A stretch of 64,000 bases of DNA from an uncultured Verrucomicrobiae bacterium (GCA_963726745.1 CAVSDR010000004.1:312687-376686), one strand, 5' to 3'; positions 1 to 64,000 are shown, numbered from the stretch's first letter. Numbers and translations are program-made. The notes: generated by a model from the letters alone, not told the origin.

Positions 1-1388
1 TGGATGTTTTGGAAGTAATGCCCGTACTCGTGGTGGATCACATCCCAGTCGAAGCGATCGAGCTTCAGGATGTGGAGCTGCTTTACCCCGGAATCGAAGA
101 GCGAGGTCGAGCGCGTCGTCGGGAAACGCACGTCCACCTGCGATGGCGCCGTGCCTGCGAGGCCGCCGGCGTAGCTCCCGATCATCACCAGCGCGTGGTG
201 CACCCCGAAGACGGTCTCGTTATCGGCCGCGTTCCCCGCGGTCAGATTGATCGTTAGGCTGGAGCCGTCCGCGACTTCGTTTGTCGTCGGCGAAGTCATC
301 GCGTAGGTCTCGGCCCCGGCCGCGTCGGGCTTGATGTCGCCGATCGGCGAACGCGCGAGCACGCGCACGAAGATGTCCGGATTGCCCTGCAGGGGGCCGT
401 CGTCGTGGGTGAAGGTTGCTGTGTAATTGCCCGCCGCATTCGTCATCACCGTAGTGATCAACTCCGAGCCGACGACGTCTTCATCGCGGATCTCGACCGT
501 CGCCATCGGCACGCCGTGAGTCTTCCCGCCCTTGTCGGTCCAGAGCACTTTGCCGCTCACCGTGATCGTGACCGGCGCCGCGGGCGAGGCGCTGGTTTTT
601 GGCGGCGCCACCGCGCTCGCCGGCAAAGCCGAGGGGATCACGGCGATCGCCTGCTGCAGGCGTTCTTCGGCCACGGTCATCCGTTCGCGGCTCAAGGGCC
701 GCGCGTCCGCCGGCACCGCCGCGGTCACCACCGCCTCCATCGCTGCGCGCGCGCCCACGGCATCGAGTTCGCCAGTCGCGGCCAGCGTTTGCGCGCGCCA
801 GAGAAGCAGGTCGGTGTAGCTCGAGTAGCTCCCCCACAGACGCCGGCCCTCGGCCAGCGCGTAAAGATCCACCCGCCGCAAGTGCAGCACGTTGCCTTTC
901 ACATCCAGCGCCTCGGCAATGATCTGCGCGCGGCCGTTGCCTGCACCGCGTATCGGCAAGGCGGCCTGCACCGTGCGCGTGGCCCCGGCGGTCCAGGGTC
1001 CGCCTAACGAGAGGACGCGCTCGCCATTGGCCAGCACCCCTTCGCCGCTGGTCCGGATGCGCACCGAAGCGGCGTCGGCGTCCAACGCCACGGTCAAGGA
1101 GGCCGGCAATTCCCCCCTCTCCACCGCCCCGTCCCACGAGGCTTCCACCTGAAGCGAGAGCGGGCCCTTGGCCGAGCAATCGATCGATTCGTTAGGCAAA
1201 TGCGGCCGTGCACTCGTTAGGCCTGGACCCGGCGGACGCGGCGGCGGCGGGGCGGCAGCAGCTGATGGCAGCGTGGCGAGAACGAGACCCAATGGGAGCA
1301 GTGCTACCAGGCAGCGCTGCGCGCGAGTTGACCGACGGGCGCGAAACAGGAAGAGACCCAACGCCCACGAAACCGGGGGGAGTTTCAT
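1..1388 (-). CDS. Probable secreted zincin-type metallopeptidase, runs off the left edge (not in the ORF track)
   Basis: Manual translation from ATG 1388 gives 462 open codons: hydrophobic leader, Pro-rich linker, beta-rich domain (VTITVSGKVLWTD...VEIRDEDVVG), then DWDVIHHEYGHYFQ (HExxH) near the edge. Confidence 0.75.
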   Translation of the reverse strand, partial: MKLPPVSWALGLFLFRARRSTRAQRCLVALLPLGLVLATLPSAAAAPPPPRPPGPGLTSARPHLPNESIDCSAKGPLSLQVEASWDGAVERGELPASLTVALDADAASVRIRTSGEGVLANGERVLSLGGPWTAGATRTVQAALPIRGAGNGRAQIIAEALDVKGNVLHLRRVDLYALAEGRRLWGSYSSYTDLLLWRAQTLAATGELDAVGARAAMEAVVTAAVPADARPLSRERMTVAEERLQQAIAVIPSALPASAVAPPKTSASPAAPVTITVSGKVLWTDKGGKTHGVPMATVEIRDEDVVGSELITTVMTNAAGNYTATFTHDDGPLQGNPDIFVRVLARSPIGDIKPDAAGAETYAMTSPTTNEVADGSSLTINLTAGNAADNETVFGVHHALVMIGSYAGGLAGTAPSQVDVRFPTTRSTSLFDSGVKQLHILKLDRFDWDVIHHEYGHYFQNI

Positions 1389-1502
1389 AGCCCCGCCATG
1401 TTGCAGCCGAGGCCCCTTCACCTGACAAGCTAATTTTTCGCGCCGCCGCCGCGCGGTCCATGCTTAGCGGGAGAAGCTAGAAATTTCCGCAAAGAACTCC
1501 GC

Positions 1503-2021
1503 CTAGGGCCGCGGAAAATACGCCAGCGAGACCGACGCCGCCTTTTGACCCGCCAGCCGGCTCAGTTCCCGCAGGAGCGGGTCCACCTTGCTCTCGTTAG
1601 TCAAAGGCGTCTCCCACTGCACCGCGGTGCGCGCAGCCGCCCCGCCCGCGACGATCTCCAGCCGCCGCTCGCCAAAATCGAAGACCTGTCCCTCGCGTTT
1701 TGCGGGCTGGAAATGTTGCAGGTTATTTGCCCGCACGATCTCCCAAAGCTTCCGATATTCCGCTTCCGAAAGCATCGCCTGCGCTTCCTCCGCGACGGCG
1801 CCTTCGCTCCCCCGCCGGACCGCGAGGGTGCCGCTCTTGCCATCCCAACTCGCTTTCACCGTCTCCGTCGGTGCCCCGGGTTTGCCCGGCGTAATGCTGG
1901 CCACGATCTCCGCCGGCACCGGCAACGCCGCGTCGTCGCCAAATCCACAGGAAGGCAGCAACAAAAGCGCGGCGGCCAGCGCAGCGAGCCGACAATCAGC
2001 GCGACGTGTGGTGTGATGCAT
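1503..2021 (-). CDS. Hypothetical lipoprotein
   Basis: Lipobox-like LAALAAALLLLPS-C; start chosen at ATG 2021. Confidence 0.6.
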   Translation of the reverse strand: MHHTTRRADCRLAALAAALLLLPSCGFGDDAALPVPAEIVASITPGKPGAPTETVKASWDGKSGTLAVRRGSEGAVAEEAQAMLSEAEYRKLWEIVRANNLQHFQPAKREGQVFDFGERRLEIVAGGAAARTAVQWETPLTNESKVDPLLRELSRLAGQKAASVSLAYFPRP

Positions 2022-2102
2022 CGGAGCCTCCCCGATCCTGCCTCTTCCCGCGCCCCGTGGTAAAGGACAGACTTCGGCGGCCTCGCGCACCGCCCTGTCG
2101 GC

Positions 2103-3401
2103 TCAGCGCGCTGTCTGTTTTTCCACTCGGCCCGCTTTCATGACAAAGGCGACGCGCTCGGTCACGGTGATGTCGCTCGTGGGATCGCCCGGGAGCGCGA
2201 TGATGTCGGCTGTTTTTCCTTTCTCAAGCGTGCCGGTGGTGGCGGCGATGCCTAACAAGTCAGCGGCGACGGAGGTGGCCGCGCGGAGGGCATCGATCGG
2301 CGTCATCCCAAAGCTGGTCATGAGCGCGAATTCCTTCGCGTTTTCTCCATGCGGGAAGACGCCGGCATCCGTCCCGAAAGCAATCTTCACCCCCAGCTGG
2401 ACCGCGTTGCGAAACATCTCGCTGCGCGCGGCCGCGGCGGCTTTCGCCTTTTCCTGGATCGCGGGCGGATAGGCAGCAATCTTGCCCATGATGTATTCCG
2501 TCGCCTCGAGCGTGGCCACGAGGTAGGTCCCTTTCGCTTTCATTAGGGCGAGCGTGTCCTTCTTCAAAAACGAGCCGTGCTCGATCGAGTCCACGCCGGC
2601 GTTGATCGCTTCCTTGGCCGCGCTGTCGCCGTGGCAATGCACCGCCACCTTCTTCCGCAGCCGGTGCGTCTCGCTCACCAACATCGCGATTTCATCCGGC
2701 GCAAGCTGCGGCACGTCGACCTCGTCCTTCATCGAGAGGACGCCGCCAGAGACCGCCGCCTTGATCACATCCGCGCCGTTCTTGATCTGGTAGCGCACGG
2801 CCTTGCGGATCGCCTCGGGGCCGTCGGCAATGCCATCGAGCTCATTCGGCTCGCGGCCGAAGAGCGCGTCGCGGAAGCCGTTGGTGTCGTCAAAGTGGCC
2901 GCCGGTGGCGCCGATCCCCTTGGTCGCGGCGAGCATGCGCGGTCCGCGCACGAGGCCCTTCTCAATCGCGTCGCGCAGGGCCACGTCGAGGAACGCCTTG
3001 CTTCCGACATCGCGCACGGTGGTGAAGCCGGCCTCCAGCGTTTTCGCCGCGTTCGGGATCGCCTCAAACGCGGAGAGCGGCACGCTCGTCTCGAGCTCGT
3101 TCAGGCGGCGCTCGTTGTAGGGGCGCGAGAAGTCGGAAGTGAGATGCGTGTGCGCATCGATGAAGCCAGGCGAAAGCGTGGCGTCGCCGAGGTCGATCAC
3201 TTGCGCGCCCGGCGGAATGGCGAGATTCGCGCCGGCGTCCACGATCTTGCCGTTCTCCACCAGGACAACCGCGTTCTGCACCAGCCCGGGCGATTTGCCG
3301 TCAAACATCCGCGCCGCTTTCAGCGCAATCACGTCGGCTGCGCGAGCCGTTGGAAGCTGGAGGAGCAAAGTGAGAGCGACGAGGCTGGTGGCGATTTTCA
3401 T
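2103..3401 (-). CDS. Metal-dependent amidohydrolase (Xaa-Pro dipeptidase-like), exported
   Basis: PGFIDAHTH, GFTTVRD, VAVHCHG, SIEHG, FGTDAG motifs; signal peptide. Confidence 0.85.
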   Translation of the reverse strand: MKIATSLVALTLLLQLPTARAADVIALKAARMFDGKSPGLVQNAVVLVENGKIVDAGANLAIPPGAQVIDLGDATLSPGFIDAHTHLTSDFSRPYNERRLNELETSVPLSAFEAIPNAAKTLEAGFTTVRDVGSKAFLDVALRDAIEKGLVRGPRMLAATKGIGATGGHFDDTNGFRDALFGREPNELDGIADGPEAIRKAVRYQIKNGADVIKAAVSGGVLSMKDEVDVPQLAPDEIAMLVSETHRLRKKVAVHCHGDSAAKEAINAGVDSIEHGSFLKKDTLALMKAKGTYLVATLEATEYIMGKIAAYPPAIQEKAKAAAAARSEMFRNAVQLGVKIAFGTDAGVFPHGENAKEFALMTSFGMTPIDALRAATSVAADLLGIAATTGTLEKGKTADIIALPGDPTSDITVTERVAFVMKAGRVEKQTAR

Positions 3402-3493
3402 GTGCGCAATACAATCGGGCGCCAACGGGACGGCGCGTGGATTTTGTCGCTCGCCATTTCCGGCCGGAAGCAGTTCGATGCCTCCTTTCGTCC

Positions 3494-5149
3494 ATGAAAA
3501 CCTTCCTCTGTTCTCTCCTCCTGGCGCTTTCCTTGGTCTCGTTAGGGCAGGCGACGCCGGACAAAGCGCTGGCTAAATTAGCCGACGACTTCTGGACCTG
3601 GCGCGTGGCGACCGCGCCCTTCAGCGGCGACGACGTTAACCGCATGGAGCGCCCCGGCGGCCCGCGCGATTGGTCGGCCGCGGCGATCGCGCAACGGAAG
3701 GCGAAGCTGGCGGAATTTGACGCGCGCTGGAAGCAGCTCGAGCCCGCCAGCTGGCCCATCCCTGAGCAGGTCGACTATCGCCTGATCGGCTCGGCCCTCG
3801 CGCGGGTGCGCTGGGAACTGGAGATCAATCCGCGCTGGCAGCGCGACCCGCTGTTCTATCTCGACCAGACACTGACCGCGCTGGCCGAGGCGCTCACGGT
3901 CCCGGCGCCGTTCGATGAAACCCGCAGCCGCGAGGTGCTTGCACGTCTGGAGAACATCCCCGCGATCCTGGCGGATGGGAGGGCGAACTTGCAGGATCCG
4001 CCCGCGCCTTTCGCCCGCTCCGCAATCGCCGCGCTCGAGGGCGTGACCGCGCGCCTGACCGAAGGAGTGCGCGCGCTGCAGCCTGCAACCACGCTCTCAG
4101 GCGATCGGCTAACGAGTGCTGCTGCCAAAGCGGCCGACGCGCTCGAGCAATACCGCGCCCACCTGCAGGAGCTGCTGCCGTCGTTGCCCGAAAGAACCGC
4201 AGTTGGCCGCGAGGCCTACCTGTTCTTCCTGCGCAACGTCGCGCTCTATCCATTCACCCCGGAGGAGATCCTGGCGATGGGCCGGCAGGAATGGAATCGC
4301 GCGGTCGCTTTCGAAACCTACGAGCGCGAGCGCAACCGCGCCGTCCCGCCGCTGAAAATAGCCGACAACCTGGAGAAGTGGATCAAGGAAACGGCCGCCC
4401 GCGAAGAGCAGATCCGCGCATTCCTCCCGGCGCACAACCTTCTCACGGTGCCGGAGTGGATGCAGCACTACACCCTGCGCCCGATGCCCGCCTATCTGCG
4501 CCTCCTGAACCAGACGGAAGCGGACGACTTCACCGGGCCGACGCGGCTCTCGGAAAATTGCGTGCGCTACGTCGAGCCGCCCTCGGGGAAGATGGGCTAC
4601 TTCATGCGCGCGACCGCGCAGGATCCGCGGCCGTTGATCGTGCACGAGGGCATTCCCGGGCACTACTTCCAGCTCGCGCTCTCGTGGAAACACGAGGACC
4701 CGATTCGTCGCCATTATTACGACTCCGGCGCGAACGAAGGGATCGGCTTCTACGCCGAGGAGATGATGCTGCAGGCGGGGCTCTTCGACGACAGCCCGCA
4801 CACGCGCGAGATCATCTACAACTTCGCCCGGCTGCGCGCGCTCCGGGTGGAAATAGACGTCAAGCTGGCGCTCGGCGAGTTCACGCTCGAGCAGGCGGCA
4901 AAGTATCTCGAGGAGAAGGTGCCGATGGATCCTGCGACCGCCCGCAGCGAGGCGATTGCCTTTGCCTCCGGTCCCGGCCAGGCGCTCACCTACCAGATCG
5001 GGAAGCTGCAGATCATCGGCTTCCTGGCGGACGCGAAGCTAAAGGAAGGCGAGAAGTTCAACCTGCGCGCCTTCCACGATTTCGTGTGGAAGAATGGGAA
5101 CGTCCCAATCCAGCTGCAGCGCTGGGAATACCTCGGCGAAAAGCCCTGA
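3494..5149 (+). CDS. DUF885 family protein (paralogue 1)
   Basis: HEGIPGHYFQ, EGIGFYAE, PGQALTYQIG, FNLRAFHD; signal peptide. Confidence 0.85.
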   Translation: MKTFLCSLLLALSLVSLGQATPDKALAKLADDFWTWRVATAPFSGDDVNRMERPGGPRDWSAAAIAQRKAKLAEFDARWKQLEPASWPIPEQVDYRLIGSALARVRWELEINPRWQRDPLFYLDQTLTALAEALTVPAPFDETRSREVLARLENIPAILADGRANLQDPPAPFARSAIAALEGVTARLTEGVRALQPATTLSGDRLTSAAAKAADALEQYRAHLQELLPSLPERTAVGREAYLFFLRNVALYPFTPEEILAMGRQEWNRAVAFETYERERNRAVPPLKIADNLEKWIKETAAREEQIRAFLPAHNLLTVPEWMQHYTLRPMPAYLRLLNQTEADDFTGPTRLSENCVRYVEPPSGKMGYFMRATAQDPRPLIVHEGIPGHYFQLALSWKHEDPIRRHYYDSGANEGIGFYAEEMMLQAGLFDDSPHTREIIYNFARLRALRVEIDVKLALGEFTLEQAAKYLEEKVPMDPATARSEAIAFASGPGQALTYQIGKLQIIGFLADAKLKEGEKFNLRAFHDFVWKNGNVPIQLQRWEYLGEKP

Positions 5150-5169
5150 GCTTGCTGTCTAAAAACGAA

Positions 5170-5201
5170 AAAGCCGGTCAGGCTTGCGCGTGACCGGCTT
5201 T
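5170..5201. terminator. Bidirectional rho-independent terminator between DUF885 and rplK
   Basis: AAAGCCGGTCA-loop-TGACCGGCTTT stem flanked by A and T runs, between convergent genes. Confidence 0.8.
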
Positions 5202-5226
5202 CGAAAATTTTGGTGTGACCCGCAGT

Positions 5227-5652
5227 TTAGTCGACGACTTCGAGGCCCATCTGCCGGGCGGTGCCGGCGATGATCCGGAAGCCCGCTTCGTCGGAACGCG
5301 AGTTCAGGTCTTTGCCCTTGGTCTTGACGATCTCCATGATCTGCTTGCGCGTGACTTTGCCGACCTTGGTCTTGTTCGGCTCTTTCGAACCGGCGGCAAT
5401 ATTCGCAGCCTTCTTCAAGAGGATCGCGGCGGGCGGGCTCTTGGTGATGAAGGTGAAGCTCTTGTCCTTGAAGACGGTGATCACGACCGGGAGGATGTCG
5501 CCGGCCTGCTTCTGGGTAGCGGCGTTAAATTCCTTGCAGAACGCCATGATGTTGACGCCCCGAGGCCCGAGCGCGGTGCCGACGGGAGGCGCCGGGTTGG
5601 CTTGGCCTGCAGGGATCTGCAGTTTGATGTGAGCTACGATTTCTTTGGCCAT
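5227..5652 (-). CDS. rplK: 50S ribosomal protein L11
   Basis: [20 protein letters not shown]...[10 protein letters not shown]. Confidence 0.98.
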
Positions 5653-5692
5653 TTTCTTAGAAGTTGCTGGTTAAAATTTGTCCCGCGGAGTT

Positions 5693-6262
5693 CTAGCCGC
5701 GTTCGACCTGCCAATACTCCAGCTCCACCGGGGTGGCGCGGCCGAAGATGGTCACGGACACCCGCAGCTTGCCGCGGGTCGGGTCGATTTCCTCGACGAT
5801 GCCGTTCTGATTCTGGAAGGGGCCATCGGCCACTTTGACCGTCTCGCCCACTTCGAAGCTGACCTTCGGCTTGACGTTCTCTTCCCGCTCCCGCATTTGC
5901 GCGAGCATGCTCTCGACTTCCGAGGTGCGCATCGGGATCGGCTTGTCCTTGGTCCCGGCGAAACCGATCACGCCCGGGGTGTCGCGGACGAAATACCAGG
6001 TGCGGCCGACGAGCTGGTTGTCCTCGTCGAGCAGGTGCATGTTCGCGATCAGGTAGCCGGGAAAAAACTTCCGCGTGGTCTCGCTCTTCTTGCCGCGCTT
6101 AATCTCGGAGACGCGCTCCGTGGGCACGAGGACCTCGAAGACGACGTCGCTCATCTCCTCGGTCTTGACGCGCTTGACCAGGTTGTCGCGCACCTTGTTC
6201 TCCTGTCCGGAGAGCACGTGGATGACGTACCACTGATCTTTGGGGGCAAGGACGTTGGCCAT
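5693..6262 (-). CDS. nusG: Transcription termination/antitermination factor NusG
   Basis: WYVIHVLSGQE, FFPGY, KOW domain, VTIFGRATPVEL. Confidence 0.97.
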   Translation of the reverse strand: MANVLAPKDQWYVIHVLSGQENKVRDNLVKRVKTEEMSDVVFEVLVPTERVSEIKRGKKSETTRKFFPGYLIANMHLLDEDNQLVGRTWYFVRDTPGVIGFAGTKDKPIPMRTSEVESMLAQMREREENVKPKVSFEVGETVKVADGPFQNQNGIVEEIDPTRGKLRVSVTIFGRATPVELEYWQVERG

Positions 6263-6265
6263 GGG

Positions 6266-6484
6266 TCAGCTCAGGCGGGTGAAAAAGTGAATGACGTTCA
6301 CGAGCACGAAGTCGAACAAGGCCACGTAGCCGCCGAGCAGGAGCATCGCGATGATGACGACGAGGGTGGAATCAGTCAGCTCCTTGTAGCGCTTCATCCC
6401 TTTTTCCTTGGGATCCCACGGCCAGGAAGCTTTCTGCAGCTCCACCTTCACTTCGTTGAAGAAGTTTTTCGATTTGGTGATCAT
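6266..6484 (-). CDS. secE: Preprotein translocase subunit SecE
   Basis: EVKVELQKASWP followed by one TM helix; lies between tRNA-Trp and nusG. Confidence 0.92.
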   Translation of the reverse strand: MITKSKNFFNEVKVELQKASWPWDPKEKGMKRYKELTDSTLVVIIAMLLLGGYVALFDFVLVNVIHFFTRLS

Positions 6485-6517
6485 CTGCTGTGTTTTGCGA
6501 AAAGTGGGGAGGAAGCA

Positions 6518-6590
6518 CACGCCAGGAGGGACTCGAACCCCCAACCGACGGTTTTGGAGACCGCTACTCTACCAATTGAGCTACTGGCGT
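6518..6590 (-). tRNA. tRNA-Trp(CCA)
   Basis: Cloverleaf ACGCCAG...CTGGCGT, anticodon loop CTCCAAA, GTTCGAG T-loop; CCA end not encoded. Confidence 0.95.
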
Positions 6591-6613
6591 AAAACTTTGG
6601 CTCCGAATGGTAA

Positions 6614-6646
6614 CGCGCTCCTGCCCGCTTGGCGAACAGGAGCGCG
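6614..6646 (-). other. GC-rich stem-loop between tuf and tRNA-Trp (processing or attenuation signal)
   Basis: CGCGCTCCTG...CAGGAGCGCG inverted repeat. Confidence 0.5.
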
Positions 6647-6658
6647 CACCAAATTAAA

Positions 6659-7843
<1,185 letters not shown>

Positions 7844-7918
7844 CTGGATTCTCCTTGTGTGTTAAACTTCCTACTAAACTGCGTCTGTTGTTTGTTACTG
7901 GCGGCCCTGGGCTCGACT

Positions 7919-7994
<76 letters not shown>

Positions 7995-8245
7995 CGCGTT
8001 TCAAATCTCGCTGTCTGCCGTCGTCCCGCCTAACGAGTCCACCGACAAACCGGTCGCTTCCCGCCAGAGAGGCAAAAGTCCCAAAGCCGCATCAAACTTC
8101 GCAGGTTGAACGACCGTGGGACCTTTTCGTTCCAGCAAAAAGCGTCGGCAAGCTAGCAGCCGACCTCGGGGTGTCAAAGAAATTTCTCCCCCGGGCGCAG
8201 GGGAATTTCCCCCAGCCGCGCAGGAACTTTGCCGCCCCGCTTTTG

Positions 8246-9088
8246 CTAGCGCGGCGAACTCGCAGGCCCGGCCGGTTTCGGCACCGGCGGCTGCTTTGCC
8301 GGAGTCGCACCGGGCACATTGTTGCCTGCCTTGGCGGCGTCGCCCGGCCGCTTGCCCTCCTCGAATTTGATCCGGTTTTGCGCGTCGACATCGCCGGGTT
8401 TGAGCTCGAGCACTTTCTTGTAATCCGCCAGCGCCTCCGCGTCTTTCCCAGCCTGGCTATAGGCGTAGCCGCGGCGGCGATACGCCTCCGGATCCTTCGG
8501 CGATTTCTTCACCAGCGCAGTGAAATCCGCGATGGCTTCGTCATACTTTTTCGCGCTTCGGTAGGCGAAACCGCGACGCTCCAGCGCCGGCGCATCCTCG
8601 GGCTTCTCCGCCAGCACCTTGGTGTAATCCTCGATCGCCTTCTCGAATTCATTCTTCGAGATGTAGGCGAAACCACGGAAGCGATAGCTGTCGATATCGC
8701 TCTCATCGATCTCGACCGCCTTCGAGAGATCCTCAATCGCGCCGTCGTAGTTTTTCTCCGCCACACGCACCTTGCCGCGTTCGCTCAAGCCGTTGGCTGA
8801 TTCCGGTTCCATCTCGATCAGCTTCGTGAAGTCATCGGCGGCTTCCTTGAGTTTCCCGGCCGCCTTGTAGGCGCGACCCCGGTTCAGGTAGTGCTTCGAA
8901 TCTTTCGGGTCGGCTTTAAGCGCGAGCCCGAATTCCTCCGCCGCCTTCTCGTATTGCTTCGCCTTCGCGAGCTCGATTCCCTTCTTCGTGTGCTCCGCGG
9001 AATCACCCTGCGCCCATCCGCGCGGGGTGCTGCTGGCCAAGGCCATCGCGGCTAATCCAATAATCCATCCTGTCTTTCCCTGTTTCAT
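8246..9088 (-). CDS. Exported TPR-repeat protein
   Basis: Signal peptide plus repeated 34-aa TPR units (YxxRG...AIxDY/F). Confidence 0.88.
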   Translation of the reverse strand: MKQGKTGWIIGLAAMALASSTPRGWAQGDSAEHTKKGIELAKAKQYEKAAEEFGLALKADPKDSKHYLNRGRAYKAAGKLKEAADDFTKLIEMEPESANGLSERGKVRVAEKNYDGAIEDLSKAVEIDESDIDSYRFRGFAYISKNEFEKAIEDYTKVLAEKPEDAPALERRGFAYRSAKKYDEAIADFTALVKKSPKDPEAYRRRGYAYSQAGKDAEALADYKKVLELKPGDVDAQNRIKFEEGKRPGDAAKAGNNVPGATPAKQPPVPKPAGPASSPR

Positions 9089-9150
9089 AGTGTGTGCAGT
9101 AAAAATCGCGCCCTCGCCTGCGCCAGGACGCGACCAAGTTGCTGTTTAAA

Positions 9151-9987
9151 TTAGTAATCCTGCCGGCGGTTCATCGCGGCCTTGGCGATGAGGACGCCGA
9201 TGATGACCAGGACAAAGAGTCCGCCGATGGAAATGAGAATATTCTCGCGCGTGAGCAGAGATTCTCGCGGCGTGGGCGCCGGGGGCGGAGTCGCCTGCGG
9301 AGCGGCGGGCTGCGCGGCCTGCGGCGGCGGGGCCGAAGCCGCGGCCATCTGCGCGCGGACGAACATCAGTCGGTCCTGCGCGGTGAAGTCGTCCGGCTTC
9401 AGCTTCGTTGCCAGTTCGAGATCAGGCAGCGCTTTGTCGAATTGCCGCAGGGCCACATAAGCGTCCGCCCGGCGGTTGAGCGCCAGCGTGCTGTTGGGAT
9501 TCTGCGCCAGGGCGGCATTGTAATCCTCCAGCGCGGCGTTGTAATTTTTTTGCCGGTAATAGGCCAGGCCGCGCCGCTCGAGCGTGCGGGGATCGTTCGG
9601 CTTCAACTCCAGCGCCTTGGTAAAATCCTCCATCGCGAGGTCGAGTTTCCCGAGCTCGCTGCGGGCCGCGGCCCGGTTGGAATAGGCCGCGTAATCCTTC
9701 GGCAGCAGCTCGACCGCCTTGGAAAAATCGGCTTCCGCCTCCGTAAATTTGCTCATCGCGAGGTAGATCCCGCCGCGCTGGTTGTAGAGCCGCACATCCT
9801 TCGGGCTCGCCTCGATTGCGGCGGAAAATTCCGCGATCGCCGGCTCAAAGGCGCCTTGTTGCGCCAGCTCCGTGCCCTTCTTCGCATGTTCCGCAGCGCC
9901 GCCTTTTTTCTGCGCCTGCAACGGCAGCGCAAGAGCGCAGCTGAAGAGCGCCACCGCGCCGAACGTGATCAATCGATTGTGTGCCAT
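9151..9987 (-). CDS. TPR-repeat protein with signal peptide and C-terminal TM anchor
   Basis: TPR units, Pro/Ala linker, ILISIGGLFVLVIIGVLIA. Confidence 0.85.
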   Translation of the reverse strand: MAHNRLITFGAVALFSCALALPLQAQKKGGAAEHAKKGTELAQQGAFEPAIAEFSAAIEASPKDVRLYNQRGGIYLAMSKFTEAEADFSKAVELLPKDYAAYSNRAAARSELGKLDLAMEDFTKALELKPNDPRTLERRGLAYYRQKNYNAALEDYNAALAQNPNSTLALNRRADAYVALRQFDKALPDLELATKLKPDDFTAQDRLMFVRAQMAAASAPPPQAAQPAAPQATPPPAPTPRESLLTRENILISIGGLFVLVIIGVLIAKAAMNRRQDY

Positions 9988-10438
9988 AGATTTTTGTCTC
10001 CTCGTGTCTCTTCGTTTTTCGGCGACGAAGCGTTTGCAGACCAGCAAAATTAAACTGCCCCCTTGCCCACGACGACGCCCTTGCCGCCACCGCACCCCGC
10101 CGACGCGTCCGGTTTTTCCAAGGGGCACGCTGCCATCCTCGCGACCAATTTCATGGCCTTCCTCCAGCTTCTCGCCCTCGGCCTTTCGGCGAGCACCTCA
10201 CGAGCGCACAGAGCCATGCGGCTGAAGCCGCGGCAGCCCGCCGCGGCGCGAGGTCCGCGCAAAACCTCGCGCGCGACTGGCCGCCCAGCGCCCGCGTCCT
10301 CCATCATTGATCCATAAAGGTTGCTGCCTAACGAGTCTCGACGGCCACCGCAGGCTTGACCAAGGCGCCCATTTTTTGGTATCCGGGGCGTCTCCCCGAA
10401 AGTGCATTTCGAGGATCACCGTAGAAAGGAATCCAGCC

Positions 10439-11705
10439 ATGAAAGCAAACTCCCTCTCGCGGCGCGGTCACATTCTCCGCGCGCGCGGCTTCACCCTGAT
10501 CGAACTCCTGGTGGTGATCGCGATCATCGCCATTCTTATCGGCCTGCTGCTCCCCGCGGTGCAGAAGGTGCGCGAAGCGGCCAATCGCGCGGCCGCAGCA
10601 AACAACCTGCGCTTTATCGCCGCCGCCGAGCGCGCCTACTTCCAGGAGCACGGCGAGTATGCGCGCTCGCTCGAGCAGCTCGGCGTGAGCCAGCAATTCC
10701 CGAACGGAAAGCGCGACGGCTACATGTTCATGTTGGCGCCCAACCGCGAGCTTGGTTTCCAGGCGATCGCGAATCCCGCGGTGCCGGGCATCACTGGCGG
10801 GGCCGATTGCCGGATCGACCAGACGAGCGAGCTCACCTGCGGCCCGAATCCCTCCGCCGACGCCAACCGCCGCGCGATGTTTGCCAACATCCACCGGCGC
10901 GCCGCCGCGACCATGGCCGGGCTGCTTGTGCAAATGCCGGAGTCGCTCCATCGCATCGTGCAGACGCTGCAATCGCGGAAAACTTTTCCCGATGTCTTCG
11001 CGCGACTCGACGCCAACGGCGACCGGCGATTGAGCTTCGCGGAAATGCTTCATCCGCCGAGCGACCCGACCGGCGCGCTGAATGCCCTGCTGCCTTACAT
11101 CGAGCAACAGCTCATGCTCGGCGCCGGCGGCGAGGACACGAACGCGCTCCCGGCGGTGCAATTCCAGGCTTTCGGGAACACCGGTGCCCACGCGCTCCCC
11201 GGTGGACCTGCGCACGGAAGTCGTCGACGGCACCTCGAACACCGTCTTCCTCGCCGGCTCGCAATTGCCCGCGGTGCAGTTAGCCGGTTTCGGCGATGGG
11301 AGCGTGCGCCCGAGCGCCGGCTCGCCGCAGCGCGCAGCCACCGAAGGGCGCGCCGATCCCGAGAGCCAATCGGCGCCCGGCCTGCGCTTCACCGACGCCG
11401 CCTTCGGCGCTCTTCTCGAACAGGTCGTGTGGGGCGATACCGAGACCGCCGGCCGGTTTGGTTCCTTGACTCTGGTTGACCAGGAGGGCAACGGAATCAT
11501 CGCGATCCTCATCGGCCTGCTCCAGCCCGCGAGCACAAAGCAGGGCGCGTCGCTGCAAGGCTTCGCGGTGGTCGGCGACGGCAGCGGCCTGATGGCGGGC
11601 GCGGCCGGGGCGGGCTCGGTCGCGATCGATTGGACGAGGGATTTAGACAGCGGCTTCAACGCCAAGGCCGACTTGCGCGCCTTCGAAATCGATAAAAGTC
11701 GTTAG
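10439..11705 (+). CDS. Prepilin-type N-terminal / DUF1559-related protein, one frameshift near 11175
   Basis: [32 protein letters not shown]; continues in the 11082..11705 frame with DGTSNT and FGDGSVR. Confidence 0.75.
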
Positions 11706-12118
11706 GCTTCCCCAGCACCAGCAGGCGGACGCGGCAGGCAGAAAACCGTGCGCGCCAAGTCGCTGGCTAATTCCTCCGGCGCATACCACCGGAGGAGCAC
11801 ATCCTTGTCGAGCAGGTCGGCATTCGCCGCAATAAAGGCGCCCCAGTTTGGCGCCGGACGCTCGGCCCGGCGCTGCGCGACTAACGAGAGGAAAGCCACC
11901 GTGATCGTCTGGTGGTAGAGCTGCGGTTTCCCTGCCCGGGCCGCGAGGTGTTGCAAGCCGCGCTCGAAGTGCTGGAGCGTCTCGCCAAAGGAAAAGCGCG
12001 CGAGCAACTCGTAGGCAAACCGGAGATGCTCCCGATGCGGGAAATCGGCCGGCGCGATCTCGCCCGCGGCGAAGGCCGCGAGCTCCGCTTCCACTCGCAT
12101 TCCCTCCGTCGTGCTCAT
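11702..12118 (-). CDS. Conserved-looking hypothetical protein
   Basis: FPHREHLRFAY...YHQTITVAF; fills the gap between neighbours and has typical codon usage. Confidence 0.65.
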   Translation of the reverse strand: MSTTEGMRVEAELAAFAAGEIAPADFPHREHLRFAYELLARFSFGETLQHFERGLQHLAARAGKPQLYHQTITVAFLSLVAQRRAERPAPNWGAFIAANADLLDKDVLLRWYAPEELASDLARTVFCLPRPPAGAGEA

Positions 12119-12183
12119 GCGAGGTCGTCGGCTCTTTTTTTGAGATTGCAACTTTGCCCGGACTTTCCAGAGTGCCGCCTCGG

Positions 12184-13065
12184 ATGGAACTCAAGGCCTA
12201 CCTCGCCGCGCGCCAAAAAGAAATCGACCGCGCGCTCGATCGTCTCCTGCCGAAAGCGTCGGCTAAACCCGCGACGATCCACCGGGCGATGCGCTACAGT
12301 TTGTTCGCCGGCGGGAAGCGCCTCCGCCCGATCCTTTGCCTGGCCGCGGCGGAAGCGTGCGGTGGAAAAATCGCGCCCGCGCTGCCGCTGGCCGGCGCGG
12401 TCGAGTGCATCCACACCTACTCGCTGATCCACGACGATCTCCCGAGCATGGACAACGATGATCTCCGCCGCGGCCGCCCGACTTCGCACAAGGTTTACGG
12501 CGAAGGCATCGCAGTCCTCGCGGGCGACGCGCTCCTCACGGCCGCGTTCGAAATGCTGACGCACGCGGACCTGCCGCGGCGTTACCCGATGGCCGCGGTC
12601 GTGCGCGAGCTCGCGCAGGGCGCCGGGAGCCAGCGCTTGATCGCCGGGCAGGTGGCCGACCTCGAGGGCGAAGGGAAAAAGATCAACCGCGCGGGCCTGC
12701 GTTACATTCACGAGAACAAAACCGCCGCGATGCTCGCCACCTCCGTGCGGCTGGGCGCGATGAGCGCCGACGCCAGCGGCCGGCAACTCGCCGCGGTCAC
12801 GAAGTTCGGCAACTCGTTAGGCCTGGCCTTCCAGGTGATCGACGACATTCTCGACGTCACCCAGACGAGCGAGAAGCTCGGCAAAAGCGCCGGTAAAGAT
12901 GTGGCCGCGGCCAAGGCGACCTACCCGGCGATCATCGGACTGCAGAAGTCGCGCAAGGAAGCGCAGCGCCTCACGCAGGAAGCCGATGCCGCGCTCAGCC
13001 CGCTCGGCTCGCGCGCGGAAACGCTGCGCGCGATCGCGCGCCATCTGCTGGATCGGGAGTATTGA
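12184..13065 (+). CDS. ispA: Polyprenyl (farnesyl/geranylgeranyl) diphosphate synthase
   Basis: GGKRLRP, HDDLPSMDNDDLRRG, FQVIDDILD. Confidence 0.9.
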   Translation: MELKAYLAARQKEIDRALDRLLPKASAKPATIHRAMRYSLFAGGKRLRPILCLAAAEACGGKIAPALPLAGAVECIHTYSLIHDDLPSMDNDDLRRGRPTSHKVYGEGIAVLAGDALLTAAFEMLTHADLPRRYPMAAVVRELAQGAGSQRLIAGQVADLEGEGKKINRAGLRYIHENKTAAMLATSVRLGAMSADASGRQLAAVTKFGNSLGLAFQVIDDILDVTQTSEKLGKSAGKDVAAAKATYPAIIGLQKSRKEAQRLTQEADAALSPLGSRAETLRAIARHLLDREY

Positions 13066-13077
13066 TTTCCCGAAACG

Positions 13078-14079
13078 CTAAGCCAGCGCGAGGTTGGGAT
13101 CGATTTCCTCGGCGACGGAATCGGTGGCGCCGTTGAGCAGGCGCCAGCGCGCGGCAAAGGCGATCATCGCGGCGTTATCGGTCGTGAGCGCGCGCGGGGC
13201 GGAGAGGCAACGCAGGCCGGCCGCGGCGCAGGCGCGCTCGAGCTCCGTGCGGAGGTAGTGATTGCAGCTGACGCCGCCGCTCAAGGTCACCAGGTCGCTG
13301 CCTGTTTCCTGCGCGGCGCGGACGGTTTTTTTTACCAGCACTTCCACCACCGCGGCCTGGAAAGAGGCGCAGAGATCGGCCAGCGTCTGCGGTTCGCCTA
13401 ACGAGGGAATCTTCGGCAGGAGATAACGCACCGCCGTTTTCAGTCCGCTGAAGCTGAACTGGTGATCGCGCGAGTCGAGCATGCTTCGCGGGAAGGCGAA
13501 ACGCGCGGGATCGCCGGTGCGCGCCTGCCGCTCGATCTCCGGGCCGCCGGGGTAAGGCAGGCCGAGAAGTTTGGCCACCTTGTCGAAAGCTTCGCCGGCA
13601 GCGTCGTCGAGCGTGCGGCCGAGAATCGCGTAATCGCCGACCGCGCGCACCCGCACCAAGAGCGTGTGCCCGCCGCTCACGACTAACGAGACATTCGGCG
13701 TGATCTCGCTGGCTGTTTCGAAGAACGGGGAAAGCAGGTGGCCTTCGAGATGGTTGATCGCGAGATACGGTTTGCCGGTGCCAAGCGCGAGGCCCTTGGC
13801 GATGGAGGCGCCGATCATGAGCGAGGTCGCGAGGCCCGGTCCGCTGGTCGCGGCAAAGGCATCGATCCCGGCGATGGCGACGCCGGCGGTGGCGAGCGCA
13901 GTCTCAAGCAGGCGCGGCGCGTGCAGGAGATGATTGCGCGACGCGACCTCCGGCACGACGCCGCCGTATTGCTCATGCAGCGCCGTCTGCGACGCGACCT
14001 CGCTCGCGAGCAGCTCGCGGCCGCGCAGGATCGCGACGGCGGTTTCGTCGCAGGAAGTTTCTAGAGCGAGGATTTGCAC
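13078..14079 (-). CDS. tsaD: tRNA threonylcarbamoyltransferase subunit TsaD
   Basis: ILALETSCDET, HLEGH, VSGGHT, DDAAGEAFDK, TDNAAMIA; GTG start at 14079. Confidence 0.95.
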   Translation of the reverse strand: MQILALETSCDETAVAILRGRELLASEVASQTALHEQYGGVVPEVASRNHLLHAPRLLETALATAGVAIAGIDAFAATSGPGLATSLMIGASIAKGLALGTGKPYLAINHLEGHLLSPFFETASEITPNVSLVVSGGHTLLVRVRAVGDYAILGRTLDDAAGEAFDKVAKLLGLPYPGGPEIERQARTGDPARFAFPRSMLDSRDHQFSFSGLKTAVRYLLPKIPSLGEPQTLADLCASFQAAVVEVLVKKTVRAAQETGSDLVTLSGGVSCNHYLRTELERACAAAGLRCLSAPRALTTDNAAMIAFAARWRLLNGATDSVAEEIDPNLALA

Positions 14080-14144
14080 CGCAGAAGCGCGGAGAGCGCA
14101 GAGAAGGAATGAAAAATACTCAGCGTCCTCGGCGTCTCTGCGGT
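14078..14144. repeat. Imperfect palindromic element with ~9-bp internal periodicity (REP/MITE-like)
   Basis: ACCGCAGAAGCGCGGAGAGCGCAGAG versus reverse complement of 14119-14144, 20/26 identical. Confidence 0.6.
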
Positions 14145-14147
14145 TAA

Positions 14148-15452
14148 CTACTTCTTCACCGAGTCGACCTTTGGTCCCGCTTCCTGGGCGTAGATCATGA
14201 CGCCTTTGAGCGCGTCGATTGCGCGGAGCATTTGCGTGTCCTTCGACTTGATCAGGTCCTTTTCGTCCTCCGGCTTGAGGGAATCGCTGCTGCGGGCGGT
14301 GAAGAGCGCGCGTTCCTGCTCGCTCGTGAGCGGGACGCGGATGTTCGGCGTGACGCCGTTCGCATGGATGACCTGCTTGCTGGGAGTGTAATATTTCGCG
14401 GTGGTGAAGCGGAGCGCGGAGCCATCGGGCAGCTGCATGACGTTTTGCACCGAGCCTTTGCCGAAGGTGGTTTCGCCGACGACGATCGCGCGCTTCAAGT
14501 CCTTGAGCGCGCCGGCCACGATCTCTGCGCCGCTGGCGCTGCCTTCGTTCACCAGCACGGTCATGGGAAAGCGCGGCCGCGCCTTGCCCGCGCCGCTGGT
14601 GGCATACTCCGTCTGCTGCGAGGGCACGCGGCCTTGCGTGGAGACGACCTTGGTGCCGGACGGGAGAAATTGTCCGCAAACATCGACCGCGCTGTTGAGC
14701 AAGCCGCCGGGATTATTTCGCAGGTCGAGCACGAGCGCCTGCATCCCCTGCTTCTGCAATTCGTCGAGGGTCTTCCCGAGTTCCTCCGCGGTCGGCTCGT
14801 TGAACTGGATCAAGCGCACGTAGCCGATCTTGAAGTTGCCGGTTAATTCCGGGTCGAGCAGGCGTCCGCCCTTGACGCTCTGAACCTTAATCTCCGCCCG
14901 CTCCAGGGCGTAATCCTTGATCTCCTTGGTCGCCGGCCGGAGGACGGTGAGGGTAACTTTCTGGCCGGGGTTTCCGCGGAGCACGGTGACCGCATCTTGT
15001 AGTTCCATCTTCTCGGTCGAGTTCCCGTTGATCCGCAGAATCTGGTCGCCCGAGAGAATCCCGGCCTTGGCCGCGGGCGTGTCTTCCATCGGGGTGATCA
15101 CCGTGAGCATGCCGTTCTTAACCGAGACTTCGATCCCGAGACCGTTGAAGCGGCTGCGGGTGTCGTCCTGCATGTCCTTGAAGTCATCCGGGTCCATGAA
15201 CTGCGAATGCGGATCGAGCGAGGCGAGCATGCCCTTCATGGCTGCGTAGATCAGGTCGTGGTAGCTGGTCTTTTTGCTGTCGACGTAATCCTGCCGGATG
15301 AGCTGGACCGCGCGGGCGAAGACAGAGATCTGCGCATAACCGGTATCTTCCTCGGTCTCGGCCGCGCGCAGCGAAAAGAAGCGGAAGCCGAGCAGCCCGA
15401 CGAGAAAGAGCAGGCAGGCGCAGGTGCTGAAGAAGAGGCGACGTTGCATCAT
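14148..15452 (-). CDS. S41 family carboxyl-terminal processing protease (PDZ + S41)
   Basis: LDPHS, GLGIEV, LDLRNNPGG, SASGAEI, TFGKGSVQ. Confidence 0.92.
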   Translation of the reverse strand: MMQRRLFFSTCACLLFLVGLLGFRFFSLRAAETEEDTGYAQISVFARAVQLIRQDYVDSKKTSYHDLIYAAMKGMLASLDPHSQFMDPDDFKDMQDDTRSRFNGLGIEVSVKNGMLTVITPMEDTPAAKAGILSGDQILRINGNSTEKMELQDAVTVLRGNPGQKVTLTVLRPATKEIKDYALERAEIKVQSVKGGRLLDPELTGNFKIGYVRLIQFNEPTAEELGKTLDELQKQGMQALVLDLRNNPGGLLNSAVDVCGQFLPSGTKVVSTQGRVPSQQTEYATSGAGKARPRFPMTVLVNEGSASGAEIVAGALKDLKRAIVVGETTFGKGSVQNVMQLPDGSALRFTTAKYYTPSKQVIHANGVTPNIRVPLTSEQERALFTARSSDSLKPEDEKDLIKSKDTQMLRAIDALKGVMIYAQEAGPKVDSVKK

Positions 15453-15560
15453 GGGGAAGGGTGAAACACCGCCGGAGATACTCCGGCATCGAGAAATTTT
15501 TGGCAACGTGCAAACCGTGGCTAAAGTTCGCCCCCGCGCCCGGCGCGCGCGCAAATTTCC

Positions 15561-17357
15561 ATGAAACGACTCCTTCTGCTCCTGTCGCTCGCGCTTGCCG
15601 TGACCACTTTCGCCGCCAAACCCACGCCCACGCCGAAGCCCACCCCGACCCCGGCGCCGCTGACCCCGGACGCCGAATTCGAGAAGGTCGCGGAGGAATA
15701 CATCAAAGGCTGGCTGGGGGCGCATCCGCTCACCGCGACCTCGCTCGGCTTCCATGAATACGACGGCCGAATCAACGATTTCACCCGCCTGGCGATCGAC
15801 GCCGAACAGGCGCGCTTGAAGCGTTTCGAGAAAAAGCTGGTGGAGACGGACGCGAGCAAGCTGAGCGCGCGCAACCACATCGACCTGCGGATTCTGCTCG
15901 CGGCCATCCGGAAGGATTTGTTCGAGCTTCAGGAGATGGGCGCGTTTGAGCTGAACCCCATGACCTACGCGCAGGCGATCGATGTGAACGTCTACATCAA
16001 GCGGAAGTTTGCCCCGCTGGAAGAGCGTCTGCGCCACATCATCGCGATCCAAAACCAGACGCCGAACGTGATCATCGCGGCCAAGACCAACCTCGCTCCG
16101 GTGTTGCCGAAACCTTACGTGGAGTTGGCGATCGAGATCGCGCGCGGCCAGGCCGAGTTCATGAAGAAGGATTTGGTCGAGGCGCTCAAGGAAGTAAAAG
16201 ACGAGAAGCTTCAAACCAGCTTCGCAATGTCCAATCGCAAGGCCTCGATGGCGCTGCTGGATTTCGCAAACTGGCTCGAGAAAGAGAAGCTGTCCAAGGC
16301 GAGCGCGCCCTGGGCGCTGGGCGCGGAGAAATTCCAGCGCCTCCTCGCGCAAACCGAGCTGGTCGATCTGCCCCCGGAGAAGCTGCTCGCGCTCGGGCTC
16401 GAGGAATTGAAGCGCGAGCAAGCCGCCTTCGCCGAAGCGGCGCGCATCATCGACCCGGAAAAGCCGCCGATCGAAGTCTTCAAGGAAATCCAAAAAGAAC
16501 ATCCGACAGCCGACAAGCTCATCGCCGAGACGGCCAAAAACCTCGAAGCCATCCGGCAATTTGTCGCCGACCGCGACCTGGTGAGCTTGCCGTCTAAAGT
16601 GCGCGCGGAGGTCAAGGAGACGCCGCAGTTTGCCCGCGCCACTTCCTTCGCCTCAATGGACACGCCCGGGCCGTTCGAGAAGAAGGCCACGGAAGCATAT
16701 TACTACGTCACCCCGGTGGAGCCGGAGTGGAGCGACACGCAAAAGGAAGAGTGGCTCACTGCCTTCAATTACTACACCACCGACGATGTCTCGATCCACG
16801 AGTGCTACCCCGGGCATTACACGCAATTCCTTCATCTCAACGCCTCCTCGGCAACGAAGCTGGAGAAGATTTTCGGGAGCTACGCCTTCATCGAAGGCTG
16901 GGCGCATTACGCGGAGAAGATGATGCTCGACGAAGGTTTTGGCCGGAGCAAAGCGGAGAATCCGAGCGAGGAGGAGATCAAGAAAGCGGCCAAGTATCGG
17001 CTGGCGCAATCCGACGAAGCGCTCCTGCGGCTTTGCCGGCTGTGCGTCTCGATCATGATGCACACCGAGGGGATGACGGTGGAGGACGGGGCAAAATTCT
17101 TCCAGGCAAACTGTTACTACGAAGCGAAGCCCTCGATGTCGGAAGCGATGCGCGGGACCTTCGATCCGGGCTACCTAAACTACACGTTAGGCAAGCTCCA
17201 GCTCCTGAAGCTGCGCGAAGATTACAAAACGCAGGAAGGCGAGAAATATTCGCTCAAGAAATTTCACGATGAAGCTCTCGACCACGGGATGCCGCCGATC
17301 CGTCTCCTGCGCGAGATTCTGCTGAAGGACGAGGCGCTTTGGGACCAGGTGCTCTAG
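15561..17357 (+). CDS. DUF885 family protein (paralogue 2)
   Basis: HECYPGHYTQ, EGWAHYAE, YTLGK, KKFHD. Confidence 0.85.
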   Translation: MKRLLLLLSLALAVTTFAAKPTPTPKPTPTPAPLTPDAEFEKVAEEYIKGWLGAHPLTATSLGFHEYDGRINDFTRLAIDAEQARLKRFEKKLVETDASKLSARNHIDLRILLAAIRKDLFELQEMGAFELNPMTYAQAIDVNVYIKRKFAPLEERLRHIIAIQNQTPNVIIAAKTNLAPVLPKPYVELAIEIARGQAEFMKKDLVEALKEVKDEKLQTSFAMSNRKASMALLDFANWLEKEKLSKASAPWALGAEKFQRLLAQTELVDLPPEKLLALGLEELKREQAAFAEAARIIDPEKPPIEVFKEIQKEHPTADKLIAETAKNLEAIRQFVADRDLVSLPSKVRAEVKETPQFARATSFASMDTPGPFEKKATEAYYYVTPVEPEWSDTQKEEWLTAFNYYTTDDVSIHECYPGHYTQFLHLNASSATKLEKIFGSYAFIEGWAHYAEKMMLDEGFGRSKAENPSEEEIKKAAKYRLAQSDEALLRLCRLCVSIMMHTEGMTVEDGAKFFQANCYYEAKPSMSEAMRGTFDPGYLNYTLGKLQLLKLREDYKTQEGEKYSLKKFHDEALDHGMPPIRLLREILLKDEALWDQVL

Positions 17358-18322
17358 CTCCCGGCGCGGAGGGTAAAAAGCGTGATCTCCGGCGGGCAAT
17401 TGAGCCGCACCGGGAAGAGGCTGAAGCCGATCCCGCGGTTGATGTAAAGGCGGTTGCCCACCTGCTCGTAATCGTGGATCCAGCCGTCGACGCCGAGCTC
17501 ATTGTCATCCACCCAATTCCAGATCGACCAGCGCGGAAAGAACGGGATCTGCATTTGCCCGCCATGCGTGTGGCCGGCCAGGATCAGTGGCCCCGCGCCC
17601 GGCGGCACGTGCGGGGCGCTCGCCGGATTATGCAGCAAGATCAACCGCGCCGCGTCGCCCGGCACGCCGCGTAGCGCCGCGGCGACGTCGTCGCGTTTCG
17701 CCATATAGGAATCGACGCCCACGAGGTACAGCCGCGCCTCGTCCTCGCCGCCGCCGCCGCCAAGTGAGAGCGGGACGAAGTCGTTCCGCAGCACGCGCAC
17801 GCCCACGCTTTCCAAACCGGACGCCACGCGGTTAGCCAGCGCTTCCAGCGCCGGCGTTCGCCCGCTTTTGATCCCGTAGTCGTGATTCCCCAGGACCGCA
17901 TAGGTCGGGATGTTCGCGTGCCGCAACGGGCGGAGGAGATCGGTCACATGGCGCACTTCCTCGAGCGTCTCGGCCTTGAACTCCGCCGGCTCGTGCTCTT
18001 CGCGCACTTCCTCCGGCTCGTCCTCCAGCGGATGGTAAATGAAATCGCCGGCGATCAAGACTGCGTCCGGTTTCAATTCCACCAGGCGGGCCACCACGCG
18101 CCGGATGGTGTCCGTATTCCCCAGCCACATGCCGACCTGGAGATCGGCGATGAGCGCGATCTCCTTTCCCTCCCAAGCCGCCGGCAATTTAGGCAGCGAG
18201 ACGGTCTCGCGCCGGAGCGTGTAGAGACGCGGCTCAATCCCGACGCCCCAGATCAGGAGGAGCAGCACCAGAACGAGGAGCGCGAGCGCGATTCGCCCGA
18301 GCCAAAGTGCTGTCCGTTTCAT
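17354..18322 (-). CDS. Calcineurin-like metallophosphoesterase with N-terminal TM
   Basis: ADLQ, GDFI, GNHD, HNP, GHTHGGQ. Confidence 0.85.
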   Translation of the reverse strand: MKRTALWLGRIALALLVLVLLLLIWGVGIEPRLYTLRRETVSLPKLPAAWEGKEIALIADLQVGMWLGNTDTIRRVVARLVELKPDAVLIAGDFIYHPLEDEPEEVREEHEPAEFKAETLEEVRHVTDLLRPLRHANIPTYAVLGNHDYGIKSGRTPALEALANRVASGLESVGVRVLRNDFVPLSLGGGGGEDEARLYLVGVDSYMAKRDDVAAALRGVPGDAARLILLHNPASAPHVPPGAGPLILAGHTHGGQMQIPFFPRWSIWNWVDDNELGVDGWIHDYEQVGNRLYINRGIGFSLFPVRLNCPPEITLFTLRAGS

Positions 18323-18364
18323 GCCTAAGTGTCGTCCAATCCCCTGTTTACTGGCGTATCCTAG

Positions 18365-18664
18365 ATGATGAATGCCACCAGACAAACGCTCGATCGCTGG
18401 AACGATGATGTCTTCAATCGCGAGAACGCCTGGACTGTTTTCGCCTTCCTCGCCGCCGTCGCCGGCGCCTCTCTCGGCCGCAAACTGATGAGGACTGGCT
18501 GGCAAAAGTCCACCGGGCGCTCCGCGCCGATGAATCCCGACGCGGACGACGCCAGCTGGCCCGAGGCGCTCAGTTGGGGCATCGCCACGGGCGCGCTCGT
18601 CGGCATCCTGCGCATGTTCTCCCGGCGCGGCGCCAGCGCGGCCTGGAAAAACTGGATTCGTTAG
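18365..18664 (+). CDS. Small membrane protein, DUF4235-like
   Basis: GWQKSTGRSAP..NP...SWPEALSW pattern between two hydrophobic helices. Confidence 0.7.
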   Translation: MMNATRQTLDRWNDDVFNRENAWTVFAFLAAVAGASLGRKLMRTGWQKSTGRSAPMNPDADDASWPEALSWGIATGALVGILRMFSRRGASAAWKNWIR

Positions 18665-19767
18665 GCCGCAGCCAGGATCGCCTCGATCTGCTGCAGCTCC
18701 TCGGCGTTGAAGTCGAGTTTCTCGAAAGCGTGCGCGTTCTCTTCCAATTGATCGATATCGGACGCGCCCACGAGCGCGCTGGTTACTCCCGGGTTGCGCA
18801 ACGTCCAAGCGATCGCCATCTGTGGGAGCGTTTGCCCACGACTTTGCGCGAGCTCGTTCAATTGTCGCGTCCGCGTGCGCATCGTGTCGGTGATTTTCGC
18901 CCGCTGCTCCGGCGACCAGCGCTTGGCCGCGCGCGAGCCTTCGGGAATTTCCTCGAGATATTTCGTGCTTAACATCCCCTGCGCGAGCACGGAGAAAGCG
19001 ACCACGCCGAGCCCGTGCTCCCGGGCCACAGGCAGGAGATCGTTTTCGATTCCGCGCGTGAGCAGGTTGTAACGCACCTGGTTGACGATCAAGGGTGCGA
19101 GATTCTGCTCGCGCACGATCCGGCAAGCCTCTGCCACCTGCGCGCCGCTGTAATTACTCAGCCCCACGTAGAGTGCCTTCCCTTGCCGCACGATCTGGTC
19201 GAGCGCGCGCAGCGTTTCCTCCAGCGGCGTCACCGGGTCGGGCCGGTGCGAATAGAAAATGTCCACGTGCTCCAGGCCCAGGCGCTGGAGCGATTGGTCG
19301 ATGCTCGCGAGGAGCGACTTCCGCGAGCTGTTGTCGCCGTAAGGCCCAGGCCACATGACGAAGCCCGCCTTGGTCGCGACGATCATTTCCTCGCGCGGCA
19401 TTTCCCGCAGGCTCCGGCCGACGATGATCTCCGCGCGCCCCGGCGGCGTGCCGTAATTGTTCGCCAGGTCGAAGTAGGTAATCCCGAGATTGAAGGCGCG
19501 AAAGATGCAACCGCGCGCCTGCTCCGGGCCCACGTAACCGCCGAAGGTTTCCCAAGCGCCTAACGAAATAGCCGGCAACTTCAGCCCGCTGCGCCCGCAG
19601 GTGCGGTAGGGCATTTTCTCATAACGCGCCGGGTCGGCCTGGAATTGGTGCCAGCTCAACCGGTCGCGCTGGACCGGGCGGCCAGTCGGTTTCCCGGGCG
19701 CCGGCGTGCTGCGGAGGACCGGCTTGATCCCGGGTGGAGTGCGCTTGTGGAATTCGGGCTGGCTCAT
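18661..19767 (-). CDS. Aldo/keto reductase (YghZ/Gpr-like)
   Basis: GRSGLKLPAISLG, FDLANNYG, DIFYSHRPD. Confidence 0.88.
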   Translation of the reverse strand: MSQPEFHKRTPPGIKPVLRSTPAPGKPTGRPVQRDRLSWHQFQADPARYEKMPYRTCGRSGLKLPAISLGAWETFGGYVGPEQARGCIFRAFNLGITYFDLANNYGTPPGRAEIIVGRSLREMPREEMIVATKAGFVMWPGPYGDNSSRKSLLASIDQSLQRLGLEHVDIFYSHRPDPVTPLEETLRALDQIVRQGKALYVGLSNYSGAQVAEACRIVREQNLAPLIVNQVRYNLLTRGIENDLLPVAREHGLGVVAFSVLAQGMLSTKYLEEIPEGSRAAKRWSPEQRAKITDTMRTRTRQLNELAQSRGQTLPQMAIAWTLRNPGVTSALVGASDIDQLEENAHAFEKLDFNAEELQQIEAILAAA

Positions 19768-19778
19768 GAAAGGATTCG

Positions 19779-21199
19779 TTAGGCGGAGGCGCCGGCAGGG
19801 CGGGTGGCCGCCTTCTTCGAGCGCAGCGCATGGCGCACGAAGTTGTTGCCAATTTCCCACATCGGCCCCGGGAATTTGCGGCATTCCGTAAGCACGGCGT
19901 CGAGCGCCGTGACGAAGCGGTCGACTTCCTTTTCGCCAATCATGAGCGGCGGGAGAATCTTGACCACGTCCATCGCATGCCCGGCCACCTGGGTGAGGAT
20001 GCGATGCTGGCTGAGCATCTGCGTGACCACCATTTGCGCGAAGAGCACTTTGTCGACCTTATGCAGAAGCTTCCAGCCCATGCGCAGCTTCAACTCGTTA
20101 GGCTCCTGGAATTCGATTGCGATGATCAAGCCCTTCCCGCGCACCTCCTTGATGAAGGAATGCTTCGCGCGCAGCGCATCGATCCGCTGCCTGAGCAGCT
20201 CGCCCATGCGCGCGGAGTTCTCGACCAACTTCTCGTTCTCGAGCACTTCGAGCGCGGCCAGGCCGCAGGCCATCGCCAGATTGTTCCGGCCAAAGGTGGT
20301 CGAGTGGACCACGCAACGGTCCATCCGGCTGAAGGTCTTTTGGTAAATCTCGCGCCGGGTGACAATCGCGCCGCAAGGGCACGTAACCGCCGCTCAGGCT
20401 CTTCGCGATTGTGATGATGTCCGGCTCGAGATTCCAATGCTGGAAGCCGAACATTTTCCCGGTGCGTCCAAGACCAGTCTGCACTTCGTCGCTGATGAGC
20501 AGCGTCCCGTATTTCCGGCAAAGCGCCTGCGCGCTTCGGGAAGAAATCCGGCCCCGGAGTTTTGCAACCTTTGCCTTGGACCGGCTCGATCACGAACGCG
20601 GCCACGTCGCCTTTTTTCAGCTCCTGCTCGAGCGCCGCGAGATCATCCAGCGCGATCCGCGTGTCCCAGCCATCCATCAACTGCCCGAAGCCTTCGGTGA
20701 AACTTTCGCAACCCATGAGCGAGAGCGACCCGAAACTGAGCCCATGCCAGCTCCCGGCGAGCGCAAGCATCCGCTTCCGGCCGGTCGCGGCGCGGGCAAA
20801 CTTGAGCGCGCCTTCGACGGCTTCCGTGCCGCTGTTGCAAAAGAAAACGGCGTCGAGATGCGGCGGCGTGCGCTTGGTCAGCGCTTCCGCGAGCAGCCCG
20901 CTCAGGAGCGAGCAATCCATCTGCACCATGTTCGGCAGGTCGAGCTCGAGCACGTCGCGGATCGCCTGCTGCACCGCAGGATGGTTGCGGCCGATGTTGA
21001 ACACGGAATAGCCGCTCAGGAAGTCGAGGTAATCCCGCCCATCCATGTCGTAAAGATAGGCGCCTTCCGCGCGCGCATAGACCTTGTCAAAACCGATCAC
21101 CCGCTGCGCTGCCACCAGCGTGCGATTGAGGTGCTGCTCGTGCAGATCGTAGTTCTCGCCCAGCCGCGCGGCGACGATCTCCTTCAAGTCGAATGCCAT
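19779..21199 (-). CDS. Class III PLP aminotransferase, HpnO-like; two apparent frameshifts near 20380-20530
   Basis: [50 protein letters not shown] spread over three frames. Confidence 0.8.
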
Positions 21200-21271
21200 G
21201 GCCTCGTGTAGGCGATTTACCCGGCAAAAGCAACTCGCGCGCCCCCGGGAGAAAGCTAAGGTGCGCAGCAC

Positions 21272-23528
21272 ATGCCTGCCGTTTCCGACCCGCCGATCAC
21301 CGCTGAAGTTGTCGCCAAACATGGCCTCACGCCGGAGGAGTTTGAGCGGATCAAAAAGATCCTCGGCCGTGCGCCGAACTTCACCGAGCTGGGCGTCTTC
21401 TCGGTCATGTGGAGCGAGCATTGTTCCTACAAAAACTCGCGGCCGGAGCTGAAGAAATTTCCCACCAGCGGCCCGAACATTCTCGTGAAAGCGGGCGAGG
21501 AAAACGCCGGCGTGGTCGACATCGGCGACGGCTGGGCGGTTGCGTTCAAGATCGAGTCGCACAATCACCCGAGCGCGATTGAGCCTTTCCAAGGCGCGGC
21601 CACCGGCGTGGGCGGAATCATTCGCGACATCTTCACCATGGGGGCGCGTCCGGAGTTTTCGCTCAACTCGCTCCGCTTCGGTCCGATCACCGGCGCTGGG
21701 CCGAACGTGCGCACAAATCGCCGGCTCTTTTCCGGCGTGGTCGCGGGCATTTCGCACTACGGAAATTGCATCGGCGTGCCCACGATTGGCGGCGAGATCT
21801 ACTTCGACGAAAGCTTCGAGGGCAATCCACTGGTGAACGTTTTTTGCCTCGGCGTGCTCCGGCACGAACAGCTCGCGCGCGGCGCCGCCAGCGGCGTGGG
21901 CAATCCGGTCTTCTACGTCGGCGCGGAGACGGGTCGCGATGGACTCGCAGGCGCGGCCTTCGCCTCGCGCGAGCTTACAGAAGAGTCGCGCGAAGACCGG
22001 CCCGGCCGTGCAGGTAGGCGACCCTTTCAAGGAGAAGCTCCTGCTCGAGGCGTGCCTGGAATTGCTCGCGACCGACGCCGTCGCCGGCATCCAGGACATG
22101 GGCGCGGCCGGTCTCACCTGCTCGACCTGCGAGACCGCCAGCCGCGGCGGCACCGGCGTGGAGATCGACCTCGCGAAGGTGCCGAAGCGCGAGACCGGGA
22201 TGACGCCCTACGAAACGCTCCTGAGCGAGTCGCAGGAGCGGATGCTGATCATTGCGCACAAGGGCAAGGAACAGGTCGTTAGGCAGATTTTTGAAAAGTG
22301 GGACGTGCCTTGCGCGGAGATCGGGCGCGTGACCGATGACGGGATGATGCGCGTGCTCGACCACGGCGTGACCGCGGTGGAAATCCCGGCAAAGCCGCTC
22401 GCGGATGAGGCGCCGATTTATCATCGCGAAGTGGCCGCCCCGGAACCCGAGCCGGTGCTCGACCTCGCGAGTGTCCCGGAGCTCAATCCGCAAGAGGCGC
22501 TGCCGCAGTTGCTGGCTGATCCGACGATCGCTTCGAAGAACTGGGTCTACCGGCAATACGACCACATGGTTCGCACTGGCACGGTCGTGCCGCCGGGCTC
22601 GGACGCAGCGGTTTTTCACGTGCGCGCGGCGGATAAATTCCTCGCGGCCACGAGCGATTGCAATTCGCTCTACTGCTCGTTAGACCCACGTGAAGGTGGA
22701 CGCATCGCGGTGGCCGAGGCCGCGCGCAATCTCGCCTGTTCCGGAGCCACCCCGCTGGCAGTGACCGACAATCTCAACTTCGGAAATCCCTACAAGCCGG
22801 CGAACTTCTGGCAGCTCCGCGAGAGCGTTGAAGGCATCTCCGAAACCTGCCGCGCCTTCGGCACGCCGGTTATCGGCGGGAACGTCTCGCTCTATAATGA
22901 AAGCCCCGCGGGCGTAGTCGACCCGACGCCGACGGTGGCGATGGTGGGCTTGATTGCAAAGGAAGCGCACATCACCACGCAATTCTTCAAGCAGGCGGGC
23001 GACGCGATCCTGCTCCTTGGCTCGTTAGGCAGCGACTTGGGCGCCTCGCGTTACCTGAAAGTTTGCCATGGGCGCAAGGCCGGGCGGCCGCCGCGCCTCG
23101 ACGTCGAGCGCGAGCTCGCGGTGCAGAAAGCGGTGCGCGACCTGATCCACGCCGGGCTCGTGCGAAGCGCGCACGATTGTTCCGAAGGCGGCCTCGCGGT
23201 TGCGCTCGCGGAAAGCTGCTTCAGTCCCGAGGGCTTGCTCGGCGCTGAAGTGGAATTAGACAGCGAACTGCGCGCCGACGAGCTCCTCTTCAATGAAGCG
23301 CAAGCACGCATTGTGATCTCGGTCGCAGCCGACAACCTGGAGAAAGCGCACGCAATTCTCGAAGCGGCCGGCATTCCTCAGCAGCGCCTCGGAACTGTCG
23401 GCGGCGAGCATTTAGCCATCGAGATCAGCGGCACCGAACGGCGCTGGCCGATCGCGCAGCTGCATGACGAATGGTATTTTGCGATCGCGCGCGCCATCGG
23501 CACCGCGGCCGAGGAACTCGAACATTGA
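21272..23528 (+). CDS. purL: Phosphoribosylformylglycinamidine synthase subunit PurL, frameshift near 22000
   Basis: [37 protein letters not shown]. Confidence 0.95.
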
Positions 23529-23560
23529 ACGGCCAAACCTTTGGTGGAAGGTAGCGCTGG

Positions 23561-25054
23561 ATGTCGTTTGAATTAGCCAGGCAGAGCGCGGCGGAAGAGT
23601 CTCCGCACCCGCAGCACGAGTGCGGGATTTTCGCGGTCTTCGGCCATCCGAACGCTGCCGTCCTGACCTACTACGGGCTTTTCGCGCTGCAACATCGCGG
23701 GCAGGAAAGCGCCGGCATCGTGACCAGCAACGGACCCGGGCACAACTTCCAGGTGCATCGGGACATGGGCCTGGTCTCACAGGTTTTTGGCGCCGGGGAC
23801 CTCGAGCGGATCAAAGGCACGCGCGCGGTCGGCCATGCGCGCTATTCCACCACCGGTTCGAGCACGCTCAAGAACGCGCAGCCGTTTGTGGTCGATTGCT
23901 TCCGCGGCCAGATCGCGGTGGCGCACAACGGCAACCTGATCAACGCCGCCGTCCTGCGCGACGAACTCGAGCGCAAAGGTTCCATTTTCCAAAGCACCGC
24001 AGACAGCGAGATCATCCCGCATCTGCTCGCGCAGCCGCAGCAAAATGGCGGCAACGCCCTGAGCGTCCTCCGCCGGCTCGAGGGCGCCTTTTCGCTCGTG
24101 ATCATGAGCGAGCGCGAGATCATCGCGGTGCGCGATCCCTTCGGCTTCCGTCCGCTGGTCATGGGCAAGCTCGATGGCGCCTACGTTTTTGCTTCGGAGA
24201 CCTGCGCCTTCGACCTGGTTCACGCCGAGTTCATCCGCGAGGTGGAGCCGGGCGAGGTCATCATTGTGAACGAGGAGGGCATTCGCTCGGAGTGGCCCTT
24301 CCGCGACGAGAAGCAGGCCTTCTGCATGTTTGAGTACGTCTACTTCGCGCGGCCGGACAGCATCGTCGGCGGGGTCAACGTGGCCAAGGTCCGCACCGAG
24401 ATGGGTCGCGAGCTCGCGCGGCGTTTTCCGGTGGAGGCTGACATCGTCGTGCCGGTGCCCGACTCCGGGAACTATGCGGCGCTGGGCTTTGCCCAGGAGC
24501 TCAAAATTCCTTACGAGCACGCCTTTGTCCGCAATCACTACATCGGCCGCACCTTCCTCCAGCCGAGCCAGCTGATCCGTGACTTCGACGTGCGGGTAAA
24601 ACTGAATTTGATCAAGGAAGCGGTGGAAGGAAAACGCGTGGTCGTGATCGACGATTCCATCGTGCGCGGCACGACCGCGCGCGCCCGCGTGGTCAATCTG
24701 CGCGAAGCCGGCGCCAAGGAAGTGCACATGCGCGTGAGCTGTCCGCCGCATCGTTTTGCCTGCCATTACGGGATCGATTTCCCCGACCCGGAGAAGCTGA
24801 TCGCGAACCAGCTTTCGATGGAGCAAATCTGCGAATACCTCGGCGTGGACAGTCTGGGTTACCTCGACCTCGATGGCATGGTGCGCGCCACCGGCAAGGC
24901 TACCGACACCTTCTGCCTCGCCTGCTTCACCGGCAGCTATCCGCTCCCGGTCGACCCAGAGCTGGACAAGTTCATCATGGAAAAACGCGAAAGCCGCTCG
25001 AAGGCTCTCGCCGAAAGCGAAGCGCATCCGAGTTTGTTTGCCGACTTGAAGTAA
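23561..25054 (+). CDS. purF: Amidophosphoribosyltransferase
   Basis: Propeptide then CGIF, LQHRGQES, VIDDSIVRGTT, CLACF. Confidence 0.96.
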   Translation: MSFELARQSAAEESPHPQHECGIFAVFGHPNAAVLTYYGLFALQHRGQESAGIVTSNGPGHNFQVHRDMGLVSQVFGAGDLERIKGTRAVGHARYSTTGSSTLKNAQPFVVDCFRGQIAVAHNGNLINAAVLRDELERKGSIFQSTADSEIIPHLLAQPQQNGGNALSVLRRLEGAFSLVIMSEREIIAVRDPFGFRPLVMGKLDGAYVFASETCAFDLVHAEFIREVEPGEVIIVNEEGIRSEWPFRDEKQAFCMFEYVYFARPDSIVGGVNVAKVRTEMGRELARRFPVEADIVVPVPDSGNYAALGFAQELKIPYEHAFVRNHYIGRTFLQPSQLIRDFDVRVKLNLIKEAVEGKRVVVIDDSIVRGTTARARVVNLREAGAKEVHMRVSCPPHRFACHYGIDFPDPEKLIANQLSMEQICEYLGVDSLGYLDLDGMVRATGKATDTFCLACFTGSYPLPVDPELDKFIMEKRESRSKALAESEAHPSLFADLK

Positions 25055-25060
25055 CTCGCG

Positions 25061-26078
25061 ATGCCGCGGAAAGCCTACGCCCGCGCCGGGGTCGATGTGG
25101 ACCTGGGCAACCTGGTCAAGAAGCGCATCCAGGCGCGGGTGAAAAGCACCCACGGCCCGGAAGTGCTGGGTAAAATCGGCGGCTTCGGCGGCTTGTTCGC
25201 GCCGAACTTCAAAGGCCTGCGCGAACCCGTCCTCGTGGCCAGCGTCGACGGCGTCGGCACGAAGTTAAAAATAGCCTTCGCGATGAAGCGGCACGACACC
25301 GTCGGCGCCGACCTGGTGAACCATTGCATCAACGACATCGCGGTCCTCGGCGCGCGCCCCTTGTTCTTTCTCGACTACATCGGCGCGGAGCGACTGGAAC
25401 CTAAAGTCTTCGATCAAATCCTGGCGGGCTTCACCATGGCTTGCCGCACTGGCGGCTGCGCGCTGATCGGTGGCGAGACCGCGCAAATGCCCGGGATGTA
25501 TCAAAGGGGCGAGTATGATCTTGCTGGCTGTATTGTCGGCGTGGTCGATCGCAAGATGATGCTCGATGGCCGCCGGATTCGCGCAGGCGATGTCATTCTC
25601 GGCCTGCCCTCGAATGGCCTGCACACCAATGGCTACTCGCTCGCGCGAAAGATTTTCCTCGAGCAGATGGGACTCAAACTGACCGCGCGTCTGCCGGGGC
25701 TCAAGCAGTCGTTAGGCAGCGAATTGCTCCGCACGCACAAGAATTACCAGCCGCTCCTGGCCAAGGTGCCACTGGCAAAATTACGCGGCCTGGCCCACAT
25801 CACCGGCGGCGGATTAGTCGACAATCTGCCGCGCGTGCTTCCCCGGGATTGCGACGCGCTGATCGAGACCGGCAGCTGGAAAGTGCCGGCTATTTTCCAG
25901 CTTCTGGCCGACGCACGGTAAGGTGCCGCGCGAGGAAATGTATCAAGTCTTCAACATGGGCATCGGCATGGCCGCGATCGTCGCCCGCAAGGATGCGGCG
26001 GAACTCGCGCGGGCTTTACGGGCGCGCCCGATTGGCCGCATCGCGCCCGGCACCGGCCAGACGCGCTTGCTCTTCTAG
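25061..26078 (+). CDS. purM: AIR synthetase, frameshift near 25915
   Basis: YARAGVD, DGVGTK, GGETA, HTNGYSL, HITGGG; second frame EMYQVFNMGIG ends at TAG 26078. Confidence 0.95.
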
Positions 26079-26102
26079 TTCCCCCGGTCCTACCTTCAAT
26101 CG

Positions 26103-27002
26103 ATGGAGAAACGTCCTTTCGGCAAAACCGACATGCAGGTTTCCGTGCTCGGCTTTGGCGGCTCGGAAATCGGCTTCGAGCAAGCCAGCAAGGAGACCGT
26201 GGGACAACTCCTGAATAGCGCGCTCGACGCCGGCTTAAACGTAATCGACACCGCGGAATGCTACGAAGGCAGCGAGGAGTTAATCGGCCAGACAGTGAGC
26301 CATCGGCGCGCGGAATTTTACCTCTTCACCAAGGTAGGTCACCCGCGCGGCGTCGGCAGCGAAGATTGGTCGGCCGCCTCGATTCTCGAAAGCATTGAGC
26401 GCAGCTTGCGCCTTCTAAAGACCGAGGTGCTCGACCTGGTGCAACTGCATAGCTGCTCGGAAGCGGTCTTGCGCAAAGGTGAAGTCATCACCGCCCTGCA
26501 GACGGCCCGCGAGCGCGGCTACACCCGCTATCTCGGTTACAGCGGCGACAACCGCGCGGCACGGTACGCGGTGGAAACTGATGCCTTCGATACCCTCCAG
26601 ACTTCGCTCAATATCGCCGACCAGGAAGCGATCGAGTTAACCTTGCCGCTGGCCCGCGAAAAAAACCTCGGCGTAATCGCGAAACGCCCGATCGCCAATG
26701 CCGCCTGGAAAACCGGGCACAAGCCGATCGATTCCTACCAGCACGTTTACTGGGATCGGCTGCGGAAATTAAACTACGACTTCCTTCGCTCGAAGCCGCT
26801 CGAGCAATCCATCGGGCACGCGCTGCGTTTTACCCTCTCGGTTCCCGGGGTGCACACGGCGATCGTCGGCACCGGCAAACCCGAACGCTGGCAGGAAAAT
26901 GCCCGCCTGCTCGAAGCCGGGGCCTTGAGCGAGGAAGAATTCCGCGCCATCCGCGAACGCTGGGACGATCTCGCGGCGGCCACCTGGGTTGGGCAAACAT
27001 GA
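26103..27002 (+). CDS. Aldo/keto reductase
   Basis: VSVLGFG, IDTAECY, DLVQLHS. Confidence 0.88.
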
Positions 27003-27988
27003 GACAACGAAAACTGGGACGCGGCGGACCTTGCGTGTCCGCGCTGGGACTGGGTTGCATGGGCATGTCGGATTTCTATGCCGGCCGCGATGAAGCCGAG
27101 TCCGTGGCTACGCTCGAGCGCGCGCTGGAATTAGGCATCACTTTCTTCGACACCGCGGACATGTATGGCCCGCACACGAACGAGCAACTCGTCGGGCGCG
27201 TGCTCAAAAACCGGCGCGAGCAAGTGGTGTTGGCGACCAAGTTTGGGATCGTGCGCGACCCGGCCAATCCCAAGACACGCGGCGTAAGCGGGAAACCGGA
27301 CTATGTGCGCCAGGCCTGCGAAGCAAGCCTGCGTCGGCTCGGTTTCGAATGCCTCGACCTTTACTACCAACACCGGGTCGACCCGGAAACGCCGATCGAG
27401 GAAACAGTCGGCGCGATGGCGGAATTGGTCGTCGCGGGCAAGGTGCGTTACCTTGGCCTTTCGGAAGCGAGCGCGGAAACCATCCGGCGCGCGCATGCCG
27501 TCCACCCGATCACCGCGGTGCAATCGGAGTATTCGCTCTGGACGCGCGACCCGGAAGAAAACGTGCTCCAGACTTGCCGGGAATTAGGCATCGGTTTCGT
27601 GCCCTACAGCCCGCTCGGCCGCGGATTCCTGACTGGGCAGATCAAGCGTTATGAGGACCTGGCGGAAGACGATTACCGCCGGCAATCGCCAAGGTTCCAG
27701 GGAGCTAATTTCCAGCGCAACCTCGACCTGGTGCAGCGGGTCGGCCAGCTCGCGCGCGAGAAGCATTGCACCCCGGGACAGCTGGCGCTTGCCTGGGTGC
27801 TGGCGCAAGGCGATGACATCGTCCCGATTCCTGGAACCAAGCGCCGGAAATACCTCGGGGAAAACGTGGGCGCACTGGAGGTGAACCTAACGAGTGCCGA
27901 CCTCGCGCGGATCGAGGAGCTGGCGCCGCGGGATGCTTTTGCGGGCGAGCGTTACCCTGCGGAAATGATGAAGACGGTGAATCGCTAA
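26999..27988 (+). CDS. Aldo/keto reductase
   Basis: [30 protein letters not shown]. Confidence 0.92.
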
Positions 27989-28028
27989 GCGACCCACCGT
28001 CTTCGTTTCAATTCCGAAATTGCGGAAA

Positions 28029-28496
28029 TTACTTCCCGGCGCGGCGCGCGGCCCAACGGGCCTTCATCGACTCGGCCAGGCGGCGGCGACCCTCCGGCGT
28101 AATGCCTCCGCGGCGCTTGCGTCCTTGGCCGGCGCTTTTGCTGGCTGACTTCCCGGCGCGCTTTGCGGAATTGGAGCTCTCACTCGCTCCGCTTCCCTGG
28201 TTTTGCTTCGCCCAGCGACGGCGGGCGGCCGCGGCTAGCTTGGCCTTGGTCGCGGCGGACATGGGACGGCGACGCCGGCGACCGTTGCTGGATTTGGAGC
28301 CCGTGCTTTCCGCACCGCTGCTGCTTTCTTCGCTGCTGCTGGCAGCCGAGCGAGGCGGGCGACCCGGCCGACGGCGGGTGGTCGTGCTGCCAGTGCTCCC
28401 GCTACCACCAAACAGGTTCCCCAGCTTCTCTTCCAAAGCTTGAATCTGTTCGCGCAGAGAAACTGCTTGTCTTAACTTATCGAGGGATAGGTCCAT
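28029..28496 (-). CDS. Small basic histone-like / nucleoid-associated protein candidate
   Basis: N-terminal coiled-coil-like segment, RRPGRPPR AT-hook-like motif, two Arg/Lys-rich repeats ending RWA. Confidence 0.7.
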   Translation of the reverse strand: MDLSLDKLRQAVSLREQIQALEEKLGNLFGGSGSTGSTTTRRRPGRPPRSAASSSEESSSGAESTGSKSSNGRRRRRPMSAATKAKLAAAARRRWAKQNQGSGASESSNSAKRAGKSASKSAGQGRKRRGGITPEGRRRLAESMKARWAARRAGK

Positions 28497-28652
28497 GTGC
28501 CTAACGATGAACTAATGCTAAGTGGAAGCAAGCTTAGTTTTCCGAACAACTAGTTGAAGGCCAAGGCGATCCATCTCCCGGGTGACCCTGGAGGAAGCGA
28601 AGCGCGGACTTGCGCGGCTTCCTTTTCTCTGTCACCTCCCAGTCGACGCACC

Positions 28653-28724
28653 GGGCAGTTAGCTCAGCGGTAGAGCGGCTCGTTTACACCGAGTTGGTCG
28701 GGGGTTCGATCCCCTCACTGCCCA
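28653..28724 (+). tRNA. tRNA-Val(TAC)
   Basis: GGGCAGT...ACTGCCC acceptor stem, TTTACAC anticodon loop, GTTCGAT T-loop. Confidence 0.93.
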
Positions 28725-29118
28725 CGCCTTTCGCCAGCGGAGGCTCCCATAACTCCACCCGGTTTCCTTCCGGGTCCATCACCCAGGCGAACCGGCCAAA
28801 CTCCGATGCTTCCGGGTTTTCCTCCACGGTCACGCCGGCGGCGCGCAAGAGCTTCACTAGTTCGTCGAGCTCGGCCACGCGGAAGTTAATCATGAAAGGC
28901 TGCGCGCTCGGCGCGAAGTATTCCGTGTCTGCCGGAAAGGGCGACCAGGTAAGGTAAGATTCGCGGCGCGGCTCTGTCGCCGCTTCCGCTTCCGGACGAA
29001 AGACTACCCCGCCCCAGTCTTCCACCTCCAGGCCGAGGTGGCGCGCATACCAGGCCGCGAGGGCTTCCGGGTCGCGTGCCTTGAAGAAAATGCCGCCTAT
29101 TCCGAGAACACGTTTCAT
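28684..29118 (-). CDS. VOC/glyoxalase family protein
   Basis: KRVLGIGGIFFK...FMINFRV...DPEGNRVELWE. Confidence 0.88.
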   Translation of the reverse strand: MKRVLGIGGIFFKARDPEALAAWYARHLGLEVEDWGGVVFRPEAEAATEPRRESYLTWSPFPADTEYFAPSAQPFMINFRVAELDELVKLLRAAGVTVEENPEASEFGRFAWVMDPEGNRVELWEPPLAKGVGSEGIEPPTNSV

Positions 29119-29198
29119 GGTGCGAGTCTGTGCCCTCCGGCCCCTCGGAAACAATCCGCAATTCGCCGCCCTGCGCGAGACGCGCTACTTTGCCAGCG

Positions 29199-29987
29199 AT
29201 GGAAAATGGAGAAGCTGCCGAAGGGTTGGAAGTGCGCAGTTACTTTGTCCGGGGCCGGAACGCGCTCGTGGCCCGGGCGGATTTTGGCGAGCTGTATGTC
29301 GATTACTACCTGCACCAGGGCCAATACGGTTACCACCACGCGCCGCAGCATGATGGCATGCTGAAGGAAGCACTCGCGGCCTTGACCCTGCACTGTGCCT
29401 CGCGGCCTTGGAACGAGGCCTGGGCCTGGACGATTCACTTCCAGGAGCCTTTGCTGAACTTGTTTGTCACCGGCGATAACCGCCGCGGGATTATCGTCGG
29501 TCAGATTTTTACCGAGAATGTGAAGGACGACGGGCGCAATCTTTTCTCGGCCGACTTTGTGAAGGAGCGCGAAGGTTCCCGCCGCAGCGCGATCGAATTC
29601 CAGGGAGCCTCGCCTTTCGCGATCGTGGAGGAATACTACGCGCGCAGCGAGCAACGGCCGGCGCGCTACTTCCAGCATGGCCCGGAGGATTTCGTGATGG
29701 TTTCCGCGCAGCCCGGCTGCGATCTGGAATGGTTCGAGCAACTCGACGACGAGAAAGTGCGCGCGCTCGACGCCACCGAAACCCTGAGCCTGCTCGAGCA
29801 ACGCAGCTATCGCTGGGGCTGCGGCTGCTCGCAGGAGCGAATGTTCTCCATCCTCGCGCCGATGATGCGGAACGATCCCGCGGCGCTCTTCGGCGACGAG
29901 GCGGTCCTGCGCGTCAGTTGCCCGCGCTGCGGCGCGTTGCATCTGGTCACGCGCGAAGCCCTGGAAGCTTTCGTGACCCAAAGCTGA
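29199..29987 (+). CDS. hslO: Hsp33 family redox chaperone
   Basis: C-terminal CGC...CPRC zinc centre. Confidence 0.8.
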   Translation: MENGEAAEGLEVRSYFVRGRNALVARADFGELYVDYYLHQGQYGYHHAPQHDGMLKEALAALTLHCASRPWNEAWAWTIHFQEPLLNLFVTGDNRRGIIVGQIFTENVKDDGRNLFSADFVKEREGSRRSAIEFQGASPFAIVEEYYARSEQRPARYFQHGPEDFVMVSAQPGCDLEWFEQLDDEKVRALDATETLSLLEQRSYRWGCGCSQERMFSILAPMMRNDPAALFGDEAVLRVSCPRCGALHLVTREALEAFVTQS

Positions 29988-30000
29988 CGCGCCGCCGGCC

Positions 30001-30726
30001 ATGAACAATCTTTACCTTTACCTGAACGGCGTCCGCCGCGGACCCATCGAGGAAAGGCGCGTGCGCGCCCTGCTCGAGGAGCAACTCCTGCGACCGGAGG
30101 ACCTGGCCAGCGCCGAGGTCCAGGGCGAGTTGAAACCGCTGGCTCATTTCCTCGCGCCGGCTCCAGCCGTGCCACCACTCGTTAGGCCCACCGCTGTTCC
30201 CTTGCCGGCTACGGCGCTTGGCTCGTATTCCCGCGCCACCCTCGGTGCGGACGAGGTGCCATTCTTCCAAACGAACCTGCACTGGATCGTTTTCCTCCGC
30301 TTCGGCCTTGCCGGGCTGGTGCTCTTTCTCTTCGCGGCCTTGCCCCTGGCGGTGGGCGTGCAGGCCCTGCTCGGCTCGCAGCTCGGCTGGTTTCTCCTCC
30401 CCCTGCCCGCCTTTGTGATGGTCCCGCCGGCGCTGGCCTACGCCAGCAGCGAGCTCGTGATTACGAACATGCGCGTCTTGATCAAGACCGGCGTCATCCG
30501 ACGCCAATCGCTCGAGATGTTTGTCCCGCGGATCGAGTCGATCGCGGTCGAGCAGGGATTTCTCGGCCGCCTCTTCGATTACGGCACGGTCTTGATTCGC
30601 GGCACCGGCGGTTTCCAGGAACCCTTCGAGTCCATCGCGCGGCCGCTGGAGTTTCGGAACTGCGTGCAGCGCCTGCAAAACGGCAGCCCGGAAGGGAGCG
30701 CAGGCCTGCGCCAAAGGGCTGGCTAA
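30001..30726 (+). CDS. Membrane protein with GYF_2-like N-terminus and bacterial PH domain
   Basis: YLYLNGVRRGP; two TMs; ELVITNMRV...IESIAVEQG..GRLFDYGTV. Confidence 0.75.
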   Translation: MNNLYLYLNGVRRGPIEERRVRALLEEQLLRPEDLASAEVQGELKPLAHFLAPAPAVPPLVRPTAVPLPATALGSYSRATLGADEVPFFQTNLHWIVFLRFGLAGLVLFLFAALPLAVGVQALLGSQLGWFLLPLPAFVMVPPALAYASSELVITNMRVLIKTGVIRRQSLEMFVPRIESIAVEQGFLGRLFDYGTVLIRGTGGFQEPFESIARPLEFRNCVQRLQNGSPEGSAGLRQRAG

Positions 30727-31772
30727 TTCTTCGGCTCGTCGGCCACGCGCAGGACGATCTTCCCCCGCGTGTGCCCGGTCTCGATCGCTTCCTGCGCTTT
30801 CGCGGCTTCGGCTAACGAGAAAGTTTTCGTGACCACCGGCCGCAGCTTTTTCGCCTCCACCAGGCCGGTTAATTCCGCGAGCACATTGGTATCGGGCGAG
30901 GCCATCAAGGCCAGGCCGCGAATCTTGTGCGCGTCCAGCTGCGCCTGGTCCGGCGGTTCCACCAGGCTCACGAGGATGCCGCCTTCCTGCACCACCGCAT
31001 AGGAACGCTGGAGCGTCTCGCCGCCCACGGAATCGAGCACCACATCGACGTCTTTCGCCACTTCCTCGAAGCGCGCCGCGTTGTAATCGATCGTCTGGTC
31101 GGCTCCCAGTTCCTTGAGGAATTGCTGGTTCCCCGCAGAAGCGGTCGCGATCACTTTCGCTCCGCGCGCCTTCGCGATCTGGATGGCAAAACTGCCCACG
31201 CCGCCGGAGCCGCCGTGAATCAAGACCGTCTGGCCCGCCCCCAAATGGGCCTCGTCCACCAGCGCCTGCCACGCCGTCCCCGCCGCCACCGGCATGGCCG
31301 CAGCCTCGGCGAAGCTGAGCGCCTTTGGCTTGGGCGAGGCTTCGCTTTCTTTCGCGAGCGCGAACTCCGCGTAGCCGCCCGGCCGGCGCAGATTCAGCCC
31401 CGCATAGACCGCGTCGCCCGCCTTGAATTGCGTCACCTTCGCGCCCGCGCTTTCCACGATGCCGGCGACGTCCAGACCGGGCGTAAGCGGAAGCGTGGTC
31501 CCGAGCAGGCGCGCATAACGGCCCGCGCGCATCTGCGCGTCCACCGGGTTCACCCCCGCGGCGATCACCCGGATGAGCACCTCGTCCGCCGCCGGCTCGG
31601 GGCGGGGCGCTTCCTCCAGCTGTAAAACTTCCGGCCCGCCAAAGGACTGCAGACGCACCGCCTGCATCGTCGACGGGGTGGGCGCCGGAGCCGGGGTGGC
31701 CTCCTCCGCCGCGGCCGTCGCCAGGCGCACGCCGACGGCCAGCGCAGCGCAGAGGCGGAGCGGCATTCTCAT
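30723..31772 (-). CDS. NADP-dependent oxidoreductase (MDR/quinone reductase-like)
   Basis: AAGVNPVD, VLIHGGSGGVG, GHTRGKIVL. Confidence 0.88.
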   Translation of the reverse strand: MRMPLRLCAALAVGVRLATAAAEEATPAPAPTPSTMQAVRLQSFGGPEVLQLEEAPRPEPAADEVLIRVIAAGVNPVDAQMRAGRYARLLGTTLPLTPGLDVAGIVESAGAKVTQFKAGDAVYAGLNLRRPGGYAEFALAKESEASPKPKALSFAEAAAMPVAAGTAWQALVDEAHLGAGQTVLIHGGSGGVGSFAIQIAKARGAKVIATASAGNQQFLKELGADQTIDYNAARFEEVAKDVDVVLDSVGGETLQRSYAVVQEGGILVSLVEPPDQAQLDAHKIRGLALMASPDTNVLAELTGLVEAKKLRPVVTKTFSLAEAAKAQEAIETGHTRGKIVLRVADEPKN

Positions 31773-31849
31773 CATGCCGGCTAATTTGGCTGCGGATTGG
31801 CCGATGAAAAGCGCGTGCTCTCCGCGCGCCCGCCTGCTTTCCTGCTCGC

Positions 31850-33529
31850 ATGCGCACCCTCCTGCTCGCGGCCGCCATCTCGCTGTCTCTTTCCGCGTCC
31901 GCTCGCGCCGCCGATCCGCAATTCGACCTGGTCATCGCCGGTGGCGACGTCTTCGACGGGACGGGCAGCCCGCCGGTGCGCGCGGATGTCGGGATCAAGG
32001 GCGACCGCATCGTGGCCCTGGGCGACCTGCGGGAACGCGCGGCCGCGGAACGGATCGACGCCACCGGCCTGGCGGTCGCACCCGGCTTCATCAACATGCT
32101 CTCCTGGTCTAACGAGTCGTTGATTGCCGATGGCCGTTCGCAAAGCGAAATCCGCCAGGGCGTGACCACCGAGATCATGGGCGAAGGCGAATCCATGGGC
32201 CCGGTGAATGACCGGGTGCGCGCGCACATGCTCCGCGGGCAAAAAGACATCAAATACCGGATCGCGTGGACCACGCTCGCGGAAGCGCTCCGTTTCCTCC
32301 AGGAACGCGGCATCTCCTGCAACGTCGCCTCCTTCGTCGGCGCGACCACCATTCGCGAGCACGTGATCGGTTTTGACGACCAGGCGCCCACGCCGGCGCA
32401 GCTCGAGGAGATGCGCGCGCTCGTGCGGCAGGCGATGCGGGAAGGCGCGCTCGGCGTGGGCACGTCGCTGATTTATCCGCCGGCCTTCTACGCGCAGACC
32501 GAGGAGTTGATCGAACTCTGCAAGGTGGCCGCGGAGTTCCAGGGGAAATACATCTCGCACATGCGCAGCGAAGGAAACCACCTCCTGGAGGCCTTCGATG
32601 AACTCAAGCGGATCGCGCGCGAAGCGAAGATCCCCGCGGAGATTTATCACCTCAAAGCCGCGGGCGAAAAGAATTGGGGCAAGCTCGACGAACTGCTCGC
32701 GCGCATCGAGGCCGCGCGCGCGGAAGGGCTCAAGATTACCGCCGATATCTATACCTACCCGGCCGCGGGCACCGGGCTCGATGCCTGCCTCCCGCCGTGG
32801 ACGCAGGACGGCGGCTATCCCGCGCTCTTCCGCCGCCTGCGCGATCCCGCGACGCGCAAAAAGATCGCCGGGCAAGTGGCGCAGCCGAGCGACGACTGGG
32901 AGAATTTCTACCTCGCCGCCGGTTCCCCCGAGCGCATCCTCCTGGTCGGCTTCAAGTCGGAAAAGCTCAAGCCGCTCACCGGGAAAACTCTCGCCGAGGT
33001 CGCGCAGCTGCGCGGCGTGGACCCGATCACCACGCTGATGGATTTGATCGCCGAGGACGAGTCGCGCATCGACACGGTTTACTTCGTCATGTCGGAGGAA
33101 AACGTGCGCAAAAAAGTGGCGCAACCATGGATCACCTTCGGCTCCGACGAAGCCTCGCAACCGAACGAGGGCGTCTTCCTGAAGTCGCATCCGCATCCGC
33201 GCGCCTATGGGAATTTCGCGCGCCTTCTCGGCAAATACGTGCGCGAAGAAAAAGTGATCTCGCTGCCTGAAGCAATCCACCGGCTGAGCGGGCTGCCCGC
33301 GACCAACCTCGGCCTGGATCATCGCGGCTTCCTCCAGGAAGGGATGTTCGCCGACGTCGTCGTGTTCGACCCGGCGACGATCGCCGACCGCGCGACCTTC
33401 GCCGAGCCGCAGCAATACGCCGTGGGCATGCGGCACGTCTTCGTCAACGGAAAGCAGGTGCTGCGAGATGGCGAGCATACCGGCGCGAAGCCCGGCCGGG
33501 CCTTGCGCGGCCCGGGCGCGACTCGTTAG
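31850..33529 (+). CDS. N-acyl-D-amino-acid deacylase (D-aminoacylase) family
   Basis: APGFIN, SHMRSE, IYHLK, HPRAYGNF, ADVVVFDP. Confidence 0.88.
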   Translation: MRTLLLAAAISLSLSASARAADPQFDLVIAGGDVFDGTGSPPVRADVGIKGDRIVALGDLRERAAAERIDATGLAVAPGFINMLSWSNESLIADGRSQSEIRQGVTTEIMGEGESMGPVNDRVRAHMLRGQKDIKYRIAWTTLAEALRFLQERGISCNVASFVGATTIREHVIGFDDQAPTPAQLEEMRALVRQAMREGALGVGTSLIYPPAFYAQTEELIELCKVAAEFQGKYISHMRSEGNHLLEAFDELKRIAREAKIPAEIYHLKAAGEKNWGKLDELLARIEAARAEGLKITADIYTYPAAGTGLDACLPPWTQDGGYPALFRRLRDPATRKKIAGQVAQPSDDWENFYLAAGSPERILLVGFKSEKLKPLTGKTLAEVAQLRGVDPITTLMDLIAEDESRIDTVYFVMSEENVRKKVAQPWITFGSDEASQPNEGVFLKSHPHPRAYGNFARLLGKYVREEKVISLPEAIHRLSGLPATNLGLDHRGFLQEGMFADVVVFDPATIADRATFAEPQQYAVGMRHVFVNGKQVLRDGEHTGAKPGRALRGPGATR

Positions 33530-33542
33530 GCGAAAAGGTCGT

Positions 33543-34745
33543 ATGGAAAATTCCCTGGCGCGGGCCGTCCGGGCGATCTATCAACGCCGGCCTTACCCCG
33601 ATCCCGCGCGCACCCGGCGCAAGATTACCTGGCAACTTCCCCCGCCCGAATGGATCCAGGCGATCGCGGACGTGGCCGCGCCGCCGCGAATCCTCGTGGC
33701 CGGTTGCGGGACAGGGAACGAGGCCTTCGCCTTGCGACGTCGCTTCCCCGAGGCTGAGATCGTCGCGCTCGATTTCTCGACGCGCGCGCTTGCCCTGGCC
33801 AGGACACTGGAGCGCTCGCTCCTCCGACGTGCGCGACCGATCGCTTTCCAGCAAGCCGACCTGAGCGAGCCCGGCTGGACGCGGCCCTGGCGGGAAACGT
33901 TCGACTTCATCAGCGCTCACGGCGTCTTCTCCTACATTCCCGCGCCGGCCCGGGCGCTGCGCCATCTGGCCGCCTGCCTAACGAGTGAAGGCGCGGTCTA
34001 TTTGGGCGTAAATGGGGCGCCGCATTACAGCACTCGCTGGCGCCCGGCGTTGCGCGCGCTGGGATTCGATCCCGCCCGCTTCCCGGACAACGCGCGCGCC
34101 CTCCGCGGGGTGCTCGGCCTGTGCGATGCGCTCGCCGGACACGCGCCGGATGAAATTGCCGGCAAACCGGCGGACTACCTCGCGGGCGATCTCTTCGGGC
34201 CGTTGATCACGACGCAATCCCTCGACGAATGGAGCGCCCTCGCGGCCGGCGCCGGGCTCGAGTTTCACGGCAGCTACCCCGCGCACCGCAAACTCCGCCG
34301 CGCCTTCGCCGATCGGCGCTACCGCCTGCTCTTCCCCCGTGGCCGGGCCGAGGCGCAACGACTCGCGGAGCAGCTCGCGCCCTCCTCGTTCCACCAGCTT
34401 CTCTTTCGGCGCACGCCGCCGCCGGTGGTGCCTTGGAAAAATCGCGCGCGCCTCCTGCGCTGGCGCCCAGAGCGCACTGGCCTTTATCGGCTCGTTAGAC
34501 CAAAAGCCGCTGCCGCCGGCGCGGACCGGGAGCGTCTGGTCTTTGAAAGCGAAGGAAGCAACACCCGCGTGGAACTCCAGGCCGCGCGGTGGGTTCGCCG
34601 CCTCCTGCGCGCGGCGGATGGCACCAAGTCGCTGGCTAGTTGCCTCGCCGACGAACGGCCGCGCCCGTCCGCCGCCGAGATTGCCGAGGAACTTTACCCG
34701 CTCGAATTGCTCGCGGTCTTGAATTTCCGGCCGCCCCTCCCCTAA
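33543..34745 (+). CDS. Class I SAM-dependent methyltransferase
   Basis: YQRRPYP, RILVAGCGTG, LDFS, FDFISAHGV. Confidence 0.75.
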   Translation: MENSLARAVRAIYQRRPYPDPARTRRKITWQLPPPEWIQAIADVAAPPRILVAGCGTGNEAFALRRRFPEAEIVALDFSTRALALARTLERSLLRRARPIAFQQADLSEPGWTRPWRETFDFISAHGVFSYIPAPARALRHLAACLTSEGAVYLGVNGAPHYSTRWRPALRALGFDPARFPDNARALRGVLGLCDALAGHAPDEIAGKPADYLAGDLFGPLITTQSLDEWSALAAGAGLEFHGSYPAHRKLRRAFADRRYRLLFPRGRAEAQRLAEQLAPSSFHQLLFRRTPPPVVPWKNRARLLRWRPERTGLYRLVRPKAAAAGADRERLVFESEGSNTRVELQAARWVRRLLRAADGTKSLASCLADERPRPSAAEIAEELYPLELLAVLNFRPPLP

Positions 34746-34798
34746 CGAGCGCGGCTTTTGATTTGCCGGCCGAGGCGCGCTCCTCCTAACCTCGCGAC

Positions 34799-36547
34799 GT
34801 GAAAGCCTTCGCTCTCCTCGCCCTTCTGCCCACCCTCCTCGCCGCCCAATCCGTGCAGGAAACGCCGCCCGACCTCTCCGGCAAAGCGCTCCTGACCAAA
34901 TCCGCGCCGGTCGCCGGCGCGACCGTGCTGCGCAATCTCGCGCGCGAATATTACGCCTGGCGCAACGAGAACTTTCCCGTCTGGAGCAGCGATGCCGGGC
35001 TGCATCGCTGGGACGATCGGCTGACCGATTACGCCCCCGCGAAAATCGCGGAGCGCCAGGAGCACGTCCGCGCGCTCCTGGAGAAAGTGCGCACGATGAA
35101 GACGGAAGGCTGGTCGAAGGACGACCGGATTGATTGGCTCCTTTTCCGCGCACAGCTCGAGCAGGCCGCCTTCGGCGATCGCGTGCTCGAATCGACCCGC
35201 AAGAATCCGCAGGTCTATCTCGGCGAGTGCACCGGCGGCATCTTTTCGCTCCTGAAAAAGGAGTATGCCCCGCCGCGCGAACGCGCCCTCGCCGCCACCG
35301 CGCGTTTGCGCCAGATGCCGGCCCTGCTGAAGCAAGGCCTCGGCAACCTGCAGAATCCGGTGAAGCTCTACGCGCAGCTCGCGATCGCCTCGGCGCGCGC
35401 GATTGATCCGCTCTTTACCGGCAGCCTGATGGCGCTCGACCAGGGGCTTTCGCCGGAAGAACACCAGAACCTGGTGGAGGCGCGCGACGCCGCCCTCGCG
35501 GCCACCCACAGTTTTGCCGACGAACTGGAGAAACGACTGCCCGCGATGCCGGACTTCGCACCCATGGGCGAGGCGAACTACAACTACTACCTCAAGCACG
35601 TCCTTCTGCTCCCGCTCGATGCCGCCCAGGTCGAGATGCTTGGCCGGGTCGAGCTCGGGCGTTATCGTGCGCTCGAGGCGATGCTGCGCGATCCCTCGTT
35701 AGCCGATCCGAACCCCGCGCGGAGCAAAAACATCCCGCCCGACCAGGCCTCGTTCCTCCAGGCCTACGAGAGCCGCGAGGCGGAGATGATCGCCTTTTTG
35801 AAGGACAACAAACTGGTTACCGTGCCGGAATATCTCGGGCGTTTCGAGATCCGGCAATTACCCGACGCCTTCAAGCCGACTAGCCCGGGAGGTTTCATGA
35901 ACCCGCCCGGCCTTTACGATAAGGACCCGACCGGCTTCTACTTCATCCCGACCTACAACCCGGAGTCGAAGAACTTTTACATCCGCGCGGCGATCGAGGA
36001 CCCGCGCCCGATCCTCGGGCACGAGGGCATCCCCGGCCACTTCATGCAGCTCTCGATTGCGAATCATTTGCCGAACGAAATTAGACGGCAACATGGCGAC
36101 AACGTCTTCGTCGAAGGCTGGGCGCTTTATGGCGAGGAGATGCTCCTGCGCCGCGGCCTTTACCCGGAGAATTCCCCCGCGCACGGCCAGATCCTGCGCC
36201 TCTCGCGCTATCGCTCCGCCCGCATCGGGGTGGACGTGAACCTGCACACCGGCCGCTGGAGCTTCGAGGAAGCGGTCAAGTATTTCCAGGAAGCTGGCGG
36301 GCTCGACCGCGAAGCCGCCGAAGGCGAAGCCGCCGGCGCCGCCTCCGATCCCACGCAGAAAATCAGCTACATCACCGGCAAATGGCAGATCATGAATCTG
36401 CTCGGGAAATACCGCGACCAGAAAGGCCCCGACTTCTCGTTAGGCAAATTCCACGACGACCTGATCAAGCACGGCAGCCTCCCCTTATCGATCATCCAAT
36501 GGATCCTGCTGGACGACCCGAGCGCGCTCGAACAAGCGCTGAAGTAA
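34799..36547 (+). CDS. DUF885 family protein (paralogue 3)
   Basis: HEGIPGHFMQ, EGWALYGE, YITGK, KFHD. Confidence 0.85.
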   Translation: MKAFALLALLPTLLAAQSVQETPPDLSGKALLTKSAPVAGATVLRNLAREYYAWRNENFPVWSSDAGLHRWDDRLTDYAPAKIAERQEHVRALLEKVRTMKTEGWSKDDRIDWLLFRAQLEQAAFGDRVLESTRKNPQVYLGECTGGIFSLLKKEYAPPRERALAATARLRQMPALLKQGLGNLQNPVKLYAQLAIASARAIDPLFTGSLMALDQGLSPEEHQNLVEARDAALAATHSFADELEKRLPAMPDFAPMGEANYNYYLKHVLLLPLDAAQVEMLGRVELGRYRALEAMLRDPSLADPNPARSKNIPPDQASFLQAYESREAEMIAFLKDNKLVTVPEYLGRFEIRQLPDAFKPTSPGGFMNPPGLYDKDPTGFYFIPTYNPESKNFYIRAAIEDPRPILGHEGIPGHFMQLSIANHLPNEIRRQHGDNVFVEGWALYGEEMLLRRGLYPENSPAHGQILRLSRYRSARIGVDVNLHTGRWSFEEAVKYFQEAGGLDREAAEGEAAGAASDPTQKISYITGKWQIMNLLGKYRDQKGPDFSLGKFHDDLIKHGSLPLSIIQWILLDDPSALEQALK

Positions 36548-36569
36548 GCCTTGGCCACCTCCCTCGACG

Positions 36570-36751
36570 CGCCCGCTGCCCGCACTAGATCATACAATGC
36601 GCGGTGAGGTAAACGTGGGTGGAGGTGAGGACGAACCGCAACGCACCGCCTCTGCCGGAGGCCTCCCTTGGAGAGCGGCAGAAGACACGAAGTGACCGGG
36701 CGGCACTTTGCCTCACCGCCCATTGTATGATTCTCGTGCAAGCAGCGGGCG
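36570..36751. repeat. 182-bp element bounded by ~47-bp imperfect inverted repeats (structured RNA or MITE candidate)
   Basis: CGCCCGCTGC...ATCATACAATGCGCGGTGAGGTAAA pairs with TTTGCCTCACCGCCCATTGTATGAT...GCAGCGGGCG. Confidence 0.65.
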
Positions 36752-36997
36752 TGACAGACGGCGGAGGGGGCTTGGGTAGCACGCAGCGTGACGGCAGAGG
36801 ACTCGTTAGGGTGTTCTTGGGACGAGTGCTCTGCCGGCGCGATGCGTGCCGGGTCTCGTTGCCCAAGGCGGTGGCCGCGATGCCGTTTCGTTTGATGCAG
36901 CGCAGCTGCCGCTAATCTTCTACTACTCGTTAGGCGTGATCGCCGACTTTGGCGATGACGCCGGTCGCGAGCGCAGTATCCTTTGGCGATTGTGGGT

Positions 36998-37486
36998 CTA
37001 ACCGTGATTCACTTTCGCTTTGACCTTGGAAAATGATGTCCCGTCGCCGAACACAATCTCTTTGCTGTCGATCTTTACGATCTTCCGCCTTTCCACCTTC
37101 GTCTCGAACGGAGGCGGATTGGCTGGATTTAACTTTTTGATGATGTCCTTCAGCGGCTTGTTATTCATCTCCATGATAAGGGCGTCTCCCTCAACTCGCC
37201 ATGTTCCCGCGCGGACGAACTGGAATTCATTATCCGCGATTGCTCGCCCGTCTTTATCGTCGGGAGGAAACCCCTCTCTAACCGTTCGGTCCGCATCGAA
37301 GATAATCCGGCCGGTTCCTTCGATATAGGTCCATGACCACGAACCGACGATTTGCTGCTCCATCGAAGACAATGGCGCACCGCACGCCAAAAGGAGCAGC
37401 GATAGCGAGGCAGCCACACAAATTCGCGTGGGTAATGGTCCACGCAGAGCCTGACGTGCGGGCGAAGTAGGCGGATTCATTACCAA
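36998..37486 (-). CDS. Lipoprotein, candidate immunity protein of the upstream Rhs C-terminal toxin
   Basis: SLLLLA-C lipobox, lower GC, directly downstream of the Rhs-CT. Confidence 0.6.
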   Translation of the reverse strand: MVMNPPTSPARQALRGPLPTRICVAASLSLLLLACGAPLSSMEQQIVGSWSWTYIEGTGRIIFDADRTVREGFPPDDKDGRAIADNEFQFVRAGTWRVEGDALIMEMNNKPLKDIIKKLNPANPPPFETKVERRKIVKIDSKEIVFGDGTSFSKVKAKVNHG

Positions 37487-37535
37487 TGCGTTGGATCCTG
37501 CTCCGGCACTGAGGTCGGAACCGCGGGATATTTTT

Positions 37536-38540
37536 CTAAGTTATGGGTGCCACTTGATGATCGTATTTGAGTTTCTGCTGAATATTGAAACCGCTGACGA
37601 TCCCGGAAAAATTGCGTAGATTATCGAGGCTGGCCGCAGCAGCACCGCTCCAATACCTCACCCCAAGATCACGTGCGTCTTGCACATGCTGTAGTTCGCG
37701 AGTGATGACATTCGTTCCCACAAACTGCTGATCATAGTACCAGTTCACGTGGAGCGTAAGATCCACGTTGTTGCCGCTACCACTAGACGAACCACTGGCC
37801 TTCGTCAGGCCACCTTTGCCAGTCTCCTGATACAAGTTGGAAGACGAGTGATTCGCGACAGTTCGGTCATTCCAATTTCCTGAGCTAAAGACGCGGACAT
37901 GCGCCGGAATATTGCTGCCAAGCACCGGACGGTAGGTATCTTTGACGAGAACCGGTTTTGCCTTCTCTGGATCGTCCTTTGAAGTATCGAAGAGTCCCGT
38001 CGGATCACTTCTGTTAACTGGATCATTGTGGCAGTAGCGATAGAGATTGTAATCCCCGGCTTCGAATTGCTTGGGATCGGGCTGGAGGAAGCGGCCTAGC
38101 TCCGGTTGATACCAGCGGTTCCGGTAGTCGTAGAGCCGCAGCTCGCTGAGCCATTCCCGCCCGGTGAAGAGGAAGCGGTTGCCAAAGCCCGAGCCGGCCG
38201 TCGGGTTGCCCGCCGGGTTGTAGAAGTAGGGCTTCCCGAAGGCGTCGTAGTCATACTGCTCGATCATGTTCCCCGTAACCCAGTCGCTCAAGAAGACGCA
38301 ATGCCCCCGCGCGTCGTAATGGTGGAGCGCCAGTTGCCCGGTGGTTAGGTTACGGCTCGCGATCATTTCATCGGGCCCGGCGCCAAAACAATTCCGCCGC
38401 ACCGATTGTCCCGCGCCCGGGCCCTCATCGATCAGCCGCCAGCCGTCGTAATAAAAATAGGTCGCCGGATAAGGCGAAGTCGGCACCGGATCGTAGCCCG
38501 GATGAGGCTGGGCCGGAGTGAACTTCAACGATAGATCCAA
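37536..38540 (-). CDS. Orphan RHS repeat-associated core plus variable C-terminal domain
   Basis: YDAFG, FLFTGRE, YDYRNRWY..ELGRFLQPDP, NLYRYCHNDPVNRSDPTGL; no YD-repeat body upstream. Confidence 0.85.
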   Translation of the reverse strand: MDLSLKFTPAQPHPGYDPVPTSPYPATYFYYDGWRLIDEGPGAGQSVRRNCFGAGPDEMIASRNLTTGQLALHHYDARGHCVFLSDWVTGNMIEQYDYDAFGKPYFYNPAGNPTAGSGFGNRFLFTGREWLSELRLYDYRNRWYQPELGRFLQPDPKQFEAGDYNLYRYCHNDPVNRSDPTGLFDTSKDDPEKAKPVLVKDTYRPVLGSNIPAHVRVFSSGNWNDRTVANHSSSNLYQETGKGGLTKASGSSSGSGNNVDLTLHVNWYYDQQFVGTNVITRELQHVQDARDLGVRYWSGAAAASLDNLRNFSGIVSGFNIQQKLKYDHQVAPIT

Positions 38541-38893
38541 AGCAGAACCCCGGGCACGGCCACGCCGAGGAGCAGGCTCAGGGTGGCGGCCAGAGGTTGC
38601 CGGCTAAATCGGTAGGCCATGACCACGCCGAGCACGCTCGTGCTGACCAGCCCGGCCGCGGCCAGGACCATGAAGTAGCGCAGCGGCGTGGGCTGGCGCG
38701 CGGGGGTTGGCGGGACGTGCGCCTCGGTGTGAATCTCCGAAAGCACGGAGAGCGCGCGCGGGGCCAGGTAGCTCCGGTCCTTGGTGCTCTTGTGATAGTT
38801 AAAAAGCTGCCAGGCGCCGGTGACGGCGAAGAAGATCAACATCGGCGCGAAGAAGCAGCCGAGATAAAGATGGAGGCGGCGGAGGAGTTTCAT
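38525..38893 (-). CDS. Small PepSY-associated-TM-like membrane protein
   Basis: LLRRLHLYLGCFFAPMLIFFAVTG; three hydrophobic helices. Confidence 0.7.
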   Translation of the reverse strand: MKLLRRLHLYLGCFFAPMLIFFAVTGAWQLFNYHKSTKDRSYLAPRALSVLSEIHTEAHVPPTPARQPTPLRYFMVLAAAGLVSTSVLGVVMAYRFSRQPLAATLSLLLGVAVPGVLLWIYR

Positions 38894-39951
38894 CGAGAAG
38901 CGTCGAGGGCCGCGCCCAGGCGCTCCAGCCCGGCGCGAAGTTCTGCCGCCTCGCCGCCGATGCCAAGACGGAAATGGTCCGGCCGCTCAAAGAAGTGTCC
39001 GGGGACGACGGTGGTCTCGAAGTCGTCGCGTAACCGCTGGAAAAAACGCTCCGGATCGCCGCTCGTTAGGCGCGGGAAGAAGACCGAGCCGGCCGGCGGG
39101 CGGAAGCAGTCGAGATCCGTGCGCGCATCGAGGAATTTCTCCATGATCGGGCGATTAGCCGACAAGATGGCCTGGCTGCGCGCGCGGAATTGCGCGAGCC
39201 GATCGAAGGCCAGGACGGAGAGCCGCTCCGGGACGTGCGGCGCGGTCGCGCCGAAAAGATCGTTCAAACGCCAGATGCGCTCAGCTAGATTCGGCGCGGC
39301 CAGGATCCAGCCGCAGCGCAGTCCGCTTAAGCCATAGGCCTTGGTCAGGCTGCTGGTGATCACGAAGGGATTTTCGCCACCGAGGGTTTCGCCAATCGGG
39401 AATGCGGCCGGCGGCTGTGTGTCTTCGAAGAGCATCTCGAGATAGACCTCATCGACCAGCACGTGCGCGCCCTGCTCGAGGGCCCGTTGGCCTAACGAAC
39501 GGAGCGCTTCCGCCGGCAGGAGTGCGCCCGTGGGGTTGTGAAAATTAGTCAGCACGATCACGCGCGTAGCCGGCGTGATGGGAATCTCCTCCGGCGCCCA
39601 GGCGTTCTCCCGGCGCCGCTGGAAACGCGTTACGCGCGCGCCGAGATAATGCGCCACGTCGAGGAGCAAACCGTAGGTCGGTTCCTCGATCAGCACTTCA
39701 TCGCCGGGCGCAACCAGCGCCGCGAGCGCGAGGTGATTCGCCATCGAGGTGCCGGCGGCGGTGACCACGTTTTCCGGACGCGCGCCGGCGTGCCGCGCGA
39801 TCCGCTCGAGCAGCGGCGCGTAGCCGTAGCCGCCATGCGTGAGCTCGAGGTCGCCCTGGTCGAACTCCGGGAAGTCGCGCATGGGCACGTTCATGATCCC
39901 GCTGGTGGCGAGATTGAAACGGGCCGCGGAACGGGTCTTGGCCCATTCCAT
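38890..39951 (-). CDS. Class I/II PLP-dependent aminotransferase
   Basis: NFHNPTG, LVDEVY, SSLTKAYGLSGLRCGW. Confidence 0.9.
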   Translation of the reverse strand: MEWAKTRSAARFNLATSGIMNVPMRDFPEFDQGDLELTHGGYGYAPLLERIARHAGARPENVVTAAGTSMANHLALAALVAPGDEVLIEEPTYGLLLDVAHYLGARVTRFQRRRENAWAPEEIPITPATRVIVLTNFHNPTGALLPAEALRSLGQRALEQGAHVLVDEVYLEMLFEDTQPPAAFPIGETLGGENPFVITSSLTKAYGLSGLRCGWILAAPNLAERIWRLNDLFGATAPHVPERLSVLAFDRLAQFRARSQAILSANRPIMEKFLDARTDLDCFRPPAGSVFFPRLTSGDPERFFQRLRDDFETTVVPGHFFERPDHFRLGIGGEAAELRAGLERLGAALDASR

Positions 39952-39979
39952 GTAAGGGGAGCGAAGGAGTTTTCATTCG

Positions 39980-41293
39980 TTAGGCAGCGCGCCGGCGCCA
40001 GAGGAAATACGCCGGCAGGCCGGCGGCGGCAATCGCCAGCCCGATGCTCGAGCGGATGGGGTCGTGCGCGAAAGTGCTGGCAACCACGAGCCATTCCGCG
40101 CCGATGAAAAGGAGCGTGCTCCACGGATGGAAGGGCACCGCGAAAGGAACCGCGCCGGGCTCGCGCCGGCGGAGAACGAAGAGGCAGAGCGCGGTCAGGC
40201 CAAAGAAGATCGAGTCCATCGCGACCACGTAATTCACCACCTGCGCATAGGTCCCGGTGAGCGCGATCACGATGGCCCAGAGCCCCTGGAGCGCGATCGC
40301 GAGCACGGGCGCCTGCGTGCGCGGATGGATCCAGGCGACGCTGCGGAAGAAGACCCGGTCTTGCGCCATGGCAAAGTAAACCCGCGGCGCGGTGAGCATC
40401 GATTGCGCGAGGAAGCCGAAGGCGGAAAAGGCGATCCCGGCGGCGATGAACTGCCCGCCGCGCGATCCGAAGACCGCCTGCATGACCGCGGAGGCGGGCG
40501 TGCTGCTGTGCGCGAGGCCGGCGACGCCGAGGCCGCGCAAGTAGGCGACATTGACCAAAGTGTAGACCGCGATCACGCCGACGACGCCGAGGATTAAACC
40601 GCGCGGCAAAGTCTTCCGCGGCTCGCGCACTTCCGCGGCGAGGAAGCTCGAGGTCTGCCAGCCGCCGTAGGCGAAAAGGATGGGCGTCATCGCCGAGCCG
40701 AAGACCAGGAGCAGGTGGCCGGTGCGCGCGCCGGCGACCGTTGTCTCCGCGACCGGCGGGACGAAGAAGCTGCAGACCACGAGCACGGCGATCGCGCCGA
40801 TGGCAGTGAGCGTGAGGATGGATTGCACGCGCGACCCGGCGCGCACGCCCAGGCAATTGACCGCGGTCAAAAGAGCCAGCGCGCTCACCGCCACGAAAGC
40901 ATCGGGCAACGGCCAATGCGTGAGCTCGAGAAAGTAGCGCGCGAAGGTGACCGCGACCGCAGCCATGCCGCCGGTTTGGATCACGAGCAAAAGCACCCAG
41001 CCGTAGAGGAAGGCGATCGCCGGATGGAGCGCCTCGCGCAGGTAGGCGTATTGGCCGCCAACGACCGGGAGGCGCGCGGCCAGCTCCGCGTAAATGAAGC
41101 CGCCGATGAGTGCGAGCAGGCCGCCGGCGATCCAGGCGGCGAGGATAAGGCCGCCATGCTGGAGCCGTTGCGCGACCAGGTAGGGATTAATGAAAATGCC
41201 GGCACCGATGATCCCGCCCATGACCGCCATGGTGGTGCCGAAGAGGCCGAGCTGCCGGGCGAGGCCGGACGACTCGTTAGGCGCGGTCGGCAT
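39980..41293 (-). CDS. APC family amino acid permease
   Basis: IIGAGIF, YAELA, FAYGGW; about 12 TMs. Confidence 0.9.
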   Translation of the reverse strand: MPTAPNESSGLARQLGLFGTTMAVMGGIIGAGIFINPYLVAQRLQHGGLILAAWIAGGLLALIGGFIYAELAARLPVVGGQYAYLREALHPAIAFLYGWVLLLVIQTGGMAAVAVTFARYFLELTHWPLPDAFVAVSALALLTAVNCLGVRAGSRVQSILTLTAIGAIAVLVVCSFFVPPVAETTVAGARTGHLLLVFGSAMTPILFAYGGWQTSSFLAAEVREPRKTLPRGLILGVVGVIAVYTLVNVAYLRGLGVAGLAHSSTPASAVMQAVFGSRGGQFIAAGIAFSAFGFLAQSMLTAPRVYFAMAQDRVFFRSVAWIHPRTQAPVLAIALQGLWAIVIALTGTYAQVVNYVVAMDSIFFGLTALCLFVLRRREPGAVPFAVPFHPWSTLLFIGAEWLVVASTFAHDPIRSSIGLAIAAAGLPAYFLWRRRAA

Positions 41294-41299
41294 TTCGAG

Positions 41300-42376
41300 C
41301 TACCAGCCGAGCGCAGTGCGCAGGTGCGGCACCAGGCGCTTGGTGAACTCGACCGAGTCGCCCGCAGAGAGGTGCGACATTTCCGGACAGGTGAAACCGG
41401 CCAGCTCAGGATAGTCTTCGAAGTAGATGCCGGGCGCGCCGGTCTGCGCGAGCAGCGGGTCCCACGATTTCGCGCGCGGCGTGGCCCGGTCTTCGTGCTC
41501 CTTCAATTCGCCGGAAACCGGGAAGCGGACGAAGACCACTTTTCCGCCGCGCGCGCGCAATTTCTCGACCGCACCTTGCGTGTTTCGAGAGCGCGCGGCC
41601 AAGGCCGCCTGCATCCCCGCGGCAAACTTCTCCGGCGGCACGTAGCGCGGTGGCGGCGGCGGGGTGAAGAGGCGCAGCCAGCCGTTGCGCACGCGGTCCT
41701 GCAGACGGCCGGGCTGGGCGCATTGCTCGACCATGCGTGCGCGGCGTTCGCGATCGATCGAGCAAAAATAGGGCGGCAACCGCGGAGGAACCAAGGCCTC
41801 GGGGCGATCAGGCAGCGGGATCTCTTTCAAGAGTGCTTCGAGCGTGAGGTCATCCTGCTTCAAGAAAGCAAAGCTTCGCTCGAGCGGGACCGAGAGCTGG
41901 TGGCTGACGCGTTGCGCCCAGGTCTGGCCATGGTAGCGGCTGACCGCTTTCTCGCTCCGCTCCACCAGCGGGCCGCCTGGGGCGAAAAACATCAGCGGAA
42001 CCACGCTGCAAATGACGGTGCCGTGGAAATGCAGGTCGTCGGCTAAATCCTGGAGCACGGGGTAAACGGAACTGCCGGCCAGGGCGAGCTGCACCGGACG
42101 TTTGCCGAGGCCTTGCTCGAGCTCGTCGAGGTCGAGATCGAACCAGGCGCGCGAATCGCCAATGATCACGATCGACTCCGGCTCGACCCGCCGACGCGCT
42201 TCCACCCAAAGATCGGCGGTGTCGTTCAAGGTCGGCTCGTAGCCTAACGAGCGCACGTAGACCTCCCAGGCGGCGACCGCGACGAGCAGAAACGCGATCA
42301 CGCTGACAATCATCCCGCGCCACGGGAGCTCCGGGATTACGCGCTGGAATTCAGAATTGGAAATAGATGAAGGCAT
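41300..42376 (-). CDS. Membrane-anchored protein with GDS motif, probable SGNH-like partner of the MBOAT
   Basis: N-terminal TM, IIGDSR, C-terminal EMSHLS; overlaps the MBOAT stop. Confidence 0.6.
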   Translation of the reverse strand: MPSSISNSEFQRVIPELPWRGMIVSVIAFLLVAVAAWEVYVRSLGYEPTLNDTADLWVEARRRVEPESIVIIGDSRAWFDLDLDELEQGLGKRPVQLALAGSSVYPVLQDLADDLHFHGTVICSVVPLMFFAPGGPLVERSEKAVSRYHGQTWAQRVSHQLSVPLERSFAFLKQDDLTLEALLKEIPLPDRPEALVPPRLPPYFCSIDRERRARMVEQCAQPGRLQDRVRNGWLRLFTPPPPPRYVPPEKFAAGMQAALAARSRNTQGAVEKLRARGGKVVFVRFPVSGELKEHEDRATPRAKSWDPLLAQTGAPGIYFEDYPELAGFTCPEMSHLSAGDSVEFTKRLVPHLRTALGW

Positions 42377-43772
42377 TGCTGCTTCCCTGCGTGAGGATGA
42401 GCGCCGCGGCCATGAAGGCCCAGGCCGCGGTCACGACCCAGCGCGGCAGGCGCGCGACCGCTTCTTCGATGGAAATCTCGCGCAGCGACCAGTGCGCGAG
42501 GAGGAGGAACAAAGTCACGAGCCCCACCTGCAAAAGCTCGCGCGTGCTCAGGATGGCTTCGCCAGTGGCATTTGCGCCGACCATTCCGTGGACCAGCCGC
42601 CCGGCTGCTTCGAAGCTGGAGGCGCGGAAGAAAACCCAGGCCACCAGGACCGCGACGTAGGTCACGAGGCCGAGCAAAAGTTTTCCGCCCAGCGTCCCGG
42701 CCCAGCGCGGTTCGCCGCAGAGGAAACGCACGAGCCGTTCGACCACCAGGTAAAGCCCATGCAGCAAACCCCAGACGACAAAGGTCCAGGCAGCGCCATG
42801 CCAGAGACCGCCGATGAACATCACGATCACCAGATTCACCAGCGCGCGCGCGGCGCCGGCACGGTTTCCACCCAGCGGGATGTAGAGGTAATCGCGCAGG
42901 AAAGTAGAGAGCGAGATGTGCCAGCGTCGCCAGAAATCCGAAAAGCCGACGGCCGCGTAAGGGAAGCGGAAGTTATCGCGCAGATGGAAGCCGAGCGTGA
43001 GCGCAGTCCCAATGGCGCAGGTCGAGTAGCCGGCAAAATCGAAAAAGATCTGCCCGGAAAACGCAATCACGCCGGCCCAGGAATCGAGCGCCACCAGCGG
43101 CCCGGCGTAGCTGAAGACGCGATCGGCCGCGCCCGCGAGCATGGTGTCGGCTAAAACCACTTTCTCGAACAGCCCCAGCGTCATCAGGAGCAGGCCCCAG
43201 AGGAAACGGTTCGTGTTCGGCGCGGGCGGCGCCTTCAGTTGCGGGAGGAAATCGCCTGCGCGCACGATGGGGCCGGCAACGAGCTGCGGAAAGAATGAGA
43301 CCGCGAGGGTAAAGTCGCGCAGCGAGCGCGTCGGGCGCATGACTCCGCGGTAGATATCGAGCGTGTAGGAGAGCGAGTGGAAGGTGTAAAAGGAGATGCC
43401 GATCGGCAGAAAGATATCGAGGTGCGGCGGCTGGTAGACGATCCCGCCGCGGGCCAGGGCCCACTGGAAATTTTCCAGGAGGAAATTCCCGTACTTAAAG
43501 AAGCCGAGCATGCTCAGGTTCGCGGTCACGCTCAGGACCAGCCAGATTTTGCGCGCCTTTCCCGGCTCGGCTTTGCCCATTTGCCGGCCGAGGTAGAAGT
43601 CGAGCGCGGTGGTGGCGAAGAGGAGCCCGGCGAAAGGCGGATTCCAGGCGCCGTAGAAGATGTAACTCGCGACCAGGAGAAGATTCTTCCGCCCTTCCCA
43701 CGAGCGCATGAGCCAATAGGCGCTCACGACCACGGCGAAGAAAACGACGAAGGTGAGCGAGTTAAAAAGCAT
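42351..43772 (-). CDS. MBOAT family O-acyltransferase (AlgI/DltB-like)
   Basis: PIGISFYTF, FFPQLVAGPI, DFWRRWHISLS, GLWHGA, FIYFQF. Confidence 0.92.
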   Translation of the reverse strand: MLFNSLTFVVFFAVVVSAYWLMRSWEGRKNLLLVASYIFYGAWNPPFAGLLFATTALDFYLGRQMGKAEPGKARKIWLVLSVTANLSMLGFFKYGNFLLENFQWALARGGIVYQPPHLDIFLPIGISFYTFHSLSYTLDIYRGVMRPTRSLRDFTLAVSFFPQLVAGPIVRAGDFLPQLKAPPAPNTNRFLWGLLLMTLGLFEKVVLADTMLAGAADRVFSYAGPLVALDSWAGVIAFSGQIFFDFAGYSTCAIGTALTLGFHLRDNFRFPYAAVGFSDFWRRWHISLSTFLRDYLYIPLGGNRAGAARALVNLVIVMFIGGLWHGAAWTFVVWGLLHGLYLVVERLVRFLCGEPRWAGTLGGKLLLGLVTYVAVLVAWVFFRASSFEAAGRLVHGMVGANATGEAILSTRELLQVGLVTLFLLLAHWSLREISIEEAVARLPRWVVTAAWAFMAAALILTQGSSNAFIYFQF

Positions 43773-43899
43773 CGCGAGCGCTCTGCGTAACAAAGCGCGC
43801 GGGAAAGCTCAAGCCTCCTGAGGTAATCCTCCGCGAGAGGCTGCGCGTAAGGAGGCTGCGCGAGCCTTCCTCCGGCTAACGAGCGGTTTTCCCCAGGAG

Positions 43900-44691
43900 C
43901 TACTCGCCGGCAGTGCTCTCGCGGGCGGCGCCGGGCTGCCAGCCATGCGATTGCCAAAAATCGCGCACGTCGCCGGGCGAACCGTTGAAGATATTGCGCT
44001 CGGCTTTCGGAATGTTCGCGCTGCGAATCGGGTGGGTCCGCCGCGGGAGATCGCAGACCCCGTCGCCGGTATACTGCCACATGGTCCAGCGCGACCAGGG
44101 CGCCACGTTCACCGGCTGGTAGTGGTAATTCGCCACCCACAGCCAGCAACTGCGCAGGACGCTCTTTTGCTCCGCGGTCACCTTCGGGTTGTTCAAGATC
44201 GCCTTGATCCGGTTCTCGCCGGAGTAGAGCCCGGGATACTCGCCCGTGCGGTGCTTGATCCGCCGGATGAACGCGACCGCCTGCGGCACGGTCATGGTCC
44301 CGCCGGGGTAGTGCCGGTTCACCTCGAAGTCGAGCACGAGCAAAACCTCGCGCGGCCGGGCCGACGGCGCCGAAGCGCGCCAGGCGGCTTGCACCGTCTC
44401 GAGGAAAAAATCGGCCTGCCGCACGGGGTCGCTCGCGTTTGCGAAATGATACGCGCCCCAGAGCAACCCGCTCCGCGTGGCCGCGCGCTGACGCTCGGCG
44501 TATTTGTCGTCGCGCACATTCCGCGGGTAGGTCGCCTCGTGGATCACGCCCACGATCCCCTGCTCGCGCATGCTCTCGAAATCGACCCGCATGAGATCGT
44601 AATGCGAGAGATTGACCACGCTGTTCGCCGCCTGGGCGGAGAGCGGAAGCAAAGTGAGGAGCAGGAGAGCGCGGCCGAGGTTCATCATCAT
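43900..44691 (-). CDS. Glycoside hydrolase family 25 (lysozyme-like), exported
   Basis: WGAYHF, LVLDFE, WLWVANY, WTMWQYT. Confidence 0.8.
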   Translation of the reverse strand: MMMNLGRALLLLTLLPLSAQAANSVVNLSHYDLMRVDFESMREQGIVGVIHEATYPRNVRDDKYAERQRAATRSGLLWGAYHFANASDPVRQADFFLETVQAAWRASAPSARPREVLLVLDFEVNRHYPGGTMTVPQAVAFIRRIKHRTGEYPGLYSGENRIKAILNNPKVTAEQKSVLRSCWLWVANYHYQPVNVAPWSRWTMWQYTGDGVCDLPRRTHPIRSANIPKAERNIFNGSPGDVRDFWQSHGWQPGAARESTAGE

Positions 44692-44812
44692 CGGCGCGCA
44701 CTTTAGCCGACACCTTCTCCGCGACAAATGCCCCGCGATTGAACGCGCCGCGCGCGTCGCGGTCAATCGATGGACAATGCCGCGCGATGCGGCAGCTTCG
44801 CTTCTCTCCCGC

Positions 44813-46218
44813 ATGAAACGTTTCCTCTCCCTCGCGCTCCTTCTCGCCGCCATTGCACTCGTTAGGGCGGAGGAACCGCCGGCGAAAGTCCCCGGTTTCG
44901 CTTTCGTGAAAACCGTCGGCCCGATCTCGGAGTACACGCTCGAAAGCAACGGCCTGCAGGTCCTGCTCTACCCGGAGCACTCCAGCCCCACGCTCACTTT
45001 CATGGTGACCTACCGCGTCGGCTCGCGGAACGAAGTCACCGGCACCACCGGCGCGACCCACCTGCTCGAGCATCTCATGTTCAAGGGCTCGCCGAATTTC
45101 AACGACGCCAAGGGCAATAGCGTCAAGCAACTGCTCGAGCGCATCGGCGGGGTCTACAACGCCACCACTTGGCTCGACCGGACGAATTACTTCGCCAACA
45201 TCGGCAACGAACAGCTTGAGCCTTACATCGCGGTGGAAGCCGACCGGATGCGCAACCTCTCGCTGCGCGAAGAGGACCGGAAGCCGGAGATGACGGTGGT
45301 GCGGAACGAATTCGAGATCGGCGAAAACGATCCCGCGCAATCGCTCGAAAAGGAACTCTACGCGGCGGCCTTCATGGCCCATCCCTATCACCATTCGACC
45401 ATCGGCTGGCGGAGCGACATCGAGCATGTGCCGATCGAAAAGCTGCGCGCGTTTTACAATACCTTCTACTGGCCGAACAACGCCACCGTTTCGCTTATCG
45501 GCGATTTCGACCCGGCGAAGGCGCTCAACCTGGTGAAGAAATACTACGGCGCGATCACGAAATCGCCCGAGCCGATTCCGCAAGTTTACACCGAGGAACC
45601 CGCGCAAACTGCCCCGCGCCGGGTCGCCGTGAAACGCGCCGGCGAACTCGGCGTGGTCGCGGTGGCGCACAAGGTGCCGCCCGGATTGCATCCCGACAGC
45701 GCGGCGCTCTCGATTCTAAACAGCATTCTCACCTCCGGCAAAAACAGCCGCTTCTACAAGTGCGCTCACGGATAAGAATCTCACCACCGGGCGTGAGCGT
45801 CAGCGGCGGGCTCTTTCACGATCCCTCGCTCGATATCATCTACGCCAGCCTCGCGCCCGGAAGCACGCACGAGCAGGTGGAAAAAATCATCCGCGACGAG
45901 CTCGAGCGCGTGAAAAAGGAAGGCGTCACCGAGGGCGAAGTCGCGGCCGCGATCGCGCAAACCCTGGCGAGCACCGCCTACCATCGCGACGGCTCGTTTG
46001 CCATCGCCGGCGTGCTCAATGAGTACATCAGCGCGGGCGACTGGACGAAATACGTCACTGGCGACGAGGAGATCAAAAAGGTGACGCCGGCCGAGGTCCA
46101 GCGCGTTGCGCAGAAATATCTCGACGAAGACCAATCGACCACCGGCTGGTTCCTCCCGCAGCCCACCGCCGCGCCGCCGCCGCCGCCTAACGAGACCAGC
46201 AGCCCGGAGAAAAAATAG
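44813..46218 (+). CDS. M16 zinc peptidase, catalytic subunit; frameshift near 45770
   Basis: HLLEHLMFKG (HxxEH), NATTWLDRTNY, HPYHH. Confidence 0.9.
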
Positions 46219-46226
46219 CCGACCAC

Positions 46227-47555
46227 ATGAAACGCATCCTTTTTCTCCTTCTGCTTCTCAGCGCCGCGTCCCTCCAGGCCGCGGCCAACATCGCCGACAA
46301 AGTCGTGCGCGCGAACGTCGCCGGGATCGATCTCCTCGCCTACCCCACCGGCGTCGACCAAGTCGTAACTTTCCGTGGTTCCCTTCCCGCGGGCGACAGT
46401 TTTGCGGGCAGCGGGAATGTCGCCATTCCCACGCTCGTCGGCGAGATGCTCGACGAAGGCACGGCCAAGCAGGACAAGTTTGCGATCGCGCAAAAGCTCG
46501 ACAACCTCGGCGCGCGCATCCGTTTCTCCGTCGGCGGAGTGATGCTCGAGTTCGGTGGCAAATGCTTGCGCAAGGATTTGCCGGAAGTGATCGCCATCCT
46601 CGCCGAGGAACTGCGCACGCCCGCTTTTCACGAGGCCGAGTTTGCCAAGGCCAAAAAGCAGCTTGCCGGGCAGATGCAGCGCGCGCTGGAGAACCCCGAT
46701 TTCCGCGCCGGCCAGGCTTTCGCCGAGGCGGCGTTTCCCGTGGGCCACCCAAATTACACCCCGCCGACGAAGGAATTCATCGCCGCGATCCAAAGCGCCA
46801 CGCTTGAAGAAGTGAAGCAGTTCTACGCTCAGCATTACGGTCCCGCGAAGGCCACGCTCGTGGTCGTGGGCGATGTCGACGTGAAGCAACTCCAGGAAGC
46901 GGTCGCGCAGAACTTCGCCGGCTGGAATGGCGGCGTGCCCGTGCCAGACTTCCCCGCGGCGCCATTGCCTAACGAGCAGAAGGAGCAGGTCATTCCCATG
47001 CCGGATAAGCCGAACGTCTCCGTGGTCATCGGCCAGCCGAGCGGGATGAAATACACCGATCCCGACGCGCTCGCGCTCCGCCTCGGCACGACCGTGCTCG
47101 GGCGCGGTTTCACCGGCCGGCTCATGAGCACGGTGCGCGATAAAGAGGGCCTGACCTACGGCATCGGCGCCGGGCTTTCGGCCGATTCCTTCGCCACCGG
47201 CACCTGGCAGATCGGCGCCGATTTCGCCCCGGAACTGCTGGAGAACGGCCTGGCTTCCACCCGGCGAGAGCTGGACAAATGGTATCGCGACGGCATCACC
47301 GCGGCGGAGTTGGAACGGGTCAAGACCTACCTCGTCGGCAGCTTCAAGGTCGGCCTCGCGACTACCGATGGTTTAGCCAGCACTTTGCTGGAAGCGATCC
47401 ACCGCGGTCTCGACCCTTCCTGGCTCGACCAATATCCCGGGCGCATCGAGCAGCTCTCGTTAGCTGAAGTCAACGGCGCAATCAAAAAGCACCTCGCGCC
47501 GGAGAAGATGATCGTGATCAAGGCCGGCACCGTGCCCGCGCCGCCCGCGCCCTGA
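46227..47555 (+). CDS. M16 peptidase-like non-catalytic subunit
   Basis: No HxxEH; GRLMSTVRDKEGLTY motif; adjacent to the catalytic subunit. Confidence 0.85.
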   Translation: MKRILFLLLLLSAASLQAAANIADKVVRANVAGIDLLAYPTGVDQVVTFRGSLPAGDSFAGSGNVAIPTLVGEMLDEGTAKQDKFAIAQKLDNLGARIRFSVGGVMLEFGGKCLRKDLPEVIAILAEELRTPAFHEAEFAKAKKQLAGQMQRALENPDFRAGQAFAEAAFPVGHPNYTPPTKEFIAAIQSATLEEVKQFYAQHYGPAKATLVVVGDVDVKQLQEAVAQNFAGWNGGVPVPDFPAAPLPNEQKEQVIPMPDKPNVSVVIGQPSGMKYTDPDALALRLGTTVLGRGFTGRLMSTVRDKEGLTYGIGAGLSADSFATGTWQIGADFAPELLENGLASTRRELDKWYRDGITAAELERVKTYLVGSFKVGLATTDGLASTLLEAIHRGLDPSWLDQYPGRIEQLSLAEVNGAIKKHLAPEKMIVIKAGTVPAPPAP

Positions 47556-47644
47556 TTACGTTAGCCTAACGAGTCGTCGCTTGTTGAATTGACTCGACTG
47601 CCCGCGGGTCGCTAGGCTGGCGCAGTCAGCGGAGGGAACAATCT

Positions 47645-50600
47645 ATGAACGAGCGCGATTTCCTGGCGCAGTTGGAAGCGGCCAATACCGAAGAGCTGGC
47701 GCAATTGCTCCGCCGGCCGAGCGCGGAGGAAGAGCGGCTGCTCGAGATTTACTTCGGCGCGGAGCGGCTCCGGCGCCTGCGGCAAGTGGCGCGTTCCTCG
47801 CAGCGCCGCGCGCTCAGCCGCGGGAACGTGGTCGTGCTCCACGGGATCATGGGCGGCGAGCTCACGGTTTTTCCGGCGAACGAAAAGAGCCAGCACATTT
47901 GGATGAACATCCCGCGCCTGGTCCGGGGCGCGGTCGGCTGGCTGCGCATGCGGGACGATTTTTCCTCGCAGTTCGAGATCCGGCCCACCGGGATGATCAA
48001 GAAATACTACGCCGAGCAGCTCCTGGGTTTGGCCGCCGGCGGCTGGAGCGTGCTCGGGATTTACTATGACTGGCGGCTCGACCTCGCGCTCGTGGCCGAT
48101 GGCGTGCGCCGGCAAATAGACAGCTTTTTCGGCCCCACGGCGCCGGTCAACCTGGTGGCGCACTCCATGGGTGGGCTGGTCTCACGCACCTACATCCAGC
48201 GCCATCCGGACCGCTGGAAGCGCGGCGGACGACTCGTTATGCTGGGCACGCCGAATCACGGATCGTTCGCCATTCCGCAGGTGATCACCGGCGCCTACGA
48301 TACCATCCGCAAGCTCGCCCTGGTCGATCTCTCGCATAACCTCCGCGACCTCTGCGCCATCCTGAATGGCTTCCCCGGTTCGCTCGAAATGCTCCCCTCG
48401 CCCCTGCAAATGCCGGCGATGGAACGGATGTATGACGCCAAGCTTTGGGCGCCGTGGAATCTCCCGCAGCGCATCCTCGATCTCGCGCGCAAAAGCCACG
48501 AACGCCTCGCGCCGATCGTCGATGGCGCGCGCATGTCTTACATCGCCGGTTGCAACCAGGTGACGAAAGTGGGCGTGCGCGATTGGAACCGCCTCGACCG
48601 CGCCGACAGCTACACCGACTCGATGGCCGGCGACGGGACGGTGCCGCACGCGCTCAGTTTTCTCGAGGACGGCGGCCAGCGCATCCCGACGTATTTTGTC
48701 GCAATGTTCGCACGGGGCGCTGCCGAATCGCGCGGAGGTGATCGCGGCCACACTGCAGATTCTCGACCGGGGAAAATGCGACCTGCCCACTTCCGTGCCG
48801 ACGCCGCGCGGGCTGCGCTCGGCCACCGCCAGCGCGGAGGAAAAACGCGCGCGCGAACTCGCGGAGGAAGAGCGGCTGGAGGATCTGTCGCGCCGCGTGC
48901 GCACGCGCTCGCGCGCAGTCGTGGAGGTGCACCAAACACCGCTTTCAGCCGACGAGATGGAGGCCAACGCGCTTCTGGTGCGCAGTTTCCTGGAGGACGA
49001 TTCCGGCAGCGCCGGTGCCGATTTCGCCGAGCCCGCCGACCGCGCGGAGGACGAAGCCCAAGCCGCGGCCGCCGAAGAAGGAGCCAGCCCCGTCGATCGT
49101 CCTCGAGCTGGTGCGCGGGGGAATCCAGGAGTTAGACAGCACTTTGAAAGCGGATGCGCTCGCGGTGGGGCATTACGTGGCCGTGGCGCCGCAAAACGCC
49201 GAGCTCGCGATCGATCGCGCGATCAGCGCCGCGCTCGGCACCCCGGACGATCTCTTGATTACCGCGCTCTGCCGCCGCGGCTCGGTCGTGGGCGAGCTGG
49301 CGCAAAATTTCCTCCTGCCCGACCCGCGCGTGCCCGGCCGCGTGATCGTGCTCGCGGGCATGGGGCGGCCTGGAACTTTTCGCGAAGCCGAGCTCACGCT
49401 GCTCGTGCGCGAGCTCATCTGGATGCTCGGGCGCACGGGCAAGCAGCGGCTGGCGACCGTCCTCATCGGCGCCGGCGCGGGCAACCTGGAAACCGCGGAT
49501 GCCGCGCGTGGCTGGGTGCGCGGGATCCGGCGCGCGCTCTACGATGCGCAGGCCAGCGGCCAGCCGCGGCTCGAGCGCGTGACCTTTGTCGAATACTCCG
49601 AGCTCAATTTCCTGCGGCTGCATTACGCACTCGAAAATGCCGGCAGTTTCCTCGCGGATGATCCGGCGGCACCGCTCACGATCGACTATCGCGGGCCCGA
49701 TGCGGCTGCGATCCGGCGTTCGAAAAAAGCCGCCGAGCGCGCGGTCGCCGCGGCCAGCGTGCGCGAATTGCACCGCTCCTTTGCCCTGCGCACCGGCAGC
49801 GGCCCGGACCCGACGCCGATCCGCCTAACGATTCAATTACAGGGCGACGTCTTCCAGTTTGCCGCGCTCACGCACGAGGCCTCGGTGCCGCAACGCGAGA
49901 CGCGGATCGACCCGCGACTGGTCGAGGAGGCGAACGATCTCCTACCGGCCGCGACCACCCTGGAGGAGCAACTCAACCACGGCCATCTGCTCGGGCGTTT
50001 GCTCCTCCCGCCGGACCTGCGCGAGCTGATCGCGCGCGAGCATTTGCCGGTGGTGCTGGCGCTCGACCGCACGACGGCGGCGATCCATTGGGAAATGCTC
50101 GCGCTCGCGGGCGCGGAGGCCTTCGCGGAGTTCGATCCCGAGCGCTTCCTCGGCACCGGGCTGGGCGTGACCCGGCAACTGCGGACCACCTTCGCGCAAC
50201 TCCCGGAGCCGCCGATGATGACCGGCCGCCCGCTGCGCGTGCTCGTGGTGGCCGATCCCGCAGAGGACGCGCCGCTCCCGGGCGCGCAGGAGGAAGGCGA
50301 AGCGGTCGCGGCGATCTTCGAGGAGTTCGGACGCTTCGCCGCGCGCGAGGTGGAAGTGGTGCGGCTGCTCGGGCCGCGACAGGCCACGCGCGTGACCGTG
50401 CTCGACCAACTGGTGAACCATCGCTTCGACCTGCTCCATTTCTCCGGGCACTGCTTTTACGATCGCGAGACGCCGCGCAAATCCGGCTGGATCTTTACTG
50501 GCCACGAAGTGCTGAGCGCGGATGAATTGAGCCGGGTCGATCGCGTGCCGCGCTTCGTTTTCTCAAACGCCTGCGAAAGTGGCGTGGTCCCGGACCAGCG

Positions 50601-51000
50601 GAGCGCGCTCCTCGCGCCGAGTTTCGCGGAAGCGTTCTTCGCGCGCGGCGTGGCAAATTTCATCTGCACCGCGTGGCCGGTGGACGACACCGCCGCGCTG
50701 GAGTTTGCACGCCGCTTTTATCGCGGCGTGCTCGGCTTGAGCGGGACCGGCGCGGTCGCGGAATCGCTCTTCGAAGCGATGCGCGCCGCGCGGCAGGAGA
50801 TCGCGCGGCTCGGGCCCGGCGGACTGCAAACCTGGGGCGCTTACCAGCATTATGGCGACCCGAATTTGCGCTTCGTCCCGCGCGGCGAAGATGCCGTCAA
50901 AACTCCCGCGCCGTCGCGGAAATCGTCCCGGAAGAAAGCGCCGGCAAAGAAGTCGCCGGCTCCACGCCGCCCGCGCCGCCGCCAGAAGAAGAAATCCTGA
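47645..51000 (+). CDS. Alpha/beta-hydrolase (lipase-like) - CHAT (caspase-like) fusion; frameshifts near 48700 and 49060
   Basis: LHGIMG, VAHSMGGL, LGTPNHGS, GDGTVP, HGALP; then LLHFSGH, FSNACES, WPVDD, WGAYQHYGDP. Confidence 0.78.
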
Positions 51001-51031
51001 GCCCGGCGTGTCTCCTGCTTCCAGCAGGCTC

Positions 51032-51247
51032 ATGACCCTCGTTCTCCTGGAGAAAAAATTTAGTCAGCGCCTCGCGGATAACACCGACCTGGTCGATGGC
51101 TTCAACAACGCCCTCGACCAAAGCTACAGCGCGATCCGCGACGCGGCCGCGCGCGAATGGCAGCGGCGTTTCGGCGCCAGCGACCCGAGCGATGCCTGCG
51201 TGAGCGTGCGCATCACCGGTTTTGGCTCGCGCACCCTCGCGGCCTAA
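51032..51247 (+). CDS. Small hypothetical protein (71 aa)
   Basis: ATG 32 nt after the CHAT stop; natural-looking composition; fills the gap. Confidence 0.55.
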   Translation: MTLVLLEKKFSQRLADNTDLVDGFNNALDQSYSAIRDAAAREWQRRFGASDPSDACVSVRITGFGSRTLAA

Positions 51248-51258
51248 CGACTCCCCGT

Positions 51259-51768
51259 TCAGGGAAGCGCGGGCGGCTGCATCTGCGCGAGCGAAAGCAG
51301 GCTCGCAAGCAAGGCCAGGATCCCCACCGCAGCCGCGGCGAAGAAAACCTTCCGCAGCGGGTCCTTCTCCTGCGTGCGCTTCGGAAAGGGCGAGGCGTTG
51401 GCAAAATCGGCCGGGCGCGAACTGGTCTCGGCCGGGCGCGATTCCGCGGTCGCGAGGACCGGCAAAGGCGCCGCTTCCCCTGGCACGTCGCTCTCGAAGC
51501 TGGCCTCGACTTTTCCGAAGCGAATCTGGTCGCCCACGCGCAGGGCCACGCTGGTGATCGTCTCGCCGTTAACGCTCGTGCCGTTGGTGGAATCGCGATC
51601 CTGCAGGTGAAAGGATTCGCCCACTTGGTTCAGCTGCGCGTGCCGACCCGAGACCGAGGGGTCGTCGATCTGGATCATGTTTTCGGCCGCGCGGCCGATC
51701 GTGACCAGCTCCCCGGTCAGTTCGTGCTCCATCGGGCCGTTCGCAGTTTGGATGACTAGCTTGCGCAT
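51259..51768 (-). CDS. FHA domain protein with C-terminal TM
   Basis: TIGR, SVSGRHA, DRDSTNGT. Confidence 0.88.
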   Translation of the reverse strand: MRKLVIQTANGPMEHELTGELVTIGRAAENMIQIDDPSVSGRHAQLNQVGESFHLQDRDSTNGTSVNGETITSVALRVGDQIRFGKVEASFESDVPGEAAPLPVLATAESRPAETSSRPADFANASPFPKRTQEKDPLRKVFFAAAAVGILALLASLLSLAQMQPPALP

Positions 51769-51871
51769 GCGCCGCCACTGGTAACAGCCGCGCGCGGCGC
51801 TGGCAATACCGGCGGCGCCCATCTTGCCGGCTAATTGACCGCCCTGCGCGTCGCCCGCATAGTGCGGGCCC

Positions 51872-53668
51872 ATGTCCATCGAGCTGACGCGCAATTTTTG
51901 CATCATCGCGCACATCGATCACGGCAAGACCACCTTGTCGGATCGTTTGCTCGAGCGCACGGGCACGATCCAGGACCGCGAGCGCCAGGATCAACTCCTC
52001 GATTCCATGGACCTGGAACGCGAGCGCGGGATCACGATCAAGTCGCACCCGGTGGCGATGCGTTACACCGCGAAGGATGGGCAGAAGTATCGGCTGAATC
52101 TCTCGGACACGCCCGGCCACGTCGATTTCGCCTACGAAGTTTCGCGCTCGCTCGCGGCCTGCGAAGGCGCGCTCTTGATCGTGGATGCCGCGCAAGGCGT
52201 GGAAGCGCAGACCGTGGCCAACGTTCACCTCGCCCACAAGCAAGGCCTCACGATCGTGCCGGTGATCAACAAGATCGACCTCCCGAACGCGGACATCCCC
52301 GCGGTCCACCGGCAGATCGAGGAGATCCTGCAGATTCCGGCCGAGGAAGCGATCGAGTGCAGCGCCAAGATGGGCATCGGGATCGAGGAGATTCTCGAGG
52401 CCGTGGTCCATCGCATCCCGCCGCCTAAAAAACCGGCCGACGAAGTCCTGCGCGCGCTCGTCTTCGATTCCGTCTTCGATGTTTACCGCGGCGTCATCGC
52501 CTACGTGCGCGTCATGTCCGGCAGCATCCAGGCCGACCAACAGGTGCGGATGATGAACAACGACTCGCGCCACGAGATCAAGGAAGTGGGCGTCTTCACG
52601 CCGAAGATGTTCGTCCAGCCAAAGCTGAACGCGGGCGACGTCGGCTATTTCATCGCCAACATCAAGACCACCGCCGACATCAAAATAGGCGACACCATCA
52701 CCGACCTGCGCAATCCCGCGAAGGAGCCGCTCCCCGGCTTCCAGGAGATTCACCCGATGGTCTTCAGCGGGATCTACCCGATCAACACCGCCGATTTCGA
52801 GCACTTGAAAAGCGCGATCGCGAAGCTGCGCTTGAACGATTCCGCTTTCGGCTATCAACCGGAAAGCTCGGTCGCGCTCGGCTTCGGTTTTCGCTGCGGC
52901 TTCCTCGGCCTGCTCCACATGGAGATCATCGTCGAGCGGCTCCGGCGCGAGTACGACATGGACATCATCGCTACCTCGCCCAGCGTGGTCTACGAAGTTC
53001 TAAACACCCGCGGCGAAGTCATGCTGGTCGATAACCCCGCGCATCTCCCCGACCCGAGCATCATCGAGGAAATCCGCGAGCCGATCGTGCGCGCCTACGT
53101 CCTTTGCCCTAACGAGAGCATCGGCGACATCCTCCAGCTCATCATGGAGAAGCGCGGGACGATGGATCACACCGAGACGCTCGATACCCGCCGCGTCATG
53201 CTTCATTGCGAGCTCCCGCTGAACGAAATCCTGGTCGATTTTAACGACAAGATTAAGTCCATCACCCGCGGCTACGGCTCGATGGATTACGAGCATGCCG
53301 GCTATCGCGCCGACAAACTGGTCAAGCTCGACCTGCTAGTGAACGGCGAACCGGTCGATGCCTTCAGCATGATCGTGCATCGCGACCGCGCCGAGGCCCG
53401 CGGCCGGCAGATGGCCGCGAAGCTCAAGGAAGTGATCCCGAACCAGCTTTACCAGGTCGCCATCCAGGCGGCGATTGGCGGCAAGATCATCGCCCGCGAA
53501 AGCGTCAGCGCCTTGCGCAAGGACGTCACCGCGAAATGCTACGGCGGCGACATCAGCCGGAAGCGCAAACTCCTCGAGAAACAAAAAGAGGGAAAGAAGC
53601 GCATGAAGAGCATCGGCCGGATCAACATCCCGCAGGAAGCCTTCATCCAGGTGCTGAAGACGCAGTAG
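51872..53668 (+). CDS. lepA: Elongation factor 4
   Basis: AHIDHGKTT, DTPGHVDF, GFRCGFLGLLH, KCYGGDISRKRKLL. Confidence 0.98.
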   Translation: MSIELTRNFCIIAHIDHGKTTLSDRLLERTGTIQDRERQDQLLDSMDLERERGITIKSHPVAMRYTAKDGQKYRLNLSDTPGHVDFAYEVSRSLAACEGALLIVDAAQGVEAQTVANVHLAHKQGLTIVPVINKIDLPNADIPAVHRQIEEILQIPAEEAIECSAKMGIGIEEILEAVVHRIPPPKKPADEVLRALVFDSVFDVYRGVIAYVRVMSGSIQADQQVRMMNNDSRHEIKEVGVFTPKMFVQPKLNAGDVGYFIANIKTTADIKIGDTITDLRNPAKEPLPGFQEIHPMVFSGIYPINTADFEHLKSAIAKLRLNDSAFGYQPESSVALGFGFRCGFLGLLHMEIIVERLRREYDMDIIATSPSVVYEVLNTRGEVMLVDNPAHLPDPSIIEEIREPIVRAYVLCPNESIGDILQLIMEKRGTMDHTETLDTRRVMLHCELPLNEILVDFNDKIKSITRGYGSMDYEHAGYRADKLVKLDLLVNGEPVDAFSMIVHRDRAEARGRQMAAKLKEVIPNQLYQVAIQAAIGGKIIARESVSALRKDVTAKCYGGDISRKRKLLEKQKEGKKRMKSIGRINIPQEAFIQVLKTQ

Positions 53669-53778
53669 CTCCCTTGCCAATCGCGAGCGTGCGCCGCGCG
53701 TCGTTCGACTATGCGGCTGGCTCGCTGCCAGTTTCGCTCTTAGCGGCGATCAACCAAACGCCTCTTAGTATCCTGCCA

Positions 53779-54246
53779 ATGACCTCCCTGCTTCTCCTCG
53801 CCCTCGCCCTTGGTTTTGCCACTGGCCTGCGGTCGTTCGTGGCTCCAGCTGCACTGGCTTGGGGGGTGCATTTCGGATGGCTCTCGCTCGACGGCACCTG
53901 GCTGCAGTTTCTTCATTCACCCGTCGCCCTCGCGTTGCTCACGCTCTGCGCGGTCGGCGAACTCATCGGCGACAAGTTGCCGATTATTCCCGCCCGGATC
54001 ACCGCCGGTCCATTGGGCTTTCGCATTGTCGCGGGCGCGGTCGCGGGCGCTGGTCTCGCCCTGGCCCACGGTGGAGCGGTGTGGCTGCCTATTTTCGCCG
54101 GCATCGCGGGCGCCCTGGCGGGCGCTTTCGGTGGCTATTTCGCCCGCCGTTACCTGACCAGACACGCGAAATTGCCCGATCTCCCAGTCGCGCTCCTCGA
54201 GGACGCGCTCGCGCTGGGCCTGGCCTTCTTCGCCGTCACTCGTTAG
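53779..54246 (+). CDS. Membrane protein, DUF4126-like
   Basis: GLRS, GELIGDKLP, VALLED. Confidence 0.7.
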   Translation: MTSLLLLALALGFATGLRSFVAPAALAWGVHFGWLSLDGTWLQFLHSPVALALLTLCAVGELIGDKLPIIPARITAGPLGFRIVAGAVAGAGLALAHGGAVWLPIFAGIAGALAGAFGGYFARRYLTRHAKLPDLPVALLEDALALGLAFFAVTR

Positions 54247-54300
54247 GCGGCGAAGCGATCTTCTCCGTGCGTCCGGGGCGCGCACCTGCTACTTTTCGCG

Positions 54301-56051
54301 ATGCGAAAATTGCTTTTGGGATTCTTGCTCGCAGTCACAGCGTCGGCTTTCGCCGAACTCCCGCCGGTCGCCGAGCGCGTGAAAGCGCAGGATGCCTTGT
54401 TCGAGGAATTCTACGAAACCGGCCTGAAGAATTCTCCGGAACGCGCGACCGCTTACGGCGATTACCGGTATAATTCTCTCCTCGGCCAATACTCCCTCGC
54501 GGAAATCGCCCGCCAGCACGCGCAGGCGGAAGACTTCCTCAAGCGCCTCAAAGCCATCCCGACCGACGGCATGGACGACAAGAACCTCCTGAGCCATCGC
54601 CTGCTCGAGCGCCAGCTCGAACGCGAGGACGTCAACTATGCGCTCAAGAACTACGAGATGCCGGTGAACCAGCAGAACGGCGTGCACACGCGCCTGGCCG
54701 ATCTCCCGCTCAGTGTGCCGCTCGATTCCGTGGAGCACTATCAGGATTACATCGCTCGCTTGGGACAAATCCCGCGCGTCCTCGACCAGGTTACCGAAGT
54801 GATGCGGCAGGGAATGAAGGACGGCCTGATGCCGCCGAAGCTATTGCTCGAGAAGCTGCCCGCCCAGGCCGAAGGCATCATCGCGGCGAATCCTTTCCTT
54901 CTCCCGCTCAAGAAATTTCCCGAGAGCTTCTCCGCCGAGGAGAAGAAGAAATTAACCAGACGAGATGACCAAGGCCGCGAACGGACGAAGTTTTACCGGC
55001 CTACAGGAAGTTCGCTGAGTTCCTCCGCACCGACTACGCCCCGAAAGGCCGCGACGAACTCTCCATTGAGAGCCTGCCCGACGGCCCACGCCGTTATGCC
55101 GAGGCGGTCAAGATGATGACCACGATGGAAGTCACCCCCGCGGAGGTGCACGAGATTGGGTTGAAAGAAGTCGCCCGCATCACCGAGGAGATGACGAGCC
55201 TGGCGAAGGCGAATGGTTACAAGGACCTCGCCGCTTTCCGCGAAGCGATCAATCACGACCCGAAGTGGAAGCCCAAGAGCGAGCAGGAAATCGTGGAGGA
55301 CTTTGCCAAATACATCCACCAGATGGAGCCGCGGCTCCCCGAGCTCTTCGGCCTGCTCCCGAAATCTCCGGTGACCGTCGAGGCCATCCCCGATTTCGCC
55401 AAGGCCGAGGCCACGCACTACGTCGGCGGCACGCCTGATGGGAAGCGTCCCGGCCGCGTGGTTGTGGCCGTGGCCGATCCCGAAAAGCGCACCCTCGTGC
55501 TCGATGAAGCCGTCGCCTACCACGAGGGCGTTCCCGGCCATCACATGCAGATCAGCATCGCGCAGACACTCGAAGGCTTGCCGAAGTTCCGCCTCCACGG
55601 CGGTTACTCCGCCTACGCCGAAGGCTGGGCGCTTTACTCCGAGGAACTCGGCAAGGAGATCGGCTTCTACCAGGACCCGGTCTCTGATTACGGCCGGCTC
55701 AATTCCGAGCTCTTCCGCGCCGTCCGCCTGGTGGTCGACACCGGCATTCACGACAAGAAGTGGAGCCGCGAGAAGGTAATCGATTACATGCACCAAAACG
55801 ACGTCAACGACGCCGTCGCCCAGACCGAGACCGACCGCTACATCGCCTGGCCCGGCCAGGCTTTAGCCTACAAGATGGGGCAGCTAACGATTCGTAAGCT
55901 GCGCGAAGAAGCGAAAGCGAAATTAGGCGACAAGTTCGACCTCAAAGGCTTCCACGACGAACTCCTCAACGGCGGCGCCATGCCGCTCGACCTCCTCCAG
56001 GAACGCATCCACCGCTGGATCGAAACGCAAGCCGCCCAGAATGCCGCTTAA
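54301..56051 (+). CDS. DUF885 family protein (paralogue 4); two single-base insertions near 54958 and 54984
   Basis: HEGVPGHHMQ, EGWALYSE, VVDTGIH, PGQALAYKMG. Confidence 0.85.
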
Positions 56052-56150
56052 CCTACACCAAGCCAAATAGACTTAGGTAAGGCGACCGCGCCCGACGGAG
56101 GTTAGGTTCCAGCTCAAATCCTGTTGATCCTGTCTTTGATTCCCCATCCC

Positions 56151-56825
56151 ATGATCCAAGCCGTCCTCTTTGATGTCGATGGAACCCTGGTCGATTCCAA
56201 TGACCTCCACGTCGAGACTTGGGACCTGGCCTTCCGTCGTTTCGGGAAAGAATTCCCACGCGCCGACCTCCACCGCCAGATTGGTAAAGGCGGCGACCAA
56301 TACCTTCCCGCCTTCCTGACCGAGGCCGAGATCCGCGAGTTCGGCGATGAGCTCGAGAGCTTCCGCTCCGATCTCTTCCAGAAAGATTACCTCCCGCGCG
56401 TCCAGGGTTTCCCAAAGGTGCGCGAGCTCCTCGAGCGCCTGAAGGCCGACGGCAAAAAGATCGTCCTCGCCTCCTCCGGTAAAACCAAAGAACTCGACGT
56501 CTATCAGGAGAAGCTCGGCATCACCGACCTGGTCGACGCCGTCACCACCTCCGACGACGCCGACAAATCCAAGCCGCACCCCGACATCTTTGTCGCCGCC
56601 TTGGAAAGCCTCCACGGCATCCCCGCCAGCGCCGCGATCGTCATCGGCGATACCCCCTACGATGCCGAAGCCGCCGGAAAAGCCGGCCTGCGCACAGTCG
56701 GAGTCTTATGCGGCGGCTTCCCCGAAAAAGACCTCCGCGAGGCCGGCGCCAGCCCCATTTACCGCGACCCAGCCGACCTCTTGGCGCACTACAACGCGTC
56801 GCCCCTCGCCCCGTCCCGGAGCTGA
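56151..56825 (+). CDS. HAD family hydrolase
   Basis: FDVDGTLVDS, SKPHPD, IGDTPYD. Confidence 0.9.
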   Translation: MIQAVLFDVDGTLVDSNDLHVETWDLAFRRFGKEFPRADLHRQIGKGGDQYLPAFLTEAEIREFGDELESFRSDLFQKDYLPRVQGFPKVRELLERLKADGKKIVLASSGKTKELDVYQEKLGITDLVDAVTTSDDADKSKPHPDIFVAALESLHGIPASAAIVIGDTPYDAEAAGKAGLRTVGVLCGGFPEKDLREAGASPIYRDPADLLAHYNASPLAPSRS

Positions 56826-56877
56826 GAGAAACTCGGTGCCGCCGAGCCCATCTGCGCCTGGCAGGCGTAACTTCCTT

Positions 56878-57318
56878 GTGAGTCTTGCCCCCATCCGCGC
56901 CGGCGCGCTCTTCCTTCTCCTCGCGATGTCCCTCTCCTCTGCCGCCAGCGCCAGCCCGCTCGACTCTTACCGCGATAAGAACCGGCTGATTGTTTTCTCC
57001 GTGCCCACCGCCGCGGCACGCACGGAGCTGGCAAACACCCTCGCCGCGCACCGTGCTCAATTGAAAGATCGCGACCTCCTCGTGCTCGACCTTTCCCCCG
57101 GCGAGAAGGCAATCCCTGGCACCATCCGCCTGCAGCCCGAGGCCGCCGCCGCCCTCCGCCGCCAGCTCTCGTTAGGGAAAACGACCGAGCGCGCCGTCTA
57201 CATCCTCATCGGCAAAGACGGCGGCGTGAAAGCCCGCACCACCGGCCTGCTCGATCTCCCCCGCTGGTTCGCCCTCATCGACCAAATGCCCATGCGCCAG
57301 CGCGAGATGCGTCGTTAG
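56878..57318 (+). CDS. DUF4174-like exported protein
   Basis: KNRLIV, LIGKDGGVK, IDQMPMRQREM. Confidence 0.75.
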   Translation: MSLAPIRAGALFLLLAMSLSSAASASPLDSYRDKNRLIVFSVPTAAARTELANTLAAHRAQLKDRDLLVLDLSPGEKAIPGTIRLQPEAAAALRRQLSLGKTTERAVYILIGKDGGVKARTTGLLDLPRWFALIDQMPMRQREMRR

Positions 57319-57370
57319 TCGCCTTAGCGCCGATCGATGACCGCCAAAGGCTTTCCCAGCAAGAGGAACT

Positions 57371-57461
57371 AATTTGGAAACCAGGAAGCCAGAAAAAGCA
57401 GAGGAATCAGGAGCGGAGGAAAGCTCCAGACTCGGCTTTCTGGTTTCCCGGCTTCCGAATT
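57371..57461. repeat. Imperfect palindromic element with 9-bp internal periodicity
   Basis: AATTTGGAAACCAGGAAGCCAGAAA versus reverse complement of 57437-57461, 21/25 identical, all mismatches transitions. Confidence 0.6.
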
Positions 57462-57478
57462 CTTCGAATCCCCGGCCC

Positions 57479-58204
57479 CTAAGTCGCCGCTGAGCGCCCG
57501 AGGTGCGACGCGATCAGCTCGATCTCCGACCGGCACAGGCAAGGCTGTTGCCGCGCGATGTAAGCCGTCAGCGTCGTCGGGGTAAAGACGCGCGCCTCCG
57601 TCGTCCGCCAGTCATCCCGCACCCGCCAGTCGCCCACAAAGGCCACCAGCGGCTTGACCCATACCTCTCGCTGGCAATTCTCCCGGATCATCCGGTTCAC
57701 CTCCCGGGCGTTCCCGCGCGCCTGCGCCAGGGAATCATTCTCCTCCGGGCGCCCACCCACGAAGAGCCCTTGTCCGTTGCGAAAACTGATCTCGCCCGAC
57801 CCGCTGCGGAATTTCGTCTCGATCGCATAGACCCCCGATGGTCCCACGACCACGTGATCGATGTTGAACCGGCCTTCCCGCACGAGATCGTGGATCACCT
57901 GGTAACCCGCGGCGCGCAGCCCATCCAACGCCTCCGCCACCATGAGCTCTCCGCGCTCCCCGCGATTCAGCCGGCGGAATTTTGCCCGCAACCTCAAGAA
58001 AGCGACGGCGGTCGCTCCGGTCGCAGCCACCGCCAGGCAGAGCCAAAAGCGCGGCTGCGGTGGAGTGTTCGAAGCGGCTTGGATGGCCTCCACGAGCCAG
58101 ATTATCCAAAAGCCTCCCGCAGCGAAGTAATACGGGATAAATTGGTTATCGAGTAACCACTCCTTTTGGTCCCGGAGCGATTGCCCTGGCAGTCGACGTG
58201 TCAT
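57479..58204 (-). CDS. NERD domain (nuclease-related) protein with N-terminal TMs
   Basis: GERGE, NIDHVVVGPSGVYAIETK. Confidence 0.85.
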   Translation of the reverse strand: MTRRLPGQSLRDQKEWLLDNQFIPYYFAAGGFWIIWLVEAIQAASNTPPQPRFWLCLAVAATGATAVAFLRLRAKFRRLNRGERGELMVAEALDGLRAAGYQVIHDLVREGRFNIDHVVVGPSGVYAIETKFRSGSGEISFRNGQGLFVGGRPEENDSLAQARGNAREVNRMIRENCQREVWVKPLVAFVGDWRVRDDWRTTEARVFTPTTLTAYIARQQPCLCRSEIELIASHLGRSAAT

Positions 58205-58285
58205 GGCCAAGGAGCAGTGCGATTCCCGTGCCATCGTTAGCTAGAGATGTGGCGCACGCCCTTGCACTAGCGGCCGAGATGCCGC

Positions 58286-58621
58286 CTAGCTCGCGCGCGT
58301 GCCCTGGCAGCGAGGATAATCCGTGCAGCCCCAGAACTTTCCTCCGCGATTGATCCCTTTGCGGGCCGTTCGCTCCACCATCGGTCCGTCGCACGCCGGA
58401 CACAGCAGCGCTGCTGTTGCGACTTGGGAAGGGAAACTCCGCTTCTCGCTCCCAGAGTCCACCCTCGCCTTCCCCAGCGATCCGATCTTCCGGTTCACTG
58501 CCCGGTCGAAGCGCTTAAAAGCCACGCCTGCCAATGAAGCCAGGACAGCACAGGCAACGCCAATCGGCACGACGGTTGACCAAAGAGAATGAACTAGAGG
58601 ATCAAGCGCAGGAATACCCAT
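58286..58621 (-). CDS. TM plus topoisomerase-type C4 zinc finger protein
   Basis: [29 protein letters not shown]. Confidence 0.75.
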
Positions 58622-58734
58622 GCCCCGTGCTGCTGCGATTTCCGTGCCACCACCTGCGTCACCGCATGAGGGTGAGCTTCGCGGTGCTCCCCCGCTTGCC
58701 TTTCGCTCGGCCGCCCGCTAAAACGAGCGCGCCC

Positions 58735-59745
58735 ATGGCTCGCACCCCTGCGAAGAACAAAGACTCCACCGCCAATCTCGGCTTCGAAGCCAAGCTCTGG
58801 CTCGCGGCCGACAAGCTGCGCTGCAACATGGACGCGGCGGAGTACAAGCACGTCGTCCTCGGCCTCATCTTCCTCAAATACATCTCCGATGCCTTCGAGG
58901 AACACCACCCGACCCTGCTCGCCGGCAAAGGCGACTACGCCGGCGCCGATCCGGAAGACCCGGACGAATACAAAGCCGCTCAACGTCTTCTGGGTTCCGC
59001 CCGGCGCGCGCTGGACCTATCTCCAGAACAGCGCCAAGCAGCCCGAGATCGGCAAGATCGTCGATGACGCCATGGTCGCGATCGAGCGCGACAACCCGCG
59101 CCTGAAAGGCGTCCTGCCGAAAGAATACGCCCGCCCCGCGCTCGACAAGCACCGGTTAGGCGAACTCATCGACCTCATCGGCACCATCGGCATGGGCGAC
59201 AAAGCCAGCCGCTCGAAAGACATCCTCGGCCGCGTCTACGAATACTTCCTCGGCCAATTCGCCAGCGCCGAAGGCAAGAAAGGCGGCCAGTTCTACACCC
59301 CGCAGAGCGTCGTCCGCCTCCTCGTCGAGATGCTCGCGCCCTACAAAGGCCGCATCTACGATCCCTGCTGCGGCTCCGGCGGCATGTTCGTGCAATCGGA
59401 GAAATTCGTCGAAGCCCACGGCGGCAAGCTCGGCGACATCAGCATCTACGGCCAGGAGAGCAACCCCACCACCCGCCGCCTCGCCGTCATGAACCTCGCC
59501 CTGCGCGGCATCGAGGCCGACTTCGGCCCCGAGCACGCCGACACCTTCCGGCGCGACCTCCATCCCGACCTCCGCGCCGACTACGTCCTCGCCAACCCGC
59601 CCTTCAACGACTCCGACTGGTTCCGCAAAGACGACGACGTGCGCTGGCAGTATGGCGTCCCGCCCCGGGGCAACGCCAACTTCGCCTGGGTGCAGCACTT
59701 CATCCACCACCTCGCGCCCCACGGCATGGCCGGCTTCGTCCTCGT
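58735..59745 (+). pseudogene. hsdM: Type I R-M methyltransferase subunit, frameshift near 58980 and truncated after AGFVL
   Basis: [30 protein letters not shown]; abrupt switch to unrelated lower-GC sequence at about 59745. Confidence 0.85.
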
Positions 59746-59939
59746 CCGTTTTTGGTTTTGGGTAAAATTGAAAGCCGCGCGGGTGTTCAAGAGTTCAGAT
59801 AAGGCAACGCCGGATAGCTTTCGAGAACGCCGACGCGCGACGCTGTCATCGTGGCGCGCACCGTTCGGCCAAACATCATCGCCGCCCACCAACCACGCCC
59901 CTCGACCCCGCACAGGCCACGGCGTAACCTGACGGATTC

Positions 59940-60576
59940 ATGGCGCGCGACCCGAAACAAGTCCTCATCTACCACATTACGCACATCGATAATCTGCCGA
60001 GCATCTTGAAAGACGAGGGACTCCACTCCGATGCGGTGATGGCGGCGCGTGATCCAACTCTCATTGGCTATTCGGAGATCAAGAAGCGGCGACTGAATGA
60101 AATCAACGTTTCATGCTGCCTCTTCCACAATGTGGGCGACTTCGTTCCCTTCTACTTTTGTCCCCGCTCGCCGATGCTCTTCACGATCAACAAAGGCAAT
60201 ACGGGGCGACCGCCCGGCTGCCAAAGGACCATCGTGCATCTCGTGAGCACAATGGCCGCGGGGATCGCGACAGGAAAAGCATGGGGCGGTGAGCAGCGGT
60301 AACGCCGGCGCATTCCACACCACCTTTTCCGCCGCGTCTCGATGCGCTCGAGGCGCCTGTGATTGGTCAGCCATCCGCGCGACGCAATGGCAGGGCAAGC
60401 AGCACCAAAAGATGGCGGAGTTTCTCCTTGCTGGATTTCTTCCCGTGGACGGCCATAACACGAAATCGGCTGTCAAAAATCGACGACGCTTGCCAGGAGA
60501 GTGCGGGAACTGCTCCCATCGCCGGAGCCTCCCACCAACCCGCACTCGCGCTCAAACGCCCGAATGGTATTATTGA
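59940..60576 (+). CDS. darT: DarT-like DNA ADP-ribosyltransferase (DUF4433), frameshifted
   Basis: [38 protein letters not shown] across two or more frames. Confidence 0.8.
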
Positions 60577-60580
60577 AGAT

Positions 60581-61660
60581 ATGATCGAGATCGCCCAAGG
60601 CAACCTGCTCAAAGCTCCCGTCGAGGCGTTGGTTAATACCGTGAACACGGTGGGTGTCATGGGGAAGGAATCGCGCTGCAATTTCGGCAGGCGTTTCCCG
60701 ATGTTTCTCGCGCCTACGAGAAGGCGTGCCAGGACGGCGACGTGGAGCTTGGCCGCGTGCCAGGTGTCCGATCTCGGCGGGCTCGTTGGGCGGCCCGCGC
60801 TGGATCATTAATTTTCCAACGAAAGGACATTGGCGGGCGCGCAGCCGCATCGAGGATGTGGAGGACGGGGGTCAATTCGACTCTGGCAGAGCAATGATTC
60901 GCAGGCTCAAAATTCGATCCATCGCTCTTCCTCCTCTTCGGTTTGCGGCAATGGTGGGCTTGGATTGGAACGACGTTCGTCCGCGCACGAACGAAAGCGC
61001 CCATGGCGACGTTGCCCGATGTGCGCGTGCTGCTCTTCCCGCTCCTGTGGGCGCGCCGGCATTCGCGGGCAATGCCGAATCGAACCAAACGCTCGCGCAT
61101 GACGCTCGGACAAGCCGTCGCTCGTGGGACTGATGGATCGGTATCTGAAAGGTCTGCTCGATCCGTTCGTGAGCCTGCTCGAAATTCACAAGCTCCATGT
61201 ATTTCCTCAAAGCGGTAGGCGAGGAACTTTGCCGCGGCTGACTTTCAAAAGAAAGTATCTTTATGGCCCGTATTCACCCGACATTCCGCCACGCTCTGAC
61301 TCGAATGGGAAAACCATCTTACGCGCGGCTTCGGCGAAGGCAGCGACTCGATCCAACGACGCCGATTTGAACTTCTGCCCGGTGCGGTGGAAAGCGCCGA
61401 AGGCGTTCCTCGCCAAGAATGATGCCGGAAACGAAAGAGCGCATGGCGAAGGTGGCCTGGGATTAATCGAGGGATACGAAGACCCGTATGGCATGGAGCT
61501 TTTGAGTTCCGTGCATTGGGTGATGGCGCACGACTCTCGCAGCTCGGACCGACGCCGTAGCGGCAATCGCGGCGGTTCACCGTTGGAGCCCGCGCAAGCG
61601 AAAGCTGCTGAAACCGGAACATCTTCGAAAAGCCTGGGGCCGCCTGAAAGGATCAGAATT
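60581..61660 (+). CDS. darG: DarG-like macrodomain antitoxin, multiple frameshifts (end approximate)
   Basis: [57 protein letters not shown]. Confidence 0.8.
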
Positions 61661-61663
61661 GGG

Positions 61664-64000
61664 ATGTCCTCGCAGACCAGGTCTAAGAAATCGAGTGGCG
61701 ATAGCCCGCAAGCTGACGGCAGCGAAGGATTTTCAGCCCTTATCAGAAACCATCCCGCACTGGCTGCGCAGTGGCATCCGACAAAGAATGCGCCTCTTAC
61801 GCCGGACAAAATCAAAGAAAACAGCTACAAGCTGATTTGGTGGACATGTTCTAAGGGCCACGAATTTCCCAGCCGCGTAAACAAACGCACCCGGCAGGGA
61901 TATGGCTGCTCGTTTTGCGCCGGCCAACGAACCGCCGTGGAGGATTCCATAGCTGTCCTCTTGCCGAAGCTTGCCGCAGAATGGCATCCATCGAAAAACA
62001 CGCTCCTCCCTACCGATGTGCGCCCGGGTAGTAATCGAAAAGTTTGGTGGCTCTGTGCGAAAGGGCATCGGGACTGGGAGGCGACGGTGGGCGGACGGGG
62101 CGCGTGGCAGCGGTTGCCCGAAATGTTCTGGAAGCGAATTGCGCTCTAGGGATAACTCGTTCGGCGGTAAGATATCCCCACTCTCGCCGCGCAATGGCAT
62201 CCCGGTGAAGAACGGATCGGCGACGCCTTTCGAATACGCAGCAAACAGCGAAGAGAAGGCTTGGTGGCAGTGCGATGCAACGCCACCCCACGAATGGCAG
62301 GCGAAGATAAGATCTCGAGTACATCCCACCCCGAGTTGGGATGCCCGTAAGTGCGCACGAGAAAAGCAAGGCTGATAACACTGCTAAGCACATTGGATCC
62401 TCTCATCCAAAACTGTCTACAGAATGGGATCCTATGAAGGAAATGCCCCACTTACGCCGTCCGACTTCAAACCAAACAGCCATCCAGAAAGTAAAGCTGG
62501 AAGTGCTCCCAAATTATCCTGAGGTACGTCTGGTCCGCTTCGATTCGAAGTCGGGCTACTTCGCGGCAACTGGGTGCCCGCTACTGCGCCGGCCAAGCCG
62601 CTTCCCCGCAAGAATTCGCTGAAGACGCTGCGTCCAGACCTCGCTGCGCAATGGCATCCGACTCTGAATCAAGAATGGACGCCTAGTATGGTTACTCTTG
62701 GCAGCGATAGGGTCGTTTGGTGGCAGTGCCCGGTTGATCCGGAGCACATCTGGAGCGCAAAAATCCAGCCTCGAGTAAAGCGCATGTCGGTTGCCCAGAC
62801 TGTCGGCAAAAAGCACGTCCTGAAAGATCGCTCAGTAAAAGTTCTGCCTGCTCTCGCTAGCGAGTGGGACACGAAGAAAAACAAGAGGGGGCCGGAAACG
62901 CTCACGATTGGTTCCCAAGTGTCCGGATGGTGGCGATGTTCGAAAGACCCGTCGCATGTTGGCGGGCGACGGTAAAAAACCGCGCGGGCGTACAATAGCG
63001 GCTGTCCTCGGTGCCGGGTCGGCTGGACCGTTCCCGCCATTCGCGCGTTTGTCGATGGGCTGAAGCATCATCTCCAGACGTTCACTCCGGCGGAGTTGTA
63101 TGTGCTCTTTCAGCAGAACGGATTGCTCGGCGGTCGATCGCGAAATCGCAGGCGTTCGTTGATGCGCTCGCGACGGGGAGATTTCCGTTTGGCGAGATCG
63201 AGAAATTTTGCCGGGGTGAGAAGTCGCTCGTGGACAGATTTCTCGCTGACCAGGCGACAACCCTTGAAAGCCTAACAAGCGAAACGGCGGACGGTCGAGC
63301 AGCAAGGTGAGTTGGGCTTGGTGGACGAGGCGGGGACGGAGCGAGATCGCATTGCCGGCAGTGCAGACCGTGGATGTGCTGCGGTCACTGGAATCCGCGG
63401 TCGTGGTTTCGGCGGATCAGGAAGCGGTCGAGTTTTTGATCGCGTCGGCGCTGGCGAAGATTTGGAAGCACGCGTTTCGCGATGAAGAGGCGGCGCTGGG
63501 GCAGGCGCGCGGGTTTGAGGGCGATGCTTATGCGGATCGGGTGCGGACTGATTTTCTCGCGGAGCACGAGCGCGCATCGGGGCTGCCGATTCCGCCGGGT
63601 TATGCCTTCACCGTGGATGGAACGATCGCGCTGCCGAATCTGATGCAGCGGCTCACAGCGGCGCGCGCGCTGCATCGGCTCGCGCGTTGGCAACTGGTCG
63701 GGCACCGGCGCGGCAAAGCACGCTCTCCGCCGCGCTCGCGGAGTCGCGCGGCGGGCGCGGGGCTGACCGTGGTGTGCTGCCCGAACAGCGTCGTCGAGGG
63801 CTGGCGCACGGCGATTCTCGCGAGCTTTCCCGACAGCGTCGTCGGCACTAAGACGTTCGCGCCGGATTGGGCGGCGCTCGCAGGCGATGCGACCGGCTTC
63901 GGTGCCACGCCGCGGCATCGCTACCTCGTGCTGAACTACGAGATGTTTCAGCAGGAGGACTCGGAGGCGAAGGTGCGGCGCTTCACTGGCACGGAGACTG
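61664..64000 (+). CDS. Zinc-ribbon-repeat (DUF4379-like) protein continuing into an SF2 helicase-like region; many frameshifts, runs off the right edge
   Basis: About 6 repeats LAA(Q/E)WHP.KN...WW.C..GH.W...GC..C; later PNLMQR, NWSGTGA-GK (Walker A-like, frameshifted), VCCPNSVV, VLNYEMFQ. Confidence 0.7.

What the first reader, a model, noticed from the sequence alone, without database searches (positions are those of the whole stretch)
251..58240. Highly iterated non-palindromic motif GCCTAACGAG, about once per 1.1 kb: candidate uptake sequence or chromosome-wide binding site
Seen, counted by eye so a minimum: CTAACGA starts at 1004, 4109, 8030, 10328, 11881, 13398, 13683, 19560, 27887, 28501, 30812, 32109, 33978, 34742, 39492, 42244, 43876, 46187, 46969, 47566, 49825, 51244, 53109, 55884. 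Its complement TCGTTAG starts at 251, 1189, 1214, 1594, 3539, 11699, 12814, 18658, 19776, 20095, 22276, 22677, 23022, 25709, 30179, 33523, 34492, 35696, 36437, 36803, 36927, 39063, 39977, 41274, 44859, 47457, 54240, 57169, 57312, 58234. Twenty copies are the full 10-mer. A rough base-composition estimate assuming 65% GC predicts about 4 seven-mers and fewer than 1 ten-mer. Copies sit in-frame in conserved genes in different frames and use codons rare in a GC-rich genome: GTC-GTT-AGG and TCG-TTA-GGC in purL, CCT-AAC-GAG in lepA, CTA-ACG in an aldo/keto reductase. The selection or drive therefore acts on DNA, not protein. Known: Neisseria DUS and Pasteurellaceae USS are non-palindromic 9-10-mers, strand-symmetric, about 1 per kb and accommodated in genes, whereas Chi and KOPS are strand-skewed and HIP1 is palindromic. 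Inference: a DUS-like self-recognition signal or nucleoid-protein site. I know of none described for this lineage.
Basis: partly seen in the sequence, partly recalled or inferred. Interest (0 to 1): 0.92.

Follow-up and report, generated by a model that had tools for sequence, protein, structure and literature searches.

The report
Uptake-signal-like DNA word, two soil phyla
The nine-letter DNA word GCCTAACGA is written hundreds to thousands of times through the genes of one family of uncultured soil Verrucomicrobia, and its first eight letters also through some Gemmatimonadetes-type genomes and a phage, in the way Neisseria and Haemophilus tag their own DNA for uptake, but what reads it is unknown.

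Summary
The genome holds 820 ten-mers, its commonest 10-mer, and 604 lie in genes against 9.6 under a synonymous-codon shuffle.

- **A DNA-level word.** All four stop-free frames are used, both strands are equal, there is no significant replichore polarity, copies are evenly spaced, and a low-GC polysaccharide island lacks it.
- **Sharply defined.** The core is GCCTAACGA. One-off core variants fall below expectation.
- **Family-wide.** All 151 genomes of 36 genera hold the 8-mer CCTAACGA. In 55 it is at least 4 times its control, with up to 4744 copies and flank dialects. It was not enriched in 74 genomes of 15 sister families.
- **Beyond the family.** GCCTAACG is also hyper-abundant in 17 of 251 Gemmatimonadetes-type genomes and in a phage's structural genes.
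- **A second word.** This genome carries a nearly private word, GYYGNCTAA, in 1139 copies.

No reader protein was found: three methyltransferases and ComP were tested and failed. My best reading, at about 45%, is an uptake-sequence-like kin tag spread by biased DNA acquisition. Its function is untested.

This scan had already met the same word in other genomes (e1-4256882, e1-6288550). I found no published description.

The parts
1002..1011 (+). M1 full 10-mer GCCTAACGAG
1213..1222 (-). M1 full 10-mer
8028..8037 (+). M1 full 10-mer
10326..10335 (+). M1 full 10-mer (overlaps M2 at 10323)
12813..12822 (-). M1 full 10-mer
13396..13405 (+). M1 full 10-mer
20094..20103 (-). M1 full 10-mer
23021..23030 (-). 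M1 full 10-mer in purL (TCG-TTA-GGC); overlaps M2 at 23025
30178..30187 (-). M1 full 10-mer
33522..33531 (-). M1 full 10-mer
33976..33985 (+). M1 full 10-mer
36436..36445 (-). M1 full 10-mer
36926..36935 (-). M1 full 10-mer
39062..39071 (-). M1 full 10-mer
41273..41282 (-). M1 full 10-mer
42242..42251 (+). M1 full 10-mer
46185..46194 (+). M1 full 10-mer (overlaps M2 at 46182)
46967..46976 (+). M1 full 10-mer
47564..47573 (+). M1 full 10-mer
54239..54248 (-). M1 full 10-mer (overlaps M2 at 54243)
251..257 (-). M1 core CTAACGA
1189..1195 (-). M1 core
1594..1600 (-). M1 core
3539..3545 (-). M1 core
4109..4115 (+). M1 core
11699..11705 (-). M1 core
11881..11887 (+). M1 core
13683..13689 (+). M1 core
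18658..18664 (-). M1 core at the stop-codon end of the called aldo/keto reductase gene 18661-19884 (-)
19560..19566 (+). M1 core
19776..19782 (-). M1 core
22276..22282 (-). M1 core in purL (GTC-GTT-AGG)
22677..22683 (-). M1 core in purL (TCG-TTA-GGC)
25709..25715 (-). M1 core (overlaps M2 at 25712)
27887..27893 (+). M1 core in aldo/keto reductase (CTA-ACG)
28501..28507 (+). M1 core
30812..30818 (+). M1 core
32109..32115 (+). M1 core
34492..34498 (-). M1 core
34742..34748 (+). M1 core
35696..35702 (-). M1 core
36803..36809 (-). M1 core
39492..39498 (+). M1 core
39977..39983 (-). M1 core (overlaps M2 at 39980)
43876..43882 (+). M1 core
44859..44865 (-). M1 core
47457..47463 (-). M1 core
49825..49831 (+). 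M1 core
51244..51250 (+). M1 core
53109..53115 (+). M1 core in lepA (CCT-AAC-GAG); 15 of 28 genus orthologues have it here, 13 have CCG-AAC-GAR
55884..55890 (+). M1 core
57169..57175 (-). M1 core
57312..57318 (-). M1 core
58234..58240 (-). M1 core; last copy before the nearly word-free last 5.8 kb of the window
2252..2258 (+). tolerated variant CTAACAA
63272..63278 (+). tolerated variant CTAACAA
3568..3576 (+). M2 GYYGNCTAA (second word of this genome)
3578..3586 (-). M2
5154..5162 (+). M2
5227..5235 (-). M2
11643..11651 (-). M2
11762..11770 (+). M2
12258..12266 (+). M2
16589..16597 (+). M2
17832..17840 (-). M2
18189..18197 (-). M2
23256..23264 (-). M2
25814..25822 (-). M2
30718..30726 (+). 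M2
31776..31784 (+). M2
36081..36089 (-). M2
38599..38607 (+). M2
39155..39163 (-). M2
39545..39553 (-). M2
42038..42046 (+). M2
43146..43154 (+). M2
44703..44711 (-). M2
47373..47381 (-). M2
49132..49140 (-). M2
51060..51068 (-). M2
51826..51834 (+). M2
52420..52428 (+). M2
55923..55931 (-). M2

Best explanation
GCCTAACGA (here usually GCCTAACGAG) is a lineage 'kin tag' of the uptake-sequence type. It is a short asymmetric word read on DNA itself by a still unidentified protein on the route by which cells acquire DNA: uptake at the surface or periplasm, or the first steps after entry. Shown: the word is built by point substitutions at DNA level, in any frame and on either strand, throughout one family, and it is kept at orthologous sites between word-rich species. 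Inferred: fragments that carry the word are taken up or kept more often. Alleles with the word therefore replace alleles without it by homologous recombination (a molecular drive, as modelled for USS and DUS). That would explain three things: the word fills native genes, it is spaced evenly, and it is missing from recently acquired DNA. The phage would either profit from the tag or be subject to the same drive.
For: DNA level, not protein level. The 10-mer occurs 604 times in CDS against 9.6 under a synonymous shuffle. All 4 stop-free frames are used (326, 119, 101 and 54 copies). 69 of 820 copies span a gene end, and 44 + 33 supply a stop codon. 1036 of 2872 TTA codons and 319 of 1503 CTA codons lie inside M1 or M2.

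Strand symmetry. Counts are 445/375. Neighbouring sites share a strand in 1123 of 2180 pairs (0.515, p 0.16). Spearman of word skew against GC skew is -0.05, p 0.71. Cumulative walks give p 0.19-0.83.

Even spacing. 6.0% of gaps are under 200 bp against 12.2% for a Poisson process.

Island depletion. There are 12 gaps over 10 kb against 3.6 expected. The longest, C7:60.0-85.0 kb, and a neighbouring 9.5-kb gap lie at 58% GC in a run of polysaccharide-synthesis genes. The window's last 5.8 kb, a decayed HsdM/DarT stretch, holds no CTAACGA and only one CTAACAA.

Sharp specificity. One-off variants are tolerated only at positions 1, 2, 10 and at 8 (G to A). One-offs at core positions 3-7 and 9 number 94 against 148 expected.

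Clade trait with dialects. All 24 other genomes of the genus searched hold the 10-mer; counts run from near the control (51 against 40) to 1549 against 57. CCTAACGA is at least 4 times control in 55 of 151 family genomes and at least 8 times in 37, reaching 4744 copies in 3.2 Mb. It is among the most over-represented words in all 8 relatives sampled, even word-poor ones. The 9-mer shows 0-40 copies, never above control, in 74 genomes of 15 other families of the order. The 10th base and flanks differ by genus.

Sites arise by substitution. In 28 aligned lepA genes the word appears by synonymous changes: CCT against CCG in 15 of 28, and TTA against CTC/CTG in 7 of 28.

Sites are maintained where the word is rich. 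12 of 20 G000 core sites are kept in word-rich G013 (control 7-mers 19%). Only 8 of 94 are kept in word-poor G002 (control 17.6%).

Machinery that could take up DNA is present: ComEC (also in 142 of 151 family genomes), DprA, a PilM-to-secretin cluster, three small pilins and a 412-aa T2SSE-family ATPase.

Gene flow between genera exists. An HsdM-like gene is 86-99% identical across genera whose aligned DNA is otherwise about 75% identical.
Against: No uptake experiment exists and no reader is known. ComP_DUS matches only below threshold (21.9 and 19.1 bits by genome search; 20.2 and 15.9 by hmmscan; cut-off 27.3), and an E. coli control rings the same way. The only ComEA-type helix-hairpin-helix domain of the family sits on a secreted SNase-like nuclease. 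G000's copy stops before that domain, and only half an HhH remnant lies elsewhere. Across 36 genera, presence of that domain does not track word density (Spearman 0.13, p 0.44). The genome-level difference (median ratio 4.3 against 2.2, p 0.004) is inflated by kinship. ComEC is equally present in word-poor genera. There are no inverted-pair terminators as in Neisseria (7 and 4 close opposed pairs). The phage shows 16 consecutive copies on one strand. Samples of 120-140 kb from three word-rich relatives show 62-63% one-strand bias (p 0.02-0.04 each). Natural transformation has not been reported for this phylum in the papers I could search.
Confidence: 0.45

Rival explanations
1. The word is a self tag read after entry or during DNA breakage. 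A helicase-nuclease or defence system spares, or stops degrading, DNA that carries the word (Chi-like logic). Chromosomes and the phages that must survive in these hosts are both selected or driven to carry it.
For: A phage contig with terminase, portal, major head and tape-measure genes carries 29 copies in 45.4 kb. 16 consecutive copies lie on one strand although nearly all its genes point the other way. Mild regional strand bias of 62-63% appears in three relatives' samples. The density of about 0.24-0.4 per kb is of the order I recall for E. coli Chi. Incoming linear DNA protected by the word would produce the same drive as biased uptake.
Against: G000 shows no significant polarity. The sign of the bias relative to the gene-strand majority is inconsistent among the three relatives. 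Words are equally sense and antisense there. A 9-10-nt core with about 17 bits is longer than the Chi sites I recall (5-8 nt).
Confidence: 0.2
2. The word is a HIP1-like, methylation-linked word. An orphan methyltransferase marks it, and a methyl-directed repair ratchet or methylation-dependent DNA acceptance creates and keeps copies (Elhai's model for cyanobacterial HIPs; HIP1 is now reported to raise transformation when methylated).
For: One-off variants are tolerated mainly at the ends of the word and depleted in the core, a pattern the abstract of PMC4390886 reports for HIP1. Alternate words in single lineages (M2 in G000) recall alternate HIPs. PMC13756078 (abstract and sections 4 and 14 read) reports methylation-dependent enhancement of transformation by HIP1. 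An N6_N4 methyltransferase is core to the family, in 142 of 151 genomes.
Against: That methyltransferase also occurs at 60-65% identity in 9 of 74 genomes of sister families that lack the word. It has no orthologue in 15 of 15 word-rich Gemmatimonadetes-type genomes, only 33-40% hits in 3 rich and 3 poor. The C5 methyltransferase was found in 1 of 5 test genomes and not in either M2 genome. The HsdM-like gene is mobile, found in 36 of 151, and unrelated to word density. The word is not a palindrome. Differences from orthologous sequence involve 2-4 of the 7 core bases, not a single change per site.
Confidence: 0.1
3. The word is a binding site of a nucleoid-associated or chromosome-organising protein, kept by weak selection at thousands of places.
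For: Copies are evenly spaced. Sites are conserved between word-rich species. The abstract of PMC5861425 argued this for HIP1.
Against: Intergenic density is only modestly above coding density (0.27 against 0.21 per kb). Density varies about 30-fold between species of one genus with about 75% identical DNA, with near loss in some. That is hard to square with an essential structural role. The phage copies and the second phylum are not predicted. No candidate protein is known.
Confidence: 0.1
4. The enrichment is an artefact, a peptide or codon effect, or a dispersed mobile element (REP/MITE).
For: None found.
Against: The word is present in 151 independent assemblies. It stands 63-fold above the synonymous shuffle and uses four frames. 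The flanks carry almost no information beyond position +11. Aligned orthologues show substitutions, not insertions.
Confidence: 0.01

Closest known systems
USS of Pasteurellaceae (uptake signal sequence, 9-nt core plus weaker flanks)
   Same: A 9-nt asymmetric core with weakly informative downstream positions (T at +11, W at +14 of the word). Hundreds to thousands of copies on both strands. Written into genes by substitution. Evenly spaced. Clade-wide, with subtype dialects.
   Different: A different word and different phyla. Uptake bias is not shown. No Haemophilus-like competence regulon was examined. Density in this genome (0.39 nine-mers per kb) is lower than the roughly 0.8 per kb I recall for H. 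influenzae, though relatives reach 1.5 per kb.
DUS of Neisseriaceae (10-12 nt, read by the minor pilin ComP; eight dialects)
   Same: A non-palindromic word of about 10 nt with family-level distribution and dialects. It is accommodated in coding DNA and depleted in an island.
   Different: There is no ComP homologue above threshold. There is no habit of inverted pairs at terminators. The word reaches across two phyla, which no DUS is known to do.
HIP1 (GCGATCGC) and alternate HIPs of cyanobacteria
   Same: Hyper-abundant, spread by substitution, and conserved between genomes. Lineage-specific alternates exist. One-off variants are tolerated at the ends of the word. HIP1 is now proposed as an uptake or transformation enhancer (PMC13756078).
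   Different: HIPs are palindromes tied to cognate orphan methyltransferases. This word is asymmetric, and none of three methyltransferases tested tracks it.
Chi and KOPS/AIMS (polar chromosome words)
   Same: A short asymmetric word at a fraction of a copy per kb. A phage carries it, with a long one-strand run.
   Different: There is no significant replichore polarity in this genome. The specificity is longer and sharper.

Membership tests
DNA uptake sequences (DUS/USS class) | Short asymmetric word, hundreds to thousands of copies, far above composition- and codon-aware expectation | tested here: met
   820 ten-mers against 6.1 (order-3 Markov); 604 in CDS against 9.6 (codon shuffle).
DNA uptake sequences (DUS/USS class) | Both orientations about equal, no replication polarity | tested here: met
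   for G000. Caveat: 62-63% local bias in samples of three relatives.
DNA uptake sequences (DUS/USS class) | Sits inside genes in several frames, made by substitution rather than insertion | tested here: met
DNA uptake sequences (DUS/USS class) | Restricted to a clade, with dialects among sub-clades | tested here: met
   Unexpected extra: the 8-mer also occurs in 17 of 251 genomes of a second phylum's order.
DNA uptake sequences (DUS/USS class) | Under-represented in recently acquired DNA | tested here: met
   polysaccharide island; window end. Only these examples and a gap count (12 against 3.6) were examined.
DNA uptake sequences (DUS/USS class) | More evenly spaced than random | tested here: met
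   gaps under 200 bp are 6.0% against 12.2%.
DNA uptake sequences (DUS/USS class) | Competent cells take up word-bearing DNA preferentially | not testable with these tools
   Needs a culture or an expressed receptor.
DNA uptake sequences (DUS/USS class) | Complete transformation machinery (T4P or pseudopilus, secretin, ComEA, ComEC, DprA) | tested here: inconclusive
   ComEC, DprA, PilM-to-secretin cluster, pilins and ATPases are present. A ComEA-type HhH2 domain was not found intact in G000, whose assembly is 94.7% complete.
DUS of Neisseriaceae | ComP minor pilin receptor (Pfam ComP_DUS) | tested here: not met
   best scores are 21.9 bits (genome search) and 20.2 bits (hmmscan), below the 27.3 cut-off, and mostly over the generic pilin helix.
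DUS of Neisseriaceae | Frequent inverted pairs forming terminators | tested here: not met
   only 11 opposed pairs within 60 bp among 2187 sites.
HIP1-type iterated words | Palindromic octamer | tested here: not met
   The word and its complement differ.
HIP1-type iterated words | Cognate orphan methyltransferase co-distributed with the word | tested here: not met
   Three methyltransferases tested and none co-distributes. Other enzymes and actual methylation were not tested.
Chi / KOPS polar words | Strong co-orientation with replication (switch at ori/ter) | tested here: not met
   GC skew is weak in this draft genome, so the replichores are only roughly placed.
Chi | RecBCD or AddAB present | not tested
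REP / MITE dispersed elements | Conserved flanks or hairpin, insertion relative to orthologues | tested here: not met
   no flank information; no indels at sites.

The most novel reading that the evidence does not exclude
One 8-letter tag, GCCTAACG, defines a DNA-exchange community that crosses phylum borders in soil. A transferable word-reading system is shared by one Chthoniobacterales family and a subset of Gemmatimonadetes-type bacteria. Their phages copy the tag to pass as kin. This genome is caught evolving a second specificity, GYYGNCTAA, which shares GNCTAA with the first, after losing the DNA-binding end of its nuclease-HhH protein.
Probability: 0.2. Interest if true: 0.95.

Novelty: new variant of a known kind. 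Interest (0 to 1): 0.8.

Why it matters
Uptake sequences are textbook knowledge for only two proteobacterial families, and cyanobacterial HIP1 has only recently been proposed as a third case. A word with the same population signature in abundant, uncultured soil Verrucomicrobia and in Gemmatimonadetes-type bacteria would have several consequences.

- Natural transformation, or another word-guided form of DNA acquisition, may shape the genomes of major soil lineages.
- The word offers a simple sequence marker for native against foreign DNA, for phage-host assignment and for binning in these groups.
- It offers a concrete handle (word-bearing against scrambled DNA) for making these organisms genetically tractable.
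- Sharing of one word by two phyla and a phage, and a second word arising in a single species, are not features of the known systems. They make the evolution of such specificities directly testable.

Tried and rejected
1. **Synteny-based orthologous comparison.** I fetched about 80 kb around lepA from five genus mates. Only about 2.4 kb around lepA aligned to the window, so gene order is not conserved. I replaced this with genome-wide blastn of all fetched pieces.
2. **A replacement dialect in word-poor genomes.** K-mer scans of 200-320 kb from G002, G144, G080 and G096 found no other dominant word. They showed only weak enrichment of the same one. G098 has a shifted dialect.
3. **Methyltransferase as writer or reader.** The N6_N4 enzyme, the C5 enzyme and the HsdM-like enzyme were each tested against the distribution of M1 and M2, and none fits.
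4. **ComP-like receptor.** Only sub-threshold pilin-helix matches appeared. I did not fold these proteins.
5. **ComEC as a correlate.** It is present in 142 of 151 genomes regardless of word density. Three genomes show split matches (G005, G045, G083). G005 also has another gene split, which suggests assembly indels, so I draw nothing from it.
6. **ComEA-type domain as a correlate.** It is suggestive at genome level and not significant at genus level.
7. **Chi/KOPS reading.** Rejected for G000 on four polarity tests.
8. **Word in LepA-neighbourhood loci.** The 73 loci from many phyla held 0-2 copies each.
9. **Viral scan with two 9-mers 400-430 nt apart**. 11 of 12 hits were chance or local repeats, with 2-4 copies on one strand. 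One was a real word-rich phage.
10. **Tool errors.** A first attempt to centre a search on a locus failed and was redone through handles.

Full report
**1. The observation**

The window contains 20 exact GCCTAACGAG, 9 on the + strand and 11 on the - strand. Dinucleotide-preserving shuffles give a mean of 0.11. It also contains 54 CTAACGA (24 +, 30 -) against a mean of 3.12.

The whole genome was laid: 3.41 Mb, 7 contigs, 64% G+C, with the window at C4:312687-376686. It holds 820 ten-mers (445/375), 1312 GCCTAACGA and 2025 CTAACGA. The ten-mer is the commonest 10-mer of the genome, and all seven contigs carry the word.

I called genes with a simple codon-usage caller (2634 genes, 83% of bases). 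I then shuffled synonymous codons within each gene 60 times:

| Word | Observed in CDS | Expected |
|---|---|---|
| 10-mer | 604 | 9.6 |
| 9-mer | 921 | 22 |
| 7-mer | 1484 | 128 |

So the enrichment is real, genome-wide, and not a by-product of composition, codon usage or protein sequence.

**2. Anatomy of the word**

A logo of all 2025 core sites reads G(0.87) C(0.75) CTAACGA G(0.64) T(0.44) n n W(0.71). There is essentially no information further out, so this is not a longer repeat or a mobile element.

The spectrum of single-mismatch variants is unusually sharp.
- Variants at positions 1, 2 and 10, and G to A at position 8, are themselves 9-56 times over-represented.
- Variants at positions 3-7 and 9 total 94 copies against 148 expected, below background.
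- The effective motif in this genome is S-N-CTAAC-R-A-V.

Placement of the 820 ten-mers:
- 151 are intergenic and 69 span a gene end.
- The word holds TAA, and TAG on the other strand; 44 + 33 copies supply a stop codon.
- 220 are sense and 380 antisense.
- All four stop-free frames are used, with xxC-TCG-TTA-GGC the favourite (326 copies).
- 36% of all TTA codons (1036 of 2872) and 21% of CTA codons (319 of 1503) in called genes lie inside this word or the second word described below.

In the window the word sits in purL, an aldo/keto reductase, lepA and many other ordinary genes.

**3.

*Polarity.* None of these tests shows significant polarity in G000:
- Word skew against GC skew in 50-kb bins: Spearman -0.05, p 0.71.
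- Neighbouring sites share a strand in 1123 of 2180 cases, 0.515, p 0.16.
- Heterogeneity among 50-200-kb bins: p 0.06-0.10. Cumulative orientation walks on the four large contigs: p 0.19-0.83.
- The two largest contigs show opposite relations between the walk and the GC-skew minimum.

GC skew is weak in this draft, so the replichores are only roughly known.

In 120-140-kb samples of three word-rich relatives I saw 62-63% one-strand bias, p 0.02-0.04 each. Words there are equally sense and antisense, and the sign is inconsistent relative to the majority gene strand. A weak regional bias therefore cannot be excluded, but nothing resembles Chi or KOPS.

*Spacing.* Gaps under 200 bp are half as frequent as in a Poisson process (6.0% against 12.2%). 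Opposed close pairs are rare.

*Islands.* There are 12 word-free gaps longer than 10 kb against 3.6 expected. The longest (C7:60.0-85.0 kb) and a neighbouring 9.5-kb gap lie at 58% G+C in a run of surface-polysaccharide genes. That run holds GT2 glycosyltransferases, DegT aminotransferases, a Wzy-type ligase and an ABC transporter. The last 5.8 kb of the window is a decayed HsdM gene and a truncated DarT gene. It has no CTAACGA and only one CTAACAA.

**4. Relatives**

LepA of the window is 75-79% identical to named Chthoniobacterales, Spartobacteria and Terrimicrobiaceae MAGs. This supports the earlier agents' label of a soil Verrucomicrobium.

- **Genus.** All 24 other genomes searched hold the ten-mer. 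Counts run from about the control level (51 against 40 in G002) to 1549 against 57 in G024.
- **Family.** All 151 genomes (36 genera) hold CCTAACGA. It is at least 4 times its reversed control in 55 genomes and at least 8 times in 37, with up to 4744 copies in 3.2 Mb.
- **Sister families.** In 74 genomes of the 15 other families of the order, the 9-mer has 0-40 copies, never above control.
- **Sampled relatives.** K-mer scans of 120-320 kb from eight relatives show the same 9-mer among the most over-represented words everywhere, even in 'poor' genomes (0.09-0.81 core sites per kb). The 10th base is fixed only in some genera. One genus uses nCTAACGAGAa.

So the trait is old in the family, its intensity varies about 30-fold, and its flanks form dialects. 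Counts for G001, G008, G183, G042, G046, G053 and G169 rest on unpublished genomes.

**5. How sites arise and persist**

In 28 aligned lepA genes (83-90% identical) the word appears at orthologous codons through synonymous changes:
- CCT-AAC-GAG in 15 genomes against CCG-AAC-GAR in 13.
- TCG-TTA-GC in 7 against TCG-CTC/CTG.
- Singletons in the richest genomes, scattered over the genus.

Genome-wide blastn of the fetched pieces (about 75% identity) gives this retention of G000 core sites:

| Relative | G000 core sites kept | Control 7-mers identical |
|---|---|---|
| G013 (word-rich) | 12 of 20 | 19% |
| G002 (word-poor) | 8 of 94 | 17.6% |
| G018 | 1 of 13 | 18.9% |
| G005 | 4 of 23 | 19.0% |
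| G014 | 7 of 29 | 19.9% |

At non-conserved sites the relative differs at 2-4 of the 7 bases. Sites are therefore actively kept where the word is rich. Where it is poor, they sit at the fastest-evolving positions.

**6. A second word**

After masking the first word, a second family of enriched words emerged: G-Y-Y-G-N-CTAA.
- GYYGGCTAA has 1139 copies in the genome.
- 862 lie in CDS against 87 under the codon shuffle, on both strands and in several frames.
- The fifth base is free and the two G's are strict.
- It shares G-N-CTAA with the first word.
- The window holds 33 copies of GYYGNCTAA against 4 expected.
- Among 151 family genomes it is above control only in G000 (1139 against 190), G046 (555 against 156; another genus, unpublished) and mildly G015 (354 against 211). 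All others are below control.
- Of 74 aligned G000 sites, only 1 is shared with any relative.

This genome thus carries a near-private, evidently recent word beside the family word.

**7. Beyond the phylum**

A note of this scan (e1-6288550) said that some Gemmatimonadaceae and a phage carry CGTTAGGC. I tested both claims.

*Second phylum.* I searched the order of G244, the genome behind a locus whose record is titled Gemmatimonadetes bacterium.
- The 9-mer is at least 4 times control, with at least 50 copies and both strands equal, in 17 of 251 genomes. Examples: 996 against 21, 824 against 50, 802 against 56.
- About ten more genomes stand at 2-4 times control, and most others are below control.
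- Samples of two rich genomes show that their word is the 8-mer GCCTAACG with a free ninth base (90 copies against 7.3 expected in 102 kb).

*Phage.* A scan of viral contigs gave 12 hits, and 11 were chance or local repeats. The twelfth is IMGVR_UViG_3300010373_000065.
- It is 46 kb at 67% G+C, with terminase, portal, scaffold, major head and tape-measure genes.
- It holds 29 copies in the 45.4 kb I could read, in the free-ninth-base dialect.
- Orientation is mixed up to 15.4 kb, then 16 consecutive copies lie on one strand (18.0-39.1 kb), although nearly all genes point the other way.

I cannot explain that run.

**8. Search for a reader**

*Uptake machinery.*
- G000 has ComEC, DprA, a PilM-to-secretin cluster, a GspD/GspE pair, a T2SS operon, a 412-aa T2SSE-family ATPase, three 131-134-aa pilins and a minor-pilin-like trio.
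- ComEC is in 142 of 151 family genomes irrespective of word density.
- ComP_DUS matches only below threshold.
- The family's only ComEA-type HhH2 domain is the C-terminus of a secreted SNase-like nuclease, and a full domain occurs in 79 of 151 genomes.
- The richest genera have that domain and several poor genera lack it. Three poor genera also have it, and the genus-level correlation is nil (Spearman 0.13, p 0.44). The genome-level difference is inflated by kinship.
- G000's own copy stops right after the nuclease domain. The other M2-rich genome, G046 (unpublished), has the domain split over two frames. This may be coincidence.

*Methyltransferases.*
- A family-core N6_N4 enzyme (142 of 151) also occurs in 9 of 74 sister-family genomes that lack the word. 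It has no orthologue in 15 of 15 word-rich genomes of the other phylum.
- A C5 enzyme was found in 1 of 5 test genomes.
- An HsdM-like gene is mobile, 86-99% identical across genera, present in 36 of 151 and unrelated to the word.

So no reader is identified.

**9. Reading**

Protein-level, artefact and mobile-element explanations are excluded. What remains is a word read on DNA.

The whole set of population features matches what is known for USS and DUS and for no other described class of asymmetric word. That set is substitution origin, frame independence, strand symmetry, even spacing, island depletion, clade restriction with dialects, and retention in rich species with turnover in poor ones. 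The drive by biased acquisition explains them together.

I therefore hold an uptake-sequence-like kin tag as most likely, at about 0.45. I keep three rivals:
- A post-entry or Chi-like self tag (0.2), favoured by the phage's one-strand run.
- A HIP1-like methylation-linked word (0.1). This rival overlaps with the best reading, because HIP1 is now argued to enhance transformation (PMC13756078: abstract and sections 4 and 14 read; PMC4390886 and PMC5861425: abstracts read).
- A nucleoid protein site (0.1).

Membership in DUS proper fails on ComP and on terminator pairs. 'Works like an uptake sequence' remains open.

**10. Novelty**

- An exact-word search of the paper library found only primers (130 papers hold one of the four strings, and none of the 20 listed concerns a genome word).
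- 'DNA uptake sequence' with Verrucomicrobia gave 3 incidental papers.
- 'Uptake sequence' with Gemmatimonad gave none.
- Natural transformation in Verrucomicrobia gave 2 incidental papers.
- Subscription journals are not covered.

This scan had met the same 9-mer in another Chthoniobacterales genome (e1-4256882, and probably e1-2962804 and e1-3907105), and the 8-mer in a phage (e1-6288550).

- The sharp one-off profile.
- The family and order boundaries.
- Retention against turnover at orthologous sites.
- The near-private second word.
- Exclusion of three methyltransferases and of ComP.
- The nuclease-HhH observation.
- My own confirmation of the cross-phylum and phage occurrences.

Noticed in passing
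window 58534-60299: A decayed defence stretch. A type I HsdM gene is split over two frames (HsdM_N in 58534-59064 and 58889-59929; the N6_Mtase match ends at profile position 184 of 311). It is followed by a DarT (ssDNA thymidine ADP-ribosyltransferase) fragment covering 95 of 201 profile positions. The surrounding last 5.8 kb of the window has 59.5% G+C and no CTAACGA.
   Followed up: partly
window 10439-11476 (+): A prepilin-type ORF: N_methyl 30.7 bits, with the pilin helix similar to PilA/geopilin chains. It has a sub-threshold ComP_DUS match (15.9 bits) and an arginine-rich tail that looks out of frame. My gene caller did not accept it.
   Followed up: partly
G000 C6:484-1455 (L218), also G018:C7:491-1426, G015:C16:487-1456: An HsdM-like N6 methyltransferase gene is 86-99% identical across genera whose other DNA is about 75% identical. 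It often sits about 480-490 nt from a contig start, is broken into six pieces in G002, and occurs in 36 of 151 family genomes. This is a mobile restriction-modification gene moving within the family.
   Followed up: yes
G000 C4:17239-17874 (-); G002 L127:13172-14215: The family's ComEA-like HhH2 domain is fused to a secreted staphylococcal-nuclease-like domain (SNase 32 bits, HHH_3 55 bits in G002). In G000 the gene ends right after the nuclease part.
   Followed up: yes
L260-L263 (IMGVR_UViG_3300010373_000065): A phage contig with 29 GCCTAACG. 16 consecutive copies lie on one strand between 18.0 and 39.1 kb, opposite to the genes. The meaning is unknown.
   Followed up: partly
G000 genome-wide: Hexamer tandem arrays are common. 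GCCAACGCCAAC occurs 146 times and arrays of the GAGTCG/CCGACT type about 50 times, probably repeat-protein genes or satellites.
   Followed up: no
G187:C14:36544-42299, G028:C7:94047-95472, G308:C3:304640-307008: Genomes that otherwise lack the word hold tight clusters of 4-8 copies, all on one strand and 350-1250 nt apart. These could be repeated gene modules or DNA acquired from a word-bearing lineage.
   Followed up: no
G000 C7:49300-85007: A low-GC (58%) stretch dominated by surface-polysaccharide genes, also encoding a 1870-aa DMFA2_C/DUF4082/fn3 surface protein. It has almost no copies of either word.
   Followed up: yes
window 3437-5146, 15561-17354, 34799-36544: Three paralogous DUF885 genes lie in one 64-kb window.
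   Followed up: no
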